From positions 5,385 to 69,384 of the forward strand of contig JAILPE010000112.1 in NCBI GenBank assembly GCA_024699645.1: DNA of 64,000 nt, in the 5' to 3' direction. The DNA is from Lachnospiraceae bacterium (GTDB taxonomy: Bacteria; Bacillota; Clostridia; Lachnospirales; Lachnospiraceae). Below, piece by piece: positions 1 to 64,000 of the stretch. A program made the position numbers and the translations under genes. The first letter of the stretch is position 1. Every line of letters begins with the position of its first letter. The notes beneath the pieces were generated by a model. It searched no databases. It was given only the letters and a program-made list of their open reading frames with translations, and had not been told where the DNA came from.

Positions 1-308
1 GAAAAATTGTGAAGGAACAGATAGTTGATACCAACGGCAGCGGTCACGGAGCTCTTGCCGGTTTTCTTCAGGCGGCACAGGTTGATGCACTGATATGCGG
101 TGGTATCGGCATGGGGGCGCAGACTGCGCTTGCCGATGTGGGAATCAGGCTTTACGGTGGAGTGCAGGGCTCTGCTGATTCGGCAGTAAAGGCTCTCGCG
201 GAAGGTAAGCTTGAGTTCGACCCCAATGCAAGGTGTGATCATCATGAACATCATGACGGTGAATGCGGTCACGATAATTGCGGAAAACACGGCTGCGCAG
301 GCAATTAA
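1..308 (+). CDS. NifB/NifX-family (FeMo-cofactor-biosynthesis-like) domain protein; 5' end cut by the window edge; His/Cys-rich C-terminal tail
   Basis: The reading frame is open from the window edge (codons at 3, 6, 9...). GSGHGALAGFL...ALICGGIGMGA resembles the NifX/NifB C-terminal family. The tail is CDHHEHHDGECGHDNCGKHGC. Confidence 0.6.
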   Translation, partial: KIVKEQIVDTNGSGHGALAGFLQAAQVDALICGGIGMGAQTALADVGIRLYGGVQGSADSAVKALAEGKLEFDPNARCDHHEHHDGECGHDNCGKHGCAGN

Positions 309-353
309 GATGTCCGCTTCTGTACCGGATATTCAAATTGATATTGTTAATTG

Positions 354-390
354 ATGCGACATGATGTAAAATCATGTCGCATTTTACTTA
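354..390 (+). terminator. Hairpin after the NifX-like gene (12-bp perfect stem, 5-nt loop)
   Basis: ATGCGACATGAT (354-365), loop GTAAA, ATCATGTCGCAT (371-382), then TTTACTT. The T-tract is short. Confidence 0.5.
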
Positions 391-406
391 TATAAGGTCG
401 GAAAAA

Positions 407-1492
407 ATGGACGTTTATTTTATTATTTTTGTCATCATATGCTTTGTTGGGGTAAAGATATATGGCCCAGGGGAGTTTAATAAAGATTATCTGTCTCCAA
501 AGTCGACACTGCCTGTTAAGGGTATTTTTGTGATGCTCGTATTCTTTACTCATTTCATCAGCTACCATAAACTGACGGGGGAGTTTGATTCATTTGCTAA
601 CTGGTATCACGCCAACATCAAACAAACCATAGTTACAATGTTCCTTTTTTACTCCGGATACGGTGTTATGGAGGCAATAAAGAACAAAGGCAAGGATTAT
701 GTCAGAAAGCTTCCGTTAAAGGCACTTAAGCTGTGGATCCATTTTGTGATCGTCGTATGCATGTTTCTTGCTTTAAAGCTCGCGACAGGACATTCATACA
801 GTGCCGAAAAGATAATCAAGGCCTTCCTGACGACTCAGAGCATAGGTAATTCCAATTGGTATATCGGGGCTATGCTATGCATGTACCTTCTGACATTTGT
901 TGCATTTATATTTTTTACATTCTCAAAAAAGGAACATCGCTATTTGCCTGCAATAATACTGACGCTGCTTTGCGTAGGTTATATCTTCTTGTGCGTACAT
1001 GTACGTATGTCAAAGTTTTGGGTAAATACGATAATATGTTACCCGATAGGAATATGGTATTCAATATTTAAGGAAAAAATAGAACGGATAATGTTCAAAA
1101 ACGACATAGTTTATTGGCTGGCACTTTTATGCGCAGTAACTCCGTTCTGCATTTTCTATACCATGAAATCAACAATGAGATGGTATATGCTCAGTATGGT
1201 GTTTTTCCTCTTTGCCGGTATCATCATCACGATGAAAGTAAACTTCGGAAACGGTTTCCTAAACTTCCTCGGAAAGCATGTTTTCAGTATATACATATTG
1301 CAAAGACTGCCATTTATCATTCTTGACGAGGTCGGATTTTTGGAAAAACACCCTGTGCACAGTTTTGTGATCTCATTTGTCGCAACGGCTTTTATGGCGC
1401 ATGTATTTGATATTTTGACAGAAAAACTGGATGATAAGATCTTTGGAAAAAAGGTTGCGAAGCTACCGGAAGTTAAGGCGTCGGAGAAATGA
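407..1492 (+). CDS. Acyltransferase family 3 (integral membrane O-acyltransferase)
   Basis: Polytopic hydrophobic 361-aa product typical of acyltransferase_3 proteins. The ATG at 407 is preferred over 374, which lies inside the upstream hairpin. Confidence 0.65.
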   Translation: MDVYFIIFVIICFVGVKIYGPGEFNKDYLSPKSTLPVKGIFVMLVFFTHFISYHKLTGEFDSFANWYHANIKQTIVTMFLFYSGYGVMEAIKNKGKDYVRKLPLKALKLWIHFVIVVCMFLALKLATGHSYSAEKIIKAFLTTQSIGNSNWYIGAMLCMYLLTFVAFIFFTFSKKEHRYLPAIILTLLCVGYIFLCVHVRMSKFWVNTIICYPIGIWYSIFKEKIERIMFKNDIVYWLALLCAVTPFCIFYTMKSTMRWYMLSMVFFLFAGIIITMKVNFGNGFLNFLGKHVFSIYILQRLPFIILDEVGFLEKHPVHSFVISFVATAFMAHVFDILTEKLDDKIFGKKVAKLPEVKASEK

Positions 1493-1643
1493 AAATGCGA
1501 GCGTCCGGGAAGTATAGTCTTCCGGAAGTTTACGAGTTATAAATCATAATTTGAACAGTCTTTTGACAATATTCACACAGAGTTTTGATGTCTTTCGGTG
1601 GTAAAATACAAATCGGCGGCGAAAACTACAGGAGGGATCATAT

Positions 1644-2768
1644 ATGGATAAGTCAAAAGTCTTCTTTACCGATTTCAGAACGGTGAACAGAGTGAGTCTC
1701 ACTGCTAAACTTCAGAAACTTATAAAGATGGCCGGAATAAGCTCAATCGATATGGACGGAAAGTTTGTTGCGATCAAGATGCATTTCGGCGAACTCGGAA
1801 ATCTTGCATATCTCAGACCAAATTATGCAAAAGCCGTGGCAGATATAGTTAAGGAGCAGGGCGGTATGCCGTTCCTCACCGATTGTAATACTTTATATCC
1901 CGGAAGCAGAAAGCATGCGCTTGAGCATCTTGATTGCGCCAACATCAACGGATTTAATACGATCACAACCGGATGTCAGATAATCATTGCCGACGGACTT
2001 AGAGGAACGGATGATATTCTTGTTCCCGTACCTAACGGGGAACTCTGTAAGGAGGCATATATCGGACGTGCCGTTATGGATGCCGATATCATAATCTCTC
2101 TTAATCATTTCAAAGGACATGAGCTTGCAGGCTTTGGCGGAGCGATAAAGAATCTCGGTATGGGATGCGCGAGCCGTGCGGGAAAGATGCAGCAGCATAA
2201 CAACGGAAAGCCTCATGTTGTCGAAGAAAAATGTCGTGGATGCCGCAGATGCGCCTATGAATGCGGATCCGATGCGATCAGCTACGAGGGAAAGAAGGCA
2301 TGGATCGATCCCGACAAATGTAAGGGGTGCGGAAGATGTATCGGCGCATGCGCGTTTGATGCCATACGTAATGATAATGATAATGCGCCTCAGATACTCG
2401 GCATGAAGATGGCAGAGTATACATCTGCTGTCATAAGCGGCAGGCCGAGTTTTCACATCAGTCTTATCACCGATGTTTCACCTAACTGTGACTGTCATAG
2501 CGAAAATGATGCGCCCATAATCCCTGATATCGGGATGCTTGCATCATTTGATCCGGTTGCACTCGATAAAGCCTGTGTGGATCTTTGTCAGAAAGCAGAT
2601 CCGATCAGAAACAGCCAGCTCGGCGATAATATGGCCAGCGAGCACTTCCACGATCACGGAGATGTCTGGAGAAACAGTAATCCGAACACAGCATGGAGAG
2701 AAACTCTTGAGCATGCCGAAAAGATCGGCGTGGGAAGTCGGGAATATGAGCTTGTTGTTATGAAATGA
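1644..2768 (+). CDS. DUF362 domain protein with two 4Fe-4S ferredoxin-type motifs
   Basis: N-terminal FVAIKMHFGE...FLTDCNTLY is DUF362-like. It carries CRGCRRCAYEC and CKGCGRCIGAC cluster motifs. RBS AGGAGGG lies upstream. Confidence 0.8.
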   Translation: MDKSKVFFTDFRTVNRVSLTAKLQKLIKMAGISSIDMDGKFVAIKMHFGELGNLAYLRPNYAKAVADIVKEQGGMPFLTDCNTLYPGSRKHALEHLDCANINGFNTITTGCQIIIADGLRGTDDILVPVPNGELCKEAYIGRAVMDADIIISLNHFKGHELAGFGGAIKNLGMGCASRAGKMQQHNNGKPHVVEEKCRGCRRCAYECGSDAISYEGKKAWIDPDKCKGCGRCIGACAFDAIRNDNDNAPQILGMKMAEYTSAVISGRPSFHISLITDVSPNCDCHSENDAPIIPDIGMLASFDPVALDKACVDLCQKADPIRNSQLGDNMASEHFHDHGDVWRNSNPNTAWRETLEHAEKIGVGSREYELVVMK

Positions 2769-2894
2769 CAGACAAACTCAAAACCTCATTTTTAATGACT
2801 GAAAGCGGGTATCCCCGGTTGTTCAATTGCCGGGTATTTCACGACCGCAAGCTTGAATCCCGGTGCTTCGAATTTGGAGTGTTCAATTCGGATT

Positions 2895-2924
2895 GTTGAC
2901 GGAACAGGTTTTTCGGGCTACAAT
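2895..2924 (+). promoter_or_regulatory. Putative sigma-A promoter of the Fur-family gene
   Basis: TTGACG (2895-2900), 18-nt spacer, TACAAT (2919-2924). Confidence 0.4.
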
Positions 2925-2958
2925 TCTGTTTGGACATTCAAAACGGAGATGAGGGTTT

Positions 2959-3447
2959 ATGAAGGGTGTTTATAAAACAAAAGCAAGAAATCTGATCATT
3001 GAATATCTAAGGTCCAATGCCGATAAGCGTTTTACAGCGAGAGATATCGTGACCGCTTTGTTGAAGAGCGGCGAAAACATAGATCGGTCGACAATATACC
3101 GCAATATAGAACGGCTTTGTGCCGACGGTAAGCTGGTCAAATATAAAGAAAACGATATCAATGCGGCTTGTTATCAGTATTCTGAGGGTCATGGATCGTG
3201 CCATTCGCACATGCATGCTCAGTGCGAGAATTGCGGGAAGATATACCACCTCGAAAATGACATATTTGCGGATGCGGATGAAAAACTCAGGAAAGAATAC
3301 GGGATTGAGATTGATTTTGGAAAAACTGTCATAATAGGCAGATGCGAAGAATGCAAAGAAGCAGAGGTACAAGATGAACCCGGCCGAAAGCATGAACATG
3401 CACATAACCCAAATCACGAACATGAATGCGAAGATCACTCCGAATAA
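2959..3447 (+). CDS. Fur-family metalloregulator, probably Zur, with a His-rich C-terminal extension
   Basis: Winged-helix N-terminus. It has HSHMHAQCENCGK and CEECK (two CxxC pairs). The tail is KHEHAHNPNHEHECEDH. It lies next to a COG0523 GTPase gene. Confidence 0.8.
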   Translation: MKGVYKTKARNLIIEYLRSNADKRFTARDIVTALLKSGENIDRSTIYRNIERLCADGKLVKYKENDINAACYQYSEGHGSCHSHMHAQCENCGKIYHLENDIFADADEKLRKEYGIEIDFGKTVIIGRCEECKEAEVQDEPGRKHEHAHNPNHEHECEDHSE

Positions 3448-3472
3448 GAACAGATTGAGAGATATATAAAGG

Positions 3473-3509
3473 CAGTTCCTTTATGAAACGCATAAGGAAC
3501 TGTTTTTTT
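3473..3509 (+). terminator. Rho-independent terminator after the Fur-family gene
   Basis: CAGTTCCTT (3473-3481) pairs with AAGGAACTG (3494-3502) and is followed by seven T. Confidence 0.85.
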
Positions 3510-3522
3510 ATCGTCATATTCA

Positions 3523-3577
3523 AAAATGCGACAAAGTTGCATTTTGGTTGACAAAATAAAAATGATACATATATAAT
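3523..3577 (+). promoter_or_regulatory. Putative promoter of the COG0523 gene with an adjacent inverted repeat (candidate metalloregulator operator)
   Basis: TTGACA (3548-3553), 18-nt spacer, TATAAT (3572-3577). The inverted repeat AAAATGC-N9-GCATTTT (3523-3545) abuts the -35. It does not match the Zur-box consensus I remember, so the operator role is speculative. Confidence 0.45.
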
Positions 3578-3689
3578 ATGCAATTGTGTTGCGTAAGCCA
3601 CATGAGATACTATTGTTTGTTTTTTCAGATCCGACAGGATGTAGTTTATTGATTCTGATCGGATGCTGTGATGGAAGGAGAGATTATAT

Positions 3690-4823
3690 ATGTCGACCAG
3701 AGAAGTACCTATCGTAATTATTACGGGATATCTTGGATCGGGAAAAACAACTCTGATGCAGAATATCCTTAAGCAGGAAAAAAGGAAGATCGCACTTATC
3801 GTAAATGATATGGGAAGCGTAAACATTGATGCTTCGCTTCTTAACAAAACGGGGAACAAGCTTGTTCAGGTTGAAATGGTTCAGATGCAGAACGGTTGCA
3901 TATGCTGTACACTTCGTGAAGAATTCATGGCAGAGATCGAAAGGCTTTCAAACGATAAGAGCATTGAAGCCATCTTTGTAGAAGCTTCGGGAATAAGTGA
4001 ACCGTCATCCATCGCCGGGGCATTTGTAAACTACGAAGAAATGACGCCCGATACAAGAGTATATTTAAAAACCGTATGTTCGGTTGTGGATGTGGACAGG
4101 ATTTATCGTGAATTCCTTCATGATCTTAGATCCGAAGAGGAAGAAAATGAAGACGGGGATATTATAAATCTTATAATAGATCAGATTGAATTCTGTAACC
4201 TTATGATCCTTAACAAGACAGATCTTTTGAATAAGGATCAGCTTGAAGAGGTAAAGAAGGGACTTAGGGACATTCAGCAGGAAGCCGAGATGATCGAGTG
4301 TACTCACGGAAATGTAGATCTTGATGTGATCCTTAATCGTGAGGATTTCTGCTTTGAGGATGTTGAGGCGTTCAGTGCGGTTCAAAAGGCTCTTAATAAT
4401 TGTGAACATGACGATGAAAAGGCATGTGTCGACGAATATGGTATATCATCATTTGTATTTGAAGAGAAAAGGCCTTTTAACAGAGATTCATTCAATAAAA
4501 TGGTTGAAAAGTATCCCGAACAGCTTATAAGAACAAAGGGATATATCTGGTTCTCCGATGACTGGGAGCATGTTCAACTCTTCGAACAGGCAGGAAGAAA
4601 CGCATCGGTTACGGAACTTACGCCCTGGGTGTCGTCATGGCCTGAAAAAGAACTCGAACCGGTTCTTGCGGATTTCCCGGATCTTAAGGATGACTGGGAT
4701 GAAACATACGGTGACAGGCTCAATCAGCTCGTTTTCATCGGGAAGGGTTATGAGAAGTCGGAGATTGTTGATCTGTTGTACGGCTGTATAGAAGAACCCG
4801 CTTCTTCCGACGAATGCGATTGA
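3690..4823 (+). CDS. CobW/COG0523-family G3E GTPase (putative zinc metallochaperone)
   Basis: P-loop GYLGSGKTT, metal-binding CICC (CXCC) motif and NKTD. The C-terminal CobW_C-like region ends LVFIGKGYEKSEIVDLL. Confidence 0.85.
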   Translation: MSTREVPIVIITGYLGSGKTTLMQNILKQEKRKIALIVNDMGSVNIDASLLNKTGNKLVQVEMVQMQNGCICCTLREEFMAEIERLSNDKSIEAIFVEASGISEPSSIAGAFVNYEEMTPDTRVYLKTVCSVVDVDRIYREFLHDLRSEEEENEDGDIINLIIDQIEFCNLMILNKTDLLNKDQLEEVKKGLRDIQQEAEMIECTHGNVDLDVILNREDFCFEDVEAFSAVQKALNNCEHDDEKACVDEYGISSFVFEEKRPFNRDSFNKMVEKYPEQLIRTKGYIWFSDDWEHVQLFEQAGRNASVTELTPWVSSWPEKELEPVLADFPDLKDDWDETYGDRLNQLVFIGKGYEKSEIVDLLYGCIEEPASSDECD

Positions 4824-5940
4824 TATGCCGCTCAAAATCACCGCTCCTGAGAAGCTCGGCAAGAACAAATTGCTCGAAAAGAGGAACAGTACACGAGTAA
4901 AAACCGAGCTTTTCGGTGAAAGAGTTAAGCAGCTCGGTCGGAAGGAGCATATATCCGACACGTAGGGAGGGTGCTATAGTTTTTGAAAAGGTATTGAGAT
5001 AAATGACATGATCACCGTTTGACATCGAGAAAAGAGTATCTTCGGCTTTACTTGAAACGGTTAGCTCGGAGTCGTAATTGTCCTCGATTATAACACCGCC
5101 GCGAGAGGCGGCCCAACGGAGATATTCTTTCTTTTTCGAAATACCGACCGAGATACCGCTCGGAAAACTGTTGAACGGCGTGACGTGAATCACGTGTGCC
5201 TTTGTGGCGGCAAGAGATGCTGACGAGATGCCCTCAGGGGTAAGCAATAATGGGTCGCACTTTATACCGAGTGCGTTATAGACGTGGGAGATCTTGTTAT
5301 AACATGGGTCTTCGATCGCGTATATCTGATCGCGTCCGAGAAGCTGGGCGATGAGGCCGTAAAGATATTCGGCTCCGGCGCCTATGACGACCTGTTCGGG
5401 TCCTACAAATATACCACGGCTTCTGGCGAGATAATGGCATATTTCGGATCTGAGCTCCTCGCTACCGCGGTTTGGTGATTTGACAAGTATACTTTCGCTT
5501 TTATCGAGAAGAACCTTTCTCATTGTGCGCGCGATGACGCTGAAAGGAAAATTTTCAGCCCTGTTGGATTGTGCAGATTGAGTCGAATGAGTGTCATCGA
5601 TAGGATTTGATACATAAGCGTTATTATGTGAAACGGACGGAGAATGAACACTGTCGTTTAAAAAATCGTCCTCACGGTAGATCACGTAGTATCCGCTTCT
5701 TTCACGGGATTCGATATATCCCTCATCGCAAAGAAGGGAGAGAGCGTGTTCAGCCGTGATCACGCTGATACACACGTCGTTTGCAATAGTTCTTTTCGAA
5801 GGAAGCTTTGTCATATACGGATATACTCCGGAAGTAATGTCACGTATAAAAAGACGGTAAAGCTGAAGATATGCGGGAATATGTGAGTTTGTATCTATTA
5901 TATAATTCATCTGGTTATACCGGATCCTTTCAAAATGCAT
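4735..5940 (-). CDS. MocR/GabR-family regulator (GntR wHTH plus PLP aminotransferase-like domain); appears C-terminally truncated
   Basis: wHTH LPSKRTIANDVCISVITAEHALSLLCDEGYIESRERSGYYV. PLP-lysine motif FSKTIAPSLRVGY. The ORF stops about 25 codons after ERHINRIRR, and its last 89 nt are antisense to the COG0523 gene 3' end. An alternative start is at 5910. Confidence 0.7.
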   Translation of the reverse strand: MHFERIRYNQMNYIIDTNSHIPAYLQLYRLFIRDITSGVYPYMTKLPSKRTIANDVCISVITAEHALSLLCDEGYIESRERSGYYVIYREDDFLNDSVHSPSVSHNNAYVSNPIDDTHSTQSAQSNRAENFPFSVIARTMRKVLLDKSESILVKSPNRGSEELRSEICHYLARSRGIFVGPEQVVIGAGAEYLYGLIAQLLGRDQIYAIEDPCYNKISHVYNALGIKCDPLLLTPEGISSASLAATKAHVIHVTPFNSFPSGISVGISKKKEYLRWAASRGGVIIEDNYDSELTVSSKAEDTLFSMSNGDHVIYLNTFSKTIAPSLRVGYMLLPTELLNSFTEKLGFYSCTVPLFEQFVLAELLRSGDFERHINRIRRKKRVLLYSRTTDQQSPTSHNPSR

Positions 5941-6068
5941 TTTCTATAGGTTCAGATACAAGTATAGCACCGGTTGCTTAACTTGTAACATACCAAATTG
6001 AAAAAATGTAATAAAAGAAGAAGATTAAACCAAAATTTAAAACATATCAAAAAAATAGGAAAGTCTTA

Positions 6069-6097
6069 TTGACATAAGATTTACTATTTGCTAATAT
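6069..6097 (+). promoter_or_regulatory. Putative sigma-A promoter of the flavodoxin-ABC operon
   Basis: TTGACA (6069-6074), 17-nt spacer, TAATAT (6092-6097). Confidence 0.55.
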
Positions 6098-6104
6098 TTT
6101 CAGC

Positions 6105-6174
6105 GGTTAGCCCTGACTAACTACATACCACGGGGTTAGCGTACGCTAACCTAAGTTGTTCTTTGGGCTAAACC
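6105..6174 (+). promoter_or_regulatory. Four GGTTAGC-type half-sites (nested inverted repeats) just downstream of the promoter; candidate operator or leader structure
   Basis: GGTTAGCCC (6105-6113). Perfect 18-bp palindrome GGTTAGCGTACGCTAACC (6134-6151). GGGCTAAACC (6165-6174) is complementary to the first element with one bulge. Confidence 0.45.
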
Positions 6175-6227
6175 ATAATACGTATTTTTATAATTATCAT
6201 AAATAATTTAAAAGGAGGTTACTTTTT

Positions 6228-6650
6228 ATGAGTAAAATAGCTGTTGTTTATTGGAGCGGAACAGGTAACACCGAAGCTATGGCAAATGCTGTTGCAGAGG
6301 GTGCAAAAAATGCAGGCGCTGAGGTATCTGTATTTACTCCCGAAGATTTTAATCAGGGTATGGTAAATGATTTTGATGCGATCGCATTCGGTTGCCCCGC
6401 AATGGGTTCGGAAGTTCTTGAAGAGTCTGAATTTGATCCTATGTTTTCACAGGTTGAAGGTGAGCTTTCCGGAAAGAAGATCGCACTTTTCGGTTCGTTC
6501 GGATGGGGAGACTGCACATGGATGCGTGACTGGGAAGATCGTGTTAAGGCTGCGGGCGCAGATCTTGTAGGTGATGGCCTTACGGTAAACGATGCTCCCG
6601 ACGACGATGCTCTTGCAAAATGTAAGGATCTCGGAGCTTCCATCATTTGA
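6228..6650 (+). CDS. Short-chain flavodoxin
   Basis: MSKIAVVYWSGTGNTEAMA FMN-phosphate loop, 140 aa, strong RBS AAAGGAGG. Confidence 0.9.
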   Translation: MSKIAVVYWSGTGNTEAMANAVAEGAKNAGAEVSVFTPEDFNQGMVNDFDAIAFGCPAMGSEVLEESEFDPMFSQVEGELSGKKIALFGSFGWGDCTWMRDWEDRVKAAGADLVGDGLTVNDAPDDDALAKCKDLGASII

Positions 6651-6686
6651 GAATATTTTTTGAAACAAAGAAAAAGAGGTTTTTTT

Positions 6687-8423
6687 ATGAAAAAGAAGAA
6701 AGGAACAGGCGCTTGGTTGCTTGATTTTGTGAAACCTCACAAATGGGGATATATCATGAGTGTTATCACGGCTATCCTGAGCGTCGCGGGAGGTTTTGTG
6801 CCTTACATCTTCATGGCGGACATGGTACGAAAACTGCTCGCCGGAACAGCAACCCTTGAATCATGTCTTATAACATGTCTTTATATAGCTATATTCTTTA
6901 TCGCGGGAAAAATATTTCACGTTATTTCGACCGGATTATCGCATAAAGCGACATTTCAGGTACTTGGTGAGATAAGAAGGAGAGTTACAAAGAAACTTGC
7001 GCTTATGCCGCTCGGTGACGTACTTGCGCAGTCAAGCGGAACATATAAAAACATAATCGTTGAGAGGATCGATTCGATAGAGACGACGCTTGCACACGTT
7101 GTGCCGGAGTTTACCTCAAATGCGATCCTTCCCATCGCCGTATTCATATACATGATGAGCATAAACTGGAAACTAACGCTCATAGCGCTTATACCGCTGC
7201 CTGTCGGCCTCCTCTTTATGGGACTTATGCTGGTTGGGAGCCGCGGCTCATACAGTAATACGGTAACCAAAACTAAGATTCTGAACGATACCGCTGTTGA
7301 ATATATTAACGGTATTGAAGTCATTAAAGCGTTCGGTAAGGAAAAGACTTCTTACGATAAGTTTGTTACCGCAGTAAAAGAGGGTGCCGATTGCTATATC
7401 AATTGGATGAAGAGATGCAACGGCAGGCAGAATGCGTCCATGACGCTTATGCCTGCCCAGTTGCTCACACTCATTCCTTTCGGTGCATGGTTTGTAATGA
7501 ATGGAACTGTCAGCGGTGCGGATCTGTTTATCCTTTGTATCCTTGCAATGGGACTTGTTACCCCGTTTGTTACGATCGCTACATACGGCGATGATCTTGC
7601 GAAGATCGGAACGATCGTGGGTGAGGCAACAACAATTCTTGAGAACAGAGAGCTTGTAAGACCTGCAAAACTTGAGAAGAAGCCTGCCGATAATACGATA
7701 ATCCTTAACAAGGTACGTTTCGGATATAAGGACGAGGAGGTACTCTCCGGAGTTGATATGACCATCAAGGAAGGAACGGTAAATGCTCTTGTCGGACCTT
7801 CGGGTGCGGGCAAATCGACGATAGCAAAGCTTATAGCATCGTTCTGGGATGTCGATGAGGGCTGTATCACATACGGCGGAGTCGATATCAGGGACATACC
7901 CCTCGAGACATACAATAATTATGTTGCGTATGTATCGCAGGACAATTACCTCTTTGACGAAACCGTTATGGAAAACATACGTCTCGGAAAGCCTTCTGCT
8001 ACGGACGAGGAAGTTATGGATGCCGCAAGAGCCTGCGGATGCCACGAGTTCATCATGCAGCTCGAAAAAGGCTATCAGACGATATGCGGCGGTGCGGGAT
8101 CACATCTTTCGGGTGGTGAGAGACAGCGTATTTCGATCGCAAGAGCTATGCTTAAGAATGCGCCCATCGTAATCCTTGATGAGGCAACCGCATATACCGA
8201 CCCCGAAAACGAAGCCGTTATCCAGAGAAGTGTTGCCGGGCTTGTTCAGGGCAAAACGCTTATAGTCATCGCTCACAGGCTTTCGACGATCGTCGGTGCT
8301 GATAAGATATTCCTGATAAATAAGGGTACTGTTGAAGCAAGCGGAACGCAGGAAGAGCTTCTTGCAAAGAGTCCTCTTTACAAACAGATGTGGGAATCAC
8401 ACGAATCTGTCAAGGAAGGTTGA
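6687..8423 (+). CDS. ABC exporter, fused permease/ATPase (half of a heterodimer)
   Basis: Six TM segments, then Walker A GPSGAGKST, signature LSGGERQR and Walker B IVILDEATA. The ATG at 6687 has RBS AAGAGG. The upstream TTG at 6660 is less likely. Confidence 0.9.
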   Translation: MKKKKGTGAWLLDFVKPHKWGYIMSVITAILSVAGGFVPYIFMADMVRKLLAGTATLESCLITCLYIAIFFIAGKIFHVISTGLSHKATFQVLGEIRRRVTKKLALMPLGDVLAQSSGTYKNIIVERIDSIETTLAHVVPEFTSNAILPIAVFIYMMSINWKLTLIALIPLPVGLLFMGLMLVGSRGSYSNTVTKTKILNDTAVEYINGIEVIKAFGKEKTSYDKFVTAVKEGADCYINWMKRCNGRQNASMTLMPAQLLTLIPFGAWFVMNGTVSGADLFILCILAMGLVTPFVTIATYGDDLAKIGTIVGEATTILENRELVRPAKLEKKPADNTIILNKVRFGYKDEEVLSGVDMTIKEGTVNALVGPSGAGKSTIAKLIASFWDVDEGCITYGGVDIRDIPLETYNNYVAYVSQDNYLFDETVMENIRLGKPSATDEEVMDAARACGCHEFIMQLEKGYQTICGGAGSHLSGGERQRISIARAMLKNAPIVILDEATAYTDPENEAVIQRSVAGLVQGKTLIVIAHRLSTIVGADKIFLINKGTVEASGTQEELLAKSPLYKQMWESHESVKEG

Positions 8424-8439
8424 GAGGGGGAAAGAACAC

Positions 8440-10176
8440 ATGTTTAAAACTTTAAAATTATATATAGACTTTTGCGGGAAAGACGACGCCAGGAAGGTAA
8501 AACTCGCAATATTACTGGGCGTTGTCAAAGTGTTTTTCCATTCTCTGAGGCTTATGGCCATCACACTTGTCGGCGACGGCATCATAAACGGAGATCTTTC
8601 GTGGAAGCATGTCTGGGGCGGACTTGCCATCATGGGCGTTTCGGTGATCGGGCAGATTCTGATCGGAATGAAAGGAACAATGCTTCAGGTCAGAGGAGGA
8701 TATCACTGCTCGGCAGATAAACGTATGAAAATTGCGGAACATCTCAGATATCTTCCGATGGGATTCTTTAATGCAAACAGTCTCGGTCACATCACAAGTG
8801 TAACGACAAACACAATGGAAATGCTCGGTGATGTGGCAACCAGGATAGTAATGACAGTGACTCAGGGTGTTTTAACAACGGGAGTCATTACTATATTTAT
8901 CATGTTCTTCGACTGGAGGATCGGACTTATCACAATCGTCGGTCTTTTGATATTCTTTATCATTAACGGTTCGATGCAGAAAGCGACAAAGCCTATTGCA
9001 CCCAGAAAGCATATTGCGGATGAGAACGTTGTCACTTCGGTTATTGAATATGTTCAGGGAATTGCCGAGGTTAAGAATTACAATATGACGGACAAGACAG
9101 CAAAGAAGCTTGATGCTGCAATCACCGAGAAGGCAAAGGCTGATACGGCACTTGAATTTTGCGTACTGCCCAGAGTCCTTCTTCAGGATATCGTCACAAA
9201 GATCACCGGCGTGGGTATGTGCGTTGCATCGCTTATATTCTACTTTAACGGTTCGATGAGTCTTCTTTATTGTATCGTCATGATGATCTCCTCGTTCATG
9301 ATCTATGAGAGTCTTGAGCTTATGGGCGTATTTGCCGCAATGATCAGAAACGTAAGTATCGCGATCACAAAGGCAAATGAGATCCTTGATATGCCTGCGA
9401 TGGACATCAGGGGTGAACAGATAAAGCCGAAAAACAGAGATATTGAGCTTAAGAATGTGGAATTCTCATATGATGAAAGAAAGATCATAGACGGTATCAG
9501 TCTTAAGATCCCCGAGAAGACAACGACGGCAATCGTCGGACCTTCCGGCGGAGGAAAGACGACGCTCACCAATCTTATCGCACGCTTCTGGGATGTGCAG
9601 AGCGGATCTGTTTCACTCGGTGGCATAAACGTTAAGGATTACAGTTTTGACAGTCTGATGGACAACTTCAGCTTTGTTTTCCAGAGGGTTTACCTGTTTA
9701 AGGATACGATCGCAAACAATATCCGTTTCGGCAAACCCGATGCAAGCATGGAAGAGGTTATCGAGGCCGCAAAGAAAGCGAGATGTCATGACTTTATCAG
9801 TGCTCTTCCCGATGGCTATGAAACAATGATCGGAGAAGGCGGTGCATCGATCTCGGGCGGTGAGAAGCAGAGAATATCAATTGCACGCGCGATACTTAAG
9901 GATTCTCCGATAATCATCCTTGATGAAGCCACGGCAAACGTCGATCCCGAAAACGAAGCCGAACTTACGGCTGCCATCGACGAGCTTACACGCGAGAAGA
10001 CGATCATCATGATCGCCCACAGACTTAAAACTGTCCGTAATGCGGATAAGATATACGTTATCGATCACGGAAAGATCGCACAGCATGGTACTCACGATGA
10101 ACTCATGGCTCAGGAAGGCATCTACAAAAACTTCATTGAAGGCAGAAAGGAAGCTGCTTCCTGGAAAATTGCGTAA
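8440..10176 (+). CDS. ABC exporter, fused permease/ATPase (second half of the heterodimer)
   Basis: Walker A GPSGGGKTT, ISGGEKQR, IIILDEATA. The start MFKTLKLY at 8440 follows RBS GAGAGGGGG. The ORF-track start at 8332 would overlap the upstream gene. Confidence 0.9.
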   Translation: MFKTLKLYIDFCGKDDARKVKLAILLGVVKVFFHSLRLMAITLVGDGIINGDLSWKHVWGGLAIMGVSVIGQILIGMKGTMLQVRGGYHCSADKRMKIAEHLRYLPMGFFNANSLGHITSVTTNTMEMLGDVATRIVMTVTQGVLTTGVITIFIMFFDWRIGLITIVGLLIFFIINGSMQKATKPIAPRKHIADENVVTSVIEYVQGIAEVKNYNMTDKTAKKLDAAITEKAKADTALEFCVLPRVLLQDIVTKITGVGMCVASLIFYFNGSMSLLYCIVMMISSFMIYESLELMGVFAAMIRNVSIAITKANEILDMPAMDIRGEQIKPKNRDIELKNVEFSYDERKIIDGISLKIPEKTTTAIVGPSGGGKTTLTNLIARFWDVQSGSVSLGGINVKDYSFDSLMDNFSFVFQRVYLFKDTIANNIRFGKPDASMEEVIEAAKKARCHDFISALPDGYETMIGEGGASISGGEKQRISIARAILKDSPIIILDEATANVDPENEAELTAAIDELTREKTIIMIAHRLKTVRNADKIYVIDHGKIAQHGTHDELMAQEGIYKNFIEGRKEAASWKIA

Positions 10177-10198
10177 TGTAATGTAAAAGAATTTGCAG

Positions 10199-10232
10199 AA
10201 AGGGCTTTTTCTGTAGAGAAAGAGCCCTTTTT
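10199..10232 (+). terminator. Rho-independent terminator after the ABC pair
   Basis: AAAGGGCTTTTTCT / AGAAAGAGCCCTTT form a 14-bp stem (one G-U pair) with a GTAG loop, running into a T-run. Confidence 0.8.
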
Positions 10233-10286
10233 GTGTTATTATCGTCTGGTAAGACACGCGGAACTTAAAATAGAGGAGAATACAGT

Positions 10287-10766
10287 ATGTCGGCAGTGAT
10301 CAGAAGGGCAAATGAAAACGATATCGAAGGGATCCTTAAGCTTCTTGTACAGGTTGATATGGTTCACCATAACGGAAGACCGGATATATTTAAAGGACCT
10401 GCGACAAAATATAATTCGGAAGAACTGAAAAGTATTATTGAGAATGATGCTACACCCGTATTTGTGTGCGCTGAAGACGACAAGATCCTGGGTCATGCAT
10501 TTTGCGTACATAAGCAGGTTGTCGGAGATTCGGTTCTTACTGATATACGGACACTCTATATCGATGATATATGCGTTGACGAGGAGTGCAGAGGAAAGCA
10601 TGTTGGAACGAGGCTTTTTGATGCGGTTAAAGAATATGCTCATAAAAACGGTTTTTATAATCTGACATTAAATGTGTGGAGCTGTAATCCCGGAGCGCAG
10701 AAGTTTTACGAGAAACTCGGACTTGTTCCGCAGAAGGTTGGCATGGAGATGCTCATCAACGGATAA
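10287..10766 (+). CDS. GNAT-family N-acetyltransferase
   Basis: 159 aa with acetyl-CoA motif CVDEECRGKHVGTRLF. Confidence 0.8.
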   Translation: MSAVIRRANENDIEGILKLLVQVDMVHHNGRPDIFKGPATKYNSEELKSIIENDATPVFVCAEDDKILGHAFCVHKQVVGDSVLTDIRTLYIDDICVDEECRGKHVGTRLFDAVKEYAHKNGFYNLTLNVWSCNPGAQKFYEKLGLVPQKVGMEMLING

Positions 10767-10841
10767 GGCGGAGGAACGATTGCACGGCTGCACGGCATAA
10801 GCGGTAGATATGAAAACGCTCATCAACGGGCAGAGGCGGAG
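10751..10841. repeat. Diverged direct duplication, period 67-68 bp, covering the stop codons of two convergent genes
   Basis: GCTCATCAACGG occurs at 10751-10762 and 10818-10829. AGGCGGAG occurs at 10766-10773 and 10834-10841. Confidence 0.75.
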
Positions 10842-11635
10842 TCTTTGACGCGTGGAGCGCGGTATTCGTAGTGGATGTATTCGTACTTCGGGAACCTGTC
10901 TACCGTCTTCTTCATTTCGTTATAGAGGCGGTCACGAAGTTCTTTCTTTGCTTCATGACGCGGCAGCGATCTGTCGGCATAGAACGGACCGGAAACGTAA
11001 GAGACGACACTCGGACGTTTAACGAAAGGCAGAAGCCGCTTTTTATAAACATTGGTCATGGTAAAGCACGGAACGTTAAGGTCGTACGGATAAGCCATCG
11101 AGGTGTCCCTGAAAGGTCTGATATCCGTATAGTATGGCCAGATGTGTGCTTCGGGATATATTATAACGGCTTTCTTTTCCTTTATTCTGGTAGCCACTGC
11201 GTTACTGAAACTTCTGGCATGCGCGATATCGGTATAAACAGGAATCGCACCCAGCATCATGACAAAATTACGGATTCCCGGTATTGAAGTGGCATCGGGG
11301 TTGCATATCAGGAAATCTTTTTTGGGGAACGTAAGCAACGAAGGAGTAAAGGCATCGAGGTCGTTTCCCGTATGATTTATATAAACAAAATAACCGGTTT
11401 TCCTGAAAGGACGAAGCTTATACCTTCCGACAAAATGCTGGTGGAATTTGATCTTCACCCAAATAAAGATAAGGGGTCGAACGATAATGTGGTAGATCGT
11501 AAACTCGAAAAACAGCCAGAACGGGTTTCTATGGATATATTTAAAGTCTTTAGGCAGTTTTTTTGTTTTGATCGGAATTGTTGAAAAATCATCATTTATG
11601 GGGTCGGAATAGTAGAATGTATTCTTTTTGCTCAT
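10823..11635 (-). CDS. Lysophospholipid/1-acylglycerol-3-phosphate acyltransferase-family protein (PlsC-like)
   Basis: INHTGNDLDAF (NHxxxxD-type motif) and IIYPEAHIW. There is an N-terminal TM segment. Confidence 0.65.
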   Translation of the reverse strand: MSKKNTFYYSDPINDDFSTIPIKTKKLPKDFKYIHRNPFWLFFEFTIYHIIVRPLIFIWVKIKFHQHFVGRYKLRPFRKTGYFVYINHTGNDLDAFTPSLLTFPKKDFLICNPDATSIPGIRNFVMMLGAIPVYTDIAHARSFSNAVATRIKEKKAVIIYPEAHIWPYYTDIRPFRDTSMAYPYDLNVPCFTMTNVYKKRLLPFVKRPSVVSYVSGPFYADRSLPRHEAKKELRDRLYNEMKKTVDRFPKYEYIHYEYRAPRVKDSASAR

Positions 11636-11695
11636 ACTTTTTTCAACCTCCTTAATGATCTGTGTGCAGTGGGCCTAACAAGATGCAGGGCCTTT

Positions 11696-12838
11696 TTAAT
11701 CGGGTGATACAACATCGCAAAGCATTTGGCGCATTCTCATCATACATTCCTTTTGACTTTCCGCATAAGGGGAAGCGAGATAGCGTTTTGAGTATTCGCG
11801 TCTAATGTCATCGTGTTCGATAAAGAAGTCGATCTTTTCGGCAAGATCACGATAATCGTTACATTTAAAGAGTGAACGCTCATCAAGGGCAAAGGCTTTT
11901 GTCGCACAGCGCGGCGAATTGTTGATCACGGGTACGAGTCCGCAGCTGATAGCTTCGAGACAGGCTATGGCTTCGATCTCAATCTGGGCAGGATGACAAT
12001 AGAGATCCGAATAGTTTATGACACGGGCGAGTTGCTTACGTGTAAAAAACTTCATGATCGGCATCGGGATGCCGGCTTTCCTGACGGCTCTTAAGATCTG
12101 GGACCTTCTCGGACCGCTGCCCGCGAAGATAAGACGGATCTTATCTTTATATTTACTGCATCCGACAGCTTTTACAAGCAGAGTATGAGATTTTTCTTTT
12201 GAATATCTGCCGGTAAAAAGGATCAGAAAGCTGTCTTTGAGGCGGTCGGGCTTTTCGGTGGGAGCATATTTATATGCCTCGTTTACACCGTTTGAGATAA
12301 CAATTCCGTTTGTTTTATGACCCACTGTTTTTTCAAAGAGGTCGCGAATGAACTGTGTAGGGTAGTGGATCATATTTACGTGGCTGTACAGCTTTTTATA
12401 AAAATGTTTATAGACCATCCGGTTAAATCTGTCGGAGTTCATGAACATCAATATGTGACTTGAAAAGTTTTCTGCCTGGCAGTGGAAGCCGGCCGTAACG
12501 GGGATACCAAGCTCCCGGGCTGTTTGTGCAGCACAGTTTCCGACGGGGAAAGGCATCATGATATGCACGACATCCGAACCCGAAACTGCTTCACGGATTA
12601 TTTTTTTATCGGGTTTTGCAATTGTAACATTGTTTTTTTTGACGATTTTGTTTATTATGAAGCCTAAGTTTAAAGGTTTTACTATATAGAAACCTTCTTG
12701 TCCTTCACGGTTTTTGTCGGGGCAGACAACTTTAACGGTGTCACCGCATGACTTGAGATATCTGATAAGATTCATGCATGCTACGGTGGTGCCGTTGTTC
12801 TCCTCCCCAAGAACGTCGGATACGATTGTTACTACCAT
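11696..12838 (-). CDS. Glycosyltransferase family 4 (GT-B), probably glycolipid synthesis
   Basis: 380 aa with a GT-B layout and a C-terminal E-x7-E-like region EIEAIACLEAISCGLVPV. It is co-oriented with the acyltransferase gene. Confidence 0.75.
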   Translation of the reverse strand: MVVTIVSDVLGEENNGTTVACMNLIRYLKSCGDTVKVVCPDKNREGQEGFYIVKPLNLGFIINKIVKKNNVTIAKPDKKIIREAVSGSDVVHIMMPFPVGNCAAQTARELGIPVTAGFHCQAENFSSHILMFMNSDRFNRMVYKHFYKKLYSHVNMIHYPTQFIRDLFEKTVGHKTNGIVISNGVNEAYKYAPTEKPDRLKDSFLILFTGRYSKEKSHTLLVKAVGCSKYKDKIRLIFAGSGPRRSQILRAVRKAGIPMPIMKFFTRKQLARVINYSDLYCHPAQIEIEAIACLEAISCGLVPVINNSPRCATKAFALDERSLFKCNDYRDLAEKIDFFIEHDDIRREYSKRYLASPYAESQKECMMRMRQMLCDVVSPD

Positions 12839-12945
12839 TGGGAAATCCCTCCGAAATAAAAGATTTTGCCGATGGTTCGGACATTTTTAACACATATGAA
12901 CAGTTTATCATATTGTTAAAAATATGCAAATATTTTAAACAATTC

Positions 12946-12974
12946 TTGACATCAACGCGTTAAAGTGCTATAGT
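12946..12974 (+). promoter_or_regulatory. Putative sigma-A promoter of the shikimate operon
   Basis: TTGACA (12946-12951), 17-nt spacer, TATAGT (12969-12974). Confidence 0.55.
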
Positions 12975-13023
12975 GCCATAAAACGGAGATTAAATAAGGA
13001 ATTGAAATCAGGAGGATAGATAT

Positions 13024-14025
13024 ATGATAGTAGTATTAAAGCCGAATGTTGCGGCAGAAAAACAGGAAAGACTTATTGACTGGCTTAAGAGTCTTTCACT
13101 CAATGTTAATGTTTCAAAAGGAGAATTTCAGACTGTACTCGGACTTGTCGGAGATACAAGCACTGTAGATACTTCACTTCTTGAAAGTCTCGAGATAGTT
13201 GATACTGTCAAGAGAGTAACGGATCCCTTTAAGAGAGCAAACAGAAAATTCCATCCCGAAGATACGGTCATCGATGTAAACGGTGTCAAGATCGGCGGCG
13301 GAAACTTTTGTATTATGGCCGGACCCTGCTCTGTCGAGTACGAAGAGCAGATAGTCGGTATCGCAAAAGCAGTCAAGGCATCGGGAGCTCAGATACTCCG
13401 CGGCGGTGCATTTAAACCCCGTACTTCACCCTACGATTTCCAGGGACTTAAGGCAGAAGGTCTTCGTCTTCTTTCGCTTGCCAAGAAGGAAACAGGCCTT
13501 CCCGTCATAACAGAGGTTATGAACATTACGGATCTTGATCTTTTTGATGATGTTGATATCCTTCAGGTCGGTGCAAGAAACACACAGAATTTCGACCTTT
13601 TAAAGGAACTTGGAAAAATTGGAAAGCCCGTCCTTTTAAAGAGAGGTATCGCCGGCACTTTAAAAGAGCTTCTCATGAGCGCCGAATATATCATGTCGAG
13701 CGGAAACGAACAGGTTATCCTTTGCGAGCGCGGTATCAGGACATACAGTGATTATATGCGTAATACTCTTGATCTTGCAGCCGTTCCGATGCTTCACGAG
13801 CTTTCACATCTTCCTGTTATCGTGGATCCTTCTCATGCAACCGGTATTGCAAGAATGGTTACGCCTATGGCACTTGCAGGTACGGCATGCGGAGCAGACG
13901 GACTTGAAGTTGAAGTTCACAACGATCCCGAGCATGCGCTCAGCGACGGTGCACAGTCGCTCCGTCCCGAAGATTTTGATTTACTTGTAAAGAAGGTTAC
14001 AGCAATAAGAAAAGCGATTATTTGA
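13024..14025 (+). CDS. aroF: 3-deoxy-7-phosphoheptulonate (DAHP) synthase, type I-beta with N-terminal regulatory domain
   Basis: MIVVLK... ferredoxin-like N-domain, then a KDO8P/DAHP-type TIM barrel (GPCSVE, LRGGAFKPRTSPYDFQG, DPSH). Confidence 0.9.
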   Translation: MIVVLKPNVAAEKQERLIDWLKSLSLNVNVSKGEFQTVLGLVGDTSTVDTSLLESLEIVDTVKRVTDPFKRANRKFHPEDTVIDVNGVKIGGGNFCIMAGPCSVEYEEQIVGIAKAVKASGAQILRGGAFKPRTSPYDFQGLKAEGLRLLSLAKKETGLPVITEVMNITDLDLFDDVDILQVGARNTQNFDLLKELGKIGKPVLLKRGIAGTLKELLMSAEYIMSSGNEQVILCERGIRTYSDYMRNTLDLAAVPMLHELSHLPVIVDPSHATGIARMVTPMALAGTACGADGLEVEVHNDPEHALSDGAQSLRPEDFDLLVKKVTAIRKAII

Positions 14026-14061
14026 TCATTAAAGAAACGCATCTTGTGAGGAGGAAGAACG

Positions 14062-14892
14062 ATGCGAATTGGAATAATAGGACTCGGCCTTATAGGCGGC
14101 TCTTTTGCCAAAGCTTATAAAAAGGACGGGCATGAGGTATTTGCTTTTGATACGGATAAGACGATCCTTGATTTCGCAAAATTATCCGGAACAGTCGATG
14201 AGGAGCTTACCGATGAGTTCATCCCTACGTGCGATCTTATCCTTATATGCACATATCCCGAAGCTGCGATTGCATATATGCAGGAAAAAGGGAATCTGTT
14301 CGGAAAACGTCCGGTCGTCATCGATGCATGCGGAACAAAAGAAGTTGTGGTCGATGCCGGGATGAAGCTCGCAAAGAAGTTCGGATTTACATATGTGGGC
14401 GGACATCCTATGGCAGGAACACAGTATTCGGGCTTTAAATACTCGAAGGAAAATTTATTCGTCGGAGCTCCGATGGTTATAGTGCCTCCTGTCTATGATG
14501 ACCCGGTTTTCCTTGACAATATCAAAAAGCTGCTTGCACCTGCCGGATTCGGAAGTATTTCCGTCACAACGGCAGGGGAGCACGACAAAGTCATTGCTTT
14601 TACATCACAGCTTGCGCATGTCGTTTCCAACGCTTATGTGAAAAGTCCGTCATCGCGTAGGCACACCGGACTTTCTGCCGGCAGCTACAAAGATCTGACG
14701 AGAGTTGCATGGCTCAGCCCCGGAATGTGGACGCAGCTTTTTATGGAAAATGCGGATAATCTTATTTTTGAGATAGATACACTTATGTCAAATCTTAAAG
14801 AATATCGTGATGCTATTGAAAAAGGGGATAAAGAGACACTTTATCGTTTGCTTGATGAAGGAAGGAAGATAAAAGAGGAGGTTGACGGCTGA
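14062..14892 (+). CDS. tyrA: Prephenate dehydrogenase
   Basis: Rossmann MRIGIIGLGLIGGSFA, followed by a GGHPMAG motif. Confidence 0.85.
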   Translation: MRIGIIGLGLIGGSFAKAYKKDGHEVFAFDTDKTILDFAKLSGTVDEELTDEFIPTCDLILICTYPEAAIAYMQEKGNLFGKRPVVIDACGTKEVVVDAGMKLAKKFGFTYVGGHPMAGTQYSGFKYSKENLFVGAPMVIVPPVYDDPVFLDNIKKLLAPAGFGSISVTTAGEHDKVIAFTSQLAHVVSNAYVKSPSSRRHTGLSAGSYKDLTRVAWLSPGMWTQLFMENADNLIFEIDTLMSNLKEYRDAIEKGDKETLYRLLDEGRKIKEEVDG

Positions 14893-15950
14893 TGAACGTA
14901 GTAACGGTTAATGCAAGTAAAAAATATGATGTGTTTATCGGAACCGATCTGATTGACAATCTTGGAGATAAGATCGTACCGTTCATGTCGGGAAAAAAGG
15001 TTATGGTCGTTTCCGACGATAATGTATTTCCTCTTTACGGTGAGCGTGCCGTTTCATCGCTGAAAAATGCGGGTTATAATGTCACGACTTTTGTTTTCCC
15101 GAGCGGAGAAGAAAACAAGAACATAAAGACATACAGTGAGATCGTTGAGGCTATGTGCGAGGCAGGGCTTACACGTAAGGATCTTGTGATCGGGATCGGC
15201 GGAGGAGTCGTTACGGATATCGCCGGATTTGCGGCAGCAACATTTCAAAGGGGAATAGGACTGATCATGGTTCCCACTTCGCTTCTTGCAGCCGTAGATG
15301 CTTCTGTCGGAGGCAAAAACGGTATAGATCTTGCAAACGGAAAAAACCAGGTCGGAACATTTTACCAGCCGAGTGCAGTTTTCTGCGACATCGAAACGAT
15401 GTGGACACTTCCCGAAGAGGAGTATGTAAACGGTTGTGCCGAGATCATCAAATACGCGATGATCGTAAAAGACGGTCTTTTTGAGCTTGTCAGAGACAAA
15501 GAGGTAAAGGATCAGTACGAAGAGATAATCACCAGATGTATCGCGATCAAGAGAGATTTTGTCGAGGCGGATGAGTTTGATACGGGAAAGAGAATGATGC
15601 TTAATTTCGGTCATACCATCGGTCATGCCGTTGAAGCATGCAGTAATTACAGTATTCCCCACGGAAGAGCCGTAGCCATAGGTATGGCTGCTATAACAAA
15701 AGCTGCCGTAGTTAACGGTTATTGCACCGAAGATACAAGGATGCAACTTGACGAGCTTCTTGAGCAGTACAATCTTTTGGAGGATCTTAAGTTCCCCGCA
15801 GAGGAGCTGATGGATAAGGTTAAGGTTGACAAGAAGAACAGTGCCGGTATGCTCAGGATCGTTATACCCAAAGACATAGGAGTCTGCACGATAAAAGAAA
15901 TATATAAGGAAGAATGCCTTAAGTGGATAGTACTCGGGGGTGCAAGATGA
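14892..15950 (+). CDS. aroB: 3-dehydroquinate synthase
   Basis: GIGGGVVTDIAGFAAATFQRG and FGHTIGHAVE motifs. Its start overlaps the tyrA stop (TGATG). Confidence 0.9.
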   Translation: MNVVTVNASKKYDVFIGTDLIDNLGDKIVPFMSGKKVMVVSDDNVFPLYGERAVSSLKNAGYNVTTFVFPSGEENKNIKTYSEIVEAMCEAGLTRKDLVIGIGGGVVTDIAGFAAATFQRGIGLIMVPTSLLAAVDASVGGKNGIDLANGKNQVGTFYQPSAVFCDIETMWTLPEEEYVNGCAEIIKYAMIVKDGLFELVRDKEVKDQYEEIITRCIAIKRDFVEADEFDTGKRMMLNFGHTIGHAVEACSNYSIPHGRAVAIGMAAITKAAVVNGYCTEDTRMQLDELLEQYNLLEDLKFPAEELMDKVKVDKKNSAGMLRIVIPKDIGVCTIKEIYKEECLKWIVLGGAR

Positions 15951-17278
15951 TGACAACTGTAAAGAGCGGGCAACGGAGCGGCTCTGTTAAAGTTCCCGCT
16001 TCCAAGTCGGTTGTTCATCGAATGCTCATTTGTTCGGCACTTTCCAATGCCCGTGTTACCGTAGGAGCGGAGCATATATCAAAGGATATCGAAGCAACCG
16101 TTGCCTGTCTTGCGGGTATGGGCGCTGAGATAAAAGTAACTCCCGGACGGATCGATATTTTAAGCGGTCTTACCAAAGGTGGAGAATGCTTCGTCAACTG
16201 CGGAGAGAGCGGTTCAACTCTCAGATTTCTTATCCCGGTTGCAGCGGCTCTCGGAAAAACGGTTCATTTCAAAATGGAAGGGCTTCTTTCCAAACGCCCT
16301 CATGATGTTCTGACTAATGAACTTATGAGGCACGGCGCGGTTATATTGCAGACGGGGGACGTTCTCAATGTAAGCGGTCAGATAAAGCCCGGAAAATATG
16401 AGATACCGGGGAATATCTCCTCGCAGTTCATATCGGGGCTTCTCTTTGCGCTTCCGCTTTTAAACGGCGATTCGGATATCATCATAACGGGAAAGAGAGA
16501 GTCGGTCTCATATATAAACATGACTCTTGATGCGCTTGAGGAGAGCGGTGTCAGAATAGAAGAAACTAAGGACGGGTACTTCGTTCCGGGAAAGGCGCGT
16601 TTTTGTCGCAGCGGATTCTGTGAGGCCGAAAGAGACTGGTCCGGTGCCGCGTTCTTTATGTGCATGGGGGCTATGTCAGATGACGGAATAACACTCGAAA
16701 ATATGAATGTCTCATCACATCAGGGCGATATGAAGGTGATGAAGATACTTAAAGATTTCGGAGCCGAAATTAACATTGTATCAGCTGGATCCGGAAACGA
16801 TATAAAAAACGATAAGCTTCGGATGCCCGAAAACGACTCTGAGGCGATGGGGGCGAAGGAAAAAGCATTCGCCGATATAAGCGTTAAAAAGGGAAAATGT
16901 CTTCCGTGTGAGATCGATGCGAGTGATATACCCGATCTTGTTCCGGTTTTGAGTGTACTCATGTGTGCCGCAGAAGGAAAGAGTGTTATAAAAAACGCGC
17001 AAAGACTTCGACTGAAAGAATCCGACAGACTTGAGACAACATCAGGTATGATAAGAGCTCTCGGCGGAGATGTACGTGTCACGGAAGACGGACTCGAAAT
17101 CTTAGGGACCGGGTCGCTTAAGGGCGGTACGGTTGACGCGGCGAACGATCACAGGATCGCAATGTCGGCCGCCACAGCGGCAAGTATCTGCACGGGAGAG
17201 GTCATCATCCCGGGTTCACAGTGCGCCGACAAGTCATATCCCGGATTTTTTGATGATCTTGAAAGCCTTAAGAAGTAA
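15947..17278 (+). CDS. aroA: 3-phosphoshikimate 1-carboxyvinyltransferase (EPSP synthase)
   Basis: PASKSVVHRMLI, GESGSTLRFL and LKESDRL motifs. It has about 20-25 extra residues (SAGSGNDIKNDKLRMPENDSEAMGAKEKAF...) compared with the homologues I remember. Its start overlaps the aroB stop. Confidence 0.9.
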   Translation: MMTTVKSGQRSGSVKVPASKSVVHRMLICSALSNARVTVGAEHISKDIEATVACLAGMGAEIKVTPGRIDILSGLTKGGECFVNCGESGSTLRFLIPVAAALGKTVHFKMEGLLSKRPHDVLTNELMRHGAVILQTGDVLNVSGQIKPGKYEIPGNISSQFISGLLFALPLLNGDSDIIITGKRESVSYINMTLDALEESGVRIEETKDGYFVPGKARFCRSGFCEAERDWSGAAFFMCMGAMSDDGITLENMNVSSHQGDMKVMKILKDFGAEINIVSAGSGNDIKNDKLRMPENDSEAMGAKEKAFADISVKKGKCLPCEIDASDIPDLVPVLSVLMCAAEGKSVIKNAQRLRLKESDRLETTSGMIRALGGDVRVTEDGLEILGTGSLKGGTVDAANDHRIAMSAATAASICTGEVIIPGSQCADKSYPGFFDDLESLKK

Positions 17279-17287
17279 GGAGATAAT

Positions 17288-18367
17288 ATGTCGAGTTCAT
17301 ACGGAGAAAATTTAAAACTCACGATTTTCGGGCAGTCACATTCACCAGCCGTAGGGATGACTCTTGAGGGTATTCCCGCAGGAAACCGTATAGATATGAC
17401 AGCTCTTCGGAAATTCATGACGAGACGTGCACCGGGCGGTGCATCATGGTCGACACCGAGAAAAGAGGCGGATCTGCCGGAATTCCTCGGTGGCATCGTG
17501 GATGACACGACGTGCGGAGCTCCTATTGCGGCTATAATCCGAAATACAAACACAAAGTCATCCGATTACGAAGAATTAAAGCGTATCCCAAGGCCCGGGC
17601 ACGCTGATCTTACCGCGCAGATAAAATACGGCGGATTTCAGGATCCCAACGGCGGTGGACATTTTTCGGGGAGGCTTACGGCGCCCATGTGCGTTGCGGG
17701 CGGTATATGCAGACAGTTGCTTGCAAAAGAAGGCATAAGCGTTGCGGCAAGAGTCCTTTCCGTAGGGAATATATTTGACGAGGGTGAGCTTTGCGGCCCC
17801 CTCGATGACAAGCTGTTTCCTGTTGTTAATGATGAACAGGGTCAGAAGATGAAAGAACTTATTGACAAGGTACGGGCAGACGGCGATTCGATCGGCGGAA
17901 CGGTAGAGTGTGTAGTGACGGGGCTCCCCGCGGGGATCGGAGATCCCATGTTTGACGGGATGGAAAACAGGATAAGTCGGATAGTTTTCGGTATACCGGC
18001 CGTTAAGGGAATCGAATTCGGCAAGGGATTCGGATATGCGGGTATGAGAGGCAGCGAAAGCAACGATCCCTACAGGATAAAAGACGGAAAAATAGTAACC
18101 GAGACAAATAATGCAGGTGGGATACTCGGCGGTATAACAAACGGAATGCCGCTTGTATTCAGGGCTGCTTTTAAGCCGACACCTTCGATAGCACGCGAAC
18201 AGCGAAGCGTTGACATGAAAGAAAAGAAAAATGAGATACTTCGCGTTAAGGGACGCCATGATCCGTGCATTGTTGTACGCGCCGTGCCTGTTGTTGAGGC
18301 GGCTGCTGCGATCGCATGCTATGATGCATTTCTCGCAAGGCGCAGAGAGATTAATTACGATAAATGA
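17288..18367 (+). CDS. aroC: Chorismate synthase
   Basis: FGQSHSPAVGMTLEGIPAG, RPGHAD and GRHDPC motifs. Confidence 0.95.
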   Translation: MSSSYGENLKLTIFGQSHSPAVGMTLEGIPAGNRIDMTALRKFMTRRAPGGASWSTPRKEADLPEFLGGIVDDTTCGAPIAAIIRNTNTKSSDYEELKRIPRPGHADLTAQIKYGGFQDPNGGGHFSGRLTAPMCVAGGICRQLLAKEGISVAARVLSVGNIFDEGELCGPLDDKLFPVVNDEQGQKMKELIDKVRADGDSIGGTVECVVTGLPAGIGDPMFDGMENRISRIVFGIPAVKGIEFGKGFGYAGMRGSESNDPYRIKDGKIVTETNNAGGILGGITNGMPLVFRAAFKPTPSIAREQRSVDMKEKKNEILRVKGRHDPCIVVRAVPVVEAAAAIACYDAFLARRREINYDK

Positions 18368-18411
18368 TCCGTACCGTAAGTACGGCATAGCTACGGAGAG
18401 GACTTAGAAAA

Positions 18412-19161
18412 ATGCTTAAATGCGGACTTTTGGGGAGAAAGCTCGGTCACAGCATGTCTCCTAAAATACATTCAATGCTGGCGGATTATTCCTATGAGCT
18501 CTTTGAGAAGGAAGAAGATGAGGTTGAGGCTTTCATAAAGGGAAAGGAATTTGACGGACTGAATGTCACTATACCGTATAAAAAGACGGTGTTCGAGTAT
18601 ATGGATGAGGTCAGTCGGGTGGCAAGCGAGCTTGGCAGTATCAATACGATCGTTAAACGCGCAGACGGAACGCTTTACGGCGACAACACCGATGTTTTTG
18701 GGTTCGGTGAGCTCGTCAGGGTTTCCGGTGCTAAGCCCAAAGGGAAAAAAGCTCTCGTGCTCGGAAGCGGCGGGGCATCCGTTTCTGTAAAATATGTCCT
18801 TGAAAAGCTCGGCGCGGGAATCGTCACGATCAGCAGATCCGGCGAGGATAATTATATGAATCTCGAAAAGCACAGAGACGCTTCACTCATCGTCAACACA
18901 ACGCCGGTCGGTATGTTTCCCAACGTAGATGCGTCTCCGCTCGACCCGGGTATGTTTGACGCCTGTGAGGCAGTGATAGACATTATTTACAACCCTTCGG
19001 TAACAAAGCTTATGAGGATGGCGAAGGATGCCGGGATCCCTGCTTTTAACGGACTATATATGCTCGTAGCCCAGGCAGCAAAAAGCTCGGCGCTTTTCAG
19101 AGGAATACCGGCTGATGATACGGTTATCGAAGGTATATACAAAAAACTTTTGAACGCATAA
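18412..19161 (+). CDS. aroE: Shikimate dehydrogenase
   Basis: HSMSPKIH, NVTIPYK and GDNTD motifs. Confidence 0.85.
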   Translation: MLKCGLLGRKLGHSMSPKIHSMLADYSYELFEKEEDEVEAFIKGKEFDGLNVTIPYKKTVFEYMDEVSRVASELGSINTIVKRADGTLYGDNTDVFGFGELVRVSGAKPKGKKALVLGSGGASVSVKYVLEKLGAGIVTISRSGEDNYMNLEKHRDASLIVNTTPVGMFPNVDASPLDPGMFDACEAVIDIIYNPSVTKLMRMAKDAGIPAFNGLYMLVAQAAKSSALFRGIPADDTVIEGIYKKLLNA

Positions 19162-19202
19162 CCTGAAGCCGGACGGATTTTAGGATTTATTAAGGAGAGA
19201 TC

Positions 19203-19649
19203 ATGAAGATACTTGTTATTAACGGACCGAACATAAACATGCTCGGGATCAGAGAACCCGGTATTTACGGAACGCAGGATTATATGTCGCTTCGAAAGCT
19301 CATAGAGGATACAGGCGTTGAGTGCGACATAAACGTTGAAGAATACCAGTCCAATCACGAGGGAGATATCGTTGATAAGATTCAGCATGCGTACGGGCGG
19401 GTTGACGGGATAGTTATAAATCCCGCCGCATATACACATACAAGCGTCGCTATCCTTGATGCTCTCAAGGCTGTTGGGATACCTACGGTTGAGGTTCATA
19501 TCTCGAATGTGTCGGCGCGAGAGGATTTCAGACAGATATCTTATGTGAGACAGTATTGCGTCAAAACCATTTCAGGGCTCGGGATAGAAGGATACAGACA
19601 GGCAATCCTTTACCTTAAGGATCTTATCGAGTTTAAGAGAAGCAAATGA
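19203..19649 (+). CDS. aroQ: Type II 3-dehydroquinate dehydratase
   Basis: MKILVINGPNINMLGIREPGIYG and NPAAYTHTSVA. Confidence 0.95.
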   Translation: MKILVINGPNINMLGIREPGIYGTQDYMSLRKLIEDTGVECDINVEEYQSNHEGDIVDKIQHAYGRVDGIVINPAAYTHTSVAILDALKAVGIPTVEVHISNVSAREDFRQISYVRQYCVKTISGLGIEGYRQAILYLKDLIEFKRSK

Positions 19650-19765
19650 TGTAATGTAAAAAAGCCGACACAGACAGACACAATTTTGCCATCCGGAAGG
19701 TCGAATAAATCATCGGCAGGATGCAAATAGTAGTGTGGAAAAAAATAACCTATTATGATAAAATA

Positions 19766-19805
19766 AGAGTTGGTACACAATTTTGTTACCGACTCTTTTG
19801 ATTTT
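19766..19805 (+). terminator. Rho-independent terminator, probably for the aro operon (about 115-nt 3' UTR)
   Basis: AGAGTTGGTA (19766-19775) pairs with TACCGACTCT (19787-19796), with one G-U pair, followed by TTTGATTTT. Confidence 0.6.
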
Positions 19806-19889
19806 AGTGAAAGATCGTACAAAACGGCAGTAAATCGATTGATTCGTGAAATCTGTGTTGGTTCCACAAATAAAAGAAAGGAGCATGTC

Positions 19890-21092
19890 ATGAATAATTT
19901 TGTTTATGATACGCCCACAAAAGTTTATTTCGGAAGAGACGAAGAACTGAAAGTCGGAAAACTTATAGCAAACTATAAACCCAAAAAGGTGCTTATACAT
20001 TACGGGTTGCTCTCGGCTAAAAGATCGGGACTGCTTGACAGAGTTCGTGAGTGCCTCAGTACAGAGGGAATTGCTTTTGTCGAGCTTGGCGGTGTCGTGG
20101 CCAATCCCGAGCTTGGACTTGTAAGAGAGGGAATAAAACTTTGTAAGGCTGAGGGCGTTGATTTTATCCTCGCTATCGGAGGCGGATCTGTAATGGATTC
20201 GGCAAAGGATATAGCAAACGGGGTAGCCAATCCGGCCGATGATGTATGGGACTTCTCGAGTGGAAAAGCAGTTCCTCAATATACTCTCAATAAAGGATGT
20301 ATCCTTACCATTTCCGCTTCGGGATCGGAGATGTCGAATTCCTGCGTTATCACAAACGAGGAGACAGGAGAAAAAAGAGGTTACGGCTGTCCTCAGAACA
20401 GGATGGATTTTGCTATTGAAAATCCCGAGCTTACTTATACGGTAAGTGCATATCAGACAGCGTGCGGAGCGGTAGATATAGCAATGCACACGATAGAACG
20501 TTATTTCTGCCCGGGTGAGGAAACATATCTTACCGATGCCATTGCAGAAGCTGTTATAAAGAATGCTGTTAAAGCCGGAAACGAGTGCCTCCTTAATCCT
20601 CAAAGCTATGAGGCCAGAGCAAATATGATGTGGGCTTCTTCACTTGCGCATAACGGTCTGACTCAGTGCGGAAGAAGATTCCAGCTTGTTGTTCATCAGC
20701 TTGAACACGAGGTTTCGGGACTTTACCCCGGAGTTGCCCACGGTGCGGGACTTGCAGCTCTCTGGTGCAGCTGGGCGAGGTACACTTATTCGGCAAATCC
20801 CGGAAGATGGATGCAATATGCCCTAAAGGTATGGAATGTCGAGCCCGACCTTGAGAATCCGGATAAGATGATTCTTGAAGCCATAAAGAGACAAGAAGAC
20901 TGGTACAAGTCAATAGGAATGCCTACATCTCTTCGAGAGCTTTCCGTGAAAGAAAGCGATCTTCCGACTCTGGCACTTAAGTGTTCACGCGACAGGAAGA
21001 GAACTCTCGACGGATATATGAAGCTCGGATATGACGAGATACTTGATATCTATAAGATGGCTTACGGTGAAGCGGAAGAGGATATTATGTAA
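19890..21092 (+). CDS. Iron-containing alcohol dehydrogenase (butanol dehydrogenase/YqhD-like)
   Basis: The start MNNFVYDTPTKVYFG follows RBS AAAGGAG. It has GGGSVMDSAKDIA and a histidine-rich metal site (HQLEHEVS...HGAG). Confidence 0.85.
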   Translation: MNNFVYDTPTKVYFGRDEELKVGKLIANYKPKKVLIHYGLLSAKRSGLLDRVRECLSTEGIAFVELGGVVANPELGLVREGIKLCKAEGVDFILAIGGGSVMDSAKDIANGVANPADDVWDFSSGKAVPQYTLNKGCILTISASGSEMSNSCVITNEETGEKRGYGCPQNRMDFAIENPELTYTVSAYQTACGAVDIAMHTIERYFCPGEETYLTDAIAEAVIKNAVKAGNECLLNPQSYEARANMMWASSLAHNGLTQCGRRFQLVVHQLEHEVSGLYPGVAHGAGLAALWCSWARYTYSANPGRWMQYALKVWNVEPDLENPDKMILEAIKRQEDWYKSIGMPTSLRELSVKESDLPTLALKCSRDRKRTLDGYMKLGYDEILDIYKMAYGEAEEDIM

Positions 21093-21219
21093 TAAAAAAC
21101 CGGCGAAGAGGAAGTTGAAACCCGATCCATTGAGTGAGGGATCAAGACAGACTTGAACAGCGGGATATGATCAGGCAAATGAGCAGTGTATAAAATGTTA
21201 GGTATTACGGAGGTAGATA

Positions 21220-21840
21220 ATGGGGGCAGAGTATATTTGCGGAATAGTATCAGGAGGCGATAAAGGACCGTTTGACGGCATAGAGGAGTGCGGCCTTATC
21301 ATTGCGTGTGATAAGGGGTATACGCATCTTTCGGAAGAAGGCATTGAGGCGGACCTTTTTGTCGGAGATTTTGATTCCTGTGATGAGGGCATTCTTGACA
21401 ACATTCCGAGGCTTGAGCTTGAACAGGAAAAGGATGATACAGACACCCTCGCGGCAATAAGATTTGCACTCGGACAGGGGATCACCCGGTTACGCATGTA
21501 TTGCTGCTTCGGAGGAAGGACCGATCATTTTCTCGGGAATATACAGGCAGCGGCTTATGCGGCTTCTCAGGGCGTAAAGGTAAGTATGTGTGATGAAAAT
21601 ACCGAGATGTATTTCATCAACTCGGGAAGCATTACCATAGAAAAAAGAGAAGGTTATTCAATATCCCTGCTTTCAGTTACGGATGAGTCTACCGGTGTAT
21701 GGATAGAGGGAGCCAAATATGTATTAAAAGACAAAAAGCTGTCGAATCTTTTCCCTATAGGGATCAGTAATGAATGGGAGGATGACATAAAGATCACCGT
21801 AAAAAGCGGCGTTATCGCGGTAATCTGCTGTAAATTGTGA
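21220..21840 (+). CDS. thiN: Thiamine diphosphokinase
   Basis: About 206 aa with ACDKG...GDFDS and EKDDTD motifs and a C-terminal thiamine-binding beta domain. Confidence 0.8.
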   Translation: MGAEYICGIVSGGDKGPFDGIEECGLIIACDKGYTHLSEEGIEADLFVGDFDSCDEGILDNIPRLELEQEKDDTDTLAAIRFALGQGITRLRMYCCFGGRTDHFLGNIQAAAYAASQGVKVSMCDENTEMYFINSGSITIEKREGYSISLLSVTDESTGVWIEGAKYVLKDKKLSNLFPIGISNEWEDDIKITVKSGVIAVICCKL

Positions 21841-21869
21841 TCAATATGGAATTTTTAATGAGGAGTAAA

Positions 21870-23255
21870 ATGGATTACAACGAAAAAAGAGAAAAATTGT
21901 TGCTTGAGAGCATTCCGGCGGTTAGAGACGAACTTTCACCCGTCGAGGCAAAGGCAGATCAAAAACTTAAAAAGCTTCGCGAGGAGCTTTTAAAATATTA
22001 TAAGGGCAAGGATCTGTTTAAAGTAGATATGCTTTCGAACGAAGAACTGATAAACAGCCCACTTCACGAGATGATACACAAAATGCCCAAAGCATGTGAC
22101 TTGCATGTACACGGTCTGTGCCTCATGCCTGTTAAGGAATTTGTCGATTTCCTTATCGGGAATGAGGATATTTTTATTGCCGTAGACGGAACTGACCGCG
22201 GAAAGCTTTATACGGGCGGTGTGAAGGAAGAATATCGTTCGAAAGGCTTTATGACTGTTCGGGAATGCATAGAAGGCCCCATTTCAAGAGAAACTCTTGA
22301 AAATATGTGGACACTTAAAGGCAATCCCGAAGGAGTGCTTCCGTGGGATTATTTTGAAGTGCTATTCGCAGAACACGGTGATCTCGCTGATTCTTTGGAG
22401 GTTTTTGAAGACTATTATTATCATGCATTCAAATATTATGTCTCGGAAGGTATCTATCATGTAGAACCGAGAGCACTTCTTTTCGGCTCACACGATATAG
22501 CCGAAAAAAAATCAAGGGCGATCATGAATGCGTATCACAGGGTCAGACGCGAAACAAAGGGATTTACCTGTACAATGGTGGGTACGGTACTCAAGCATAT
22601 AAATCTGAGTCTTGATGTTACGAAGATGCTCCTTGATAATGCCATATATTCATATAAAACGGTTATTGACGAGTTTGATCCCGACGATCCCCGTCCTTTT
22701 GTCGGTGCCATAGATTTCGTGAATGAAGAGGATCACAGCCGCGATCTTAAAGAAATAGCGGATATCATTCAAAAAGCAACGGAAGAGAATCCCGGGCTTA
22801 CGCTCCTTTTACATGCAGGAGAAAGCAACATCCCGACAAACTCTAATGTTATAGATGCTGTATTGCTTGGTGCTAAAAGGATTGGCCATGCATTTAATCT
22901 CTACAGATATCCGGGGCTTTATAATGAGATCAGAGAAAAGAACATATGCATTGAGGTTTGCCCGATAAGTAACAGGATACTTGATTATACGGCAGATCTG
23001 AGACTTCATCCGGCTATCGGATATATTAACGCAGGGCTTCCTGTGGCAATCGGTTCCGACGATCCCGGATATCAGGAGCATTCGACACTTACCGACGATT
23101 TCTTTGCCATTGTGCTCTGTTGGAACTTCGGGATCGCAGAGATCAAGAAACTCATCTTGACCGCTGTTGAACATGCGGTTTTGACTGATGCCGGCAAGAA
23201 GGAACTCAAGGAAGTATGGGAAGAAAGATTCCGTGATTTCTGTAACCTCGTCTGA
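21870..23255 (+). CDS. Adenosine/AMP deaminase-family metallohydrolase (long, ADGF-like form)
   Basis: DLHVHG, LLLHAGES, GHAFNL and GSDDPG motifs. The ATG at 21870 follows RBS AGGAG. Earlier in-frame starts exist at 21837 and 21846. Confidence 0.7.
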   Translation: MDYNEKREKLLLESIPAVRDELSPVEAKADQKLKKLREELLKYYKGKDLFKVDMLSNEELINSPLHEMIHKMPKACDLHVHGLCLMPVKEFVDFLIGNEDIFIAVDGTDRGKLYTGGVKEEYRSKGFMTVRECIEGPISRETLENMWTLKGNPEGVLPWDYFEVLFAEHGDLADSLEVFEDYYYHAFKYYVSEGIYHVEPRALLFGSHDIAEKKSRAIMNAYHRVRRETKGFTCTMVGTVLKHINLSLDVTKMLLDNAIYSYKTVIDEFDPDDPRPFVGAIDFVNEEDHSRDLKEIADIIQKATEENPGLTLLLHAGESNIPTNSNVIDAVLLGAKRIGHAFNLYRYPGLYNEIREKNICIEVCPISNRILDYTADLRLHPAIGYINAGLPVAIGSDDPGYQEHSTLTDDFFAIVLCWNFGIAEIKKLILTAVEHAVLTDAGKKELKEVWEERFRDFCNLV

Positions 23256-23324
23256 GTTAAAGCGCTCCGCGGGGGCGCACGGATTCTGATATGAAATTCT
23301 TTGTAAAGCGGATCGGAGAAGCAT

Positions 23325-24416
23325 ATGAAGATAATACATGTAGCGGACATACACCTCGACAGCGGTCTTTCGTCAAATTTTGACAAAGACAAAGCGCGGG
23401 AGAGGAAAGCGGAACTGTTGCGTACCTTTGTGAGAATGACCGAATACGCAAATGATAACGGTATAGATGCTGTACTGATCGCCGGAGATCTCTTTGACAG
23501 GGACACAGTATCGGCAACGACAAGAAACGGTGTTATCGGTGCGATCGGATCGACGCCTCAGATCACATATTACTATCTTAAAGGTAATCATGATCGAAAG
23601 GATACTTTCGGATCACTGTCTGAAATTCCCAATAATCTTCGTACATTCGGTGAGACATGGACGTCTTATGCCCTTTCGGACAAGATAAAGCTTTACGGTC
23701 TTGAATTTAACGCTCATAATTCGGCGTCTGCAGCCGATACGCTTGTCACCGACCCGTCAGACATAAACATTGTGATGCTGCACGGGCAGGAGTCGGCTTC
23801 TGCTTCCGACAAGACCGAAGTGATCAATCTCAAATCTTTCCGTAACAGAAATATCGATTATATGGCGCTTGGTCATATACATGCATATAAAAATGCCGAA
23901 CTTGACGCAAGAGGAAGATATTGTTATCCCGGATGCCTTGAAGGAAGAGGCTTTGACGAGAGCGGTGAACATGGATTTGTAGTACTTGATATAGATGAGA
24001 ACGCTCATAAGATCGAGTCCGAGTTTGTTGCATTTGCGTCAAGAAGATTTATAAATGCCGAAGTCGATATAACAGGGCTCGATCAGACAAATCAGATCAT
24101 AAAGGCTGTTTCCGCGAAGCTCGACGAGTGCGATGCAACCACAAATGACTGTGTCAGGGTTGTGCTTGTCGGTAAGACAGATATCGAAGCGGAGAAAAAC
24201 GAAGCAGTGGTCGCGAAAACATTTGAATCCCGGTATTGTCTGTTCAGACTTTACGACGAATCGTCTTTTACGATCGATTACGAAAGCTATGCGGCAGATA
24301 GGTCGCTTAAGGGAGAGTTTATCAGGTCGGTCAAAAACGATCCCACTGTACCCGACGATAAAAAGGCGGAAGCAATCAGATACGGAATCAGAGCACTTCT
24401 GGGGGAGGAATTATGA
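23325..24416 (+). CDS. SbcD/Mre11-type metallophosphoesterase (YhaO-like DNA repair exonuclease)
   Basis: HVADIHLD, GDLFD, GNHD and GHIH motifs. Confidence 0.75.
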   Translation: MKIIHVADIHLDSGLSSNFDKDKARERKAELLRTFVRMTEYANDNGIDAVLIAGDLFDRDTVSATTRNGVIGAIGSTPQITYYYLKGNHDRKDTFGSLSEIPNNLRTFGETWTSYALSDKIKLYGLEFNAHNSASAADTLVTDPSDINIVMLHGQESASASDKTEVINLKSFRNRNIDYMALGHIHAYKNAELDARGRYCYPGCLEGRGFDESGEHGFVVLDIDENAHKIESEFVAFASRRFINAEVDITGLDQTNQIIKAVSAKLDECDATTNDCVRVVLVGKTDIEAEKNEAVVAKTFESRYCLFRLYDESSFTIDYESYAADRSLKGEFIRSVKNDPTVPDDKKAEAIRYGIRALLGEEL

Positions 24417-26764
24417 GGATAATCGAGTGTAACATAATGAATTTCGGTACGCTCTGTGATTTCCATTTTGATTTCTCTGATGGGATAAACAGGATAGTAC
24501 GAGGAAACGGATTCGGAAAAAGTACCCTTGCCGCTTTTATTAGGGTTATGCTGTACGGCTTCGAAGGAGAGGGAAAGCGTGATTCGCTCAGCAGGGAGAG
24601 AAAATTCTATGAACCCTGGCAGGGCGGAAATTACGGTGGTGAAATCGTATTTTCGGTCGGTGAAAAATGCTATCGTGTAACAAGAACTTTCGGTAAAAAG
24701 GCGGATACCGATACATTTGAGCTGAGGGATGTGCGTACAAACCTCGTTGTCAACGATTACAGCGAGCATCTTGGAATAGAACTGTTCGATATGGATTCGG
24801 ATACGTTCAGAAGAACGGTATTTGTCGGACAGGACGGAGTTGAAACATCCGTTAATGATACGATAAACGGAAGGATCGGCGCGCTTGTCGATAACACCGA
24901 CGATCTTGATGCCTTTGAAAAAGCAAAGACCTCTCTGGAGGAAATGATAAATTCACTCACCCCGCGAAGAAAGACGGGTGAGGTAAGCAGATTAAACGAA
25001 CGGATCACAGGCCTTGACGCCGATATCATGCCGGCCTCAGAACTTGAAAAAAGCATGGAAAGCGTACTTGAGATGAGGGAAAAGGAAGACGATAACCTCA
25101 AGCAGCTCAGGGAAGAAAAGAACAGGCTTGCCACCAAAGCAAAAGAGCTTGGCGCATATATGGAGATCGAGACCGGCAAGGAAAGGTACGAAAAGCTGCT
25201 TTCAGATCGCACTGCAAAAGCTGAAGAGCTTGAATCATACAGAAAAGAGCTGCCCGAAGGTATTGACATATCGCGGATACCGGATTCCATGAAACTCAGA
25301 AGCCTTGCACAAAATCACGTAAAGGCCTCGGCCGAGCTTATGAGTACAAAGTACATTGAACTGACGGAACGCGAAGAGGAAAACTATCAGAGGCTCAAAG
25401 CTTTATATGACGGTGAAGACCCTACGGGAAAAGCGGAAGGATATGTTGAAACCTGGAGGGAGATAAAAGAACGCGAAAGAGAGATAACCGAAAAGGAAGA
25501 ATTACGCGTTAAGGCTGAAAAAGAAATGATCCGAGAGACAACGAACGGAAACAGGTACAGGATCGCATGCCTCGCAGTTTCTCTTGTTTTTATTATCGTT
25601 GCAGTTGTATTGTTCGTGACGACGGATGATCCGACTCCCGGATTTGTGACATGCGCGTTCGCAATGTTAGGGGTTATTTTGTCCTTTGTACTTGCAGCGC
25701 CCCATAGGTCGAATGCAAAGCAGCGCGGAAAAGAACGGGATATCTTAAAAAGAGATACGGATATACTAAAGGACAGGAATGAAAGTGACTGCAAAGAGAT
25801 ATCGGCTTTCCTTTCAAAATACAAAAAGGATGTTGAGCCTGATATGATCCCCGTATCGCTTCGGGATATCGTGAACGAACACGAAATATATCTCGGGCTT
25901 GAAAGTAAACGCGAAAGAGCGGTAAATGCTGCGCAGGAAGCCCGTACGGCTGTTGAACAGATCGATCGATTCGTGAGCGAAATGCTCGGGGCCGATATTT
26001 CGGATGATCCCGTCGTAAGACTTCAACATCTTGCGGATATTTCGGACAAGGCAAAGGACGCTTTAAACGCTTATGACCAGATCGTGAATAAAATCTCGGA
26101 TTTTGAGAGAGAAAACGATATAGAAGCCATTAAGAATACGGTAGTTCCAAAAACGGACGAATCACTTTCGGATATCACCGCAAGGCTTAAGGATGTTACG
26201 GAGCTTGAGGATGAATCCGCTAAACGTCTTGCTTTACTCGATAAGCGCAGTGACGAACTGGCACAGAACCTTGATGAGATCTCCTCAAAGAGGGTCGAGA
26301 GAGACAGACTTACGGAGGAAAGGAACGACAAGCTTGAAGCATACGATTCCTGTGTTATCGCCAAGGAGCACCTTATAAGAGCTAAGGAGACGCTTTCGTC
26401 CCGTTACATAAAACCGATCCTCGACAAATTCATGTATTACCATACAATGATAACAGGTCAGAATACACGTGAGTACATGGTTGATGCAAATATAGACGTA
26501 TCAGTAAAAGAACAGGGGATGAACAGGTCTGTCCTGCAGCTGAGCAAGGGTCTGCGGGATGTAGTAGGGCTTTCTCTCAGAATGGCATTTATCGATGTTA
26601 TGTTTCCTCAGGAAAAACCGATCCTCATACTTGACGATCCTTTTGTAAACCTCGACAGGGCAAATCTTGAAGCTGCCGAGAAGCTGATGAGGATAATAGC
26701 TAAGGACTATCAGGTGATATTCTTTGCCGCAAGGGAAGAGACGGAGCAGCAGATAGAGATTTAA
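24413..26764 (+). CDS. SbcC/Rad50-like AAA ATPase (YhaN-like) with a central two-helix membrane hairpin
   Basis: Walker A GNGFGKST, long coiled-coil-type E/K/L-rich arms and C-terminal ILILDDPFVNLD. Hydrophobic stretches IACLAVSLVFIIVAVVLFV and FVTCAFAMLGVILSFVLAA lie mid-protein. ATGA overlap with the upstream gene. Confidence 0.7.
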   Translation: MRIIECNIMNFGTLCDFHFDFSDGINRIVRGNGFGKSTLAAFIRVMLYGFEGEGKRDSLSRERKFYEPWQGGNYGGEIVFSVGEKCYRVTRTFGKKADTDTFELRDVRTNLVVNDYSEHLGIELFDMDSDTFRRTVFVGQDGVETSVNDTINGRIGALVDNTDDLDAFEKAKTSLEEMINSLTPRRKTGEVSRLNERITGLDADIMPASELEKSMESVLEMREKEDDNLKQLREEKNRLATKAKELGAYMEIETGKERYEKLLSDRTAKAEELESYRKELPEGIDISRIPDSMKLRSLAQNHVKASAELMSTKYIELTEREEENYQRLKALYDGEDPTGKAEGYVETWREIKEREREITEKEELRVKAEKEMIRETTNGNRYRIACLAVSLVFIIVAVVLFVTTDDPTPGFVTCAFAMLGVILSFVLAAPHRSNAKQRGKERDILKRDTDILKDRNESDCKEISAFLSKYKKDVEPDMIPVSLRDIVNEHEIYLGLESKRERAVNAAQEARTAVEQIDRFVSEMLGADISDDPVVRLQHLADISDKAKDALNAYDQIVNKISDFERENDIEAIKNTVVPKTDESLSDITARLKDVTELEDESAKRLALLDKRSDELAQNLDEISSKRVERDRLTEERNDKLEAYDSCVIAKEHLIRAKETLSSRYIKPILDKFMYYHTMITGQNTREYMVDANIDVSVKEQGMNRSVLQLSKGLRDVVGLSLRMAFIDVMFPQEKPILILDDPFVNLDRANLEAAEKLMRIIAKDYQVIFFAAREETEQQIEI

Positions 26765-26827
26765 GATTATTAGCGGGAATTCCCGACGATTAAATTGCCG
26801 AGATGTTCACTGTGAAAGGAGATATCT

Positions 26828-28255
26828 ATGAATATGTTGTTTAACCAAAAGAAGGCACTCAATCCGTACCTCCCTTCGTGGGAATATGTGCCTGACGGCG
26901 AGCCGCATGTATTCGGCGACAGAGTCTATGTATACGGATCGCACGATTTCTTTAACGGTTGGGTATTTTGTCTCGGAGATTATGTTTGCTGGTCGGCACC
27001 GCTCTCCGACCTGTCGGACTGGAGATATGAGGGAGTGATCTATAAGCGTACCGACGATCCGATCAACGAGGACGGCAGGATGGTGCTTTACGCGCCGGAT
27101 GTTTGTCAGGGTCCGGACGGGCGTTATTATCTTTATTATTTCTATGATAAACGCTCATGCATAAGCGTTGCGGTTTCAGATAAGCCCGAAGGCCCTTTTG
27201 TATACTACGGAAAGGTCCACGACGATGAGGGCGGTCTGATCGGCGAAAGATATGGCGACGAGCCTTATTTCGATCCCACCGTGCTTGTTGAGGGTAAATA
27301 CGTCTATCTCTACGGCGGTTTCTGCGGACACGGCGATAAATCGCGTACGGGATGTATGGTCACAGTACTTGATGCTCGTGATATGCTCACAGTTATCGAA
27401 GAACCGGCATTTGTTTTGCCTGGTTCATGCATATCAAACGGAACCGGATATGAAGGTCATGCTTTTTTTGAAGCACCTTCGATCCGAAAGATAGGAAAGA
27501 AATATTATCTCATATATTCGTCGGAGCGTATGTGTGAGCTTTGCTATGCCGTGAGCGATTCTCCCGACGAGGATTTTGAATACTGCGGTTGTATCGTATG
27601 TAACAATGACATGGGGATCGACTCTTATAAGCCGGCTGATATGGCTACCGCATACGGCGGAAATAATCACGGCGGTCTCGTGCAGATAGGGGAAGACTGG
27701 TATATTTTCTACCATAGACAGACAAACGGAACATGGTTCTCACGTCAGGGATGCGCGGAAAAGATCACGATAGACGATGACGGAAAGATTGCTCAGGTCG
27801 AGATGACTTCGTGCGGCCTTTCCGATTCGCCGCTTGAAGGGAAAGGCTTTATCCCCGCATATATAGCATGCAATCTCTTTAAGACTGAGGGGATGGAGCC
27901 CCTTGTTGATGAGAATTCGACAACCACGATCCCGAGGATCACACAGGACGGAAAAGACGGAGATAAGGAACTTGGTTATATCTCGTGCTTTAAAGACGGA
28001 GTGACGGCGGGATTTAAATATCTGAATATCAAAGGCGTCACAAAGTTTAAGGTGATCACGAGAGGTTATATACACGGTTCCTTTGAAGTGTCGACTTCGA
28101 TCGGCGGCCCGGTACTCGGAACTGTTACTCCCACAAATACGAATTTCTGGGAAGCATTCGAAGCGCCTCTTAACATAGAGGACGGGGTTCATGCGATCTA
28201 TATCACCTTCAGAGGCGGCGGATCGCCTTCACTTCTCGGGTTTATTCTTGAATAA
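26828..28255 (+). CDS. Glycoside hydrolase family 43-like protein (xylosidase/arabinofuranosidase type) with a C-terminal beta-sandwich domain
   Basis: The N-terminal WEYVPDGEPHVFGDRVYVYGSHD and later YAPD...FFEAPS segments recall five-bladed propeller GH43 enzymes. No signal peptide is evident. Confidence 0.65.
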   Translation: MNMLFNQKKALNPYLPSWEYVPDGEPHVFGDRVYVYGSHDFFNGWVFCLGDYVCWSAPLSDLSDWRYEGVIYKRTDDPINEDGRMVLYAPDVCQGPDGRYYLYYFYDKRSCISVAVSDKPEGPFVYYGKVHDDEGGLIGERYGDEPYFDPTVLVEGKYVYLYGGFCGHGDKSRTGCMVTVLDARDMLTVIEEPAFVLPGSCISNGTGYEGHAFFEAPSIRKIGKKYYLIYSSERMCELCYAVSDSPDEDFEYCGCIVCNNDMGIDSYKPADMATAYGGNNHGGLVQIGEDWYIFYHRQTNGTWFSRQGCAEKITIDDDGKIAQVEMTSCGLSDSPLEGKGFIPAYIACNLFKTEGMEPLVDENSTTTIPRITQDGKDGDKELGYISCFKDGVTAGFKYLNIKGVTKFKVITRGYIHGSFEVSTSIGGPVLGTVTPTNTNFWEAFEAPLNIEDGVHAIYITFRGGGSPSLLGFILE

Positions 28256-28274
28256 ATGCTTTCGGAGGTCTTTT

Positions 28275-29621
28275 TTATCGAGTAAGATTTCTTACCCATT
28301 TGTATTTTCTCAGCCTTATCATGACCCAGGGGATCTTCCCGACTTCGTCGAGGCATGTGCAGGCAAAAACGGCAAGAACGGGCCAGTCGAAGACGAAAGC
28401 ACCGAGGATCGCAAGTGGAAGAGCAACCCCCCACATGCTTACGGCAAGGCTGTACATATCAAAGACAGTATCACCGCCGCCGTCAAGAACTCCGTTGATC
28501 GTTATCGTATTGACGCAGCGTCCGATCATATAAAGAACGGTTATGAGCATCATACCCGTAAGATATTCGCCGGCTTTGTCGGAGAGTTTTATCATATGCG
28601 CTATGAGCGGTGTAACGGCAAGAACAACGAGAGACGAGGCAAATCCTATAACCCAGGATATATTTTTGAGCTTTAGACCGTAGGCTTTCCCTTTCTCAAG
28701 CTCTCCGGCTCCGAGCTTGTTGCCGACCATGATGGATGCGGCGTTGCCTATTCCGTTGCATACGCAGCAGATGAGCTCACGAACAACCGTAACTACGGAA
28801 TTTGCAGCGGAAGCGTCTTCGCCCATATGGCCGATTATTGCTGTATAGGCGGTAAAGCCGACGCCCCATAACAGAGATCCTCCGAGAAGCGGAAAGAGCT
28901 GTCTGAGAAAATCTTTCGTGAGGCTTTTTTCAGTGAGCCAGATCCTGATATTGGGACGGATGTGATCTTTGCCTGATGCTACGATGAAGCAAAGCACAAG
29001 TTCTGTGACTCTTGCGATAACCGTGGCGACGGCCGCACCGCGTGCGTTCATGGCCGGGATCCCGAAAAGTCCGAAAATAAATACAGCATTGAACAGGATG
29101 TTTCCGACAACCGCGGTGCTGCTGATGATAACGCTTGCAAGAACATGATCGCTGACCTTCATCATGGCAAGGTAGCTTTGGGAAAGCCCCATTATCAGAT
29201 ATGAGAAACCCGCAATCCTCAGATAATCGCTTCCGATGCTTATAAGCACGGGCTCAGAGGTGAAAGCCATCATGAGTATTTCGGGAATAAACATGCAGGC
29301 GAGGAAGAATACGATCGAAATGAGCGTAGTAAATCGGATCATAAGGTTAAAGATCTTCTTTAAAGATACTGTATCGCCTTTTCCGAAGTACTGTGCACCA
29401 AGGATGGAGCCGGCACCCGTAACCGCAAAAATGAACATATTCTGAATAAACTGAATCTGAGAGGCGAGTGAAACGGCTGTCATTTCGCTCTGCGCGATCC
29501 TCCCGAGCATAAACGCATCACCTGCGGCAACAGCTGACGCCATGAGGCTCTGAAAGGCTATGGGAAGGGCGAGTGCCCATAATTTACCGTAAAAAATCTT
29601 TTTGTCTATAACATGATCCAT
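28275..29621 (-). CDS. MATE-family efflux transporter
   Basis: About 12 TM helices. N-terminus KLWALALPIAFQSLMASAVAAGDAFMLGR is typical of MATE. The start MDHVIDKK at 29621 is preferred over 29705. Confidence 0.85.
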   Translation of the reverse strand: MDHVIDKKIFYGKLWALALPIAFQSLMASAVAAGDAFMLGRIAQSEMTAVSLASQIQFIQNMFIFAVTGAGSILGAQYFGKGDTVSLKKIFNLMIRFTTLISIVFFLACMFIPEILMMAFTSEPVLISIGSDYLRIAGFSYLIMGLSQSYLAMMKVSDHVLASVIISSTAVVGNILFNAVFIFGLFGIPAMNARGAAVATVIARVTELVLCFIVASGKDHIRPNIRIWLTEKSLTKDFLRQLFPLLGGSLLWGVGFTAYTAIIGHMGEDASAANSVVTVVRELICCVCNGIGNAASIMVGNKLGAGELEKGKAYGLKLKNISWVIGFASSLVVLAVTPLIAHMIKLSDKAGEYLTGMMLITVLYMIGRCVNTITINGVLDGGGDTVFDMYSLAVSMWGVALPLAILGAFVFDWPVLAVFACTCLDEVGKIPWVMIRLRKYKWVRNLTR

Positions 29622-30056
29622 ATCGGGATAAATCTCTCCTGTGAATATATTATTCTCAGCGCAACGCTTATGTGGTATTGTATGGGAATAAATAAAATAA
29701 AGCAATCATTAATCCGTATTTCGGTTGCTCAATTTTTGAGATTTGGAAATCTTATTCTTTGTAATGGAAATAATCAGGTTTTGTATAATCGTAAACATTA
29801 TTCAAAGGTTTGCGATACCAACATGGTTCCCATCGCCACAGAGATCATCACCCAGGATCTTACAGGAAAACCTTCACCCATACCGCAGCTTAAGGAAAGA
29901 GACATTCCTTACTACGGCGTAAAAGAAGCTGTATTCCCGTTCAATAATCGATGCCTGATTTTTGAAAACTTTGTAAACGATACCGATTTTGACCAACCGC
30001 TTGATTGTATGGAGAAAGGAGAATAGTATCAGAGTGGCGAGCGGTGAAAACAATAA

Positions 30057-30095
30057 TTGCCCGCTTAACAAGTTTCTCGCCCGCTTAAGGAGTTT
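30057..30095. repeat. Tandem 20-bp repeat, two copies
   Basis: TTGCCCGCTTAACAAGTTT and TCGCCCGCTTAAGGAGTTT. The upstream GGCGAGCGG is partly complementary. Confidence 0.6.
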
Positions 30096-30141
30096 TTATT
30101 GAATAGCAACGTACAAGGGTCCACAACAACAACAGATTGAT

Positions 30142-30543
30142 TTGAATGTACAACTTAGAACTGTGATCAGAAATGCTTTCATAGATATGAATGTAATCCT
30201 TCCAGAAAATGTGTTGGGAGATCTTACTTCGGAGAATCTGCCGGCAGTACTTAAAGAACGTTTTATTACCGGGCGTCTGGAAAACTTAAGGGCGGAAGAG
30301 TTTTCTTTTGATCATGCAATTACAGAACAGGGCGTACAGCAAGAAGTTCCAAGAGATCAGGCGTTGCAGAGGCTTATGGCTGTGATACGTAGTTCGGCGG
30401 ATGTAAATTGCAGAGTGTTGATCCGTTATGCGAATCAATGGGAGATAATAAACGGGAATGATATACAACACTATACGGATGAACAATTGAGAAGAAATGT
30501 AAATTGTAATTGGAGAGTTTTATGGTATAATATCTCTCTGTAA
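30142..30543 (+). CDS. Hypothetical protein (133 aa, TTG start); no family recognised
   Basis: Open frame in a low-GC stretch. No motif was recognised and the RBS is weak. Confidence 0.35.
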   Translation: MNVQLRTVIRNAFIDMNVILPENVLGDLTSENLPAVLKERFITGRLENLRAEEFSFDHAITEQGVQQEVPRDQALQRLMAVIRSSADVNCRVLIRYANQWEIINGNDIQHYTDEQLRRNVNCNWRVLWYNISL

Positions 30544-30553
30544 TGTAATTCAA

Positions 30554-30626
30554 GCACCTGTAGCGAAGAGGATAACGCGCAGTCTTCCGAAGTCTGAGAT
30601 CACAGGTTCGAATCCTGCCAGGTGCG
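30554..30626 (+). tRNA. tRNA-Arg (anticodon CCG), 73 nt, CCA not encoded
   Basis: Hand-folded cloverleaf. The acceptor stem is GCACCTG/CAGGTGC and the anticodon loop is TTCCGAA. U8, A14, G15-C48, U33, the T-loop TTCGAAT and C61 are all present. Non-Watson-Crick pairs are 13-22 A.A, 30-40 U.U and 49-65 A.C. Confidence 0.75.
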
Positions 30627-30640
30627 TTACAATTAAGCCG

Positions 30641-30680
30641 CGGGTGAACACACTGATGTGTTCGCCCGTGATTTATATGA
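30641..30680 (+). terminator. Hairpin after the tRNA (12-bp stem with one G-U pair)
   Basis: CGGGTGAACACA, loop CTGA, TGTGTTCGCCCG, followed by TGATTTATAT. Confidence 0.5.
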
Positions 30681-30755
30681 GCAAGTAGCGGAGCGAATTG
30701 CGAATAACATTGACAAACGGAAATAACAAACGGAGATAATTGTCGGAGGTTGATT

Positions 30756-31871
30756 ATGCCTTTTTTCTTCATGATGGTTGTAGCGTTTATGCTCGTTTTT
30801 TTATCATTCTCGGCAGCGTTTTATCTGAAGCTCGTTCCAAAGAAGCTTCCCTTAAGGATCGCTACCGTGGCGGGCATGGTTCTAATAAATATCGGAACCA
30901 TTTATTTTATGGTAAACGCCTCTTCGGAATCTGACGGATTTCTGTTCAGATCGGGAATGTTTTTTGCAACGATATGTTTTATAATAAACATATACAGCGC
31001 AGTATTCTTTGTGATATCACTTTTGATCCGGATCGTTTTCAGGATTATCGGTAAAAAGGAAAACAAGGTGCCTGAATTTTTGCGAGGAAAGCTGTACAGG
31101 CTCTGCGTCCTTGGTTTTACGTTCCTGCTTGCTATTGTCGGATATATCAATATGTCCGTTGTTCATGTATATGATTACGAGGTCTTGACGGATAAGCTTG
31201 CGAGCGGAGAAGAATACTCATTTGCGGTAATAACGGATCTTCATCTTTCAACAGGTATATATGCCGGCAGGGTTGATGACCTTTTTGAAAAGATAAACGA
31301 AACAAATGCCGATGCTGTACTGTTTGTCGGTGATATAGCCGATAATAAAACGTCTCGGGGAGCGTATGACGCTCTTTCCGAGGGACTTAAGGATCTGAAA
31401 TGTCCGCTCGGAGCCTTTTATGTAGACGGCAATCATGACGGAACCGGTAAGTCGGATATGCGTGTGATAATGAAAAATGCCGGGGTAACCGTTCTTTCGG
31501 ATGAAAAATATGAGCTTACTCCCGAGATCACAATCTACGGAAGAAACGATCCGAGGTCATTCAGAAACGGAAAAACAAAGATACCGACAGACCTTTCGTC
31601 TGATGACTTTAACCTTATTATGACACATCAGCCCGTAAATCTTGCGGAATTTGCGGCTGCGGGAGGAGATCTCTCGGTGAGTGGTCATACGCATGGAGAA
31701 CAGTTTCCTCTCATGTATCCGATAATCGCGGCATCTAATGATGCTGTAATGGGACATGATGAGATCGACGGCATGGACGTTATTGTAAGCCGCGGCGTCG
31801 GCGGATGGGGACTACACTTTTCTTTCCCGTCAACGAAGGAAATTGCACTCGTGCATGTTATCGGGAAATGA
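30756..31871 (+). CDS. Membrane-anchored metallophosphoesterase (YkuE-like)
   Basis: N-terminal TM helices, then ITDLHL, GDIAD, GNHD and GHTHGEQ. RBS GGAGG lies 6 nt upstream of the ATG at 30756. Confidence 0.8.
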   Translation: MPFFFMMVVAFMLVFLSFSAAFYLKLVPKKLPLRIATVAGMVLINIGTIYFMVNASSESDGFLFRSGMFFATICFIINIYSAVFFVISLLIRIVFRIIGKKENKVPEFLRGKLYRLCVLGFTFLLAIVGYINMSVVHVYDYEVLTDKLASGEEYSFAVITDLHLSTGIYAGRVDDLFEKINETNADAVLFVGDIADNKTSRGAYDALSEGLKDLKCPLGAFYVDGNHDGTGKSDMRVIMKNAGVTVLSDEKYELTPEITIYGRNDPRSFRNGKTKIPTDLSSDDFNLIMTHQPVNLAEFAAAGGDLSVSGHTHGEQFPLMYPIIAASNDAVMGHDEIDGMDVIVSRGVGGWGLHFSFPSTKEIALVHVIGK

Positions 31872-31960
31872 CATGGAACAATTGTAGATTCGCTCACGTA
31901 TAAGCGGGAAATGACATGGAACAATTGTAGATTTGCTCACGTATAAGCGGGAAATGATCG
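31862..31960. repeat. Tandem repeat, 43-bp period, about 2.3 copies, starting in the last codons of the metallophosphoesterase gene
   Basis: CGGGAAATGA recurs at 31862, 31905 and 31948. The two full units differ at one base (C/T). Confidence 0.95.
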
Positions 31961-31984
31961 TGGTTTGGCGTGCAAGGAGGGAGA

Positions 31985-32872
31985 ATGGCGGATAATCAGT
32001 TGAGTCTTAGGACTTCGGACCTGTTTATTGTTCCGATATCTTGTATTGAGCTTGAAAGACGCGCGGGGAGCGGGGATCTCTTTGAAGAGGGAACTTCGAC
32101 AGACCCGGAAGAAAAACCGGTAACTTCGGGAGTGATGGCTCGGGTCGATCCTCTCGCGGGAGAAAGCTTCTTTTTCGGAGGAAGCGTTTCGGACAATTCG
32201 GACAGGACAGAACGACGGTATTTAAAGAGTGAACTGTGTGCCGATATTTTTCGTGCCTGCAGTGACGACGACGATCCCGACTTTGTCTGGTATACCGTTT
32301 GGAGGGTGAGCCTTCGTGCAAATCCCAAAGAACTCGTCGGACTTTTCAGGTTCCTCGGACCGCAAAAAAAAGGCAGGGTCGGGTTCGAGCTTATCATCTA
32401 TGAAGATTACAGACATTTGGGATATGGTCATCAGCTTATTGATAAGATGACTGTGTTCGCCTTTGATAAGAGTGATGTTTATTATCTGTATTCAAACATC
32501 CACGGAAATGAGGATCCTGTCGAATATGAAAGAGTTTTAAGGCGCAGCGGATACAAAACAGAAGAGGAAGTATTAAATCCTTTTGAGGCGGATAGAATTA
32601 TACCCGAAGACGAAGAACTCTTAAAAAAGCGTGCATTACCCGAATACTTACTTAAAGAGTCAGGTGTAACTTCTTATTCGGCGGCATATGTGATGATAGG
32701 TCTTTGCGCCGGTATGTTTATAAGCATCATAACAGGTCTCATGCTCGAGGGGCTTGCATGCGGTCTCGTTTTTTCGACTGTCTGGGGAGCAATCATGGAT
32801 CATTTTGAGCTCAAACACAGGAGAAGGATACTTGGAGGGGACGGGCCAAAGAAACAGGTTGAGGATGCCTGA
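31985..32872 (+). CDS. GNAT-like acetyltransferase domain protein with a C-terminal two-helix membrane anchor
   Basis: The IIYEDYRHLGYGHQLI motif is GNAT-like. The C-terminus AAYVMIGLCAGMFISIITGLMLEGLACGLVFSTVWGAIM is hydrophobic. RBS AGGAGGG. Confidence 0.5.
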   Translation: MADNQLSLRTSDLFIVPISCIELERRAGSGDLFEEGTSTDPEEKPVTSGVMARVDPLAGESFFFGGSVSDNSDRTERRYLKSELCADIFRACSDDDDPDFVWYTVWRVSLRANPKELVGLFRFLGPQKKGRVGFELIIYEDYRHLGYGHQLIDKMTVFAFDKSDVYYLYSNIHGNEDPVEYERVLRRSGYKTEEEVLNPFEADRIIPEDEELLKKRALPEYLLKESGVTSYSAAYVMIGLCAGMFISIITGLMLEGLACGLVFSTVWGAIMDHFELKHRRRILGGDGPKKQVEDA

Positions 32873-32894
32873 AGGGGACGAACCAAAGAAACAG
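32835..32894. repeat. Direct duplication, period 37 bp, at the 3' end of the GNAT-like gene
   Basis: GGGGACGGGCCAAAGAAACAG (32837-32857) and GGGGACGAACCAAAGAAACAG (32874-32894) match at 19 of 21 positions. The second copy starts just after the stop codon. Confidence 0.85.
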
Positions 32895-32925
32895 TATAGT
32901 ATTTTATGAAACGGAGGATTTATAT

Positions 32926-33363
32926 ATGCAGTTTACAACTTTACAAAAAGACATGATGCAGGCGATGAAGGATCATAACAAGGTAAAAAAGGATGCGCTT
33001 TCGGCACTTGTGTCGGCTACAAAAAAGCTTGCGATAGACGCCGGATGCCGTGATGACATACCTGACGAAATGACCGATCAGGCGATCCTCAAAGAGATCA
33101 AAAGCATCAAGGAGCAGATAGACACATGTCCCGATTCACGAGCAGAGCTTAAGGAAGAGTATACGGCAAGGCTTAACGTGTTTGAGGAATATGCCCCGAA
33201 GATGCTCTCGGCAGAAGAAATCGAGAAGATAATCAGAGAGAAGTTCGCCGATGTGATCGCATCCGGAAACAAGGGAATGGTCATGAAGGCAGTTATGGGC
33301 GAATTAAAGGGAAAAGCAGAAGGCAAGCTTATCAATGAAACTGTTGCCAAGATCATGGCTTAA
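32926..33363 (+). CDS. GatB/YqeY domain protein
   Basis: 145 aa. The N-terminus LQKDMMQAMKDHNKVKKDALSALVSA is typical of YqeY. Confidence 0.85.
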   Translation: MQFTTLQKDMMQAMKDHNKVKKDALSALVSATKKLAIDAGCRDDIPDEMTDQAILKEIKSIKEQIDTCPDSRAELKEEYTARLNVFEEYAPKMLSAEEIEKIIREKFADVIASGNKGMVMKAVMGELKGKAEGKLINETVAKIMA

Positions 33364-33406
33364 GTGAAGACAGACAGCAGGATCCGCTGCCGGGTTCATG
33401 GCTTAA
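33341..33406. repeat. Direct duplication, period 43 bp, of the yqeY-like gene 3' end including the stop codon
   Basis: TCATGGCTTAA occurs at 33353-33363 and 33396-33406. The flanking 12 nt are partly conserved. Confidence 0.7.
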
Positions 33407-33464
33407 AATTATTCAATCCGTAAAAACAGCAGGAAAATCAATTGCTAAAAAAGGAAAACGATAC

Positions 33465-36239
33465 ATGCGGCGTTTAGTGATCGGGATTCTTGCACATGTA
33501 GATGCAGGTAAGACCACATTATCAGAGGCGATCCTTTATAAAACCGAAAGGATCAGAAAACTGGGAAGAGTCGATAAAAAAGACGCTTTCCTTGATAATT
33601 TTGCTCTCGAACGTGAACGCGGAATTACGATCTTTTCGAAGCAGGCGGTTTTTGAACGCGGGAATACCCTGTTTACCCTGATCGACACACCCGGGCATGT
33701 TGATTTCTCGACAGAGATGGAAAGAACTCTTTCTGTTCTCGATATAGCCGTTCTTGTGATAAGCGGCACCGACGGAATTCAGGCTCACACGAGGACCCTT
33801 TGGCGTCTTCTTGAGCATTATGATATTCCGACGTTTATATTTGTAAATAAAATGGACAGAGAAGGCTGTGACCGCAAGGCTCTTCAAAGAGAACTCGAGT
33901 CACAGCTTTCTGACGCCTGTGTGGATATGAGCTTTTCCGAAAATATGAACGAACAGATTGCCATGCTCGACGAGGGCGTAATGGAGAGGTATCTTGAAAG
34001 CGGAAAGATCACGGCGGAAGATATCAGGGAGCTTATCGGCGAAAGAATGCTGTTCCCATGTTTTTACGGATCTGCTCTCAAGCTTGAAGGAATTGACGGG
34101 TTGCTTGACGGACTTGCCGGGTATTCACCCGATCTTCCTCATGAAGAGAGTTTTAGAGCGCGAGTATATAAGATAGGCCGTGATCCTGAAGGAAACAGAC
34201 TGACGTATATGAAGCTGACAGGAGGAGAATTAAAGAACAGATCGGTTATCGAGTATATGGCTCTTCGGGACGAAAACATACTCCTGAGGCGCAGCGAAGA
34301 AGAAGTTGATGATTCATCGGCAATTTTGAACTATAAGGAAAAGGTCACGCAGATCCGTGTTTATGAAGGTGATAAATTCGAAACGACCGAGACGGCACAG
34401 CAGGGTATGGTCGTGGCTGTGCTCGGACTCACTGCCACTTATGCGGGGCAGGTGATCGGTGAGGAAGACGAAGAACCGCAAAAAAAGATAGCACCTGTAA
34501 TGACATACAGGGTGATCGCACGTGACAGAGGCGCTCTTACGGCACTGCTTCCAAAACTGAAGATACTTGAAGAAGAAGATCCTACACTCGGCGTTGTCTG
34601 GAATGATGAGCTCAGGGAGCTCCAGATAAGCGTTATGGGGGATATACAGCTTGAGATAATCAAACGTCAGCTTTTGGACAGATTCGGCGAAGACGTTGAT
34701 TTTGATAAGGGAAGCGTTCTTTACAAGGAAACTGTATCAGCTCCCGTACTCGGGGTAGGACATTTTGAACCGCTCAGACATTATGCCGAAGCACAGCTTC
34801 TTATCGAGCCATCGGAGAGAGGAATGGGTATTTCGGCCGAATCGAGAGTTTCGGTTAATGATCTTGAACTAAACTGGCAGAGACTTATCCTGACGCACAT
34901 CTATGAAAGAAGGCATAAGGGTGTCCTTACGGGTGCGGAACTGACAGATGTTAATGTAGCCGTTGTAGCGGGAAGAGCTCATATCAAGCACACCGAAGGA
35001 GGAGACTTCAGACAGGCAACATACCGCGCCGTCAGGCAGGGACTCATGCGTGCGAGAGAAGAAGGCAAATGCGTCCTTCTTGAGCCGTACTATGAGCTCA
35101 CGATAGAGCTGCCGCGTACCAATTGCGGACGTGCCATGACCGATATAGAAAGTCGTTTCGGCCGCGTTACTTCGCAGTACGAGATCGGATACGGGGATAT
35201 GGTCGGGATCACGGGAGTTGCGCCTGTATCGACGATGCAGGGATATTCAAGGGAAGTGTCTTCTTACACGAAAGGTCTCGGAAACGTTTATTGCTCGTTT
35301 TTCGGGTACCTACCCTGCCATAACGCGGATGAGGTGATAGCGTCAAGCGGTTATATGCCCGAAGCTGATCTTAGAAATCCGGCGTCGTCCGTATTTTGTG
35401 CTCACGGTTCCGGTTTCGTTGTTGAGTGGAATGATGTGGACAGCTACAAACACCTTGATTATGACATTCAAACCGGAAGCCTCAAAAGTGACGAACCGCT
35501 ACAAATATACCCTGTTTCACATAACAAAGAAGAAATGGTCATCGGCACGGACGAGATCGATGCGATCCTTGCAAAGACATCTCATGCCAACAAAAAGGAC
35601 AAGACATACAGAAATCCTTTCAGAAAGCACAAGGCCGGGAATGAAAAGCATGAAGACAGATCTTCACGGTATTATTCCGCGTCTGTGAATTTGGGGGATG
35701 ATGAGACCGGAAATGAAAACGTATCGTTTACAAAAGACAAATATTTAAAAAAGCTGATCACTGATACCCGTGACAGGTATCTCCTTGTCGACGGCTATAA
35801 TATCATATTCAAGTGGCCGGAGCTGTCAGATCTCGTAAAAGATAATGTTGACGCGGCCAGAGACCGGCTTAATGATATTTTGTGTGATTACCAGGCCCGG
35901 AAGGGGTGCAAGCTTATGGTCGTCTATGACGCCTATCGCGTCAAGGGACATCCTACAGAATATTTTGACTATCACAATATCATCGTTGTATTTACAAAAG
36001 AGGCCGAGACAGCGGATAAGTTTATAGAACGCTTTGCTCATGAGAACGGAAAGCAGGTCGATATAAGCGTTGCGACATCAGACGGACTTGAGCAGATTAT
36101 AATCAGGGGTGCCGGCTGTAAGCTTGTGACGGCAAACGACCTGCTCGCGGAGGTAAACGAACTTCGCTCAGAAACAAGAAGCAGGATCGAAGGCGGGTCC
36201 ATAAGCAAAGCTACTACAAGGCTCGGTGATCTGATGTGA
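33465..36239 (+). CDS. Tet(M)/EF-G-like translational GTPase fused to a C-terminal YacP/Rae1-type NYN ribonuclease domain (924 aa)
   Basis: G1 AHVDAGKT, G2 RGITI, G3 DTPGH, G4 NKMD, with an EF-G-like domain II-V layout collinear with Tet(M). Residues from about 768 to the end, LLVDGYNIIF...VVYDAY...VVFTKEAETADKFIE...VATSDGLEQ, align by eye with B. subtilis YacP/Rae1. It is a single uninterrupted ORF. Confidence 0.85.
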   Translation: MRRLVIGILAHVDAGKTTLSEAILYKTERIRKLGRVDKKDAFLDNFALERERGITIFSKQAVFERGNTLFTLIDTPGHVDFSTEMERTLSVLDIAVLVISGTDGIQAHTRTLWRLLEHYDIPTFIFVNKMDREGCDRKALQRELESQLSDACVDMSFSENMNEQIAMLDEGVMERYLESGKITAEDIRELIGERMLFPCFYGSALKLEGIDGLLDGLAGYSPDLPHEESFRARVYKIGRDPEGNRLTYMKLTGGELKNRSVIEYMALRDENILLRRSEEEVDDSSAILNYKEKVTQIRVYEGDKFETTETAQQGMVVAVLGLTATYAGQVIGEEDEEPQKKIAPVMTYRVIARDRGALTALLPKLKILEEEDPTLGVVWNDELRELQISVMGDIQLEIIKRQLLDRFGEDVDFDKGSVLYKETVSAPVLGVGHFEPLRHYAEAQLLIEPSERGMGISAESRVSVNDLELNWQRLILTHIYERRHKGVLTGAELTDVNVAVVAGRAHIKHTEGGDFRQATYRAVRQGLMRAREEGKCVLLEPYYELTIELPRTNCGRAMTDIESRFGRVTSQYEIGYGDMVGITGVAPVSTMQGYSREVSSYTKGLGNVYCSFFGYLPCHNADEVIASSGYMPEADLRNPASSVFCAHGSGFVVEWNDVDSYKHLDYDIQTGSLKSDEPLQIYPVSHNKEEMVIGTDEIDAILAKTSHANKKDKTYRNPFRKHKAGNEKHEDRSSRYYSASVNLGDDETGNENVSFTKDKYLKKLITDTRDRYLLVDGYNIIFKWPELSDLVKDNVDAARDRLNDILCDYQARKGCKLMVVYDAYRVKGHPTEYFDYHNIIVVFTKEAETADKFIERFAHENGKQVDISVATSDGLEQIIIRGAGCKLVTANDLLAEVNELRSETRSRIEGGSISKATTRLGDLM

Positions 36240-36308
36240 GATTTACAGAGTCTGCTTTGAGTGCGCCGCTCGCCCGGCATCATCAGTCCGGGATGTGTGA
36301 ATCTCTAC

Positions 36309-38090
36309 TCACGCGATATCGTCGAGCTGAGATGTGTAGAGTCTGTAGTAAGCGCCCTGCTTAGTCATAAGTTCGTCGTGATTGCCAGCTTCGACAATAC
36401 CTCCGTCATCGATATACATGATGAGGTCGCAACCGCGGATCGTCGAGAGACGGTGTGCGATGATGAAGGATGTACGACCTTTGAGCATAGTATCAAGCCC
36501 TTTTTGGAGGGCTTTTTCTGTTTGAACGTCTATGCTTGACGTTGCTTCGTCGAGTATAAGGATCGCGGGATCCGAAAGGAGCGTCCTTGCAAATGAAATG
36601 AGCTGCTTCTGGCCTTGGGAGAGGAGTGAGCCACGTTCTTTGACTTCCGTGTCATAGCCGTTCAGCATATGTCCGATAAATGTGTCGGCACATACCTTTT
36701 CCGATGCTGCTTTTATCTCATCGTCCGTTGCATCGAGCTTTCCGTAACGGATATTGTCTTTGATCGTACCGGAGAAGATAAAGCTGTCCTGAAGCATGAT
36801 ACCCATCTGTGAACGGAGCGATTCGAGAGTGACTTTGTTGATGTCATGGCCGTCGATGAGTACACGCCCGCTGTTTACATTATAAAATCGTGAGATGAGA
36901 TTTACGATCGTGCTCTTTCCGGCACCCGTAGGACCGACGAGGGCAACGCTCATACCGGGATCGATCTTAAACGAAACATGATGAAGTACTTCCTTGTCTT
37001 CTTCATATGAGAACGAGACATCGTCAAATTCAACGCTTCCCTTGATGGGAGGGAGCTCTGTCGTATCGGGAGCATTATCTACCGTGACTTTCTCACCGAG
37101 TGTCTCGAAAATTCTTTCAAGATAAGCCATATTGTTCATGAAGTTGTTGAAGATGTTTCCGAGGTTCATGATCGGCTGCCAGAAACGTGCTGCGTAGGAT
37201 GAGATCGCTATGATAACACCGACTGTCTTGGCACCGGAACCGAAAAGCACCATACCGAAAAGAAAGATGGCAGCGCGGATAAAGACGGAGATTCCGTCGA
37301 TGCCGGGCCAGATAAGGTTGTTGTATGTTACGGCACGCATCCATGTCTTTCTGCAGTCCTGAGAGAGATCCGCAAATATCTCGGCATTTTCCTGTTCGCG
37401 GGCAAAGATCTGCGTTATGCGGGCACCGACTATGTTCTCCTGGAGATAGGCGTTGAGGTTCGAATTTTTGTTTGAAACCATTTGCCATGCCTTGCGCTGC
37501 CTGTTTTTGATGAAGAAAAGGAACGCAGCAAGTACGGGAACACCGCACAGAACGACGATCGACATTTCGACGTCCTCGATGAGCATAAAGATTATGATGA
37601 ACACAAGGTTAATCATCTCGAGGATCGTATTAATAAGGCCGTTTGAGAGCATATCCGAAACCGAATTTACATAGTTTACGACTCGGATGAGGATCTTTCC
37701 GTGAGGGCGTGAATCATAGTAATCAAAGGAAAGCTTTTGCAGATGTGCGAAAAGGTCTTTACGGATATCAAAAATGATGCTCTGCGATACCTTTACCATG
37801 ATGCGCTGCCTGATCGTAACAAAAATGATACTCACAACGAAGGCAACGATCAGGAGGATAACGAGTGTGATCAGGTATTTTACATCGCCGTCGGGGATAG
37901 CGTGATCGAGCGCCTGCTGTGTTATCATGGGCGAGAAAAGAGCTGCGCCTGCGGCAATAGCGCTCATAAGCATCGCGAGAAGCATCTTGGAAAGGTATTT
38001 CTTTATATATTTTGAAGCGAGCAGAATATGCCTCATGTTAAATTCTTCATCGAGGCGCTCATCAACTCTGAATGTGTTCCTTTTTGCCAT
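36309..38090 (-). CDS. ABC exporter, fused permease/ATPase (heterodimer partner)
   Basis: Walker A GPTGAGKST, LSQGQKQ and ILILDEATS. The start MAKRNTF at 38090 is preferred. Confidence 0.9.
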   Translation of the reverse strand: MAKRNTFRVDERLDEEFNMRHILLASKYIKKYLSKMLLAMLMSAIAAGAALFSPMITQQALDHAIPDGDVKYLITLVILLIVAFVVSIIFVTIRQRIMVKVSQSIIFDIRKDLFAHLQKLSFDYYDSRPHGKILIRVVNYVNSVSDMLSNGLINTILEMINLVFIIIFMLIEDVEMSIVVLCGVPVLAAFLFFIKNRQRKAWQMVSNKNSNLNAYLQENIVGARITQIFAREQENAEIFADLSQDCRKTWMRAVTYNNLIWPGIDGISVFIRAAIFLFGMVLFGSGAKTVGVIIAISSYAARFWQPIMNLGNIFNNFMNNMAYLERIFETLGEKVTVDNAPDTTELPPIKGSVEFDDVSFSYEEDKEVLHHVSFKIDPGMSVALVGPTGAGKSTIVNLISRFYNVNSGRVLIDGHDINKVTLESLRSQMGIMLQDSFIFSGTIKDNIRYGKLDATDDEIKAASEKVCADTFIGHMLNGYDTEVKERGSLLSQGQKQLISFARTLLSDPAILILDEATSSIDVQTEKALQKGLDTMLKGRTSFIIAHRLSTIRGCDLIMYIDDGGIVEAGNHDELMTKQGAYYRLYTSQLDDIA

Positions 38091-38211
38091 TTCCTTAAAT
38101 CCTCCTGTCTGCACATTATGTATAGTTACACAGGGATGTGCAGATATATGTTTTTTGTCCTGTTTATACGGTTTAGTTCTAAAATAACGGGTACGAGACC
38201 GGGCCGGTAAT

Positions 38212-40014
38212 TCAGCCTGTTATGCTCCTGAGCTCCAGGCCTGTCTGGAGCGAAACAAGATTTGCATAGTAGCCGCCCTTGGCGCAAAGCTCCTTGTGCG
38301 TGCCTTCTTCGATTATGCGGCCGCCGCCCATAACGAATATCTTATCGCAGTATTTAGTTGTCGAGATCCTCTGCGCGATGATGATCTTTGTACAGTTAAA
38401 GTCAAGCTCACTGAGTGAGTCGCGTATGTGTTTTTCGGTCTCCATGTCAACTGCAGAGGTCGTATCGTCGAGAATAAGGATCGAAGGCTTGATTGCAAGA
38501 GCGCGGGCAAGCGAGATCCTCTGCTTTTGGCCACCCGAAAGACCGACGCCGCGTTCTCCGACGATCGTGTCGTAGCCTTCGGGCATTTTGTCGATGAATT
38601 CCTGAGCTGCCGAGTATTTTGCGTATTTAACAACCTCATCCTGGGAAAGTGAGCTGTCGCCGTATGCGATATTGCCCTCGATCGTATCGGAATAGAGGAG
38701 AACGTCTTGAGTCGCAAGACCGATATTGTGTCTGAGGTCCGTGAGTTCGTAGTCTTTAACGTCTATGCCGTCAATCTTTACGATTCCGTTCTCGGGATCA
38801 TAAAAACGCGGTATCATATGAATTAGAGAAGTCTTTCCGCATCCTGTTTCACCGATTATTGCGACGGTCTGCCCGGGCTCGATCTTAAGATTAATATCGC
38901 GGAGCACAGGAACGGAACCGCCTTCGTATCCGAACGAAACGTGATCGAATTCGATGAGACCTTTGAAGCGATCGGGATGCTTAACGGCATCAGGCTTTGA
39001 AACAATACCGGCCTGAGAATTGTAGATCTCCATAACCTTCTTTGAAGCAGCGGCGAAACGCTGGAATTCGTTCATGATGTTGCCGAGCTGTCTCATGGGG
39101 TTGGCAACAGCCCAGATGAGCATTGAGAAGGAAACATATTCGGGGATCCCTATCCTTCCGTTTATGATGAAAAGTCCGCCCGCAAGCAGAAGTATAACGG
39201 GAAGAAGGTTGGCAAATGTTTCTATCACAGGGAAATATTTGAGCCATGTGCGTTGTGTGTCCATATTTGCTTCGGCATAGCTCGTGTTCGAACGGTTGAA
39301 TTTCTCTTTTTCGTATTCTTCACGGGCGAATGCTTTAACAACACGGTTACCGGAAATGTTTTCCTGTGCGTCAGTATTAAGGCCCGAAAGCTTGTCACGA
39401 AGTATACGGTGCTTCTCGGCAGAAGCATGCTTGAACTTCAGGATAACAAGGAATAAAAGTGGTGTGATAGATAGTATACAAAGGGCGAGCAGCCAGTCCA
39501 TTATAAAGAAATATATCGCCGTCGCAACAAAGAGAGCGAAGCTGTCGACTACGGATTTGATGACCCAGGCAACGTTGTGCCGAACGGCATCAAGATCACC
39601 CGTGAGGCGTGTCATAAGGTCGCCGGTACGGTACTCGTTATAGAAGTTCATATCCTGATGCTCGATCTTGTCAAAGAGAAAATTTCTGAGCTTATAGAGA
39701 GTATGCTGTGAAACATATTCATAAGCCATGCACGTAAAATAGACGATCGTGATCCTGACGAGAGTCAGGCCGACCATAAGTACAAGATTAAGAATGAATT
39801 CGTCAAGTTTTTCGGACAGGGGAGTCCCTGTTCTCGCGGCTTCCTGAAAAAGGGAAACGATCTCTCCCGAAAAATACGGAACAATAAGCTGCATTATGTT
39901 ATATACAACAGTCATCAGTATTGCGATGACGTACATAACACGGTGTCCCTGCATATTGCCCCAAAGCCATCTCATCCATGACTTTTTGCCCGGAGTTTTT
40001 ACATTATCATCCAT
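38212..40014 (-). CDS. ABC exporter, fused permease/ATPase (heterodimer partner)
   Basis: Walker A GETGCGKTS, LSGGQKQR and ILILDDTTS. RBS AAAGGAG lies upstream. Confidence 0.9.
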   Translation of the reverse strand: MDDNVKTPGKKSWMRWLWGNMQGHRVMYVIAILMTVVYNIMQLIVPYFSGEIVSLFQEAARTGTPLSEKLDEFILNLVLMVGLTLVRITIVYFTCMAYEYVSQHTLYKLRNFLFDKIEHQDMNFYNEYRTGDLMTRLTGDLDAVRHNVAWVIKSVVDSFALFVATAIYFFIMDWLLALCILSITPLLFLVILKFKHASAEKHRILRDKLSGLNTDAQENISGNRVVKAFAREEYEKEKFNRSNTSYAEANMDTQRTWLKYFPVIETFANLLPVILLLAGGLFIINGRIGIPEYVSFSMLIWAVANPMRQLGNIMNEFQRFAAASKKVMEIYNSQAGIVSKPDAVKHPDRFKGLIEFDHVSFGYEGGSVPVLRDINLKIEPGQTVAIIGETGCGKTSLIHMIPRFYDPENGIVKIDGIDVKDYELTDLRHNIGLATQDVLLYSDTIEGNIAYGDSSLSQDEVVKYAKYSAAQEFIDKMPEGYDTIVGERGVGLSGGQKQRISLARALAIKPSILILDDTTSAVDMETEKHIRDSLSELDFNCTKIIIAQRISTTKYCDKIFVMGGGRIIEEGTHKELCAKGGYYANLVSLQTGLELRSITG

Positions 40015-40028
40015 CTTTATATGGGCTC

Positions 40029-40125
40029 CTTTATCGTATGCCTTGATACAGTATCATTATAGGCTGCTTTATCATATGCCTTGATACAGTATCATTTTAG
40101 GCAGCTTTATCATTATCATATTCCT
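40029..40125. repeat. Tandem repeat, 38-bp period, about 2.6 copies, in the 5' leader/promoter region of the ABC exporter operon
   Basis: CTTTATC(G/A)TATGCCTTGATACAGTATCATT(A/T)TAGGC starts at 40029, 40067 and 40105. The minus-strand copy nearest the gene carries the RBS AAAGGAG. Confidence 0.95.
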
Positions 40126-40317
40126 GATATTTTACTATAAGTATACTAATTCTGCGAGTGTTCGCAGACAATCCATTTTTTGCGAAAAACCTCTCCATCT
40201 TTTGTCCAAAATATTAGATTGCTTTACTCGTGAGTTACGTGATAAAATGATAACAGTTCCCGCCGCGAGGACAGAAAGGCGGGATGTGGTCAAGAAACTA
40301 TATAAGGAGGTTTTACA

Positions 40318-40692
40318 ATGGAACAGAAGTTTTACAGATGCGAACATTGCGGAAACATCATCGCTATGGTTAAGAATTCGGGGGTACCCGTTGTGTGTTG
40401 CGGCGAAAAAATGAAGGAGATCGTTCCCGGCACGGTTGACGCTTCTCTTGAAAAGCATGTACCCAAGTATGAGATCAAAGACAATATCGTTTATGTTACG
40501 GTTGGTGCGGTAGAGCATCCCATGGGCGAAGATCATCTGATCGAGTGGATATCGATCCAGACAAGCGCAGGAAATCAGCGCAAGGTATTAAAGGCAGGCG
40601 GCGCTCCCAAGGCTTGCTTCGCTATCTGCGAGGGTGAGAAGGTTGAGGCGGTTTACGCGTACTGCAATCTTCACGGACTTTGGAAGGCATGA
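40318..40692 (+). CDS. dfx: Desulfoferrodoxin (2Fe superoxide reductase)
   Basis: N-terminal desulforedoxin Cys4 (CEHCGN...CCGE). C-terminal SOR site (EKHVP, EHPM, CNLHGLW). Confidence 0.9.
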   Translation: MEQKFYRCEHCGNIIAMVKNSGVPVVCCGEKMKEIVPGTVDASLEKHVPKYEIKDNIVYVTVGAVEHPMGEDHLIEWISIQTSAGNQRKVLKAGGAPKACFAICEGEKVEAVYAYCNLHGLWKA

Positions 40693-40749
40693 ATGACCGA
40701 ACGGTTCACGGTTTGAGCGGTGCTTTTGAAGGCATGAATGACCGAAGGT
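40670..40749. repeat. Direct duplication (period 35-45 bp with an indel) spanning the dfx stop codon
   Basis: GAAGGCATGAATGACCGAA occurs at 40683-40701 and again, identical, at 40728-40746. TTCACGG occurs at 40670 and 40705. Confidence 0.9.
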
Positions 40750-40772
40750 ACCGAATTTTACACAAAAATAAC

Positions 40773-40810
40773 AACAGCCGGGTGTTTACTGCATCCGGCT
40801 GTTATATTTG
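40773..40810 (+). terminator. Hairpin terminator after dfx
   Basis: AACAGCCGG (40773-40781) pairs with CCGGCTGTT (40795-40803). The T-tract is weak. Confidence 0.5.
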
Positions 40811-40884
40811 GTCATACATGGCAAAGCTCATCCGAAACGAATACTATAAGGCGTGCGGATATTTGCCGTTTTCCAAATAAATAG

Positions 40885-40940
40885 AAGAGAAAGTCCGACA
40901 ACATTAGGGATCGGCTTTTTCTCTTCCGTTGTTTTTCTTT
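40885..40940 (+). terminator. Second, imperfect hairpin plus T-run with no annotated gene in front of it
   Basis: GAAGAGAA..CCGA (40885-40898) pairs with TCGG..TTCTCTTC (40911-40926), followed by CGTTGTTTTTCTTTATTTT. Confidence 0.4.
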
Positions 40941-41030
40941 ATTTTAGCCGTCGATTATGTTAGATTTATGACAGAAAAAAGAAAGTTTGAAGTCATTTTG
41001 CCTTAAATCACGGAATGGATAAACATTGAT

Positions 41031-42227
41031 ATGAATAAAGTGATATACCTTGATAATGCTGCAACTACGCGGATCTGCGATGAAGCGCTCGAAGAGATGA
41101 TGCCCTTTTTGAAAGAGGAATTTGCGTCACCTTTAGGGCAATATTCTTCCGGGTTTAATTCAAATGCTGCTTTGGTGACTGCCGGTAAACGGGCGGCAGG
41201 GCTTATAGGCGCCGACCGTAGCGAGATCATATTTACTTCTTCGGGTACGGAAAGTGACAATCTCTTCATCCGCGGCTCGGTGCTTGCACATTTGAGGAAA
41301 CAGGAAAACAGGTTCGGTTCGGACGAAGAAACTGTGATCGTAACCTCCGTTACGGAACATGCTGCGGTGCTTAAAACTTGTGAGGACCTCGCTCTTACAT
41401 ATGATAAGATAAGACTGATAAAGGTGCCTGTTGACAGTGAAGGAAAGATCGATATGAACGCCTATACGTCGGCTCTCAAAAATCAACCTTTCCTTGTCAG
41501 TATCATGCAGGTGAACAATGAAACGGGCGCTGTAAATGACATAGGCATGCTCTGTGATATGGCACACCGCGTGGGGGCACTTTTTCATACGGATGCCGTG
41601 CAGTCAGTTCCGCATATGCGCGTTGACGTCAAGAGTCTCGGGGTTGACGGACTTTCTGTTTCGGGACACAAGCTTCACGGTCCCAAAGGGTCCGGATTTC
41701 TATACATAAAGAGAGGGATAAAGGTGCTTCCGATCATCACGGGTGGCGGTCAGGAGAGAGGAATGAGATCGGGAACGCCCGATGTGAGCGGTATCGTAGG
41801 ACTCGGAAAGGCGTGTGAGGTATTGTCGGTCAGTGGGTACGCAGACGATGCCGCTGCCGAAGCGGCGAGGGTGTTCGAAAAGAAGATCCGTGAACTTATG
41901 CCGTTTGCAATGGTAAACAGACCCGGTCAACTCTATGTCAGCGAGATAGTTTCGGTAAGTATCCCGGGGGGAGATTCGCTTTCGTTCCTGCCCGATCTTG
42001 ATATGGCCGGAATATGCTGCTCGGCGGGCGCTGCCTGCAGTGCCGGTAAAGAGGGCGTTTCACACGTGCTTAAAGCTATGGGGATGAATGACGGAACGGC
42101 AAAAGGGACTCTGAGGTTTTCTTTTTCGCGTTACAATACATGTGAAGAGGCCGCTGAGGCTGCGGAACGTGTATGCAAAGTAATAACTGAGAATCTCCGC
42201 CGTCACGGACTAAAGAATGAACAATGA
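41031..42227 (+). CDS. Cysteine desulfurase (NifS/IscS class V aminotransferase)
   Basis: YLDNAATT, PLP lysine SGHKLHGPKG and active-site loop CSAGAACS. Confidence 0.9.
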   Translation: MNKVIYLDNAATTRICDEALEEMMPFLKEEFASPLGQYSSGFNSNAALVTAGKRAAGLIGADRSEIIFTSSGTESDNLFIRGSVLAHLRKQENRFGSDEETVIVTSVTEHAAVLKTCEDLALTYDKIRLIKVPVDSEGKIDMNAYTSALKNQPFLVSIMQVNNETGAVNDIGMLCDMAHRVGALFHTDAVQSVPHMRVDVKSLGVDGLSVSGHKLHGPKGSGFLYIKRGIKVLPIITGGGQERGMRSGTPDVSGIVGLGKACEVLSVSGYADDAAAEAARVFEKKIRELMPFAMVNRPGQLYVSEIVSVSIPGGDSLSFLPDLDMAGICCSAGAACSAGKEGVSHVLKAMGMNDGTAKGTLRFSFSRYNTCEEAAEAAERVCKVITENLRRHGLKNEQ

Positions 42228-42290
42228 ATCTGCACCGTCACGGACTAAGGAATGAACAATGAACTTCCGTCGTCACGGATTGTAGGGAGT
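42195..42290. repeat. Tandem repeat, 35-bp period, about 2.6 copies, spanning the cysteine desulfurase stop codon
   Basis: CCGTCACGGACTAA(A/G)GAATGAACAATGAA occurs at 42200-42228 and 42235-42263. A degenerate third copy starts at 42270. Confidence 0.95.
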
Positions 42291-42333
42291 TGTTTTGGGA
42301 AAATATGAACAAATATTAATGTGAGGTAGAGGT

Positions 42334-43185
42334 ATGATCTTGTATGATTGCCATATGCATTCGGACTTCTCGTCCGACTGCAAGGCGTTGATGGAAGAAC
42401 AGGCTGCTTCGGCGGCGGAAAAAGGACTTAAGGGAATATGTTTCACGGATCACATGGATCTGGAATATCCGAACACGAAGGAATTCGGCATGGACTTCCT
42501 GTTCGATATGGATGAGGATTATTCCCGTATAGATAAGGTCAGAAAAGAATACGGGATAAGGATAGGCAAGGGGATAGAAATAGGTCTCAGAAACGAGCAG
42601 GGTGTTTCGGAGAGAGTTACGAACGGCTATAAGGAACTTCTCAAAAGAGATGATATCGATTTTGTTGTCGGTGCGACTCACTGTCTTGACATGATAGATC
42701 CGTATCTTGCGGACTACTGGCAGGGAATGAGCGTAAAGGATTCCCTCAGAAGGTATTTTATCGCGATACTTGAAAATGTGAGAAACAATCCGTATATAGA
42801 CACACTCGCCCATATCGATTATCTTGTGAGATACGCACGCATCCCGGGGGGAGACCCTGACAAGTATGATGGCCGGGATCTTTACATAGACGGTGAAAAC
42901 GGCGATATCATCGACGAAATCCTCAGATTTATCAAAGAGAACGGCATCGCACTCGAGATAAACACAGCCGGCCTTAAGTACGGGCTCGGCTATGCTCACC
43001 CGAAGGATTGGATACTAAAGCGTTACAGGGACATGGGCGGTGAGCTCATAACGATCGGAAGTGACGCCCATAAACCCGAACACGTCGCATATGCGTTTAA
43101 AGAAACGGTCGAAAAGCTCGTTGCGCTCGGATTTAAGGAATATGCCGTATTCGAAAAGAGAAAGCCTGTCTTTTATAAGCTGTGA
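42334..43185 (+). CDS. PHP-family histidinol-phosphatase-like hydrolase
   Basis: YDCHMHSDFSSD, the later THC... segment, and the SDAH motif near the C-terminus. Confidence 0.8.
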   Translation: MILYDCHMHSDFSSDCKALMEEQAASAAEKGLKGICFTDHMDLEYPNTKEFGMDFLFDMDEDYSRIDKVRKEYGIRIGKGIEIGLRNEQGVSERVTNGYKELLKRDDIDFVVGATHCLDMIDPYLADYWQGMSVKDSLRRYFIAILENVRNNPYIDTLAHIDYLVRYARIPGGDPDKYDGRDLYIDGENGDIIDEILRFIKENGIALEINTAGLKYGLGYAHPKDWILKRYRDMGGELITIGSDAHKPEHVAYAFKETVEKLVALGFKEYAVFEKRKPVFYKL

Positions 43186-43202
43186 TAACGCTTATATGGA
43201 AG

Positions 43203-43267
43203 GCGCGGGCAGCGGACGAAATGCCCGGCTGAATCATCCGGCTGCGGGCAGCGGACGGAATACTCGG
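43203..43267. repeat. Direct duplication, period 39 bp, in the PHP/rqcH intergenic region
   Basis: GCGGGCAGCGGACGAAAT (43205-43222) and GCGGGCAGCGGACGGAAT (43244-43261). Confidence 0.85.
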
Positions 43268-43285
43268 AAAGGAAAGCAACAGTAA

Positions 43286-45061
43286 ATGGCATTTGACGGA
43301 CTTATAATAGCGGATCTTGTCGGCGAACTGAGGAAGAAGACAGTCGGTGGCAGGATCACGAGGATAGTTCAGCCCGAACCGGACGAACTCCTTATTACGA
43401 TAAAGACACAGGATACTTTGAGGCTGCTTATGTCGGCGGACGCGAGCCTGCCGCTTCTGTATCTGACGGAAGCGAAGAAAGAGGCACCCGACAAGTCACC
43501 TGCTTTTTGTATGCTGCTTCGAAAATATATAATGGGCGGAAAGATAAAGGATATTATTCAGCCCGAGAATGAAAGAGTTGTCTATATAGACATTGAACAC
43601 TACGATGAACTCGGTGATCTTCGTGTGCGAAGGCTCATCATAGAGATCATGGGCAAGCACAGCAATATCATCCTGTGTGATGACGATGGGATAATTATTG
43701 ACAGCATAAAACGTATTCCGGCCACAGTCAGTTCTGTGAGGGAAGTGCTCTCGGGACGCCCTTATTTTATAGCAAAAACAACCCAAAAGCTCGATCCGAC
43801 GGTTACTTCGGCCGAAGAATTTGTGAGTAAGGTCAAAAGCGTTGCGGGACCACTCATGAAAGCCGTATACATGTCGTTTAACGGAATAAGTCCCCTGATG
43901 GCAAACGAATTAATATACCGGGCCGGCCTTGACGGGGATATACCTGCGGCTGATCAGAGCCCGGAAGGACTTGAAAAGCTTGCGGGAGTTTTCGTGGCAT
44001 GCATGGAAGATCTAAAATGCGGTCGTTTTTCAACATGTGAGGTGTTAAAGGACAATACGCCTTATGAGTATGCGGCTTTCAGACTCACAAGCCTCGAGAA
44101 CCTGAACGGTATGAAGCTTATTGAGGCGGATTCGCCGAGTGCTCTGCTTGAGAGCTTCTATATGGAAAAGAATCTTGCGGAGAGGATACGCCAGCGTTCG
44201 GCAGCTCTCAGGCACAGCGTGTCCGTTGTCAAAGAGAGGATCGTGAAGAAGTATGAGCTTCAGCTCGGGCAGCTGAGGGACACCGAAAAGAGAGAGACCT
44301 TCAGGCTTTACGGTGAACTTCTTTGCGCCTATGCCCACGAGATAAGAGTTCCCGGCAAGAGTGTGACCGTAACGGATTACAATACAGGCGAAGAAATAAC
44401 GATCCCTATGAACGAAGAACTTTCGACCATCGATAATTCCAAGGCTTATTATGACAAGTACAGAAAGATGAAACGTACTTACGACGCACTTACGGGATAC
44501 ATAGAGAAGACAAAGGAAGATCTTGATCATATAGGATCCGTTGCACTTGAACTCGATTTGGCGACAGGTGAAGACGATCTTCTTGTGATCAGACGCGAGC
44601 TTGAGGAAGCCGGTTATGTGAGACCGACACGTACCGAGGGGAAGGGTAAAAAAAGACCAAAAAAGGAAGAGTCAGCCCCTCTTCACTACGTTACACCCGA
44701 CGGCTTTCATATTTATGTGGGTAAAAACAATTATCAGAATGATGAGCTCACATTTAAGTTTGCAAACGGCAATGACTGGTGGTTCCATCTGAAAGGTGCT
44801 CCCGGATCGCACGTTATCCTCAAGAGTGAGGGCCGCGAAGTCTCCGACAGTGCTATGGAGCAGGCGGCGGCAGTAGCGGCTTATTATTCAAGCGGAAGGG
44901 AAAATGCAAAGGCTGAAGTAGACTACCTTGAGCGCCGCAACGTCAAAAAACCGGGTGGTGCGCGCCCGGGCTTTGTGGTATACTATACTAATTATTCGAT
45001 GGTCGTAAGGCCGTCTGCCGATCTTGAAAGGATAATGGATAATGGTAGAAAAACTGATTAA
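43286..45061 (+). CDS. rqcH: RqcH (NFACT-family ribosome quality control protein; FbpA-like)
   Basis: NFACT-N N-terminus MAFDGLIIADLVGELRK...RITRIVQP, a coiled-coil middle region, and NFACT-R DWWFHLKGAPGSHVIL. Confidence 0.85.
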   Translation: MAFDGLIIADLVGELRKKTVGGRITRIVQPEPDELLITIKTQDTLRLLMSADASLPLLYLTEAKKEAPDKSPAFCMLLRKYIMGGKIKDIIQPENERVVYIDIEHYDELGDLRVRRLIIEIMGKHSNIILCDDDGIIIDSIKRIPATVSSVREVLSGRPYFIAKTTQKLDPTVTSAEEFVSKVKSVAGPLMKAVYMSFNGISPLMANELIYRAGLDGDIPAADQSPEGLEKLAGVFVACMEDLKCGRFSTCEVLKDNTPYEYAAFRLTSLENLNGMKLIEADSPSALLESFYMEKNLAERIRQRSAALRHSVSVVKERIVKKYELQLGQLRDTEKRETFRLYGELLCAYAHEIRVPGKSVTVTDYNTGEEITIPMNEELSTIDNSKAYYDKYRKMKRTYDALTGYIEKTKEDLDHIGSVALELDLATGEDDLLVIRRELEEAGYVRPTRTEGKGKKRPKKEESAPLHYVTPDGFHIYVGKNNYQNDELTFKFANGNDWWFHLKGAPGSHVILKSEGREVSDSAMEQAAAVAAYYSSGRENAKAEVDYLERRNVKKPGGARPGFVVYYTNYSMVVRPSADLERIMDNGRKTD

Positions 45062-45974
45062 AAAATGGGAAAAACATGCAATACCCGGATTTATGAGATA
45101 TATAGTGATACTTTATGCGGCAGGTTTTCTGCTTGGTATGATAAATCCCGTGTTTTATTATGAATGGCTCATGCTTGATTTTGACAAGGTGTTTGAGGGT
45201 CAGGTATGGAGACTTGTTACTTTTATCATTCAGCCGATAAACCAATCGAACATATTCATTGAAGCTATCATGCTTTTTGTTTATTACTCCATAGGAACAA
45301 GCATAGAAAGGATCAGGGGAACCGCAAGATTCAATCTCTTTTATTTTAACGGAGTGATCATTAACATTATCTGTCAGGCACTTTTTTACGGGGTTGCAAA
45401 CCTTTTGCATGAAACACGTGACGCCCTGCCGTTATTTGACTATCCCGCAGTTTCACTCAGCTATTTTAACATGACGCTGTTCCTTGCGCTGGCGATCATG
45501 CTTCCCGATATGACATTTCTTCTTATGTTCTTTATTCCCGTCAAGGCAAAGTATTTTGTTTTCATATATGTGATTGAATTCGGGATCGAACTATATTACT
45601 CTTTCAGAATGGGGTGGTTCAGCGGAGTATGTACTCTTGTTATGATACTTGCGGCCGTATTTAATATGCTTCTTTTCTACAGACCGTGGGGAAGCTCGAT
45701 CCCCGGGCAGAGAAAGCGCCGCAAGGAATTTGAAAGGGTATTTATGAGCGGTATGCAGTACAGACCGACGGGTAACTCCGGCAATGCTCAGCAAAGCAAC
45801 GGCAGCGGCAATGTTTATCCTTTCCCCGGCAATAATATCACAAGACATAAATGTGCCGTTTGCGGCAGAACCGAAAAAGACGGCGATGATCTTGAATTCA
45901 GATTTTGCTCGAAGTGCAACGGAAATTACGAGTACTGTCAGGATCATATTAACAACCACACGCATATCGAATGA
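45042..45974 (+). CDS. Polytopic membrane protein, rhomboid-like (no catalytic Ser/His seen), with a C-terminal Cys-rich zinc ribbon
   Basis: GQVWRLVTFIIQP resembles the rhomboid TM2 WR motif. The C-terminus is HKCAVCGR...FCSKCNGNYEYCQDH. Its start overlaps the rqcH end by 20 nt. Confidence 0.45.
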   Translation: MVEKLIKKWEKHAIPGFMRYIVILYAAGFLLGMINPVFYYEWLMLDFDKVFEGQVWRLVTFIIQPINQSNIFIEAIMLFVYYSIGTSIERIRGTARFNLFYFNGVIINIICQALFYGVANLLHETRDALPLFDYPAVSLSYFNMTLFLALAIMLPDMTFLLMFFIPVKAKYFVFIYVIEFGIELYYSFRMGWFSGVCTLVMILAAVFNMLLFYRPWGSSIPGQRKRRKEFERVFMSGMQYRPTGNSGNAQQSNGSGNVYPFPGNNITRHKCAVCGRTEKDGDDLEFRFCSKCNGNYEYCQDHINNHTHIE

Positions 45975-45983
45975 GGCTTATAG

Positions 45984-47051
45984 ATGATAAAAAAGGATTT
46001 ACTTCTTTTTATAAGCGACAGAAAAACGATCCTTGTTCTTATTGTCCTTATCGTGCTCGGCATTACGGGAACCGTAATATCGAGCGGTGAGAATACACCC
46101 GTCCGCATAAGCGTCGGGATCGTCGATCATGAACAGTCCGAAAGGTCGGAAATGGTCAAGACATATTTTACCGAAAATGAGGATTTCAATTCATTCATCG
46201 ATGTCTGTGAAGGGAGTTCCGGGGAGGTTGAAAGGAAGCTTGAAAGTGGAGAGCTTGATTTCTACTTCGTCATCCCTGAAAATTTCACGGATGATATGAT
46301 CAGGATGGAGAACACGCCCCTTAAGGCTGTGATAAACAGTGAGGACAAAGCAAAAGCCGCTGTCTACGGCGCACTTCTCGAGTCCTACTCAAGGTATATA
46401 ACCGCTGTCGAAGTGAATGTCGAATCGCTGACTTTTGCGATGAGAGAAGCGGGATATGAAAGATCGGATATCAGAGAAGCAAATATATCGATATCATGGG
46501 ACCTTGTTTTTACGGCACTGGGGAAGGATGACTTCTTTAAGAGAGTTGCGTATGACAGGATGGCGTCGCTGCCTCTCGCGGACCACTACATCTATTCGGT
46601 GCTTGTATTACTTGTTTTATATGTCGGTATGCTTACCGGTTACAGTGTGATCCTTGAAAGAAAGAGCGGAGTCAGAGACCGCCTTGCGGCAGCGGGGATA
46701 AGCGTTTTAAGACAGATAGTGTCTAAAGTGGCTGTTTATGCAACGATTATGTCGGCGGCCTTTATACCTATGGTCGCGGTTATGAGCTCGGTCGGAAAAC
46801 TCAGGTTTGACTTCGGAGCGGGATTGTATTTAACGCTTATGATATATGCATCATGTATCATATTTTCGATCATTGCTCATATCATAAGCTCAAGAAACGG
46901 GTATTGTTTCTTCTCCAATATGGCTATCCTGCTTATGACGGTGCTTGGAGGCGGTATAATTCCCGTTATGTACCTTCCGAACGCTTTTTCATCGTTCGCA
47001 CAGTTTATGCCTGCGTACAGGTTCATTACTTTTATTTTGCAAAGGAGCTGA
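45984..47051 (+). CDS. ABC-2-type transporter permease
   Basis: One N-terminal TM helix, a large extracytoplasmic loop, then 5 C-terminal TM helices, which is the typical ABC-2 topology. Confidence 0.6.
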   Translation: MIKKDLLLFISDRKTILVLIVLIVLGITGTVISSGENTPVRISVGIVDHEQSERSEMVKTYFTENEDFNSFIDVCEGSSGEVERKLESGELDFYFVIPENFTDDMIRMENTPLKAVINSEDKAKAAVYGALLESYSRYITAVEVNVESLTFAMREAGYERSDIREANISISWDLVFTALGKDDFFKRVAYDRMASLPLADHYIYSVLVLLVLYVGMLTGYSVILERKSGVRDRLAAAGISVLRQIVSKVAVYATIMSAAFIPMVAVMSSVGKLRFDFGAGLYLTLMIYASCIIFSIIAHIISSRNGYCFFSNMAILLMTVLGGGIIPVMYLPNAFSSFAQFMPAYRFITFILQRS

Positions 47052-47054
47052 CGT

Positions 47055-48188
47055 ATGGGAGCATTTTTACTCAGGATCAAATTATTGCTTGCCGACCGCG
47101 TCGCAACCGTTTGCTATATACTTTGCGTTGCAGTCATGGTCCTGGTATTCTTCAACATGAACATTTATGCTTCGGATGCGAGCAGGGTACCTGTCGGAGT
47201 CATATGTGAGAGTGATTCGCCGTCGGCGGAAAGGCTCTTCGAAAGCCTTAAGAAAAGCGATGCACTAAGAGTCAGCACAGGGAGCATGGAGGAACTTGAG
47301 GAGCTTCTTATGGACGGCTATATCGGAAGCATTTTTGTGATCGGCGATGATTACGAAGAGAAGCTCAGAGCCGGGATCAAAGAAGATATAATAAAAGTTA
47401 TTACGCCGACTGACGATACTTCATCGATAATAGTCCGGGACATAGTCGCCGGATATATGATGTATGATGTATGCTTTTTCAGAACATATGATGAATATGC
47501 TGCGCTCCCGCAACCAAACGATACCGGCGGGCAGGAGACACAAAGCAAAGAGAGCGGAGAAAAAGAAACCGTAACGCTCCCGAAGATGAGCGAAGAAGAG
47601 TTCTCCGAATATGTTCAAAAAGTAGCATCGGATCCGATATACGGTTTTGATTTCGATATTGAGTACAGAGATATCAAGAGCGGCTCCGAAAAAGATGTGG
47701 AGATCACCACGGCAATGATATACAGGCAGATCATTGCGGGACTTATCGGAATGCTCCTTATGGTCATTTGTGTATGCGGATGCAACGGATTTGCTCTTGA
47801 ATGCGGACAGAGTATTTTAAAAAGGAAAAGGACAACAGGCAGTTCAATGTTACTTTCATACGGGCTTGAGATGTGCGCTGTACTTGTTTATCTGACACCC
47901 GCCGTAATACTGTCGTCACTGATCATGATCGAAGAGAGCGGAATTTGGGGAGCCGTTTGTATATTCCTGATGGGCGAAGCGCTTTGTGCGTTATTTATTA
48001 TGATCTGTTCCGCGATCGCGCTCTTTATAAAAAGCGCATCGGCATATCAGCTTGTCGGGACTGTGGTCTGTCTGGTACTCGGTGCATGCGGTTTTATAAA
48101 CACTTTCTCGGCAATGACCGGAACTTCCGTCCTCGGATGGACACCGGTTGCCGCTTATATTAACGGATTTGCCGAAATGCTCATCTGA
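47055..48188 (+). CDS. ABC-2-type transporter permease (paralogous topology)
   Basis: Same topology as the upstream gene. No ATP-binding subunit gene is adjacent. Confidence 0.55.
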   Translation: MGAFLLRIKLLLADRVATVCYILCVAVMVLVFFNMNIYASDASRVPVGVICESDSPSAERLFESLKKSDALRVSTGSMEELEELLMDGYIGSIFVIGDDYEEKLRAGIKEDIIKVITPTDDTSSIIVRDIVAGYMMYDVCFFRTYDEYAALPQPNDTGGQETQSKESGEKETVTLPKMSEEEFSEYVQKVASDPIYGFDFDIEYRDIKSGSEKDVEITTAMIYRQIIAGLIGMLLMVICVCGCNGFALECGQSILKRKRTTGSSMLLSYGLEMCAVLVYLTPAVILSSLIMIEESGIWGAVCIFLMGEALCALFIMICSAIALFIKSASAYQLVGTVVCLVLGACGFINTFSAMTGTSVLGWTPVAAYINGFAEMLI

Positions 48189-48203
48189 TCCCGCTGGGGA
48201 GAG

Positions 48204-48290
48204 AGGTATAACAGGTACCTGTAACGGGTGCCGTCCGGAGACGAAAACAAAGGAAATAGGTATAACAGGTACCGTCCGTATTCGAAAGTA
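48204..48290. repeat. Diverged direct duplication, period about 54 bp with an indel, after the permease genes
   Basis: AGGTATAACAGGTACC occurs at 48204-48219 and 48258-48273. CGTCCG...CGAAA...AAGGAA follows both copies. Confidence 0.8.
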
Positions 48291-48309
48291 AGGAAGGAGC
48301 TATATTTTA

Positions 48310-49659
48310 ATGGATAAGAAGCTTGAAAAGATGTTCGCCGCGTATCATTATGCCGGCGGATATGAGCTGTTTTTTAAGACGGGTGCTTTTACGGAGCAGC
48401 TTTTTGACATGTTTGACGGAAAGATACCCGAGTCATATACGAAAGCCGATCAGGTATTGAAACTCATCAGAAGATCGACGCAGGCCGAAAGCGATGAATA
48501 CGGTGCGATAGTCGAAGAGCTTATAAAGATCAGAAAAGAGATCGAGGAAGAGATGAGAAGTGTTGTGGAGCTTCGAGATAATCTCGTCGTTTGCGATTAT
48601 GTGATGAAACGTCTTGCGGAGCCTGAACCTACTTCTTCAATGGATAACGATAAAGAGGCGTCTGCCGTATTAAACCTTATATTCAGAAATAAGGATAACG
48701 CCGCCGTTAGGGATGCCGTAAGAACGGCTGTCGCCGTGCTTCCGCTCAGGCTCGCAAAAACAAAGTTTTTTGATCTTGTTGAGAGCGCACTTGAAACGCA
48801 GCTCGGAAGAAACGAAAAAGACATTGACGATATGGTATCCAACCTCGAGGGATATGCCGGTCTTAAATCATCGGGCAATAACGCTTATGACGACAAAGAA
48901 GCGTCGGAGGTCATAGACATTATATTCTCAGGCGATCCGGGGAACAATCCGAAAGCAGACATAGACGAGCTATACAGGCGTACGCATGAGGCGGCGAAGA
49001 GGATAGGAAACAGACTCGACGTGCTTGCAGACATAGGACTTATGATAAATTCGCTTCTGCTTGAACTTACGGCAGCCGTTCATGCCGGGAAGGAAGCGGG
49101 GGAAGTATTTGCGAACAGGGACGTCACGGATTATGTCGTCAGACTTCTCGACCTGTTCTGTGCGGGAGACAAAAAGGCTTTTGAAGAAGGCTTGATCTAC
49201 GAGGGCATAGACGAAGAAGAACTTGTTAAACTTGACGAGCTGCGTGGCGTTCTGCCGGGATACGAAGACAGATTCATCTCGATGGCTGAAAATGAAAGTG
49301 ATGAAATATACAGAGATGCAAAAAGATGCGTAACGCTTATATCGGACTCGATATTCGGGTCTCTTGAGGTCAATGAGGACGCAGGCAGGACTGTGGACAG
49401 AGAAATGATCATGAACAGAGCGAAGGAGCTCAAAGAAAAGCTCGTAGATGCATTCGGATCGGGTTCAAAGCTTTTGCAGCGCGCCAGAATGTCGGGTGTT
49501 CTTCTGAGGCTTCCGCTCTTTTTGAACAATTCGGATGAAGTGAGAGAATATGTAAAGAACAGCTTAACTTCGTGTCGCGACGAAAAAGAAAAAGCAGTTG
49601 CGGTCAGAGAGATAAAAGAGTATTTTGCGGGCACATATGAATTTCGAAACGAGCCATGA
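48310..49659 (+). CDS. Hypothetical protein, 449 aa, predicted all-alpha, acidic; no family recognised
   Basis: Long ORF with RBS GGAAGGAG and coding-like composition. Confidence 0.6.
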   Translation: MDKKLEKMFAAYHYAGGYELFFKTGAFTEQLFDMFDGKIPESYTKADQVLKLIRRSTQAESDEYGAIVEELIKIRKEIEEEMRSVVELRDNLVVCDYVMKRLAEPEPTSSMDNDKEASAVLNLIFRNKDNAAVRDAVRTAVAVLPLRLAKTKFFDLVESALETQLGRNEKDIDDMVSNLEGYAGLKSSGNNAYDDKEASEVIDIIFSGDPGNNPKADIDELYRRTHEAAKRIGNRLDVLADIGLMINSLLLELTAAVHAGKEAGEVFANRDVTDYVVRLLDLFCAGDKKAFEEGLIYEGIDEEELVKLDELRGVLPGYEDRFISMAENESDEIYRDAKRCVTLISDSIFGSLEVNEDAGRTVDREMIMNRAKELKEKLVDAFGSGSKLLQRARMSGVLLRLPLFLNNSDEVREYVKNSLTSCRDEKEKAVAVREIKEYFAGTYEFRNEP

Positions 49660-49729
49660 GCAAATATAAGAGTTTTAAGCCGCGCTTTTCAAGGTAAGCA
49701 CCTTTTAACAGCAGGAAAGGAGGGAAGCC

Positions 49730-50071
49730 GTGATAGAATGGGACAACAACCTGCGTTTGCGGGGGAAGGCACGTAAAAAAGAAAAAAAGATAAAAAAGCT
49801 TGTTGAAAAAAGAAAGCTCAGATCTGTCGGTTATTATGCACTGGCATTCCCTTCAAATAAGGAGAACATCCTTGATATCTACAATATGGGCGAATTCCTT
49901 TTTGCTCATTACAGAAAAGATCACACAGACAATGTCCATGTGATCGGCATTGCGGACAACCGTGAAGAAGCGACTGAACTGGCGCGTGACATAATAGATG
50001 AGGTTTATCGGGAATCAGGAACATTTGACGTTGAAAGGTATTTTAGAAAATGCTCGGAATCATCTTACTAA
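49730..50071 (+). CDS. Hypothetical protein, 113 aa (GTG start), basic N-terminus
   Basis: RBS AGGAAAGGAGGG lies upstream. Its 3' end overlaps the next gene by 22 nt. Confidence 0.45.
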   Translation: MIEWDNNLRLRGKARKKEKKIKKLVEKRKLRSVGYYALAFPSNKENILDIYNMGEFLFAHYRKDHTDNVHVIGIADNREEATELARDIIDEVYRESGTFDVERYFRKCSESSY

Positions 50072-51024
50072 TCCTTAAGATAATCGGCATAGTGCTGCTT
50101 GCCATCATCGGGCTCTTGCTGCTGATACTTCTTGCGATACTTTTTGTCCCTGTCAGGTATAAGGCGTGGGGAGAAAAACATGAGAAGTTAAAAGCACAGG
50201 GACGCGTTACTTGGCTTTTTCATATTCTGAGGATAAAGGTCTCATTCGAAGACGGTAAACTTAAAACAAAAGGAAAACTTCTTTTCTTCAATCTGATCCG
50301 CAGCGAAGAGGATGTTGAAAAAGAATGGAATGATGTAGAAGATGATGACTCTGACTTCGGAATCGGAGATGAAGAAGCCCTTGAAGATTTGAAAAAGGCT
50401 GAGACCAAACAGGATTCCAAACCGGAAGCAGAAACAGAGAAAAGGAACGTCGAAGAGTCAGCGCGGGAAGAAAATAAGACGGTACAAGAGTCTGCAGAGG
50501 AAGACAAGATCACAGCAGAGGCCTCACCGGAGAAAGAAGAGAAACCGGCGGCTTCGGCTTCAAATAAAAAGAACGAAAAAAAGGGCAGCAAAAAGAAGAA
50601 GCGAAAAGACAAGAAAGAAAGACCGGAAGAACCGAAGGAACATAAACAGGGTATTGTTAAAAAAGTAAAAAACTTATACAATATAAAAGACGACCCGCGT
50701 GCAAAAAGGTTTTACGCAGTTGCTAAAGCGAGACTCAAAAAGATCATACGACACATCCTGCCGAGAAAGCTTAAAGGAAGCGTTAAATTCGGCACGGGAG
50801 ATCCCTGCACGACAGGAAAGATACTCGGCGCCGCAGCAATGATGTATCCGATATACGGAGACAATATAAGCGTTGAACCTCACTTTGAGGATAAGATGCT
50901 CGAGTTTGACATTTATCTGCGCGGCAGGATAAGATTGTTCACGGTAGGACTTCCGTTACTGATGACTTACAAGAACAAAGATCTGAAGTATTTGAGAAAA
51001 AAGATAAAAAAGGCACTAAAATAG
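50050..51024 (+). CDS. DUF2953/YtfI-like sporulation membrane protein with a long E/K-rich insert
   Basis: N-terminal TM helix ILLILKIIGIVLLAIIGLLLLILLAILFV. It is placed directly upstream of the GerW/YtfJ gene, as in other Firmicutes. The low-complexity region is at about 50320-50660. Confidence 0.6.
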   Translation: MLGIILLILKIIGIVLLAIIGLLLLILLAILFVPVRYKAWGEKHEKLKAQGRVTWLFHILRIKVSFEDGKLKTKGKLLFFNLIRSEEDVEKEWNDVEDDDSDFGIGDEEALEDLKKAETKQDSKPEAETEKRNVEESAREENKTVQESAEEDKITAEASPEKEEKPAASASNKKNEKKGSKKKKRKDKKERPEEPKEHKQGIVKKVKNLYNIKDDPRAKRFYAVAKARLKKIIRHILPRKLKGSVKFGTGDPCTTGKILGAAAMMYPIYGDNISVEPHFEDKMLEFDIYLRGRIRLFTVGLPLLMTYKNKDLKYLRKKIKKALK

Positions 51025-51060
51025 CAGAATAAGGAAAATGTTTCAATAGAGGAGGTTTTT

Positions 51061-51483
51061 ATGGCTGACAGCAGTAATTTTAGCGAAACGGTAGGAGCGC
51101 TTTTTAAGGGTATGGATTCTTTCCTGACAACGAAAACAGTAGTCGGTGATGCAGTGCGCTTTGAAGACGGAACCATTATACTTCCGCTTGTAGATGTTAG
51201 CTTCGGCGTCGGGGCGGGTGCATTCCAGAGCGGTAAGAACGGTGCGGCCGGCGCTATGGGAGGAAAGATCTCCCCTAATTCGGTACTTGTTATTTCGGGC
51301 GGTTCGACCAAGCTCGTAAGCGTAAAGAACCAGGATATGGTTTCAAAGATCTTTGATGCGGTTCCCGAAATAATAGATAAATTCAAGAAGAGTCCCGCCG
51401 AAAAGGCCAAGGATGCAAAAATGAACGAGCAGGCAAAGAAATATATGGATTCTGAGGCTGAAGACTCTGAAGAAGATAAGTGA
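51061..51483 (+). CDS. GerW/YtfJ-family sporulation protein
   Basis: TVVGDAVRFEDGTIILPLVDVSFGVGAGA...GGKISPNSVLVI is characteristic of the family. Confidence 0.85.
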   Translation: MADSSNFSETVGALFKGMDSFLTTKTVVGDAVRFEDGTIILPLVDVSFGVGAGAFQSGKNGAAGAMGGKISPNSVLVISGGSTKLVSVKNQDMVSKIFDAVPEIIDKFKKSPAEKAKDAKMNEQAKKYMDSEAEDSEEDK

Positions 51484-51643
51484 TTTGTAATTAAACATGG
51501 ATAAAGTACGGGCTTTTTACGAAAGACATTCCCCCGATTGGCCGAGTAGTGATTTATAAGATAATTTGTTGTTGCAATTAAGAGCGCTGTATGATAAAAT
51601 CCATGTGTTTGATGCTAATTTTACAAAGAAGAGAGGTGTCGAT

Positions 51644-51853
51644 ATGGCTAAGTGTGCTATTTGTGGCAAGGGTAATATGTTTGGTCATCATCTGAGCTAT
51701 TCAAGAAGCCACGTTTCAAGGCGTGCAAATAGAGTTTGGAAATCTAATGTGAAGTCCGTTAGGGTCATCACAGATAACGGACCTAAGAAAATGTACGTTT
51801 GCGCGGCTTGCCTTAAAGCCGGCAGGGTAACCAGAGTGCAGAACGCAAAATGA
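51644..51853 (+). CDS. rpmB: 50S ribosomal protein L28
   Basis: MAKCAICGKGNMFGHHLSYSRSHVSRRANRVWKSNV. Confidence 0.95.
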   Translation: MAKCAICGKGNMFGHHLSYSRSHVSRRANRVWKSNVKSVRVITDNGPKKMYVCAACLKAGRVTRVQNAK

Positions 51854-51862
51854 TGATAATCG

Positions 51863-51900
51863 GGGCTACTGTAAATATAGGCAGTAGCCCTATTATTGTA
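51863..51900 (+). terminator. Hairpin after rpmB
   Basis: GGGCTACTG (51863-51871) pairs with CAGTAGCCC (51882-51890), followed by TATTATTGTATT. Confidence 0.55.
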
Positions 51901-51925
51901 TTATAAAAGGAAAGAAGGTGCTCTT

Positions 51926-52282
51926 ATGAACGGTTCTATCGTTAACGGCAACGGTGAAGTGATTGTTAATGCTGATGTTATTGAGAAATGTGCCGGTGCA
52001 GCAGCCGTAGAAAATTTCGGTATTGTCGGTATGGCTTCGATCAGTATGAAAGATGGACTTGCCAAGCTTCTTAAGGTTGAGAATCTTTCACACGGAGTAA
52101 ATGTTACGATCGAGGATAATCAGCTTTTTATTGATCTTCATATCATCGTGTCATACGGTATAAATATACCTACGGTTTGTGCCAATCTTATTGAAAACGT
52201 AAAGTATAAGGTAGAAGAATTCAGCGGTCTCAAAGTCAAGTCGATCAACATATTTGTTGAAGGTGTCAGAAGTATTGATTGA
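51926..52282 (+). CDS. Asp23/Gls24-family envelope stress protein
   Basis: IEKCAGAAAVENFGIVGM and the typical position in rpmB-asp23-DAK2 synteny. Confidence 0.85.
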   Translation: MNGSIVNGNGEVIVNADVIEKCAGAAAVENFGIVGMASISMKDGLAKLLKVENLSHGVNVTIEDNQLFIDLHIIVSYGINIPTVCANLIENVKYKVEEFSGLKVKSINIFVEGVRSID

Positions 52283-52364
52283 GTTTGAATGAGCCTTTAT
52301 ATACATGAGAAATACAATAATGAGTGCGATCAAAGGTTGCATTCATTAAGGAGGAATCATTAAA

Positions 52365-54050
52365 GTGGGATTACAGACTGTAGATGCTGCGCTGTTTAAG
52401 AAGATCTTTCTTGCGTCTGCGCAGAACATCGAATCACAAAAAGAGATAATTAACGAACTGAACGTATTCCCGGTACCCGACGGAGATACCGGAAGCAATA
52501 TGACCATGACCATAATGTCAGCCGCACGTGATGTGGCTGCTCTTGAGAATCCGAGTATGGCTAAGCTTGCGAAAACTATCGCATCCGGATCTTTACGCGG
52601 TGCTCGAGGCAATTCGGGTGTTATCTTATCACAGCTTCTTCGCGGTTTTTGTAAAGTTATCGGTGATTATGATGAAATCGATGTAGATGTTGCGGCAAAT
52701 GCTTTCTCAAAGGCTGTTGAGACTGCATATAAAGCCGTTATGAAGCCTAAGGAGGGTACTATCCTTACCGTTGCCAAGGGAGGCGCTCAAAAAGCGGCCG
52801 AGCTTGTCGGTGAAACCGAGGATATGATCTCCTTTATAGAAAAAGTCATTGAATACATGGAGGAAGTGCTCGAGTATACACCTGAGTTGCTTCCCGTGCT
52901 TAAAGAAGCAGGGGTTGTCGATTCGGGCGGAAGAGGACTCCTTGAAGTAATGAAGGGCGGATTTGAAGCTCTTTGCGGTAAAGAAGTAGAATTTAAAGGT
53001 GAGGCTTCATCTGCTAAAACTGCATCGGCCCCTCGTTCCGGAGCCGTTGATACGTCAAATATTTCGACATCAGATATCAAATACGGTTATTGTACGGAAT
53101 TCATCATTCTGCTTGAAAAGAAATTTACGCAGAAGGACGAGATAGATTTTAAAGCGTTCCTGACATCGATCGGAGACTCGATAGTTTGTGTGGCCGATGA
53201 TGAGATGGTAAAGGTTCATGTTCATACGAACCATCCCGGACAGGCATTTGAAAAAGGCCTTACCTTCGGTCAGCTTACAAGCATGAAGGTTGACAATATG
53301 AGGATCGAGCATGACGAAAAGCTCTTCAAAGAGCAGGAAAAAGCTGCAGATGCTCCTAAAACCGCCGCTCCGGAACACAAAGAACCTTCAAAGGAATACG
53401 GATTTATAGCTGTTGCTGCCGGAAAAGGACTCGCTGAAATATTTGACGAACTTGGGGTTGATCACGTTATCGAGGGTGGTCAGACAATGAATCCGAGTAC
53501 GGAAGATATGCTCAATGCCATTGATGCTGTTGACGCTAAGAATATATTTATATTCCCGAACAACAAGAATATCATTCTTGCCGCACAGCAGGCGCGAGAT
53601 CTTACCGAGGACAAGAACATAATCGTTATCCCGAGCAAGACGATCCCTCAGGGTATCGCCGGTATTATCGGTTTTGTTGCCGACAAGAGCGCGGATATTA
53701 ACGAAAAGCTTATGACGGAAGCTTGTAAAAATGTCAAATCCGGTTCTGTAACATATGCCGTACGTGATACGAAGATCGACGGTAAAGAGATTAAGATGGG
53801 CGATTACATGGGACTTGATGACAAAACCATTACGAGCGTATCTAACGACAGACAGGAAGCGGTGATCTCACTTATCGACGGAATGGTAGATGAGGACTCG
53901 GAGGTTGTTTGCTTATACTTCGGAGAAGATACGACCGAAGAAGAGGCTCAGAGTATTGCAAATGCGATCGAAGAGAAATATGATTATCTCGAGGTAGAGG
54001 TACATAACGGCGGACAGCCTGTATATTATTACATACTTTCCGTTGAATGA
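52365..54050 (+). CDS. DAK2 domain protein (YloV-like)
   Basis: PVPDGDTGSNM motif, 561 aa, GTG start. Confidence 0.9.
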   Translation: MGLQTVDAALFKKIFLASAQNIESQKEIINELNVFPVPDGDTGSNMTMTIMSAARDVAALENPSMAKLAKTIASGSLRGARGNSGVILSQLLRGFCKVIGDYDEIDVDVAANAFSKAVETAYKAVMKPKEGTILTVAKGGAQKAAELVGETEDMISFIEKVIEYMEEVLEYTPELLPVLKEAGVVDSGGRGLLEVMKGGFEALCGKEVEFKGEASSAKTASAPRSGAVDTSNISTSDIKYGYCTEFIILLEKKFTQKDEIDFKAFLTSIGDSIVCVADDEMVKVHVHTNHPGQAFEKGLTFGQLTSMKVDNMRIEHDEKLFKEQEKAADAPKTAAPEHKEPSKEYGFIAVAAGKGLAEIFDELGVDHVIEGGQTMNPSTEDMLNAIDAVDAKNIFIFPNNKNIILAAQQARDLTEDKNIIVIPSKTIPQGIAGIIGFVADKSADINEKLMTEACKNVKSGSVTYAVRDTKIDGKEIKMGDYMGLDDKTITSVSNDRQEAVISLIDGMVDEDSEVVCLYFGEDTTEEEAQSIANAIEEKYDYLEVEVHNGGQPVYYYILSVE

Positions 54051-54081
54051 TCATAAAAATGAATAATACAGGAGGGTAACT

Positions 54082-54456
54082 ATGGGAAGCGACAAAAAGA
54101 CTATTTTGATCATTGATGATATGGCAACTATCCTTGAACACGCAAAACAGATCCTTAAGGATTCCTATAAGGTTATTCCCTGTACGAGCGGGAAACAGGG
54201 CCTTGAGATATTTGACAAGATGAAACCCGATCTGGTCCTTGTTGATATCAATATGCCCGATATGGACGGCTTTCAGGTGTTGTCCGAGATCAGGTCGAGG
54301 GAAACAGGCAGGGAAGTGCCGGTCATCATGATGACCACGGGATTGACTAATGATATAGAATCTGAGGGATTCAGGGCCGGTGTAGATGATTTCCTTATCA
54401 AGCCTTTTTCGCAGCCCGCGGTCCTTAAAAGGGTTTCAATGCAGCTTGATAAATGA
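54082..54456 (+). CDS. Single-domain response regulator (CheY-like receiver)
   Basis: ILIIDD, the phospho-acceptor context LVLVDINMPDMDG, and K in LIKPF. Confidence 0.85.
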   Translation: MGSDKKTILIIDDMATILEHAKQILKDSYKVIPCTSGKQGLEIFDKMKPDLVLVDINMPDMDGFQVLSEIRSRETGREVPVIMMTTGLTNDIESEGFRAGVDDFLIKPFSQPAVLKRVSMQLDK

Positions 54457-54541
54457 GAGATCGTCTCAGTATCACACTGTTAAATGAGTAGTGTCTCGGT
54501 ATCATCCCGATAAACGAGAAACGCCCGGTATTACCCGACGG
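54450..54541. repeat. Three tandem copies (31/30/31 bp) making up the whole convergent intergenic spacer and both stop codons
   Basis: TAAATGAGAGATCGTCTCAGTATCAC, TAAATGAGTAGTGTCTCGGTATCATC and TAAACGAGAAACGCCCGGTATTACC start at 54450, 54481 and 54511. Confidence 0.85.
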
Positions 54542-55463
54542 GTGTAATTGAATCGATATTGTCCATTTCGGCGGTGACTTGTGCAAGTGTGGTAGCCACA
54601 TAAGCAATGTTGCCGTCGTCGTATTTTATGGCAAACCAATTTGAATCCGATTCGGAAGGAATACATTTAAAGGATTCGCCTTCTTTTGCCTGACGAAGGA
54701 TCTCGGCTTCGGTATTCTTATCGGCTCTGATGTTTATAAGCTTATGTGTAACGGTTATGGTGAGCTTGTCTTTATCGGCAAGCTTATTTAATGCTTTATC
54801 CCCGACTATAAGGTAATCATTAAAGCAATAACCTGTGATCTCTCCGGAGGATATCATTGTCCATTCGTCGATGCGTTCAACAACTCTTGCATAATCGACA
54901 GGCAGGAATTTCGCGATGACATCATAATCTTCACCGGGTCCGCTTCTTACGTTCAGACTTTCACGAACGTTGGCAAGACACAGATCGAACGGCATTTTGC
55001 CTTCGCCGGGTCCGAAAGAGCCTGTTTCAAGCTCAATCTCCTCGACGGGATTCTGTTCATCGGCGGACATTCCCTCGTCAAGGTCCTTATCGCCTTCCGG
55101 AGCGGTATCATTAACGCTTATATCGTCAGGGGCGTTCATAGAGTTATCTGCAGTTTCATGTATACTGACGGTTGTTTCGTCGGAAGTTACCGGTTCAATG
55201 TCAATCGGGCCGTCGTTATTGTTTGCGGATGTGGAGGATCCTTCTCCGACTTTGGGATCGATACCGGCCGGTTCGTTATCGGAAGTATCTGAACCGCTGA
55301 TATCCGGGGATGAAAGATCGGTAGATACATCACTATTATCGGAGGCTGAAGATACTGACGTATCGGAATATAAGTAATTTTGCAAAAATACCCAAGCAAC
55401 AAAGATTATTGCCAAAAGAAAAAATGAGATTATATGATAATGATTTTTGACAAAACGATTCAT
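54531..55463 (-). CDS. Membrane-anchored protein with two bacterial SH3 domains and a D/S-rich linker
   Basis: N-terminal TM helix IISFFLLAIIFVAWVFL. SH3b-like LNVRSGPGEDYDVIAKF and INIRADKNTEAEILRQAKEGESF. Confidence 0.65.
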   Translation of the reverse strand: MNRFVKNHYHIISFFLLAIIFVAWVFLQNYLYSDTSVSSASDNSDVSTDLSSPDISGSDTSDNEPAGIDPKVGEGSSTSANNNDGPIDIEPVTSDETTVSIHETADNSMNAPDDISVNDTAPEGDKDLDEGMSADEQNPVEEIELETGSFGPGEGKMPFDLCLANVRESLNVRSGPGEDYDVIAKFLPVDYARVVERIDEWTMISSGEITGYCFNDYLIVGDKALNKLADKDKLTITVTHKLINIRADKNTEAEILRQAKEGESFKCIPSESDSNWFAIKYDDGNIAYVATTLAQVTAEMDNIDSITPVG

Positions 55464-55618
55464 TTCAGGCTCCTTGATGTTTAATACCATATATGATTAT
55501 AATTATTTACATATTAGTTTTCAAGAAAAACACGATTCGTACACAATTGGAACACAAAATCGGAATACAATGTTATCGTCATCGAAAAAGATAAAGTGTT
55601 TTTAGTCAGAGGTGCATC

Positions 55619-56827
55619 ATGAAAAAGATTTTAAAACTTTCATTATTTGCCGTATTAAGCGGTGTGATCATTTTTGTCGGAATAAAACTGGTCGGTTCCG
55701 CCCTTAACAGAATAGAAAAAATATCAAGAGAAAATGAAATGGTTGTCGAGTCCGATGACACTGTATATGCGTCAGACAGTTCGGATCCCATAGAACAAAG
55801 GGTTAACAACCCCAATAACGATGCCAAACCGATTAGTGCAGTCTCATATGAGGATGTATCGGCGATAGTGGATGCTGTAATGCCGGCCGTTGTTTCTATA
55901 GATTGTACGGTTCCTGTTGAAGAATATAATATTTTCGGTGGAATGACGACATACATTCAAAAAACAAGCGGAAGCGGATTCATCGTTTCGCAGAGCAACA
56001 AGCAGTTATTTATCTGTACAAATGAGCACGTGATTAAAGGTGCATCCACAGTATCGATCAGTTTTTGCAACGATTACGTTGCGGACGCAATGGTTGTCGG
56101 ATATGACACAAGCTATGATCTTGCCATCGTCAGTGTTGACATCTCCAAGATCGATAAAAATACACTTTCGGTTATCAAGGTGGCATCGATAGGAAATTCG
56201 GATGACATCAAGATCGGAGACATAAACATTGCGATCGGTAATTCTCTCGGCCACGGACAGGCGGTTACGGTCGGATACATAAGCGCTAAAGACAGAACGA
56301 TAAATGTTGACGGTATACAGTCGAGACCGCTTCTTCAGACAGATGCTGCCATAAATCCCGGAAACAGCGGAGGACCGTTGCTTGATATATACGGCCGCGT
56401 AATCGGTATCAATTGTGCCAAGTATTCGGGAGTGTTGATAGAAGGTATCGGATACGCGATCCCGATCAATAATGTTGTTGCCACGATCAATGAATTGATA
56501 AACAGTTTCAGTATAGCTGAAGGCGAGGAAGGAAGGATCGCTATCCTCGGAAAAGATGTTTCCGAAGGATATTCAAAAGGTTTTTCGATGCCGATGGGAG
56601 TTTATGTTTTCGGTATCGAGGAAGGATCAAGGGCTTCCGAATCGGGACTTATGGTCGGAGATATCATCACTATGGTAAACGGACAGGAAATCCTTTCTTT
56701 CGATTATCTGTCGGAACGCGTGGGACACTATAAAGCAGGTACATCTGTAACACTCACGGTCATGAGACATCAGAAGAATAAATATGTTGAAGTTGAGATA
56801 AACGTGGTGCTTGATACTCTTGAATAA
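55619..56827 (+). CDS. htrA: HtrA/DegP-family serine protease with PDZ domain
   Basis: N-terminal TM anchor, TNEHV His, D in YDLAIV, GNSGGPL Ser, and a C-terminal PDZ domain. Confidence 0.9.
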   Translation: MKKILKLSLFAVLSGVIIFVGIKLVGSALNRIEKISRENEMVVESDDTVYASDSSDPIEQRVNNPNNDAKPISAVSYEDVSAIVDAVMPAVVSIDCTVPVEEYNIFGGMTTYIQKTSGSGFIVSQSNKQLFICTNEHVIKGASTVSISFCNDYVADAMVVGYDTSYDLAIVSVDISKIDKNTLSVIKVASIGNSDDIKIGDINIAIGNSLGHGQAVTVGYISAKDRTINVDGIQSRPLLQTDAAINPGNSGGPLLDIYGRVIGINCAKYSGVLIEGIGYAIPINNVVATINELINSFSIAEGEEGRIAILGKDVSEGYSKGFSMPMGVYVFGIEEGSRASESGLMVGDIITMVNGQEILSFDYLSERVGHYKAGTSVTLTVMRHQKNKYVEVEINVVLDTLE

Positions 56828-56850
56828 ATTAACAACATAATATATACTTT

Positions 56851-56889
56851 TACGGTGTGGGACCATTTTGGTACACACCGTATTTTATT
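56851..56889 (+). terminator. Rho-independent terminator after htrA
   Basis: TACGGTGTG (56851-56859) pairs with CACACCGTA (56874-56882), followed by TTTTATT. Confidence 0.7.
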
Positions 56890-56918
56890 ACATGTATTCG
56901 TGATATACGGAGAATTTG

Positions 56919-57767
56919 ATGCGAAAAGGTAATTTTGAAAAAAAGAAGATTTTTCTTGCTATTACGGCGATTGCGAGTATGATCGTTCTTGGGATCGTGG
57001 TGGCAAAGGTTGTCTCTTATTCCGTCGATATGTATTCCTCGAGAAAAAAAGTGGAGGAACTCAGTGAGAAGATCGGAGAGGCAACGATCTATCTTGATAC
57101 AGATGCCGAGACCGGAAGACCTGTCGCATACAGGAGCGTTGAAAAGGAAGAAGACAAGGTTGAAACGGAGAAACCGAAGACTGTCAGTGAAAAATATAAG
57201 GAACTGTACGATCTGAACAGCGATCTGGCCGGTTGGATAAGCATTGAGGATACAAGAGTCAATCTTCCCGTTATGCAGACGGTTTTTGATGAACAATTTT
57301 ACCTTGACAAGAATTTTGATAAAGAAGAGGACAGAGCAGGTCTGCCGTTTATTGATTACAGGTGTGATATTAACGACAGGAGCACAAATATCATCATATA
57401 CGGTCATAATATGAAAAACGGTGATATGTTCCATGACCTTTTGCTTTATGATGATAAAAAATTCTTTGAAGATCACCGGTATATCAGGTTTGATACGATA
57501 TACGAAGAAGCAATATACGAGATAGTCGCTGTTTTCAGATCAAAAGTCATGTATATGACGGATGATTCGTTCAAATTTTATAATTTTATAGAAGCTGACG
57601 ACTCAGAGGATCTTACGGATTATCTTGATACAATAAAAGGGATGAGCCTGTATCCCATAGAAGTTTCGGAAGGACTGAGCGATGAACTGATAACACTTTC
57701 AACCTGTGAGTATTCCGAAGAAGACGGCAGGTTTGTTGTAGTTGCAAGAAGAGTTGAAACAAAGTAA
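56919..57767 (+). CDS. srtB: Class B sortase
   Basis: N-terminal TM helix, IIIYGHNMKNGDMF (His) and TLSTCEY (Cys). Confidence 0.85.
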   Translation: MRKGNFEKKKIFLAITAIASMIVLGIVVAKVVSYSVDMYSSRKKVEELSEKIGEATIYLDTDAETGRPVAYRSVEKEEDKVETEKPKTVSEKYKELYDLNSDLAGWISIEDTRVNLPVMQTVFDEQFYLDKNFDKEEDRAGLPFIDYRCDINDRSTNIIIYGHNMKNGDMFHDLLLYDDKKFFEDHRYIRFDTIYEEAIYEIVAVFRSKVMYMTDDSFKFYNFIEADDSEDLTDYLDTIKGMSLYPIEVSEGLSDELITLSTCEYSEEDGRFVVVARRVETK

Positions 57768-57796
57768 AGAATTTTGAAAGAGTTGAAAGAGCATAA
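57749..57796. repeat. Direct duplication, period 29 bp, of the srtB 3' end
   Basis: AAGAGTTGAAA occurs at 57749-57759 and 57778-57788. Both copies end in ..TAA 6 nt later. Confidence 0.65.
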
Positions 57797-57847
57797 ATTC
57801 AAAAAGTGCTCAAACAAAGCAGAAGATGATTGTGAGGAGATGGGAAG

Positions 57848-58783
57848 ATGGATAAAAACAGATCGATCGATCACGGTAGACCGGCATTGATAAAAACTAT
57901 CGCTGTATTTTGCCTTGCAACAGCCGTGTTTTTTGCGGGTATCCCTTCAACAGGATTATATGCGGGTGTAAAGATCGCTTTTAACGATGAAGAATACAAT
58001 ATATATACAGAAGATTATCCTGATCTTATCTCCGACAATATATACGCTAAGTTTACTACATCCGTTTCGGATCCGGATTCATATAAGCTAAGTTTCCTGA
58101 GCGATGATGCGATCGATCCTTTTACAAGCGCGCTTAAAAAGAAAAACATCAAGTATGGAGAAGATTATGTTACGGCATTTAATATCAAGATGCTTCAGGA
58201 AACCGATGATGACGACAAAGAAGTATACAAGAGCGCGACAGTTTATATCCCGCTCCCCGATGATGCCCAGGAATATCCCGATAATTGTACTTTCTACAAA
58301 TTGTCGGGGTCTACACTGTCGGTAGTTCCGACAAGGGTGTATACGGATGACGAAGATATCAATTATGTTCAGTTGATACTCAGCGGAAAGGCAGAGTATT
58401 CTCCTGTTTACGGTTTTGTATTCGCAGATCCGGAAGACATGCAGGAAGAGGAAGAAGAGGAAGAAGAGGAAGAAGAGGAAGAAGAAGACGAAGAGGAGGA
58501 TGCAACACCGACTCCGACTAAAGCCACGGCAACCAAAGCTCCGACCAAAGCCCCGACCAAAGCCACGGCAACCAAAACTCCCACCAAAGCATCTTCAAAT
58601 ACGGGCTCGAAGACCACACCGGCAAGAAAAGATAACAGCCCCAAAACCGGAGATGAGATGAATTTTGTGATGCTCGGCTTTACCGGTGCAGGCGCTGCGG
58701 GAGTGCTTGTTACTTCGGTCGTTTTATGGGCAAAATCAAAAAAGAAAAACAATAAAGCTGATGAGGAAAGCAATGATAGATAA
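57848..58783 (+). CDS. Cell-wall-anchored surface protein with an SPKTG (sortase B-type) sorting signal, a poly-Glu run and TKAPTKATA repeats
   Basis: It has a signal peptide and an E-rich run (about 21 consecutive E, then DEEED). It also has (A/P)TKA repeats, then SPKTG followed by a hydrophobic helix and a KSKKKNNK tail. Confidence 0.8.
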
Positions 58784-59342
58784 AGATAAAGTAAAAAAAG
58801 CCGTTGAAATGCTTATTGAGGCTATCGGTGAAAATTCGGAGCGTGACGGCTTGAAAGATACTCCGGACAGAGTCGCGAGAATGTACGAAGAGATTTTTTT
58901 CGGATATGAAGACGACGCATCCGAAAGACTATCACGACAATTTGAGATCGACGGGACAGGAGCGACGAACGGTATAGTCATTGAAAAAGATATTACGTTT
59001 TATTCGATGTGCGAACACCATATGTTACCGTTTTTCGGGAAAGTGCATATTGCCTATATTCCCGATAAGAAGATCGTCGGACTCAGTAAATTGGCAAGAA
59101 CCGTTGAAGTTTTTGCAAGAAGACTTCAGGTACAGGAAAGATTTACAAATCAGATAGCCGAAGCGATCGAAAAGGAGATCAAGGCCAAAGGTGTTATGGT
59201 AATCGCCTCTGCAGAACACACTTGTATGACGATGAGAGGCGTTAAAAAACCGGGAACACAGACCATAACCGTTTGCTCAAGAGGTCTGTTTGAAAAAGAT
59301 GCCGAGCTTAGGAGGCAGGTTTTGAGTCTTATCGGAACCTGA
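58773..59342 (+). CDS. folE: GTP cyclohydrolase I
   Basis: [12 protein letters not shown] and CEHHMLPF motifs. The start overlaps the upstream gene by 11 nt. Confidence 0.95.
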
Positions 59343-59344
59343 TA

Positions 59345-60160
59345 ATGATGAATTTGAATATAAGAGACAGATTATTTGAAACTGAAAAGCATACATACAT
59401 TTATGCGATCCTTAATGTTACTCCGGATTCGTTTTCGGACGGGGGGAAATCGTATAAAACGTGCGATGCGGTTGAAAATGCGAAAAGGCTTATAGACAGC
59501 GGAGCCGATATCCTCGACATAGGCGGAGAATCGACGAGACCGGGCTTTACTGAGGTTGATGAAGTTGAAGAAGCCGAAAGAGTTGTCCCTGTTATCGAAG
59601 AGATAAGAAGATTTTCCGACATACCGATAAGCATAGACACGAGAAAGGCGTATGTAGCAAGGGCTGCGGTTATCGCCGGAGCAGATATAATAAACGATGT
59701 AAGCGGACTGCGTTTTGACAGTGAGATGGGTAAGGTTATCGCCTCGACCGGGTCTTTTTGCTGTCTGATGCATGACGGGAGATTCTTTGAAAAGAAAGAT
59801 CCCTATATCGACGGCGTTGTCTCTGATCTTCTGGAGATAGTAAAAGATGCGACAAAATCAGGAATCGCGCGGGAAAAAATAATACTTGATCCCGGGGTGG
59901 GCTTCGGAAAGAATAAAGACGAGAACCTCGAGATCATCAGGGAAATAAAAAGATTTACAACATTAGGGTTCCCTGTTTTACTCGGTTGTTCGAGAAAATC
60001 CGTTATCGGGGCCGTTACGGGACTCAACGTTAATGAAAGACTTGAAGGAACTCTTGCTACAACGGCTATGGCCGTTATGTCGGGAGTGACGTTCGTAAGA
60101 GTACATGATGCAATGGAAAATGCAAGATTTGTGACTATGATGGAAGCAATACGCGGTTAG
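59345..60160 (+). CDS. folP: Dihydropteroate synthase
   Basis: ILNVTPDSFSDGG, DIGGESTRPG and RVHD motifs. Confidence 0.9.
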   Translation: MMNLNIRDRLFETEKHTYIYAILNVTPDSFSDGGKSYKTCDAVENAKRLIDSGADILDIGGESTRPGFTEVDEVEEAERVVPVIEEIRRFSDIPISIDTRKAYVARAAVIAGADIINDVSGLRFDSEMGKVIASTGSFCCLMHDGRFFEKKDPYIDGVVSDLLEIVKDATKSGIAREKIILDPGVGFGKNKDENLEIIREIKRFTTLGFPVLLGCSRKSVIGAVTGLNVNERLEGTLATTAMAVMSGVTFVRVHDAMENARFVTMMEAIRG

Positions 60161-60250
60161 TGTGTTGCCGAAACATCATGCAAAGAAGAATATAAAAAGT
60201 ACAGAACGGAGTACCAAGATAAGCATTAAGGTAAATAAAAAGGAGTATTG

Positions 60251-61090
60251 ATGGACAGGATTCATATTGAAAAGCTTGAAGTTTTCGCCAGGCACGGTGT
60301 CTGCAGAGAGGAAAACTCTCTCGGGCAAAAATTCCTGATCTCGGCAGATCTTTATAAGGATCTTCATGAGGCGGGAAAAACGGATGAACTTACGGCGACG
60401 GTCCATTACGGTAAAGTTTGTGAGTTTATTACGAAGATCGCCAGTGAGAACACATATAAACTCATAGAAAAGCTTGCGGAAGAAATCGCAAATAAAATTT
60501 TGATCAAGTTTGGAGTGGATAGGGTCAAGATCAGGGTTGACAAACCCTGGGCACCGATGTTACTTCATGTTGATACTGTTTTTGTCGAAGTCGAAAGACA
60601 ATGGCATACGGCATATATATCGATCGGATCCAATCTCGGAGACCGGGAAAGCATCATAAACGGTGCTGTCTCGAGGATTGGTTCACTTGAGGAAATCAGA
60701 GTGAGTGCGGTCTCGGATATAATTGAGACCAAACCGTACGGAGTTACCGATCAGCCTGATTTCTTAAACGGTTGTCTTGAGATCAGGACATTGCTGCGCC
60801 CTTACGAGCTTTTGGCAGAGCTGCTTCTCATTGAGGCGTCTTTCGGACGAGAAAGAAAAGAACATTGGGGACCGAGAACTCTCGATCTTGACATATTGTT
60901 CTACGACAATCAGTGCATCTTGTCTCATGACCTGGTGATACCCCATCCGGACATGATAAACAGAGAATTTGTTCTCAAACCACTCAGCCAGATCGCACCT
61001 TACTTTATTCACCCTGTTTTGGGTGAACCTGTATATGAGCTTTTGGCAAAACTTGAAAAAAAGACTCCCGATGGGGTCACAAAACAATAA
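60251..61090 (+). CDS. folBK: Bifunctional dihydroneopterin aldolase / hydroxymethyldihydropterin pyrophosphokinase
   Basis: The N-terminal FolB fold has IHIEKLEVFARHGV...GQKF. The C-terminal HPPK part has YISIGSNLGD, RTLDLDIL and PHPDMINREFVLKPL. Confidence 0.9.
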   Translation: MDRIHIEKLEVFARHGVCREENSLGQKFLISADLYKDLHEAGKTDELTATVHYGKVCEFITKIASENTYKLIEKLAEEIANKILIKFGVDRVKIRVDKPWAPMLLHVDTVFVEVERQWHTAYISIGSNLGDRESIINGAVSRIGSLEEIRVSAVSDIIETKPYGVTDQPDFLNGCLEIRTLLRPYELLAELLLIEASFGRERKEHWGPRTLDLDILFYDNQCILSHDLVIPHPDMINREFVLKPLSQIAPYFIHPVLGEPVYELLAKLEKKTPDGVTKQ

Positions 61091-61113
61091 TATTTTACAC
61101 AAGGAGAAAGATC

Positions 61114-61734
61114 ATGGTTGTTAGGAGTGTAACGGATGCCGCATTCAAGAAATACGGCAAGGTAGTTGAAGGCATCGATTGTTCGGATCTTCTGAAAGTT
61201 CTTTCGGGAAAGCCGATGCCTGCCGACAGTGTTGTCTATGTAGCTTCGGATAAGGATCTTGAGGCAACGAAGGGAGCAAAAGAATTCGAAAAGAATTTCT
61301 ACGGCGGACTTCCGATACAAATCGGATACTGTAACGGAAACAATAAACTTTTGAATGCGGTTGAATACCACAGATGCAGTGAGGTTAATATCGCACTTTA
61401 TGATTCAATACTGCTTATCGGAGATCAGCGTGATATCGAAGATGATTTTACTTATGACACATCAAAGATCGAGGCTTTCAAGGTTCCCGCAGGTGTAGCC
61501 GTTGAGTTATATGCAACGACACTCCATTATGCACCTTGCACGGGTGAAGGAAACGGTTTCAGAGTGATCGTTATACTTCCTCGCGGAACAAATGCCGATT
61601 TTACGGCTCGTCCCGAGGGAACTCCCGAGGACAAGCTCCTTATGGCAGAGAACAAATGGCTTATCGCACATAAGGACGGAGGTCAGGATCCCAAGGCTTT
61701 CATAGGCCTTAAAGGAGTAAATGTTTCTATCTGA
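61114..61734 (+). CDS. DUF4867-like cupin protein (ureidoglycolate-lyase-like fold), function unknown
   Basis: The 206-aa product resembles proteins I recall as DUF4867, encoded next to sugar kinase/isomerase genes. The family name is from memory only. Confidence 0.45.
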   Translation: MVVRSVTDAAFKKYGKVVEGIDCSDLLKVLSGKPMPADSVVYVASDKDLEATKGAKEFEKNFYGGLPIQIGYCNGNNKLLNAVEYHRCSEVNIALYDSILLIGDQRDIEDDFTYDTSKIEAFKVPAGVAVELYATTLHYAPCTGEGNGFRVIVILPRGTNADFTARPEGTPEDKLLMAENKWLIAHKDGGQDPKAFIGLKGVNVSI

Positions 61735-61846
61735 AATCAAGAATGCCGGCTCACTTTATGAAGCATCGGTTCTGCATAGGGGATAGCGGGGCATCATGAT
61801 GAAGAATAAATTAGCGTCGGAATAAAGACGCGGAATGGAGTGCTTT

Positions 61847-63322
61847 ATGTTATATATCGGTGTCGATCTCGGTACATCGGCAGTTAAGCTTCTGCTTATG
61901 GAAGGAAACGGCAAAATCAAGAAGATCGTTTCAAAGGAGTATCCTCTTTACTTTCCTAATCCCGGATGGTCGGAACAGAAACCTCAGGATTGGTGGAACG
62001 GAGTTAAAGAGGGAATTAAGGAACTTACGAGTGATTGCAATAAATCGGAAGTTGCCGGAATCAGTTTCGGCGGACAGATGCACGGACTTGTAATTCTTGA
62101 TGAAAATGATGAGGTTATTCGTCCCGCGATACTTTGGAATGACGGACGTACTCAAAAAGAGACAGATTTCTTAAACAATGCGATCGGAACGGATAAGATA
62201 TCTGCTTACACTGCAAATATCGCATTCGCCGGATTTACGGCACCCAAGATCCTTTGGGTTCGTGACAATGAACCCGGGAATTTCAAGAAGATCTGCAAGA
62301 TAATGCTTCCTAAGGACTATATCGCATATAAGCTTTCGGGTGTATTCTGCACCGATGTTTCGGATGCTTCGGGAATGCTCCTGCTTGATGTAAAGAATCG
62401 TAAGTGGTCCAAAGAGATGCTTGATATCTGCTCAATAGAGGAACATATGCTTCCTAAGCTCTTTGAAAGCTACGAAACAGTCGGAACTATCCTTCCTTCC
62501 ATAGCTAAAGAGCTCGGACTCCCCGAGAGCGTAAAGATAGTTGCCGGTGCCGGCGACAATGCTGCAGCAGCAGTCGGAACAGGTACAGTCGGAGACGGTC
62601 GTTGCAATATTTCACTCGGAACTTCGGGTACTGTATTCATTTCAAGTAAGAATTACAGCGAAAACGATAACAATGCCATTCATTACTTTGATCATGCCGA
62701 CGGATGTTATCATCTTATGGGATGTATGCTTTCGGCTGCATCATGCAATAAGTGGTTTATGGATGAGATAATCAAGACAAAGGATTATGCAGGAGAGCAG
62801 AAAGGTATTACGGATGATATGCTCGGCAATAACAGAGTATTCTTCCTCCCTTACCTTATGGGCGAGCGTTCACCTCATAACAATCCCGATGCGAGAGGTG
62901 CATTCATCGGTATGTCAATGGATACCACAAGAGAAGATATGACTCTTGCCGTTCTTGAAGGTGTTGCATTCGGACTCAGAGATTCGGTAGAAGTTGCAAG
63001 AAAGCTTGGCATCAAGCTTGAACGCACAAAGATCTGCGGAGGTGGAGCGAAATCACCTCTTTGGAGAAAGATCATCGCCAATGTTATGAATCTTAAGGTT
63101 GATATTATCGAATCCGAAGAAGGTCCCGCGCTCGGCGGTGCAATGCTTGCTGCGGTTGCATGCGGAGAATATGCAAGCGTTACCGAAGCAGCCGAGAAGA
63201 TCGTAAAGGTTGTTGAAACGATTGAGCCGGATCCTGAGATCGCAGCCAGATATGAAAAGAAATATCGTTGCTTTGTTGACATTTACCCCGCACTCAAAGA
63301 TATATACAGCGAGATCAAATAA
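61847..63322 (+). CDS. xylB: FGGY-family carbohydrate kinase, xylulokinase-like
   Basis: IGVDLGTSAVK, GGQMHG and GAGDNAAAAVG motifs. Confidence 0.8.
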   Translation: MLYIGVDLGTSAVKLLLMEGNGKIKKIVSKEYPLYFPNPGWSEQKPQDWWNGVKEGIKELTSDCNKSEVAGISFGGQMHGLVILDENDEVIRPAILWNDGRTQKETDFLNNAIGTDKISAYTANIAFAGFTAPKILWVRDNEPGNFKKICKIMLPKDYIAYKLSGVFCTDVSDASGMLLLDVKNRKWSKEMLDICSIEEHMLPKLFESYETVGTILPSIAKELGLPESVKIVAGAGDNAAAAVGTGTVGDGRCNISLGTSGTVFISSKNYSENDNNAIHYFDHADGCYHLMGCMLSAASCNKWFMDEIIKTKDYAGEQKGITDDMLGNNRVFFLPYLMGERSPHNNPDARGAFIGMSMDTTREDMTLAVLEGVAFGLRDSVEVARKLGIKLERTKICGGGAKSPLWRKIIANVMNLKVDIIESEEGPALGGAMLAAVACGEYASVTEAAEKIVKVVETIEPDPEIAARYEKKYRCFVDIYPALKDIYSEIK

Positions 63323-63397
63323 TATCTGACGTAACAATGTGTACTCGGTGTCTATATGATACCCTTACAATAAAAATCACACACAAGGAGAAAAAAA

Positions 63398-64000
63398 ATG
63401 ACTAATCTACCCCAGGTCAAAATCGGTATTGTTGCTGTAAGCCGTGATTGTTTCCCTGAGAGCCTTTCTGTAAACAGAAGAAAAGCTCTTGTAAAAGCTT
63501 ACACCGACAAGTATGGTGCAGCAGATATTTATGAATGCCCCATATGTATTGTAGAGAGCGAGATCCATATGGTTCAGGCTCTTGATGACATTAAGAAAGC
63601 AGGATGTAACGCACTTTGTGTATACCTCGGAAACTTCGGTCCCGAGATTTCTGAGACTCTTCTTGCAAAACACTTTGACGGACCTTCAATGTTCGTAGCA
63701 GCAGCAGAGGAGAGCCAGGCTGATCTTATGGACGGCCGTGGAGATGCATATTGCGGAATGCTTAATGCAAGCTATAACCTTAAACTCAGAAATATCAAAG
63801 CTTATATACCCGAGTATCCTGTAGGAACAGCATGTGAATGTGCCGATATGATCAATGAGTTCGTTCCGATCGCTCGCGCTATCATCGGACTTTCGGATCT
63901 CAAGATCATTTCGTTTGGTCCCAGACCTCTCAATTTCCTTGCTTGTAATGCACCCATTAAGCAGCTTTACAATCTCGGTGTTGAAATCGAAGAGAATTCG
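63398..64000 (+). CDS. L-fucose/L-arabinose isomerase-family protein; 3' end cut by the window edge
   Basis: This ORF is absent from the ORF track because it has no stop codon within the window. My own translation reads MTNLPQVKIGIVAVSRDCFP...GRGDAYCGMLNASYNL...FGPRP. RBS AAGGAG. Confidence 0.7.
   Translation, partial: MTNLPQVKIGIVAVSRDCFPESLSVNRRKALVKAYTDKYGAADIYECPICIVESEIHMVQALDDIKKAGCNALCVYLGNFGPEISETLLAKHFDGPSMFVAAAEESQADLMDGRGDAYCGMLNASYNLKLRNIKAYIPEYPVGTACECADMINEFVPIARAIIGLSDLKIISFGPRPLNFLACNAPIKQLYNLGVEIEENS

Follow-up and report, generated by a model that had tools for sequence, protein, structure and literature searches.

The window analysed here, a 64-kb stretch of a Lachnospiraceae metagenome-assembled genome (MAG), contains 45 intergenic spacers of at least 25 nt, in agreement with the 'roughly 45' of a preliminary description that had reported local duplications in at least 12 of them. 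The repeat score of each spacer was compared with 200 dinucleotide shuffles. A local direct or tandem repeat was present at all 12 listed loci, each with p≤0.035, and enrichment over shuffled sequence was evident across the window, with 14/45 spacers at p≤0.05 (beating 95% of shuffles; 2.25 expected) and 9/45 at p≤0.01 (0.45 expected). The features, referred to below by coordinate, are as follows.

10736..10829, plus strand: 27-nt direct repeat (10736/10803) at 67-nt spacing, 78% identical; direct-repeat search, shuffle p=0.01; weak
30047..30090, plus strand: weak repeat of 20-nt period, TTGCCCGCTTAAcaaGTTTc / TCGCCCGCTTAAggaGTTTt; shuffle p=0.025
30713..30739, plus strand: 13 nt x2.1 tandem duplication, lying between the tRNA-Arg terminator and the metallophosphoesterase start; TRF
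31862..31957, plus strand: 43 nt x2.2 with one mismatch, of the form A-X-A-X-A; TRF and direct-repeat search
32817..32890, plus strand: 37 nt x2 (32817/32854), 78% identical, at the 3' end of a gene for a 300-aa protein; direct-repeat search
33345..33406, plus strand: YqeY gene end with TAA, echoed 43 nt downstream (33345/33388; 16/19 nt, 84%); shuffle p=0.015
40020..40125, minus strand: 38 nt x2.5-2.8, 91-92% identical, directly upstream of an ABC transporter start; TRF and direct-repeat search
40667..40750, plus strand: tandem duplication of ~35-45 nt that spans the end of the desulfoferrodoxin gene with its TGA (40690-92); direct-repeat search (40678/40723, 24 nt at 45-nt spacing, 96%) and gapped reading
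42177..42281, plus strand: 35 nt x3, later copies 77% and 69% identical to copy 1; TRF and direct-repeat search
43205..43267, plus strand: 24-nt repeat at 39-nt spacing (43205/43244), 88% identical, entirely within the PHP>RqcH spacer; direct-repeat search and shuffle test
48198..48290, plus strand: duplication of 54-nt period with a 22-nt core (48198/48252), 91% identical; direct-repeat search and gapped reading
54449..54541, plus strand: three units of ~31 nt between convergent genes; read by eye, shuffle p=0.03
57745..57819, plus strand: sortase gene end with TAA and its echo, AGAGTTGAAACAAAGTAA / AGAGTTGAAAGAGCATAA, period 29, plus a 9-nt x2 repeat; direct-repeat search (57745/57800), shuffle p=0.035

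Seven of these loci are strong, defined as a spacer score of at least 15 (31862, 32825, 40020, 40678, 42191, 43205 and 48204), while five are weak when taken singly (10736, listed originally as 10751; 30057; 33345, listed as 33353; 54450; and 57749). The duplication at 30713 was not on the original list, and the sister L164 does not have it. When TRF is used alone with periods of 15-100, just three intergenic arrays are recovered in the window, at 31862-31957 (43 nt x2.2, 98%), 40020-40113 (38 nt x2.5) and 42191-42279 (35 nt x2.5, 85%), such that the count of 12 hinges on admitting partial or decayed copies. Searching each region against the whole window with blastn returned local copies only, confirming that the units are unrelated between loci, and copy identity spans 98% to ~70%, which supports the suggestion that the events differ in age.

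Many of the duplications take in the end or the start of an adjacent gene. Copy 1 carries a stop codon at 31862 (31869-71), 33353 (33361-63), 40683 (40690-92), 54450 (54454-56), 57749 (57765-67) and 10751 (10764-66), as originally described, whereas at 42191 the TGA instead straddles the junction between copies 1 and 2. Copy 1 at this last locus is formed by the last 35 nt of a cysteine desulfurase gene; the C-terminus of the encoded protein falls at the position seen in homologues, which identifies copy 1 as the ancestral gene end. At 10736, copy 1 is the end of a GNAT gene with its TAA and copy 2 spans the stop codon (10823-25) of a convergent acyltransferase gene, with an 8-nt x2 repeat nested at 10781-96. 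Likewise, between the convergent genes at 54449, unit 1 retains the TGA of a response regulator and unit 3 the stop codon, on the minus strand, of an SH3 protein. The array at 31862 is the youngest duplication of the set. Its A element is CGGGAAATGA, comprising the metallophosphoesterase gene end and TGA, and X is a 33-nt segment for which no source was detected and which occurs nowhere else in the window; the A-X-A-X-A form calls for a 10-nt repeat already in place or for an insertion at an earlier stage, points that weigh against the reading preferred below.

Not every duplication spans a stop codon in this way. The unit at 40020 takes in the RBS of the ABC transporter gene (ATG at 40014-40012, minus strand) and, it appears, its first codons, with the RBS decayed in the distal copies from AAAGGAG to AAAGCAG, while those at 43205 and 48204 lie entirely within their spacers, the latter with a nested 13-nt duplication (TATAACAGGTACC / TGTAACGGGTGCC). 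Gene boundaries of either kind are thus affected: stop codons, one start together with its RBS and, at 54450, the two ends of a convergent pair, besides the spacer-only sites. This is what a blind process predicts. Nor are all of the products protein-neutral, as had been proposed on the basis of selection. The surviving outer copies do generally keep both flanking genes intact, but at 32825 the stop codon (32870-72) is within copy 2 and the C-terminal tail reads ...PKKQVEDA* as opposed to ...KKNQES* in the sister, such that the last residues of the 300-aa product are altered relative to its relatives.

Orthologous junctions in relatives were compared at the loci that they cover. The closest available syntenic contigs are those of the sister (L161 and L162), together with L163, which also spans 54450 and 57749, and L165, which serves as an outgroup. 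Echoes are missing at every listed junction covered by the contigs of the nearest relatives (L161 and L162, with L163 for two), and the window spacer exceeds that of the sister by approximately the duplicated length at 8/9 covered listed junctions. Spacers measure 101 nt in the window vs 62 nt in the sister at 33345, 106 nt vs 19 nt at 42191, and 121 nt vs 30 nt at 48198, while the 40667 locus represents a 65-nt insertion with a 10-nt indel in copy 2. The spacer is 74 nt at 54449 vs -4 nt (L162) and 5 nt (L163), and 80 nt at 57745 vs -8 nt and 21 nt, respectively. The exception is 43205, where the difference from the sister is just 6 nt. The 30047 repeat sits in a ~690-nt stretch that is missing from the sister genome, and 31862 falls outside the sister contig, which stops 23 nt past the stop codon; in L165 the two genes overlap there. 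Junctions of -11, -1, -8 and +1 nt were found in the outgroup. Since the relatives are free of echoes at these junctions and their genes often abut or overlap there, we conclude that the window copies are derived insertions that have lengthened the spacers, which upholds the idea that these were built, in part, by duplicating gene ends. Searches of 5.8 billion proteins and of contig collections turned up no conspecific sequence, and the best metagenome matches for YqeY were 86% identical and non-syntenic.

The lengths of the duplications carry a further signature. For TRF arrays with periods of 15-100 in three control sets, periods divisible by three account for 75/88, 33/34 and 22/22 coding arrays (130/144 in total) vs 23/50 intergenic arrays (~40-48% depending on the set), and intergenic repeat density per kb is ~5-6x that of coding DNA in all control sets. 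Just 3/12 of the listed window loci have such a period. The lack of a multiple-of-three preference in spacers, set against the strong bias within coding DNA, fits slipped-strand or microhomology-mediated duplication followed by purifying selection.

The repeats are probably neutral or nearly neutral local tandem duplications of 7-70 nt, produced by replication slippage or by microhomology-mediated template switching. The copies are arranged head to tail and derive from adjacent sequence, including in the gapped readings of 40667, 48198 and 54449. Independent duplications have arisen at many junctions, with the survivors being arrays in which the end or start of each flanking gene is preserved in an intact outer copy. 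Given very short ancestral spacers or overlapping genes, a tolerated duplication of 30-60 nt would almost always take in a stop or start codon; overlap with gene ends would then be nearly unavoidable and special targeting unneeded. The outcome would be a working gene end with a non-coding echo behind it. The echoes decay through substitutions, small indels and nested re-duplication, and so the spacers lengthen. Slippage is the presumed mechanism, and the excess might stem from duplication at a raised rate, from weaker deletion or from relaxed selection on spacer compactness.

The preliminary description knew of no mechanism for such a pattern, but slipped-strand mispairing and microhomology-mediated tandem duplication have both been described (PMC8639346; PMC3635867), and since the known mechanism yields loci of minisatellite type this is not a new system. 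Microhomology-mediated tandem duplications are depleted in essential coding DNA where they would shift the frame, and are subclonal and reversible in yeast and far rarer in E. coli (PMC8639346). The window loci resemble them in their head-to-tail adjacent copies of tens of nt, their independent occurrence at each locus and their depletion where the frame would break, and the array at 31862 (2x43+10 nt), with its 10-nt extra copy of A, is compatible with the expected MH-X-MH-X-MH product. They differ in being fixed, partly decayed and unusually dense per spacer in a gut anaerobe, and in that microhomology is legible at this one locus, the older loci being too decayed. Bacterial minisatellite or VNTR loci also consist of tandem units of 10-100 bp (PMC3635867). 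The window repeats share with these loci, and with MIRUs, tandem units of this size in spacers and at stop or start codons. The mycobacterial MIRUs of Supply et al. 1997 are reportedly found mostly in operon intergenic spacers, where they touch the flanking stop and start codons, and are said to be dispersed, one family whose units at many loci are related. In contrast, every unit in the window is specific to one locus and derives from the gene that flanks it, at a low copy number (2-3).

REP/BIME, MITE and CRISPR elements are likewise short repeats in intergenic DNA. However, the window loci have no shared sequence, palindromic family consensus or terminal inverted repeats, and their unrelated units with purely local blastn matches do not form a dispersed REP, MITE or MIRU-like family. 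A CRISPR array is equally inapplicable, the whole unit being repeated in 2-3 copies with no constant repeat separating variable spacers, and no Cas domain was detected when 20 genes next to the loci were scanned against Pfam. The original dismissal of both REP/MITE and CRISPR explanations therefore stands.

Several other origins were weighed against local duplication. The repeats might be functional cis-elements kept by selection, for example as reiterated binding sites for a regulator, as structured RNA, as terminators or as backup stop codons. The 40020 unit does hold a palindrome (TGATACtGTATCA) in a region that folds better than its shuffles (z=-3.0), the 54440-54535 region folds at z=-2.2, and small hairpins occur in several units, but we consider a functional origin very improbable: no motif is common to the loci, 8/10 regions fold at shuffle level (z -1.1 to +0.9), the echoes are missing from the orthologous junctions of covering relatives, and the echo copies decay, as with the RBS at 40020. 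An Rfam scan of the window returned only a tRNA above the gathering threshold and no family for the repeat units, so with most regions near shuffle folding we reject a structured RNA element or intrinsic terminator. Duplicated terminators or promoters fare no better, a promoter scan having scored at shuffle level and no terminator coinciding with a repeat unit, weak hairpins aside. That the repeats are artefacts of MAG assembly is scarcely credible. The proteins match one NCBI MAG contig only, and mis-assembly could have affected the copy number of the 43-nt array, whose copies are 98% identical. Against this, most copies are 4-30% diverged with indels and are not assembler products, and like echoes are found in L163, L164 and L165, three assemblies made independently by other projects. 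The periods (29-67 nt) track no k-mer size which, together with the diverged copies, excludes a k-mer-sized artefact. Least likely of all is a footprint of enzyme-driven insertion, whether by a mobile element that duplicates its target site or by ectopic CRISPR-type spacer integration. An A-X-A structure in which a 10-nt duplicated gene end surrounds 33 nt of unplaced origin, as at 31862, is what such an event could leave. Yet X has no other occurrence in the window, where blastn detected no distant templates for the inserted segments, and the loci have no shared termini or inverted repeats and no nearby cas or transposase gene. Moreover, the duplications range in length between 7 and 67 nt and the entire unit, beyond the flanks, is repeated at 40020, 42191, 40667 and 48198, which together lead us to reject a CRISPR-like or transposon footprint.

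The distribution of the events raises a more substantial challenge. All seven strong events fall within 10 consecutive spacers at 31.8-48.3 kb (permutation p=6.5e-5, rising to 1.3e-4 with spacers weighted by length), and this clustering is not predicted by a uniform model of slippage plus selection. Instead of steady slippage throughout the genome, they could have been made together in a regional mutational episode or hot zone, through error-prone repair or recombination-dependent synthesis spanning ~16 kb, or through a mutator state peculiar to the lineage, and the sister genome has none across the same stretch. We nevertheless regard this as improbable. Copy identities from 98% to <80% speak against one burst, the weaker events at 10736, 54450 and 57749 fall beyond the cluster, the events of relatives are at other places, and the stretch is normal in composition and in identity to the sister. 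Independent local duplication remains our preferred reading.

The density of strong duplications was compared with that in other Clostridia, using 64 kb of this genome and ~20-50 kb per relative, and the rates apply to these stretches. They occur in 7/45 window spacers (15.6%) vs 23/1175 broad Clostridia control spacers (2.0%; odds ratio 9, p=6e-5), the controls including 80 reused loci of 73-74% relatives from an EF-G/NYN protein contig scan. Their frequency is 4/32 in the spacers of the four closest relatives and 0/29 in farther relatives. The frequency of detectable events is thus ~8-fold higher in this genome and the relatives closest to it than elsewhere in the Clostridia, although a comparison by TRF alone gives a 1.6-4-fold excess that is not significant. 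Contrary to the initial view, the excess is not a trait of this genome in particular. The window and its near relatives are similar in per-spacer rate (p=0.75), and the latter hold gene-end echoes of their own at other junctions (63 nt echoing the sbcC end with TAA in L164, 17 nt x4.5 of the fakA end with TGA in L163, and 46 nt x2 in L165), indicating a tendency common to a small clade. Tentatively, and with the odds against it, we suggest that a small rumen Lachnospiraceae clade (this MAG, GCA_024693545.1 and the source genomes of L163 and L165) could carry a heritable trait that raises the rate of 15-70-nt tandem duplication several-fold, perhaps more in certain chromosomal zones, via an altered replication or repair function that gene-content comparison might identify. 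Among repair genes, SbcCD is encoded in the window at 23325-26764.

The locus provides a view of spacer growth in a compact bacterial genome, in which abutting or overlapping genes are parted by duplication of their junction while each outer copy preserves one gene. The echoes can mislead the annotation of gene ends and start codons, and the younger ones could act as strain markers. If the clade-level excess is genome-wide, it would constitute a lineage-specific mutational signature with a searchable genetic cause, and a raised rate in the clade, if true, would mean that genes are being steadily un-overlapped and separated, with new spacer DNA made from gene ends.

TRF returned three clean arrays in the window (31862, 40020 and 42191), and further repeats were located by a direct-repeat search. 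The window is a stretch of one contig from a metagenome-assembled genome; its GC content is 41–50%, GC skew is positive over the whole window, and the plus strand carries most genes.

Repeats in the window, by start position or span
31862-31957: tandem array, 43 nt x2.2, 98% (TRF)
40020-40113: tandem array, 38 nt x2.5, 91% (TRF)
42191-42279: tandem array, 35 nt x2.5, 85% (TRF)
32817: direct repeat, 37 nt x2 (direct-repeat search, as are all below)
10736: direct repeat, 27 nt at 67
40678: direct repeat, 24 nt at 45
43205: direct repeat, 24 nt at 39
48198: direct repeat, 22 nt at 54
33345: direct repeat, 19 nt at 43
57745: direct repeat

When all 45 window spacers of ≥25 nt were each compared with 200 dinucleotide shuffles, nine reached p≤0.01 and 14 reached p≤0.05; all 12 loci named in the preliminary description lie within these 14. 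The repeat units are, as had been claimed, unrelated to one another, and also to the rest of the window. The observation as a whole is confirmed. An ungapped scan (offsets 15–100 nt, scoring +1/−2) gave seven intergenic or gene-end matches with a score ≥15, hereafter called strong, together with one coding low-complexity repeat at 58514.

We compared these junctions with those of GCA_024693545.1 (the sister; contigs L161, L162 and L164), which was found through homologues of three window proteins; no conspecific sequence was found in the protein and contig collections searched. Synteny with the window is perfect over 19.7–64 kb at protein identities of 57–98%, and at the junctions covered by the sister contigs none of the window duplications is present. 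Window spacers bearing an echo (a non-coding extra copy) exceed those of the sister by roughly the duplicated length.

Spacer lengths, window and sister
YqeY > EF-G-like: 101 nt, 62 nt
ABC <> desulfoferrodoxin: 303 nt, 222 nt
desulfoferrodoxin > nifS-like: 338 nt, 272 nt
nifS-like > PHP: 106 nt, 19 nt
> 449-aa gene: 121 nt, 30 nt
response regulator >< SH3: 74 nt, −4 nt
sortase > 311-aa gene: 80 nt, −8 nt

In a third relative (L163; HtrA-like protease 78% identical) the 54450 and 57749 repeats are likewise missing and the spacers measure 5 and 21 nt, and in a more distant outgroup (L165) the junction genes overlap or abut (−11, −1, −8 and +1 nt). Recognisable local duplication is found in 7/10 window gains of ≥30 nt. 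Turnover of spacer length is nonetheless two-way, since the sister spacer is the longer at 8 junctions.

Two ABC transporter genes with a 1-nt overlap in the sister lie 97 nt apart in the window (38115-38211), where the upstream protein has a C-terminus ~21 aa shorter and the spacer holds an inverted repeat (CTGCACAT...ATGTGCAG) with no detected duplication. The fakA > response-regulator spacer measures 31 nt in the window (54051-54081), 136 nt in L162 (8310-8445) and 180 nt in L163 (863-1042); a promoter-like block common to the latter two, AAATGCAAAGAGTTATTGCAT...GATATAATG, has been lost in the window. Upstream of a tRNA-Arg(CCG) gene (30554-30626, region 29706-30749), which has a conserved promoter-like block and a terminator, the window carries ~690 nt lacking in the sister; part of this is an orphan ORF of 133 aa (30142-30543) that has no match in Pfam. 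The 311-aa protein adjoining the sortase gene (57848-58783), also without a Pfam match, contains in-frame coding repeats at 58432-58590 (9-nt GAAGAGGAA x6 and 39-nt x2), which specify tracts that are E-rich and PTKA-like; in the sister, the orthologue carries a separate A-rich repeat at the 3' end (L162 13131-13185).

The first copy was originally described as carrying the stop codon at several loci, which holds at 31862, 33345, 40678, 54449, 57745 and 10736. Direct reading places the TGA across the copy 1/copy 2 junction at 42191, and the stop codon in copy 2 at 32817. The 40020 array adjoins an ABC transporter gene of the minus strand at its 5' end, and the array unit includes the RBS and probably the first codons of that gene. 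Gapped reading resolves the 'partial' repeats at 40667-40750 and 48198-48290 into true tandem duplications with later indels, the second with a nested 13-nt duplication inside. The C-terminal position of cysteine desulfurase matches that of its homologues, so the intragenic copy is the ancestral gene end. No source was detected in the window for the 33-nt segment between the 10-nt gene-end copies at 31862.

Upstream of the cysteine desulfurase gene, a non-coding stretch (40805-41030) is nearly identical in the sister (L161 8190-8446) and largely kept in L165 (~19620-19740), although the flanking proteins are merely 74–98% identical. It contains a possible 20-aa ORF (40818-40880, MAKLIRNEYYKACGYLPFSK), as well as a strong hairpin with a T-rich run after it, and matches no Rfam family. 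The gene at 33465-36239 (+) encodes a 924-aa protein in which a complete EF-G-like translational GTPase (GTP_EFTU, EFG_III, IV, C) is fused to an NYN_YacP nuclease-type domain at the C-terminus; at least 579 relatives across Clostridia were confirmed by scan.

The same pipeline was applied to 80 loci of other Clostridia and to two sets of metagenome loci, 47 with YqeY 74–86% identical and 33 with YqeY 66–71% identical. Strong spacers make up 7/45 (15.6%) in the window versus 23/1175 (2.0%) in the pooled controls (Fisher odds ratio 9.2, p=6e-5), and matches per kb of intergenic DNA are 1.0 versus 0.20, 0.20 and 0.03; by TRF alone the excess is just 1.6–4-fold, from 3 arrays. All seven strong events fall within a run of ten adjacent spacers at 31.8–48.3 kb (permutation p~1e-4), a stretch with no composition or divergence anomaly accounting for the clustering, and weak events spread more widely.

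The pattern had been attributed to this genome in particular, which the relatives contradict. In samples of 64 kb from the window genome and about 7–50 kb per relative, the sister contigs, L163 and L165 have 4/32 strong spacers (p=0.75 against the window) and the farther L167-L169 have 0/29; window and near relatives together differ from the broad controls (odds ratio 8.3, p=2e-6). Because the closest relatives stand above background, the excess belongs to a small clade. The relatives' own junction duplications are independent of those in the window and similar in kind. Faster duplication, slower deletion or weaker selection for compact spacers could each underlie this clade-level excess. The window encodes SbcCD (23325-26764), so that hairpin nuclease, at least, has not been lost.

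In L164 (6703-6805), an echo of 63 nt repeats the final ~45 nt of sbcC with its TAA (38/40 identical) and is absent from the window. L163 (853-930) has a 17-nt unit x4.5 holding the fakA end and TGA, and L165 (19515-19606) has 46 nt x2 in the spacer that separates its desulfoferrodoxin gene from the nifS-like gene downstream.

A function for the repeats is unlikely, since the loci share no motif, folding is no stronger than in shuffles for 8/10 repeat regions, Rfam yields no family but a tRNA, no promoter or terminator pattern follows the repeat units, and the echoes decay and are missing from relatives. Repeat periods show no reading-frame preference (multiples of 3 in 3/12), control tandem repeats are multiples of 3 in 130/144 coding versus 23/50 intergenic cases, and match density per kb is ~5–6 times higher in spacers than in genes in all sets. 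This is the signature of blind duplication filtered by selection. Duplication across a stop codon leaves the upstream copy as an intact gene end, duplication across a start leaves the downstream copy intact (40020), and duplication of a whole convergent junction preserves both gene ends, one in either outer copy (54450). If the ancestral spacers measured −8 to about 60 nt and the units 30–55 nt, nearly all tolerated events would take in a gene boundary, and targeting of stop codons would therefore be unneeded.

We infer slipped-strand mispairing or microhomology-mediated tandem duplication as the mechanism; the 31862 array (2x43+10 nt) has an MH-X-MH-X-MH form, and microhomology is unreadable at older loci. 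The core of the first interpretation stands: duplication is local, selection filters the products, and spacers are made from gene ends. Its suggestion that no mechanism had been described does not, as microhomology-mediated tandem duplication is documented, including its depletion where reading frames would shift (PMC8639346), and bacterial minisatellites in operon spacers are well known (PMC3635867). The window repeats add a new case, at unusually high density, to a known class of mutation products, and their interest is modest unless hyper-duplication is shown to be a heritable trait acting genome-wide.

Follow-up and report, generated by a model that had tools for sequence, protein, structure and literature searches.

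The window (the whole 64-kb stretch of DNA analyzed here, from a gut Lachnospiraceae bacterium) encodes a 924-aa protein in which a five-domain EF-G/Tet-like GTPase is followed by a disordered linker and a YacP/Rae1-type NYN nuclease. We consider that this protein is best explained as a chromosomal, housekeeping-type factor outside antibiotic resistance, which would act as a tethered Rae1 cutting mRNA on stalled ribosomes in a GTP-gated manner; we assign this reading a probability of roughly 45%. The GTPase half belongs to a distinct, chromosomally encoded subfamily that is marked by an invariant domain IV tip peculiar to it and by a Cys/His module at the C-terminus. The gene starts with ATG and runs as one frame without interruption in the ORF listing, in agreement with the single 924-aa ORF of the preliminary description, and a 100% identical protein (P0001), whose source is a Lachnospiraceae MAG, is present in NCBI. 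The features of the gene are as follows.

33452–33455, + strand: Shine-Dalgarno-like AGGA, 9 nt 5' of the ATG (sequence reading)
33465–36239, + strand: whole gene, including its stop codon, for the GTPase-NYN fusion protein of 924 aa (ORF listing)
33474–34130, + strand: G domain, aa 4–222 (Pfam GTP_EFTU, E = 8e-52)
34152–34454, + strand: domain II, aa 230–330 (weak Pfam EF-G_D2 match)
34494–34703, + strand: domain III, aa 344–413 (Pfam EFG_III, E = 2e-9)
34713–35054, + strand: domain IV, aa 417–530 (Pfam EFG_IV, E = 9e-14)
34971–35012, + strand: domain IV tip motif GRAHIKHTEGGDFR, aa 503–516 (alignment with Tet(M)/Tet(O))
35073–35324, + strand: domain V, aa 537–620 (Pfam EFG_C, E = 4e-17)
35304–35459, + strand: subfamily-specific C-terminal module, aa ~614–665 (alignment, conservation, AF2)
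35460–35774, + strand: tether, aa ~666–770 (length, composition, AF2 pLDDT)
35541–35627, + strand: conserved island within the tether, aa ~693–721, GTDEIDAILAKTSHANKKDKTYRNPFRK (conservation, AF2 helix)
35775–36194, + strand: Rae1/YacP-type NYN endoribonuclease domain, aa 771–910 (Pfam, PDB match)

Residues 1–665 form a complete EF-G/Tet-fold translational GTPase with all of the GTP-binding and hydrolysis motifs intact. The four motifs reported earlier, G1 (AHVDAGKT), G2 (RGITI), G3 (DTPGH, containing His78), and G4 (NKMD), were found in the translation and are invariant, His78 included, in 53 homologs with 49–83% identity. The proposed collinearity with a Tet protein also held, as the GTPase part aligned without a break to Tet(O) (residues 3–618 vs 3–613), and a Pfam search of the protein found GTP_EFTU, EFG_III, EFG_IV, EFG_C, and NYN_YacP. 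Domain II contains a variable insertion at approximately aa 261–290, within which aa 270–285 are poorly conserved and have low pLDDT values. A Foldseek search with the AF2 model gave EF-G structures as the top matches (E ~1e-49), confirming the EF-G fold of the GTPase half at the level of the predicted structure.

The tip of domain IV distinguishes this GTPase from Tet and EF-G. In the alignment with Tet(M) and Tet(O), GRAHIKHTEGGDFR occupies the place of Tet loop III (GLYYSPVSTPADFR), whose Y-Y-S-P-V-S segment contacts C1054 and dislodges tetracycline. The YSPVS position reads HxKHTEGGDFR in the family and AHIKHTEGG in the window protein; SPVS, which is found in Tet(M) and Tet(O), occurred in 0 of the 120 fused and 0 of the 116 unfused family members. 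The EF-G tip (...GSYHDVDS...) aligns with AGRAHIKHTEGG, a differing motif. K508–R516 are invariant in the 53 homologs, and aa 501–520 are the most conserved 20-aa block of the fusion protein (0.94).

The second distinguishing element is the C-terminal module, which has the pattern GYxPCHN...SVFCAHGxG...W...H..Y with conserved C618, H619, C645, and H647 and is folded in the AF2 model (pLDDT ~84). Tet(M) and Tet(O) are likewise five-domain EF-G-like GTPases, collinear over ~615 residues and with a reduced G' region, but they have a short C-terminal helix in place of this ~50-aa Cys/His module. The preliminary description, which had the GTPase followed by a linker of ~100 aa and the nuclease, was thus right about the order and missed this extra folded module (614–665) before the linker. 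In the alignment, the module is also found in an unfused paralog from L. salivarius, and it is kept in the fused and unfused families alike. The unfused relatives are chromosomal Tet-like/EF-G-like GTPases of Lactobacillaceae (L. salivarius WP_283475094 and examples from Companilactobacillus and Levilactobacillus), with 45–47% identity. They have the tip skeleton G[RK]A...H[TS]xGGDFR and the module PCHN...SVFCAHGAG in common with it, stop right after the module without a tether or an NYN domain, and are inconsistently annotated. The paralogue group defined here, fused and unfused, is thereby set apart from Tet and EF-G.

The tether is charged and disordered, and its length ranges from 80 to 161 aa across homologs. 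A linker between the GTPase and the nuclease had been described, and pLDDT values below 50 at aa 678–694 and 706–766 agree with it; the K/E/N-rich character given for it stands insofar as the segment is charged and disordered, and needs refinement by one conserved, helix-bearing island at approximately aa 693–721. The helix is predicted at 695–709 (AF2). E697 and I701 of the island are invariant, D699 and N709 are at least 90% conserved in the 53 homologs, and the island is specific to the fusion, since the unfused paralogs terminate before it. The pTM of the AF2 model is 0.51 and its inter-domain geometry is without confidence, and therefore no statement on the location of the NYN domain is possible from it.

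The C-terminal 140 residues are, as judged from their sequence, a Rae1-type NYN nuclease with the validated catalytic aspartates intact. NYN_YacP (PF05991) matched aa 773–910 (E = 4e-46; score 157.4 bits, cut-off 24.6), and the crystal structures of B. subtilis YacP/Rae1 (5MQ8/5MQ9) matched over residues 4–139 with ~46% identity (E = 1.5e-24), in support of the family assignment made earlier. The four acidic positions of the NYN/PIN-like site are retained, as had been stated: D776 (DGYN), D822 (YDA), D851 (ETAD), and D873 (TSD) are invariant in the 53 homologs and align with D7, D53, D81, and D104 of B. subtilis Rae1, respectively, so that the two proteins have the same NYN_YacP fold with the same aspartates. 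The D7N D81N double mutation abolished Rae1 activity in vivo (PMC10351889).

There are also clear differences between the two. B. subtilis Rae1 is a free protein of ~170 aa, encoded in the gltX...mrnC-rlmB-yacP operon and having no dedicated GTPase, whereas the fusion NYN domain forms the C-terminus of a 924-aa GTPase, follows a fusion-specific linker helix, and lies in another genomic context. The window protein is not the stand-alone ~170-aa form found in a gltX-cysES-mrnC-rlmB-yacP neighborhood, its NYN domain being fused to a 665-aa GTPase. The translational GTPases of B. subtilis 168 are EF-Tu, EF-G, IF2, LepA, and TypA only. Rae1 thus functions in B. subtilis without a Tet-class GTPase, and therefore GTPase delivery is not intrinsic to Rae1 function, a point that counts against the GTP-gated reading.

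The fusion is widespread and is not an assembly artifact. A genome scan gave at least 600 matches; the hosts are mostly Lachnospiraceae, with Monoglobus and Ruminococcus albus also among the matches listed. The same architecture was present in all 120 of the best matches, and isolate genomes with the fusion include those of A. rectalis, Enterocloster aldenensis, Anaerostipes butyraticus, B. proteoclasticus, and R. albus. A split of the ORF into two genes would have contradicted the fusion; one intact frame was found at 75 of the 80 species-representative loci. This intactness, the uniform architecture of the best matches, and the damaged state of all apparently unfused close relatives examined (see below) indicate that the fusion is real and under selection, and its distribution over hundreds of Lachnospiraceae species appears vertical and core-like.

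The fusion architecture is already known and not new. Tet-NYN_YacP fusions in Clostridia were recorded by Atkinson in 2015 (BMC Genomics; PMC4342817, Additional file 8) and by Matelska et al. in 2017 (NAR; PMC5499597); both papers record only the architecture, call the GTPase 'Tet', and contain no experiment on it. The window protein belongs to this published family, combining GTP_EFTU, EFG_III, EFG_IV, EFG_C, and NYN_YacP in one polypeptide. The Eubacterium rectale ATCC 33656 protein in Additional file 8 matches the A. rectalis protein of our locus L001, which shows ~49% full-length identity to the window protein. The preliminary description, which knew of no functional account of this architecture, therefore needs correction as to the architecture, published twice, and stands as to function, since our literature search found no functional study of the fusion. 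To the extent that we read them, the two papers contain no account of the domain IV tip motif, of the module at the GTPase C-terminus, of the helix in the linker, or of the sister family without the fusion, and do not report the non-Tet status, the invariant Rae1 residues, or the absence of an operon, phage, or defense link (PMC4342817, PMC5499597).

At the window locus, the neighbors are yqeY and ABC exporter genes. No conserved operon partner was found among the 81 loci, ABC exporters being present at 8 of them, and no linkage to rRNA-processing genes was conserved; the recurrent neighbor clusters were shadow ORFs inside the fusion gene. The 64-kb window contains no second NYN_YacP protein or further translational GTPase, Rfam and tRNA scans of it gave a tRNA-Arg alone, and a promoter/terminator scan around the fusion gene gave no signal exceeding the shuffled background. 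Such a core-like, chromosomal, partnerless context fits a translation factor that acts autonomously. At one locus, the fusion gene lies between rsmH and gltX. In Eisenbergiella, it adjoins a Wadjet (JetABC) and TIR/ThsA-like island, with its stop codon overlapping the start of jetA.

The general proposal of the preliminary description, in which a GTPase delivers a ribosome-associated mRNA nuclease that serves in rescue or surveillance, appears to be the best reading. In such a mechanism, the GTP form would dock at the ribosomal factor-binding site, and domain IV would enter the A site, vacant or abnormal, of a ribosome that has stalled. The docked GTPase would keep the NYN nuclease leashed at a high local concentration, and the nuclease would cut the mRNA away from the A site, either where the stalled ribosome ends or between two ribosomes that have collided, in a position likened to that of free Rae1 (~12 nt 5' of the A site). 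GTP hydrolysis would then free the factor, and the truncated mRNA would pass to tmRNA rescue and decay.

Domain IV of EF-G and Tet(M) fills the 30S A site in ribosome structures, and therefore a tethered NYN domain could not occupy the A site simultaneously; the conserved tether, never shorter than 80 aa, also argues for action at a distance. Both points, together with a change in the view of Rae1 itself, led us to abandon the earlier statement of A-site mRNA cleavage by Rae1. That model came from crystal-structure docking and has now been revised by its proposers, who place the cleavage on ribosomes that have stalled or collided, ~12 nt 5' of the A site. Rae1 cuts upstream of stalled ribosomes and supplies tmRNA rescue of collided ribosomes (PMC13622287). 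A RelE-like version, in which the GTPase would bring the NYN nuclease into the A site to cut the codon there, has behind it the original docking model and the established reach of the EF-G/Tet fold into the A site through domain IV. It is nevertheless improbable: its authors have withdrawn the model, domain IV in the 30S A site would leave no space for an NYN domain of ~17 kDa, and a tether of this length would be needless for acting beside domain IV. The NYN domain could instead act on 16S/23S rRNA, with the GTPase proofreading new or damaged ribosomes for maturation or decommissioning, for which the eukaryotic PIN nuclease Nob1 and the GTPase eIF5B provide an analogue. A role of YacP in the maturation of rRNA and tRNA was the original prediction, made because its gene shares an operon with mrnC and rlmB (PMC4342817, PMC5499597); the Rae1 cut (~-12) would lie close to the mRNA exit and to the 3' end of the 16S rRNA, and the locus between rsmH and gltX would also fit. 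We judge this reading unlikely, because the NYN domain is ~46% identical to B. subtilis Rae1, whose demonstrated substrates are mRNAs (PMC10351889, PMC13622287), and because the rRNA-processing linkage is not conserved.

The suggestion of a true tetracycline ribosomal-protection protein with an acquired RNase goes back to Atkinson 2015, where HMMs classed the GTPase as Tet and a novel resistance mechanism was suggested (PMC4342817), and it is implied by the NCBI product name. The best NCBIfam model for the protein is tet_protect (NF012153), and the collinearity with Tet(O) and the 'DFR' that both have after the tip loop point in the same direction. However, the score of 395 bits is far under the cut-off of 775, the other Tet models gave 246 vs 1100 (NF033148) and 200 vs 1420 (NF012155), and the EF-G equivalogs were below cut-off as well (TIGR00484, 261 vs 659; NF009381, 298 vs 583). 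Identity is ~30% to Tet(M), Tet(O), and Tet(W), near the 27% for EF-G, and the tetracycline-displacing YSPVS loop is missing from all 236 family members. The gene is chromosomal, without a leader peptide, transposon, or plasmid context at the loci examined, whereas Tet(M) and Tet(O) are mobile, and its vertical spread is unlike that of patchy mobile tet genes. We conclude, as had been presumed, that a role of the protein in tetracycline resistance is unlikely and that the gene is probably mislabeled; the gained-RNase version seems very improbable. Hardly better placed is a toxin or defense effector, triggered by stress or phage, that would stop translation by cleaving ribosome-bound RNA. The Eisenbergiella neighborhood, a speculation on defense against phage mRNA in the Rae1 preprint (PMC13622287), and two GenBank 'Bacteriophage sp.' records containing the gene would speak for it. 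However, PADLOC gave 0 families at E ≤ 0.01 for the fusion protein, the defense neighborhood is not conserved, no antitoxin or immunity gene adjoins the fusion gene, and the family is core-like rather than patchy. The phage link was rejected because the record examined, MT835514, is a bacterial chromosome fragment with AddAB, FeoB, RsmH, GltX, and PurL. The joining of two adjacent genes by a sequencing or assembly error, conceivable for a window from a metagenome-assembled genome, has a negligible probability in view of the architecture in 120 of 120 best matches, isolate genomes, and the 75 intact loci.

Within the preferred reading of a tethered, GTP-gated Rae1, a more specific proposal, which we regard as doubtful, is a GTP-gated no-go decay or collision nuclease. 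Its GTPase, from a dedicated and hitherto unrecognized subfamily, would sense one particular state of the stalled ribosome via the invariant tip and the Cys/His module, and in Lachnospirales it would hold a leashed Rae1 of its own; by Rosetta-stone logic, the unfused Lactobacillaceae paralogs would be trans-acting recruiters of free Rae1. SmrB of E. coli, Cue2/NONU-1 of eukaryotes, and Dom34-Hbs1 may be analogous in that ribosome-state-dependent cleavage feeds rescue (PMC13622287). SmrB and Cue2/NONU-1 have the SMR fold, unrelated to the NYN of the fusion, and all of these systems keep the nuclease on a different protein from the sensor or GTPase, in contrast to the one polypeptide of the fusion. 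If the collision-nuclease reading is true, the protein would be the first bacterial mRNA endonuclease delivered by a translational GTPase and would offer a handle on Rae1-ribosome engagement.

Lachnospiraceae are among the most abundant bacteria of the human gut, and the presence of the family in hundreds of their species therefore probably makes it a major, unstudied branch of translation quality control. The fusion genes are widely named tetracycline-resistance determinants without qualifying as Tet, and such naming can inflate resistome estimates for gut commensals. How Rae1 recognizes stalled or collided ribosomes is explicitly described as unresolved, and a ribosome-bound Rae1 structure is lacking because the binding is transient (PMC13622287). 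The fusion could be locked on the ribosome by a GTP analogue or a His78 mutant; with its covalent tie between Rae1 and a factor-site GTPase, it is therefore attractive as a reagent with which a Rae1-type nuclease could be captured in its ribosome-bound state.

Free-standing NYN relatives were sought among the nearest 150 representatives and the best 120 matches to P0270. The seven loci examined, although apparently unfused, all proved to be damaged fusions, whether by truncation, frameshift, or IS disruption: an ORF open to the contig edge (L011–L013), a 100-N scaffold gap (L014), an assembly shattered by frameshifts (L015), a fusion broken by an IS (L098), and a scaffold with a duplicated junction (L099). 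NYN domains fused to a resolvase, RNase PH, an E2 acyltransferase, Band7, or a radical SAM protein formed clusters of one member on one contig each and were regarded as artifacts.

The fusion ORF (33465–36239, + strand) starts with an ATG that is preceded at 9 nt by a Shine-Dalgarno-like AGGA, and runs through 924 codons in a single unbroken frame in the window. Profile HMM searches matched both the GTP_EFTU/EFG families and NYN_YacP, as the preliminary description had expected:

Pfam matches in the window protein
aa 4–222, GTP_EFTU, E=8e-52
aa 344–413, EFG_III, E=2e-9
aa 417–530, EFG_IV, E=9e-14
aa 537–620, EFG_C, E=4e-17
aa 773–910, NYN_YacP, E=4e-46

Domain II gave a weak Pfam match. The GTPase half is collinear with Tet(O) in one alignment stretch; against EF-G the alignment falls into two, as the window protein has a shorter G' region. 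The C-terminal module covers residues 4–139 of the crystallised B. subtilis YacP/Rae1 (5MQ8/5MQ9; E=1.5e-24). In the ColabFold model, each domain was predicted with confidence (mean pLDDT 76), the tether was disordered at aa 678–694 and 706–766, and a structural search of the PDB with this model returned EF-G structures as the top matches (E~1e-49). The ORF listing, the Pfam matches, the alignment to 5MQ8/5MQ9 and the model thus bear out, in every element and at the same coordinates, the GTPase–linker–NYN layout originally described.

The GTPase half shares ~30% identity with Tet(M)/Tet(O), 33% with TetB(P) and 27% with EF-G (tblastn). The catalytic His78 and the rest of its G motifs are invariant among 53 fusion proteins, from which the GTPase is predicted to be active. 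Loop III at the tip of domain IV, GLYYSPVSTPADFR in Tet(M)/Tet(O), is replaced by GRAHIKHTEGGDFR in the alignment; K508–R516 are invariant in the 53 fusion proteins, and the 20-residue block around them is the most conserved stretch of the entire protein. C-terminal to domain V lies a folded module of ~50 residues (GYxPCHN...SVFCAHGxG...W...H..Y) that Tet(M)/Tet(O) lack. The nearest non-fused relatives are chromosomal proteins of 640–665 aa, widespread in Lactobacillaceae and 45–47% identical, which have the tip skeleton and Cys/His module in common with the fusions and stop exactly where the fusion tether starts. With this tip, the Cys/His module and these relatives, the GTPase falls in a distinct, uncharacterised subfamily of translational GTPases, one branch of which gained the nuclease. 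The conserved Cys/His residues of the module (C618, H619, C645, and H647 in the window protein) raise the possibility of a link of the subfamily to zinc or another metal. In Ligilactobacillus salivarius (NZ_CP114545; L002, 2735–6920), an unfused paralogue adjoins rpsN (S14), an ArsR/SmtB metalloregulator gene and a gene for a 'metal homeostasis' peptide.

In the nuclease half, D776 and D851 align with D7 and D81 of Rae1 (5MQ8/5MQ9), the residues exchanged in the validated catalytic mutant D7N D81N (PMC10351889), and these two together with D822 and D873 are invariant in 53 homologues. The tether is charged, disordered and 80–161 residues long across the homologues. It carries a conserved island restricted to the fusions (GTDEIDxIL...ANxK...NPFRK), with a helix predicted at aa 695–709. 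When the NYN module alone was used as the query of an exhaustive search, 2504 representatives were found at E<=1e-3. The examinable candidates for a free-standing YacP among the 150 nearest all turned out to be truncated, frameshifted, IS-disrupted or mis-scaffolded fusions. Since no genuine free-standing YacP was verified among these 150, the fused NYN modules, ~46% identical to B. subtilis Rae1, form a clade of their own. NYN_YacP also seemed to be joined to a resolvase, RNase PH, 2-oxoacid dehydrogenase E2, Band7 or radical SAM domain (P0143, P0140, P0138, P0179, and P0209). Such combinations are probably artefacts of gene calling or assembly, because the clusters checked (P0143 and P0255) have one member from one contig.

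A protein identical to the window protein is present in NCBI (P0001, from a Lachnospiraceae MAG), and all of the 120 best database matches, with identities down to 49%, have the same architecture. When one genome for each GTDB species was scanned with the fusion-specific C-terminal 330 aa as the query, at least 597 stretches were confirmed. Among the 80 best loci of these, 75 contain one intact GTPase–NYN frame; the remaining five are disrupted or run into the end of a contig. Cultured carriers in the scan include Enterocloster aldenensis, Anaerostipes butyraticus, Roseburia, Butyrivibrio, Blautia, Parablautia, [Clostridium] polysaccharolyticum, and Acetivibrio ethanolgignens; Agathobacter rectalis and B. 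proteoclasticus B316 are further carriers, and Monoglobus pectinilyticus and Ruminococcus albus 7 lie outside Lachnospiraceae. The fusion is real and widespread, and purifying selection acts on it in hundreds of species. At one locus (L098, 1–1666), the fusion gene is truncated inside the linker, and immediately upstream of it a transposase-like gene lies on the other strand; the linker–NYN ORF of 242 aa that is left is represented by 147 member sequences.

The preliminary description knew of no functional account of this architecture. The architecture itself has been published: Atkinson 2015 (PMC4342817) listed fusion sequences, and Matelska et al. 2017 (PMC5499597) reported Tet–NYN_YacP fusions. 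Atkinson's list contains an E. rectale protein that matches the one from A. rectalis, and the latter is ~49% identical to the window protein. On function the remark stood, as our literature searches found no functional study of a GTPase–NYN fusion, and term searches of recent Rae1 literature, including a 2026 preprint and a 2025 review, returned no mention of it. The window protein is best classed as one more member of a fusion family that is published but uncharacterised.

The protein joins an intact translational GTPase, whose A-site-probing tip is distinctive and highly constrained, by a long flexible leash to an intact Rae1-type active site. It is best read as a GTP-gated, tethered Rae1 that would cut mRNA on stalled ribosomes. 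In its GTP form it would bind the factor site of a stalled ribosome and place domain IV in the A site, the leash would let the nuclease reach mRNA at the ribosome edge or between collided ribosomes, and GTP hydrolysis would release the factor. A random coil of 80 residues has, by rough estimate, an average span of ~80 Å and is far longer when extended. The initial proposal of cleavage within the A site needs updating: the earlier A-site model of Rae1 has been explicitly revised (PMC12407103), with the cut now placed ~12 nt upstream of the A site, and cleavage within that site is unlikely here because domain IV would fill it and no homologue has a tether of under 80 residues. In B. subtilis, Rae1 makes tmRNA substrates from collided ribosomes (PMC13622287). 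That species has no Tet-class paralogue, which makes the GTPase an added targeting device rather than a universal requirement of Rae1. The topical value of the fusion family lies in its direct relevance to how Rae1 engages ribosomes, still an open question.

Foremost among the rival explanations is that the nuclease cleaves rRNA rather than mRNA, an ability of the fusions for which Atkinson proposed a test. Genuine tetracycline protection, which ranks next, would agree with the NCBI product name of the window protein, P0001 and many homologues ('TetM/TetW/TetO/TetS family tetracycline resistance ribosomal protection protein'). The window protein scores 395 bits with the NCBIfam model tet_protect against a cut-off of 775, and far lower still with the Tet(M)/(W) models; the SPVS motif occurs in none of 236 family members. 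On each criterion open to testing, the GTPase half does not qualify as a Tet protein. The family members bearing this name score under the NCBIfam Tet cut-offs and have no YSPVS loop, so that gut commensals are likely credited with too many resistance genes; on the practical side, the fusion genes are probably over-annotated in this way. A defence toxin is the rival ranked third. The surroundings of the fusion gene show no sign of a tet leader, a transposon, a phage or a defence system, and PADLOC gave no match. In Eisenbergiella (L005, 8001–16182), the stop of the fusion gene and the jetA start overlap by 4 nt, jetB and jetC come next, and TIR-pentapeptide and ThsA-Macro genes lie upstream; a defence-island setting of this type was not seen in other homologues.

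The neighbours in the window are, in order, a GH43 gene, a MatE transporter gene, tRNA-Arg(CCG), a metallophosphoesterase gene, an ORF of no recognised family, yqeY, the fusion gene, two convergent exporter genes, and a class V aminotransferase gene:

Features around the fusion gene
30554–30626, + strand, tRNA-Arg(CCG), the sole RNA gene found in the 64-kb window (ARAGORN, Rfam)
31970–32872, + strand, ORF of 300 aa upstream of the fusion gene, with yqeY in between; no Pfam match at E<=1e-3
36309–38114 and 38212–40014, − strand, two half-size BmrCD-like ABC exporters (ABC_membrane + ABC_tran), converging on the fusion gene
40135–40536, − strand, ORF of 133 aa; no Pfam match at E<=1e-3

A validated target of B. 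subtilis Rae1 is the bmrBCD mRNA. The adjacency of the BmrCD-like exporters is probably a coincidence, because ABC exporters flank just 8 of 81 homologous loci. The context differed in every homologue examined, and clustering of the flanking ORFs of the 81 loci found no conserved neighbour. One carrier, MT835514 (L096, 1–43777), was deposited as 'UNVERIFIED: Bacteriophage sp.'; it encodes AddAB, CspB, FeoB, RsmH, GltX, GlpK, and PurL, and is a fragment of a bacterial chromosome. MT835563.1 also carries a fusion. In MT835514, rsmH and gltX flank the fusion gene; in B. subtilis, gltX is the first gene of the operon whose last gene is yacP.
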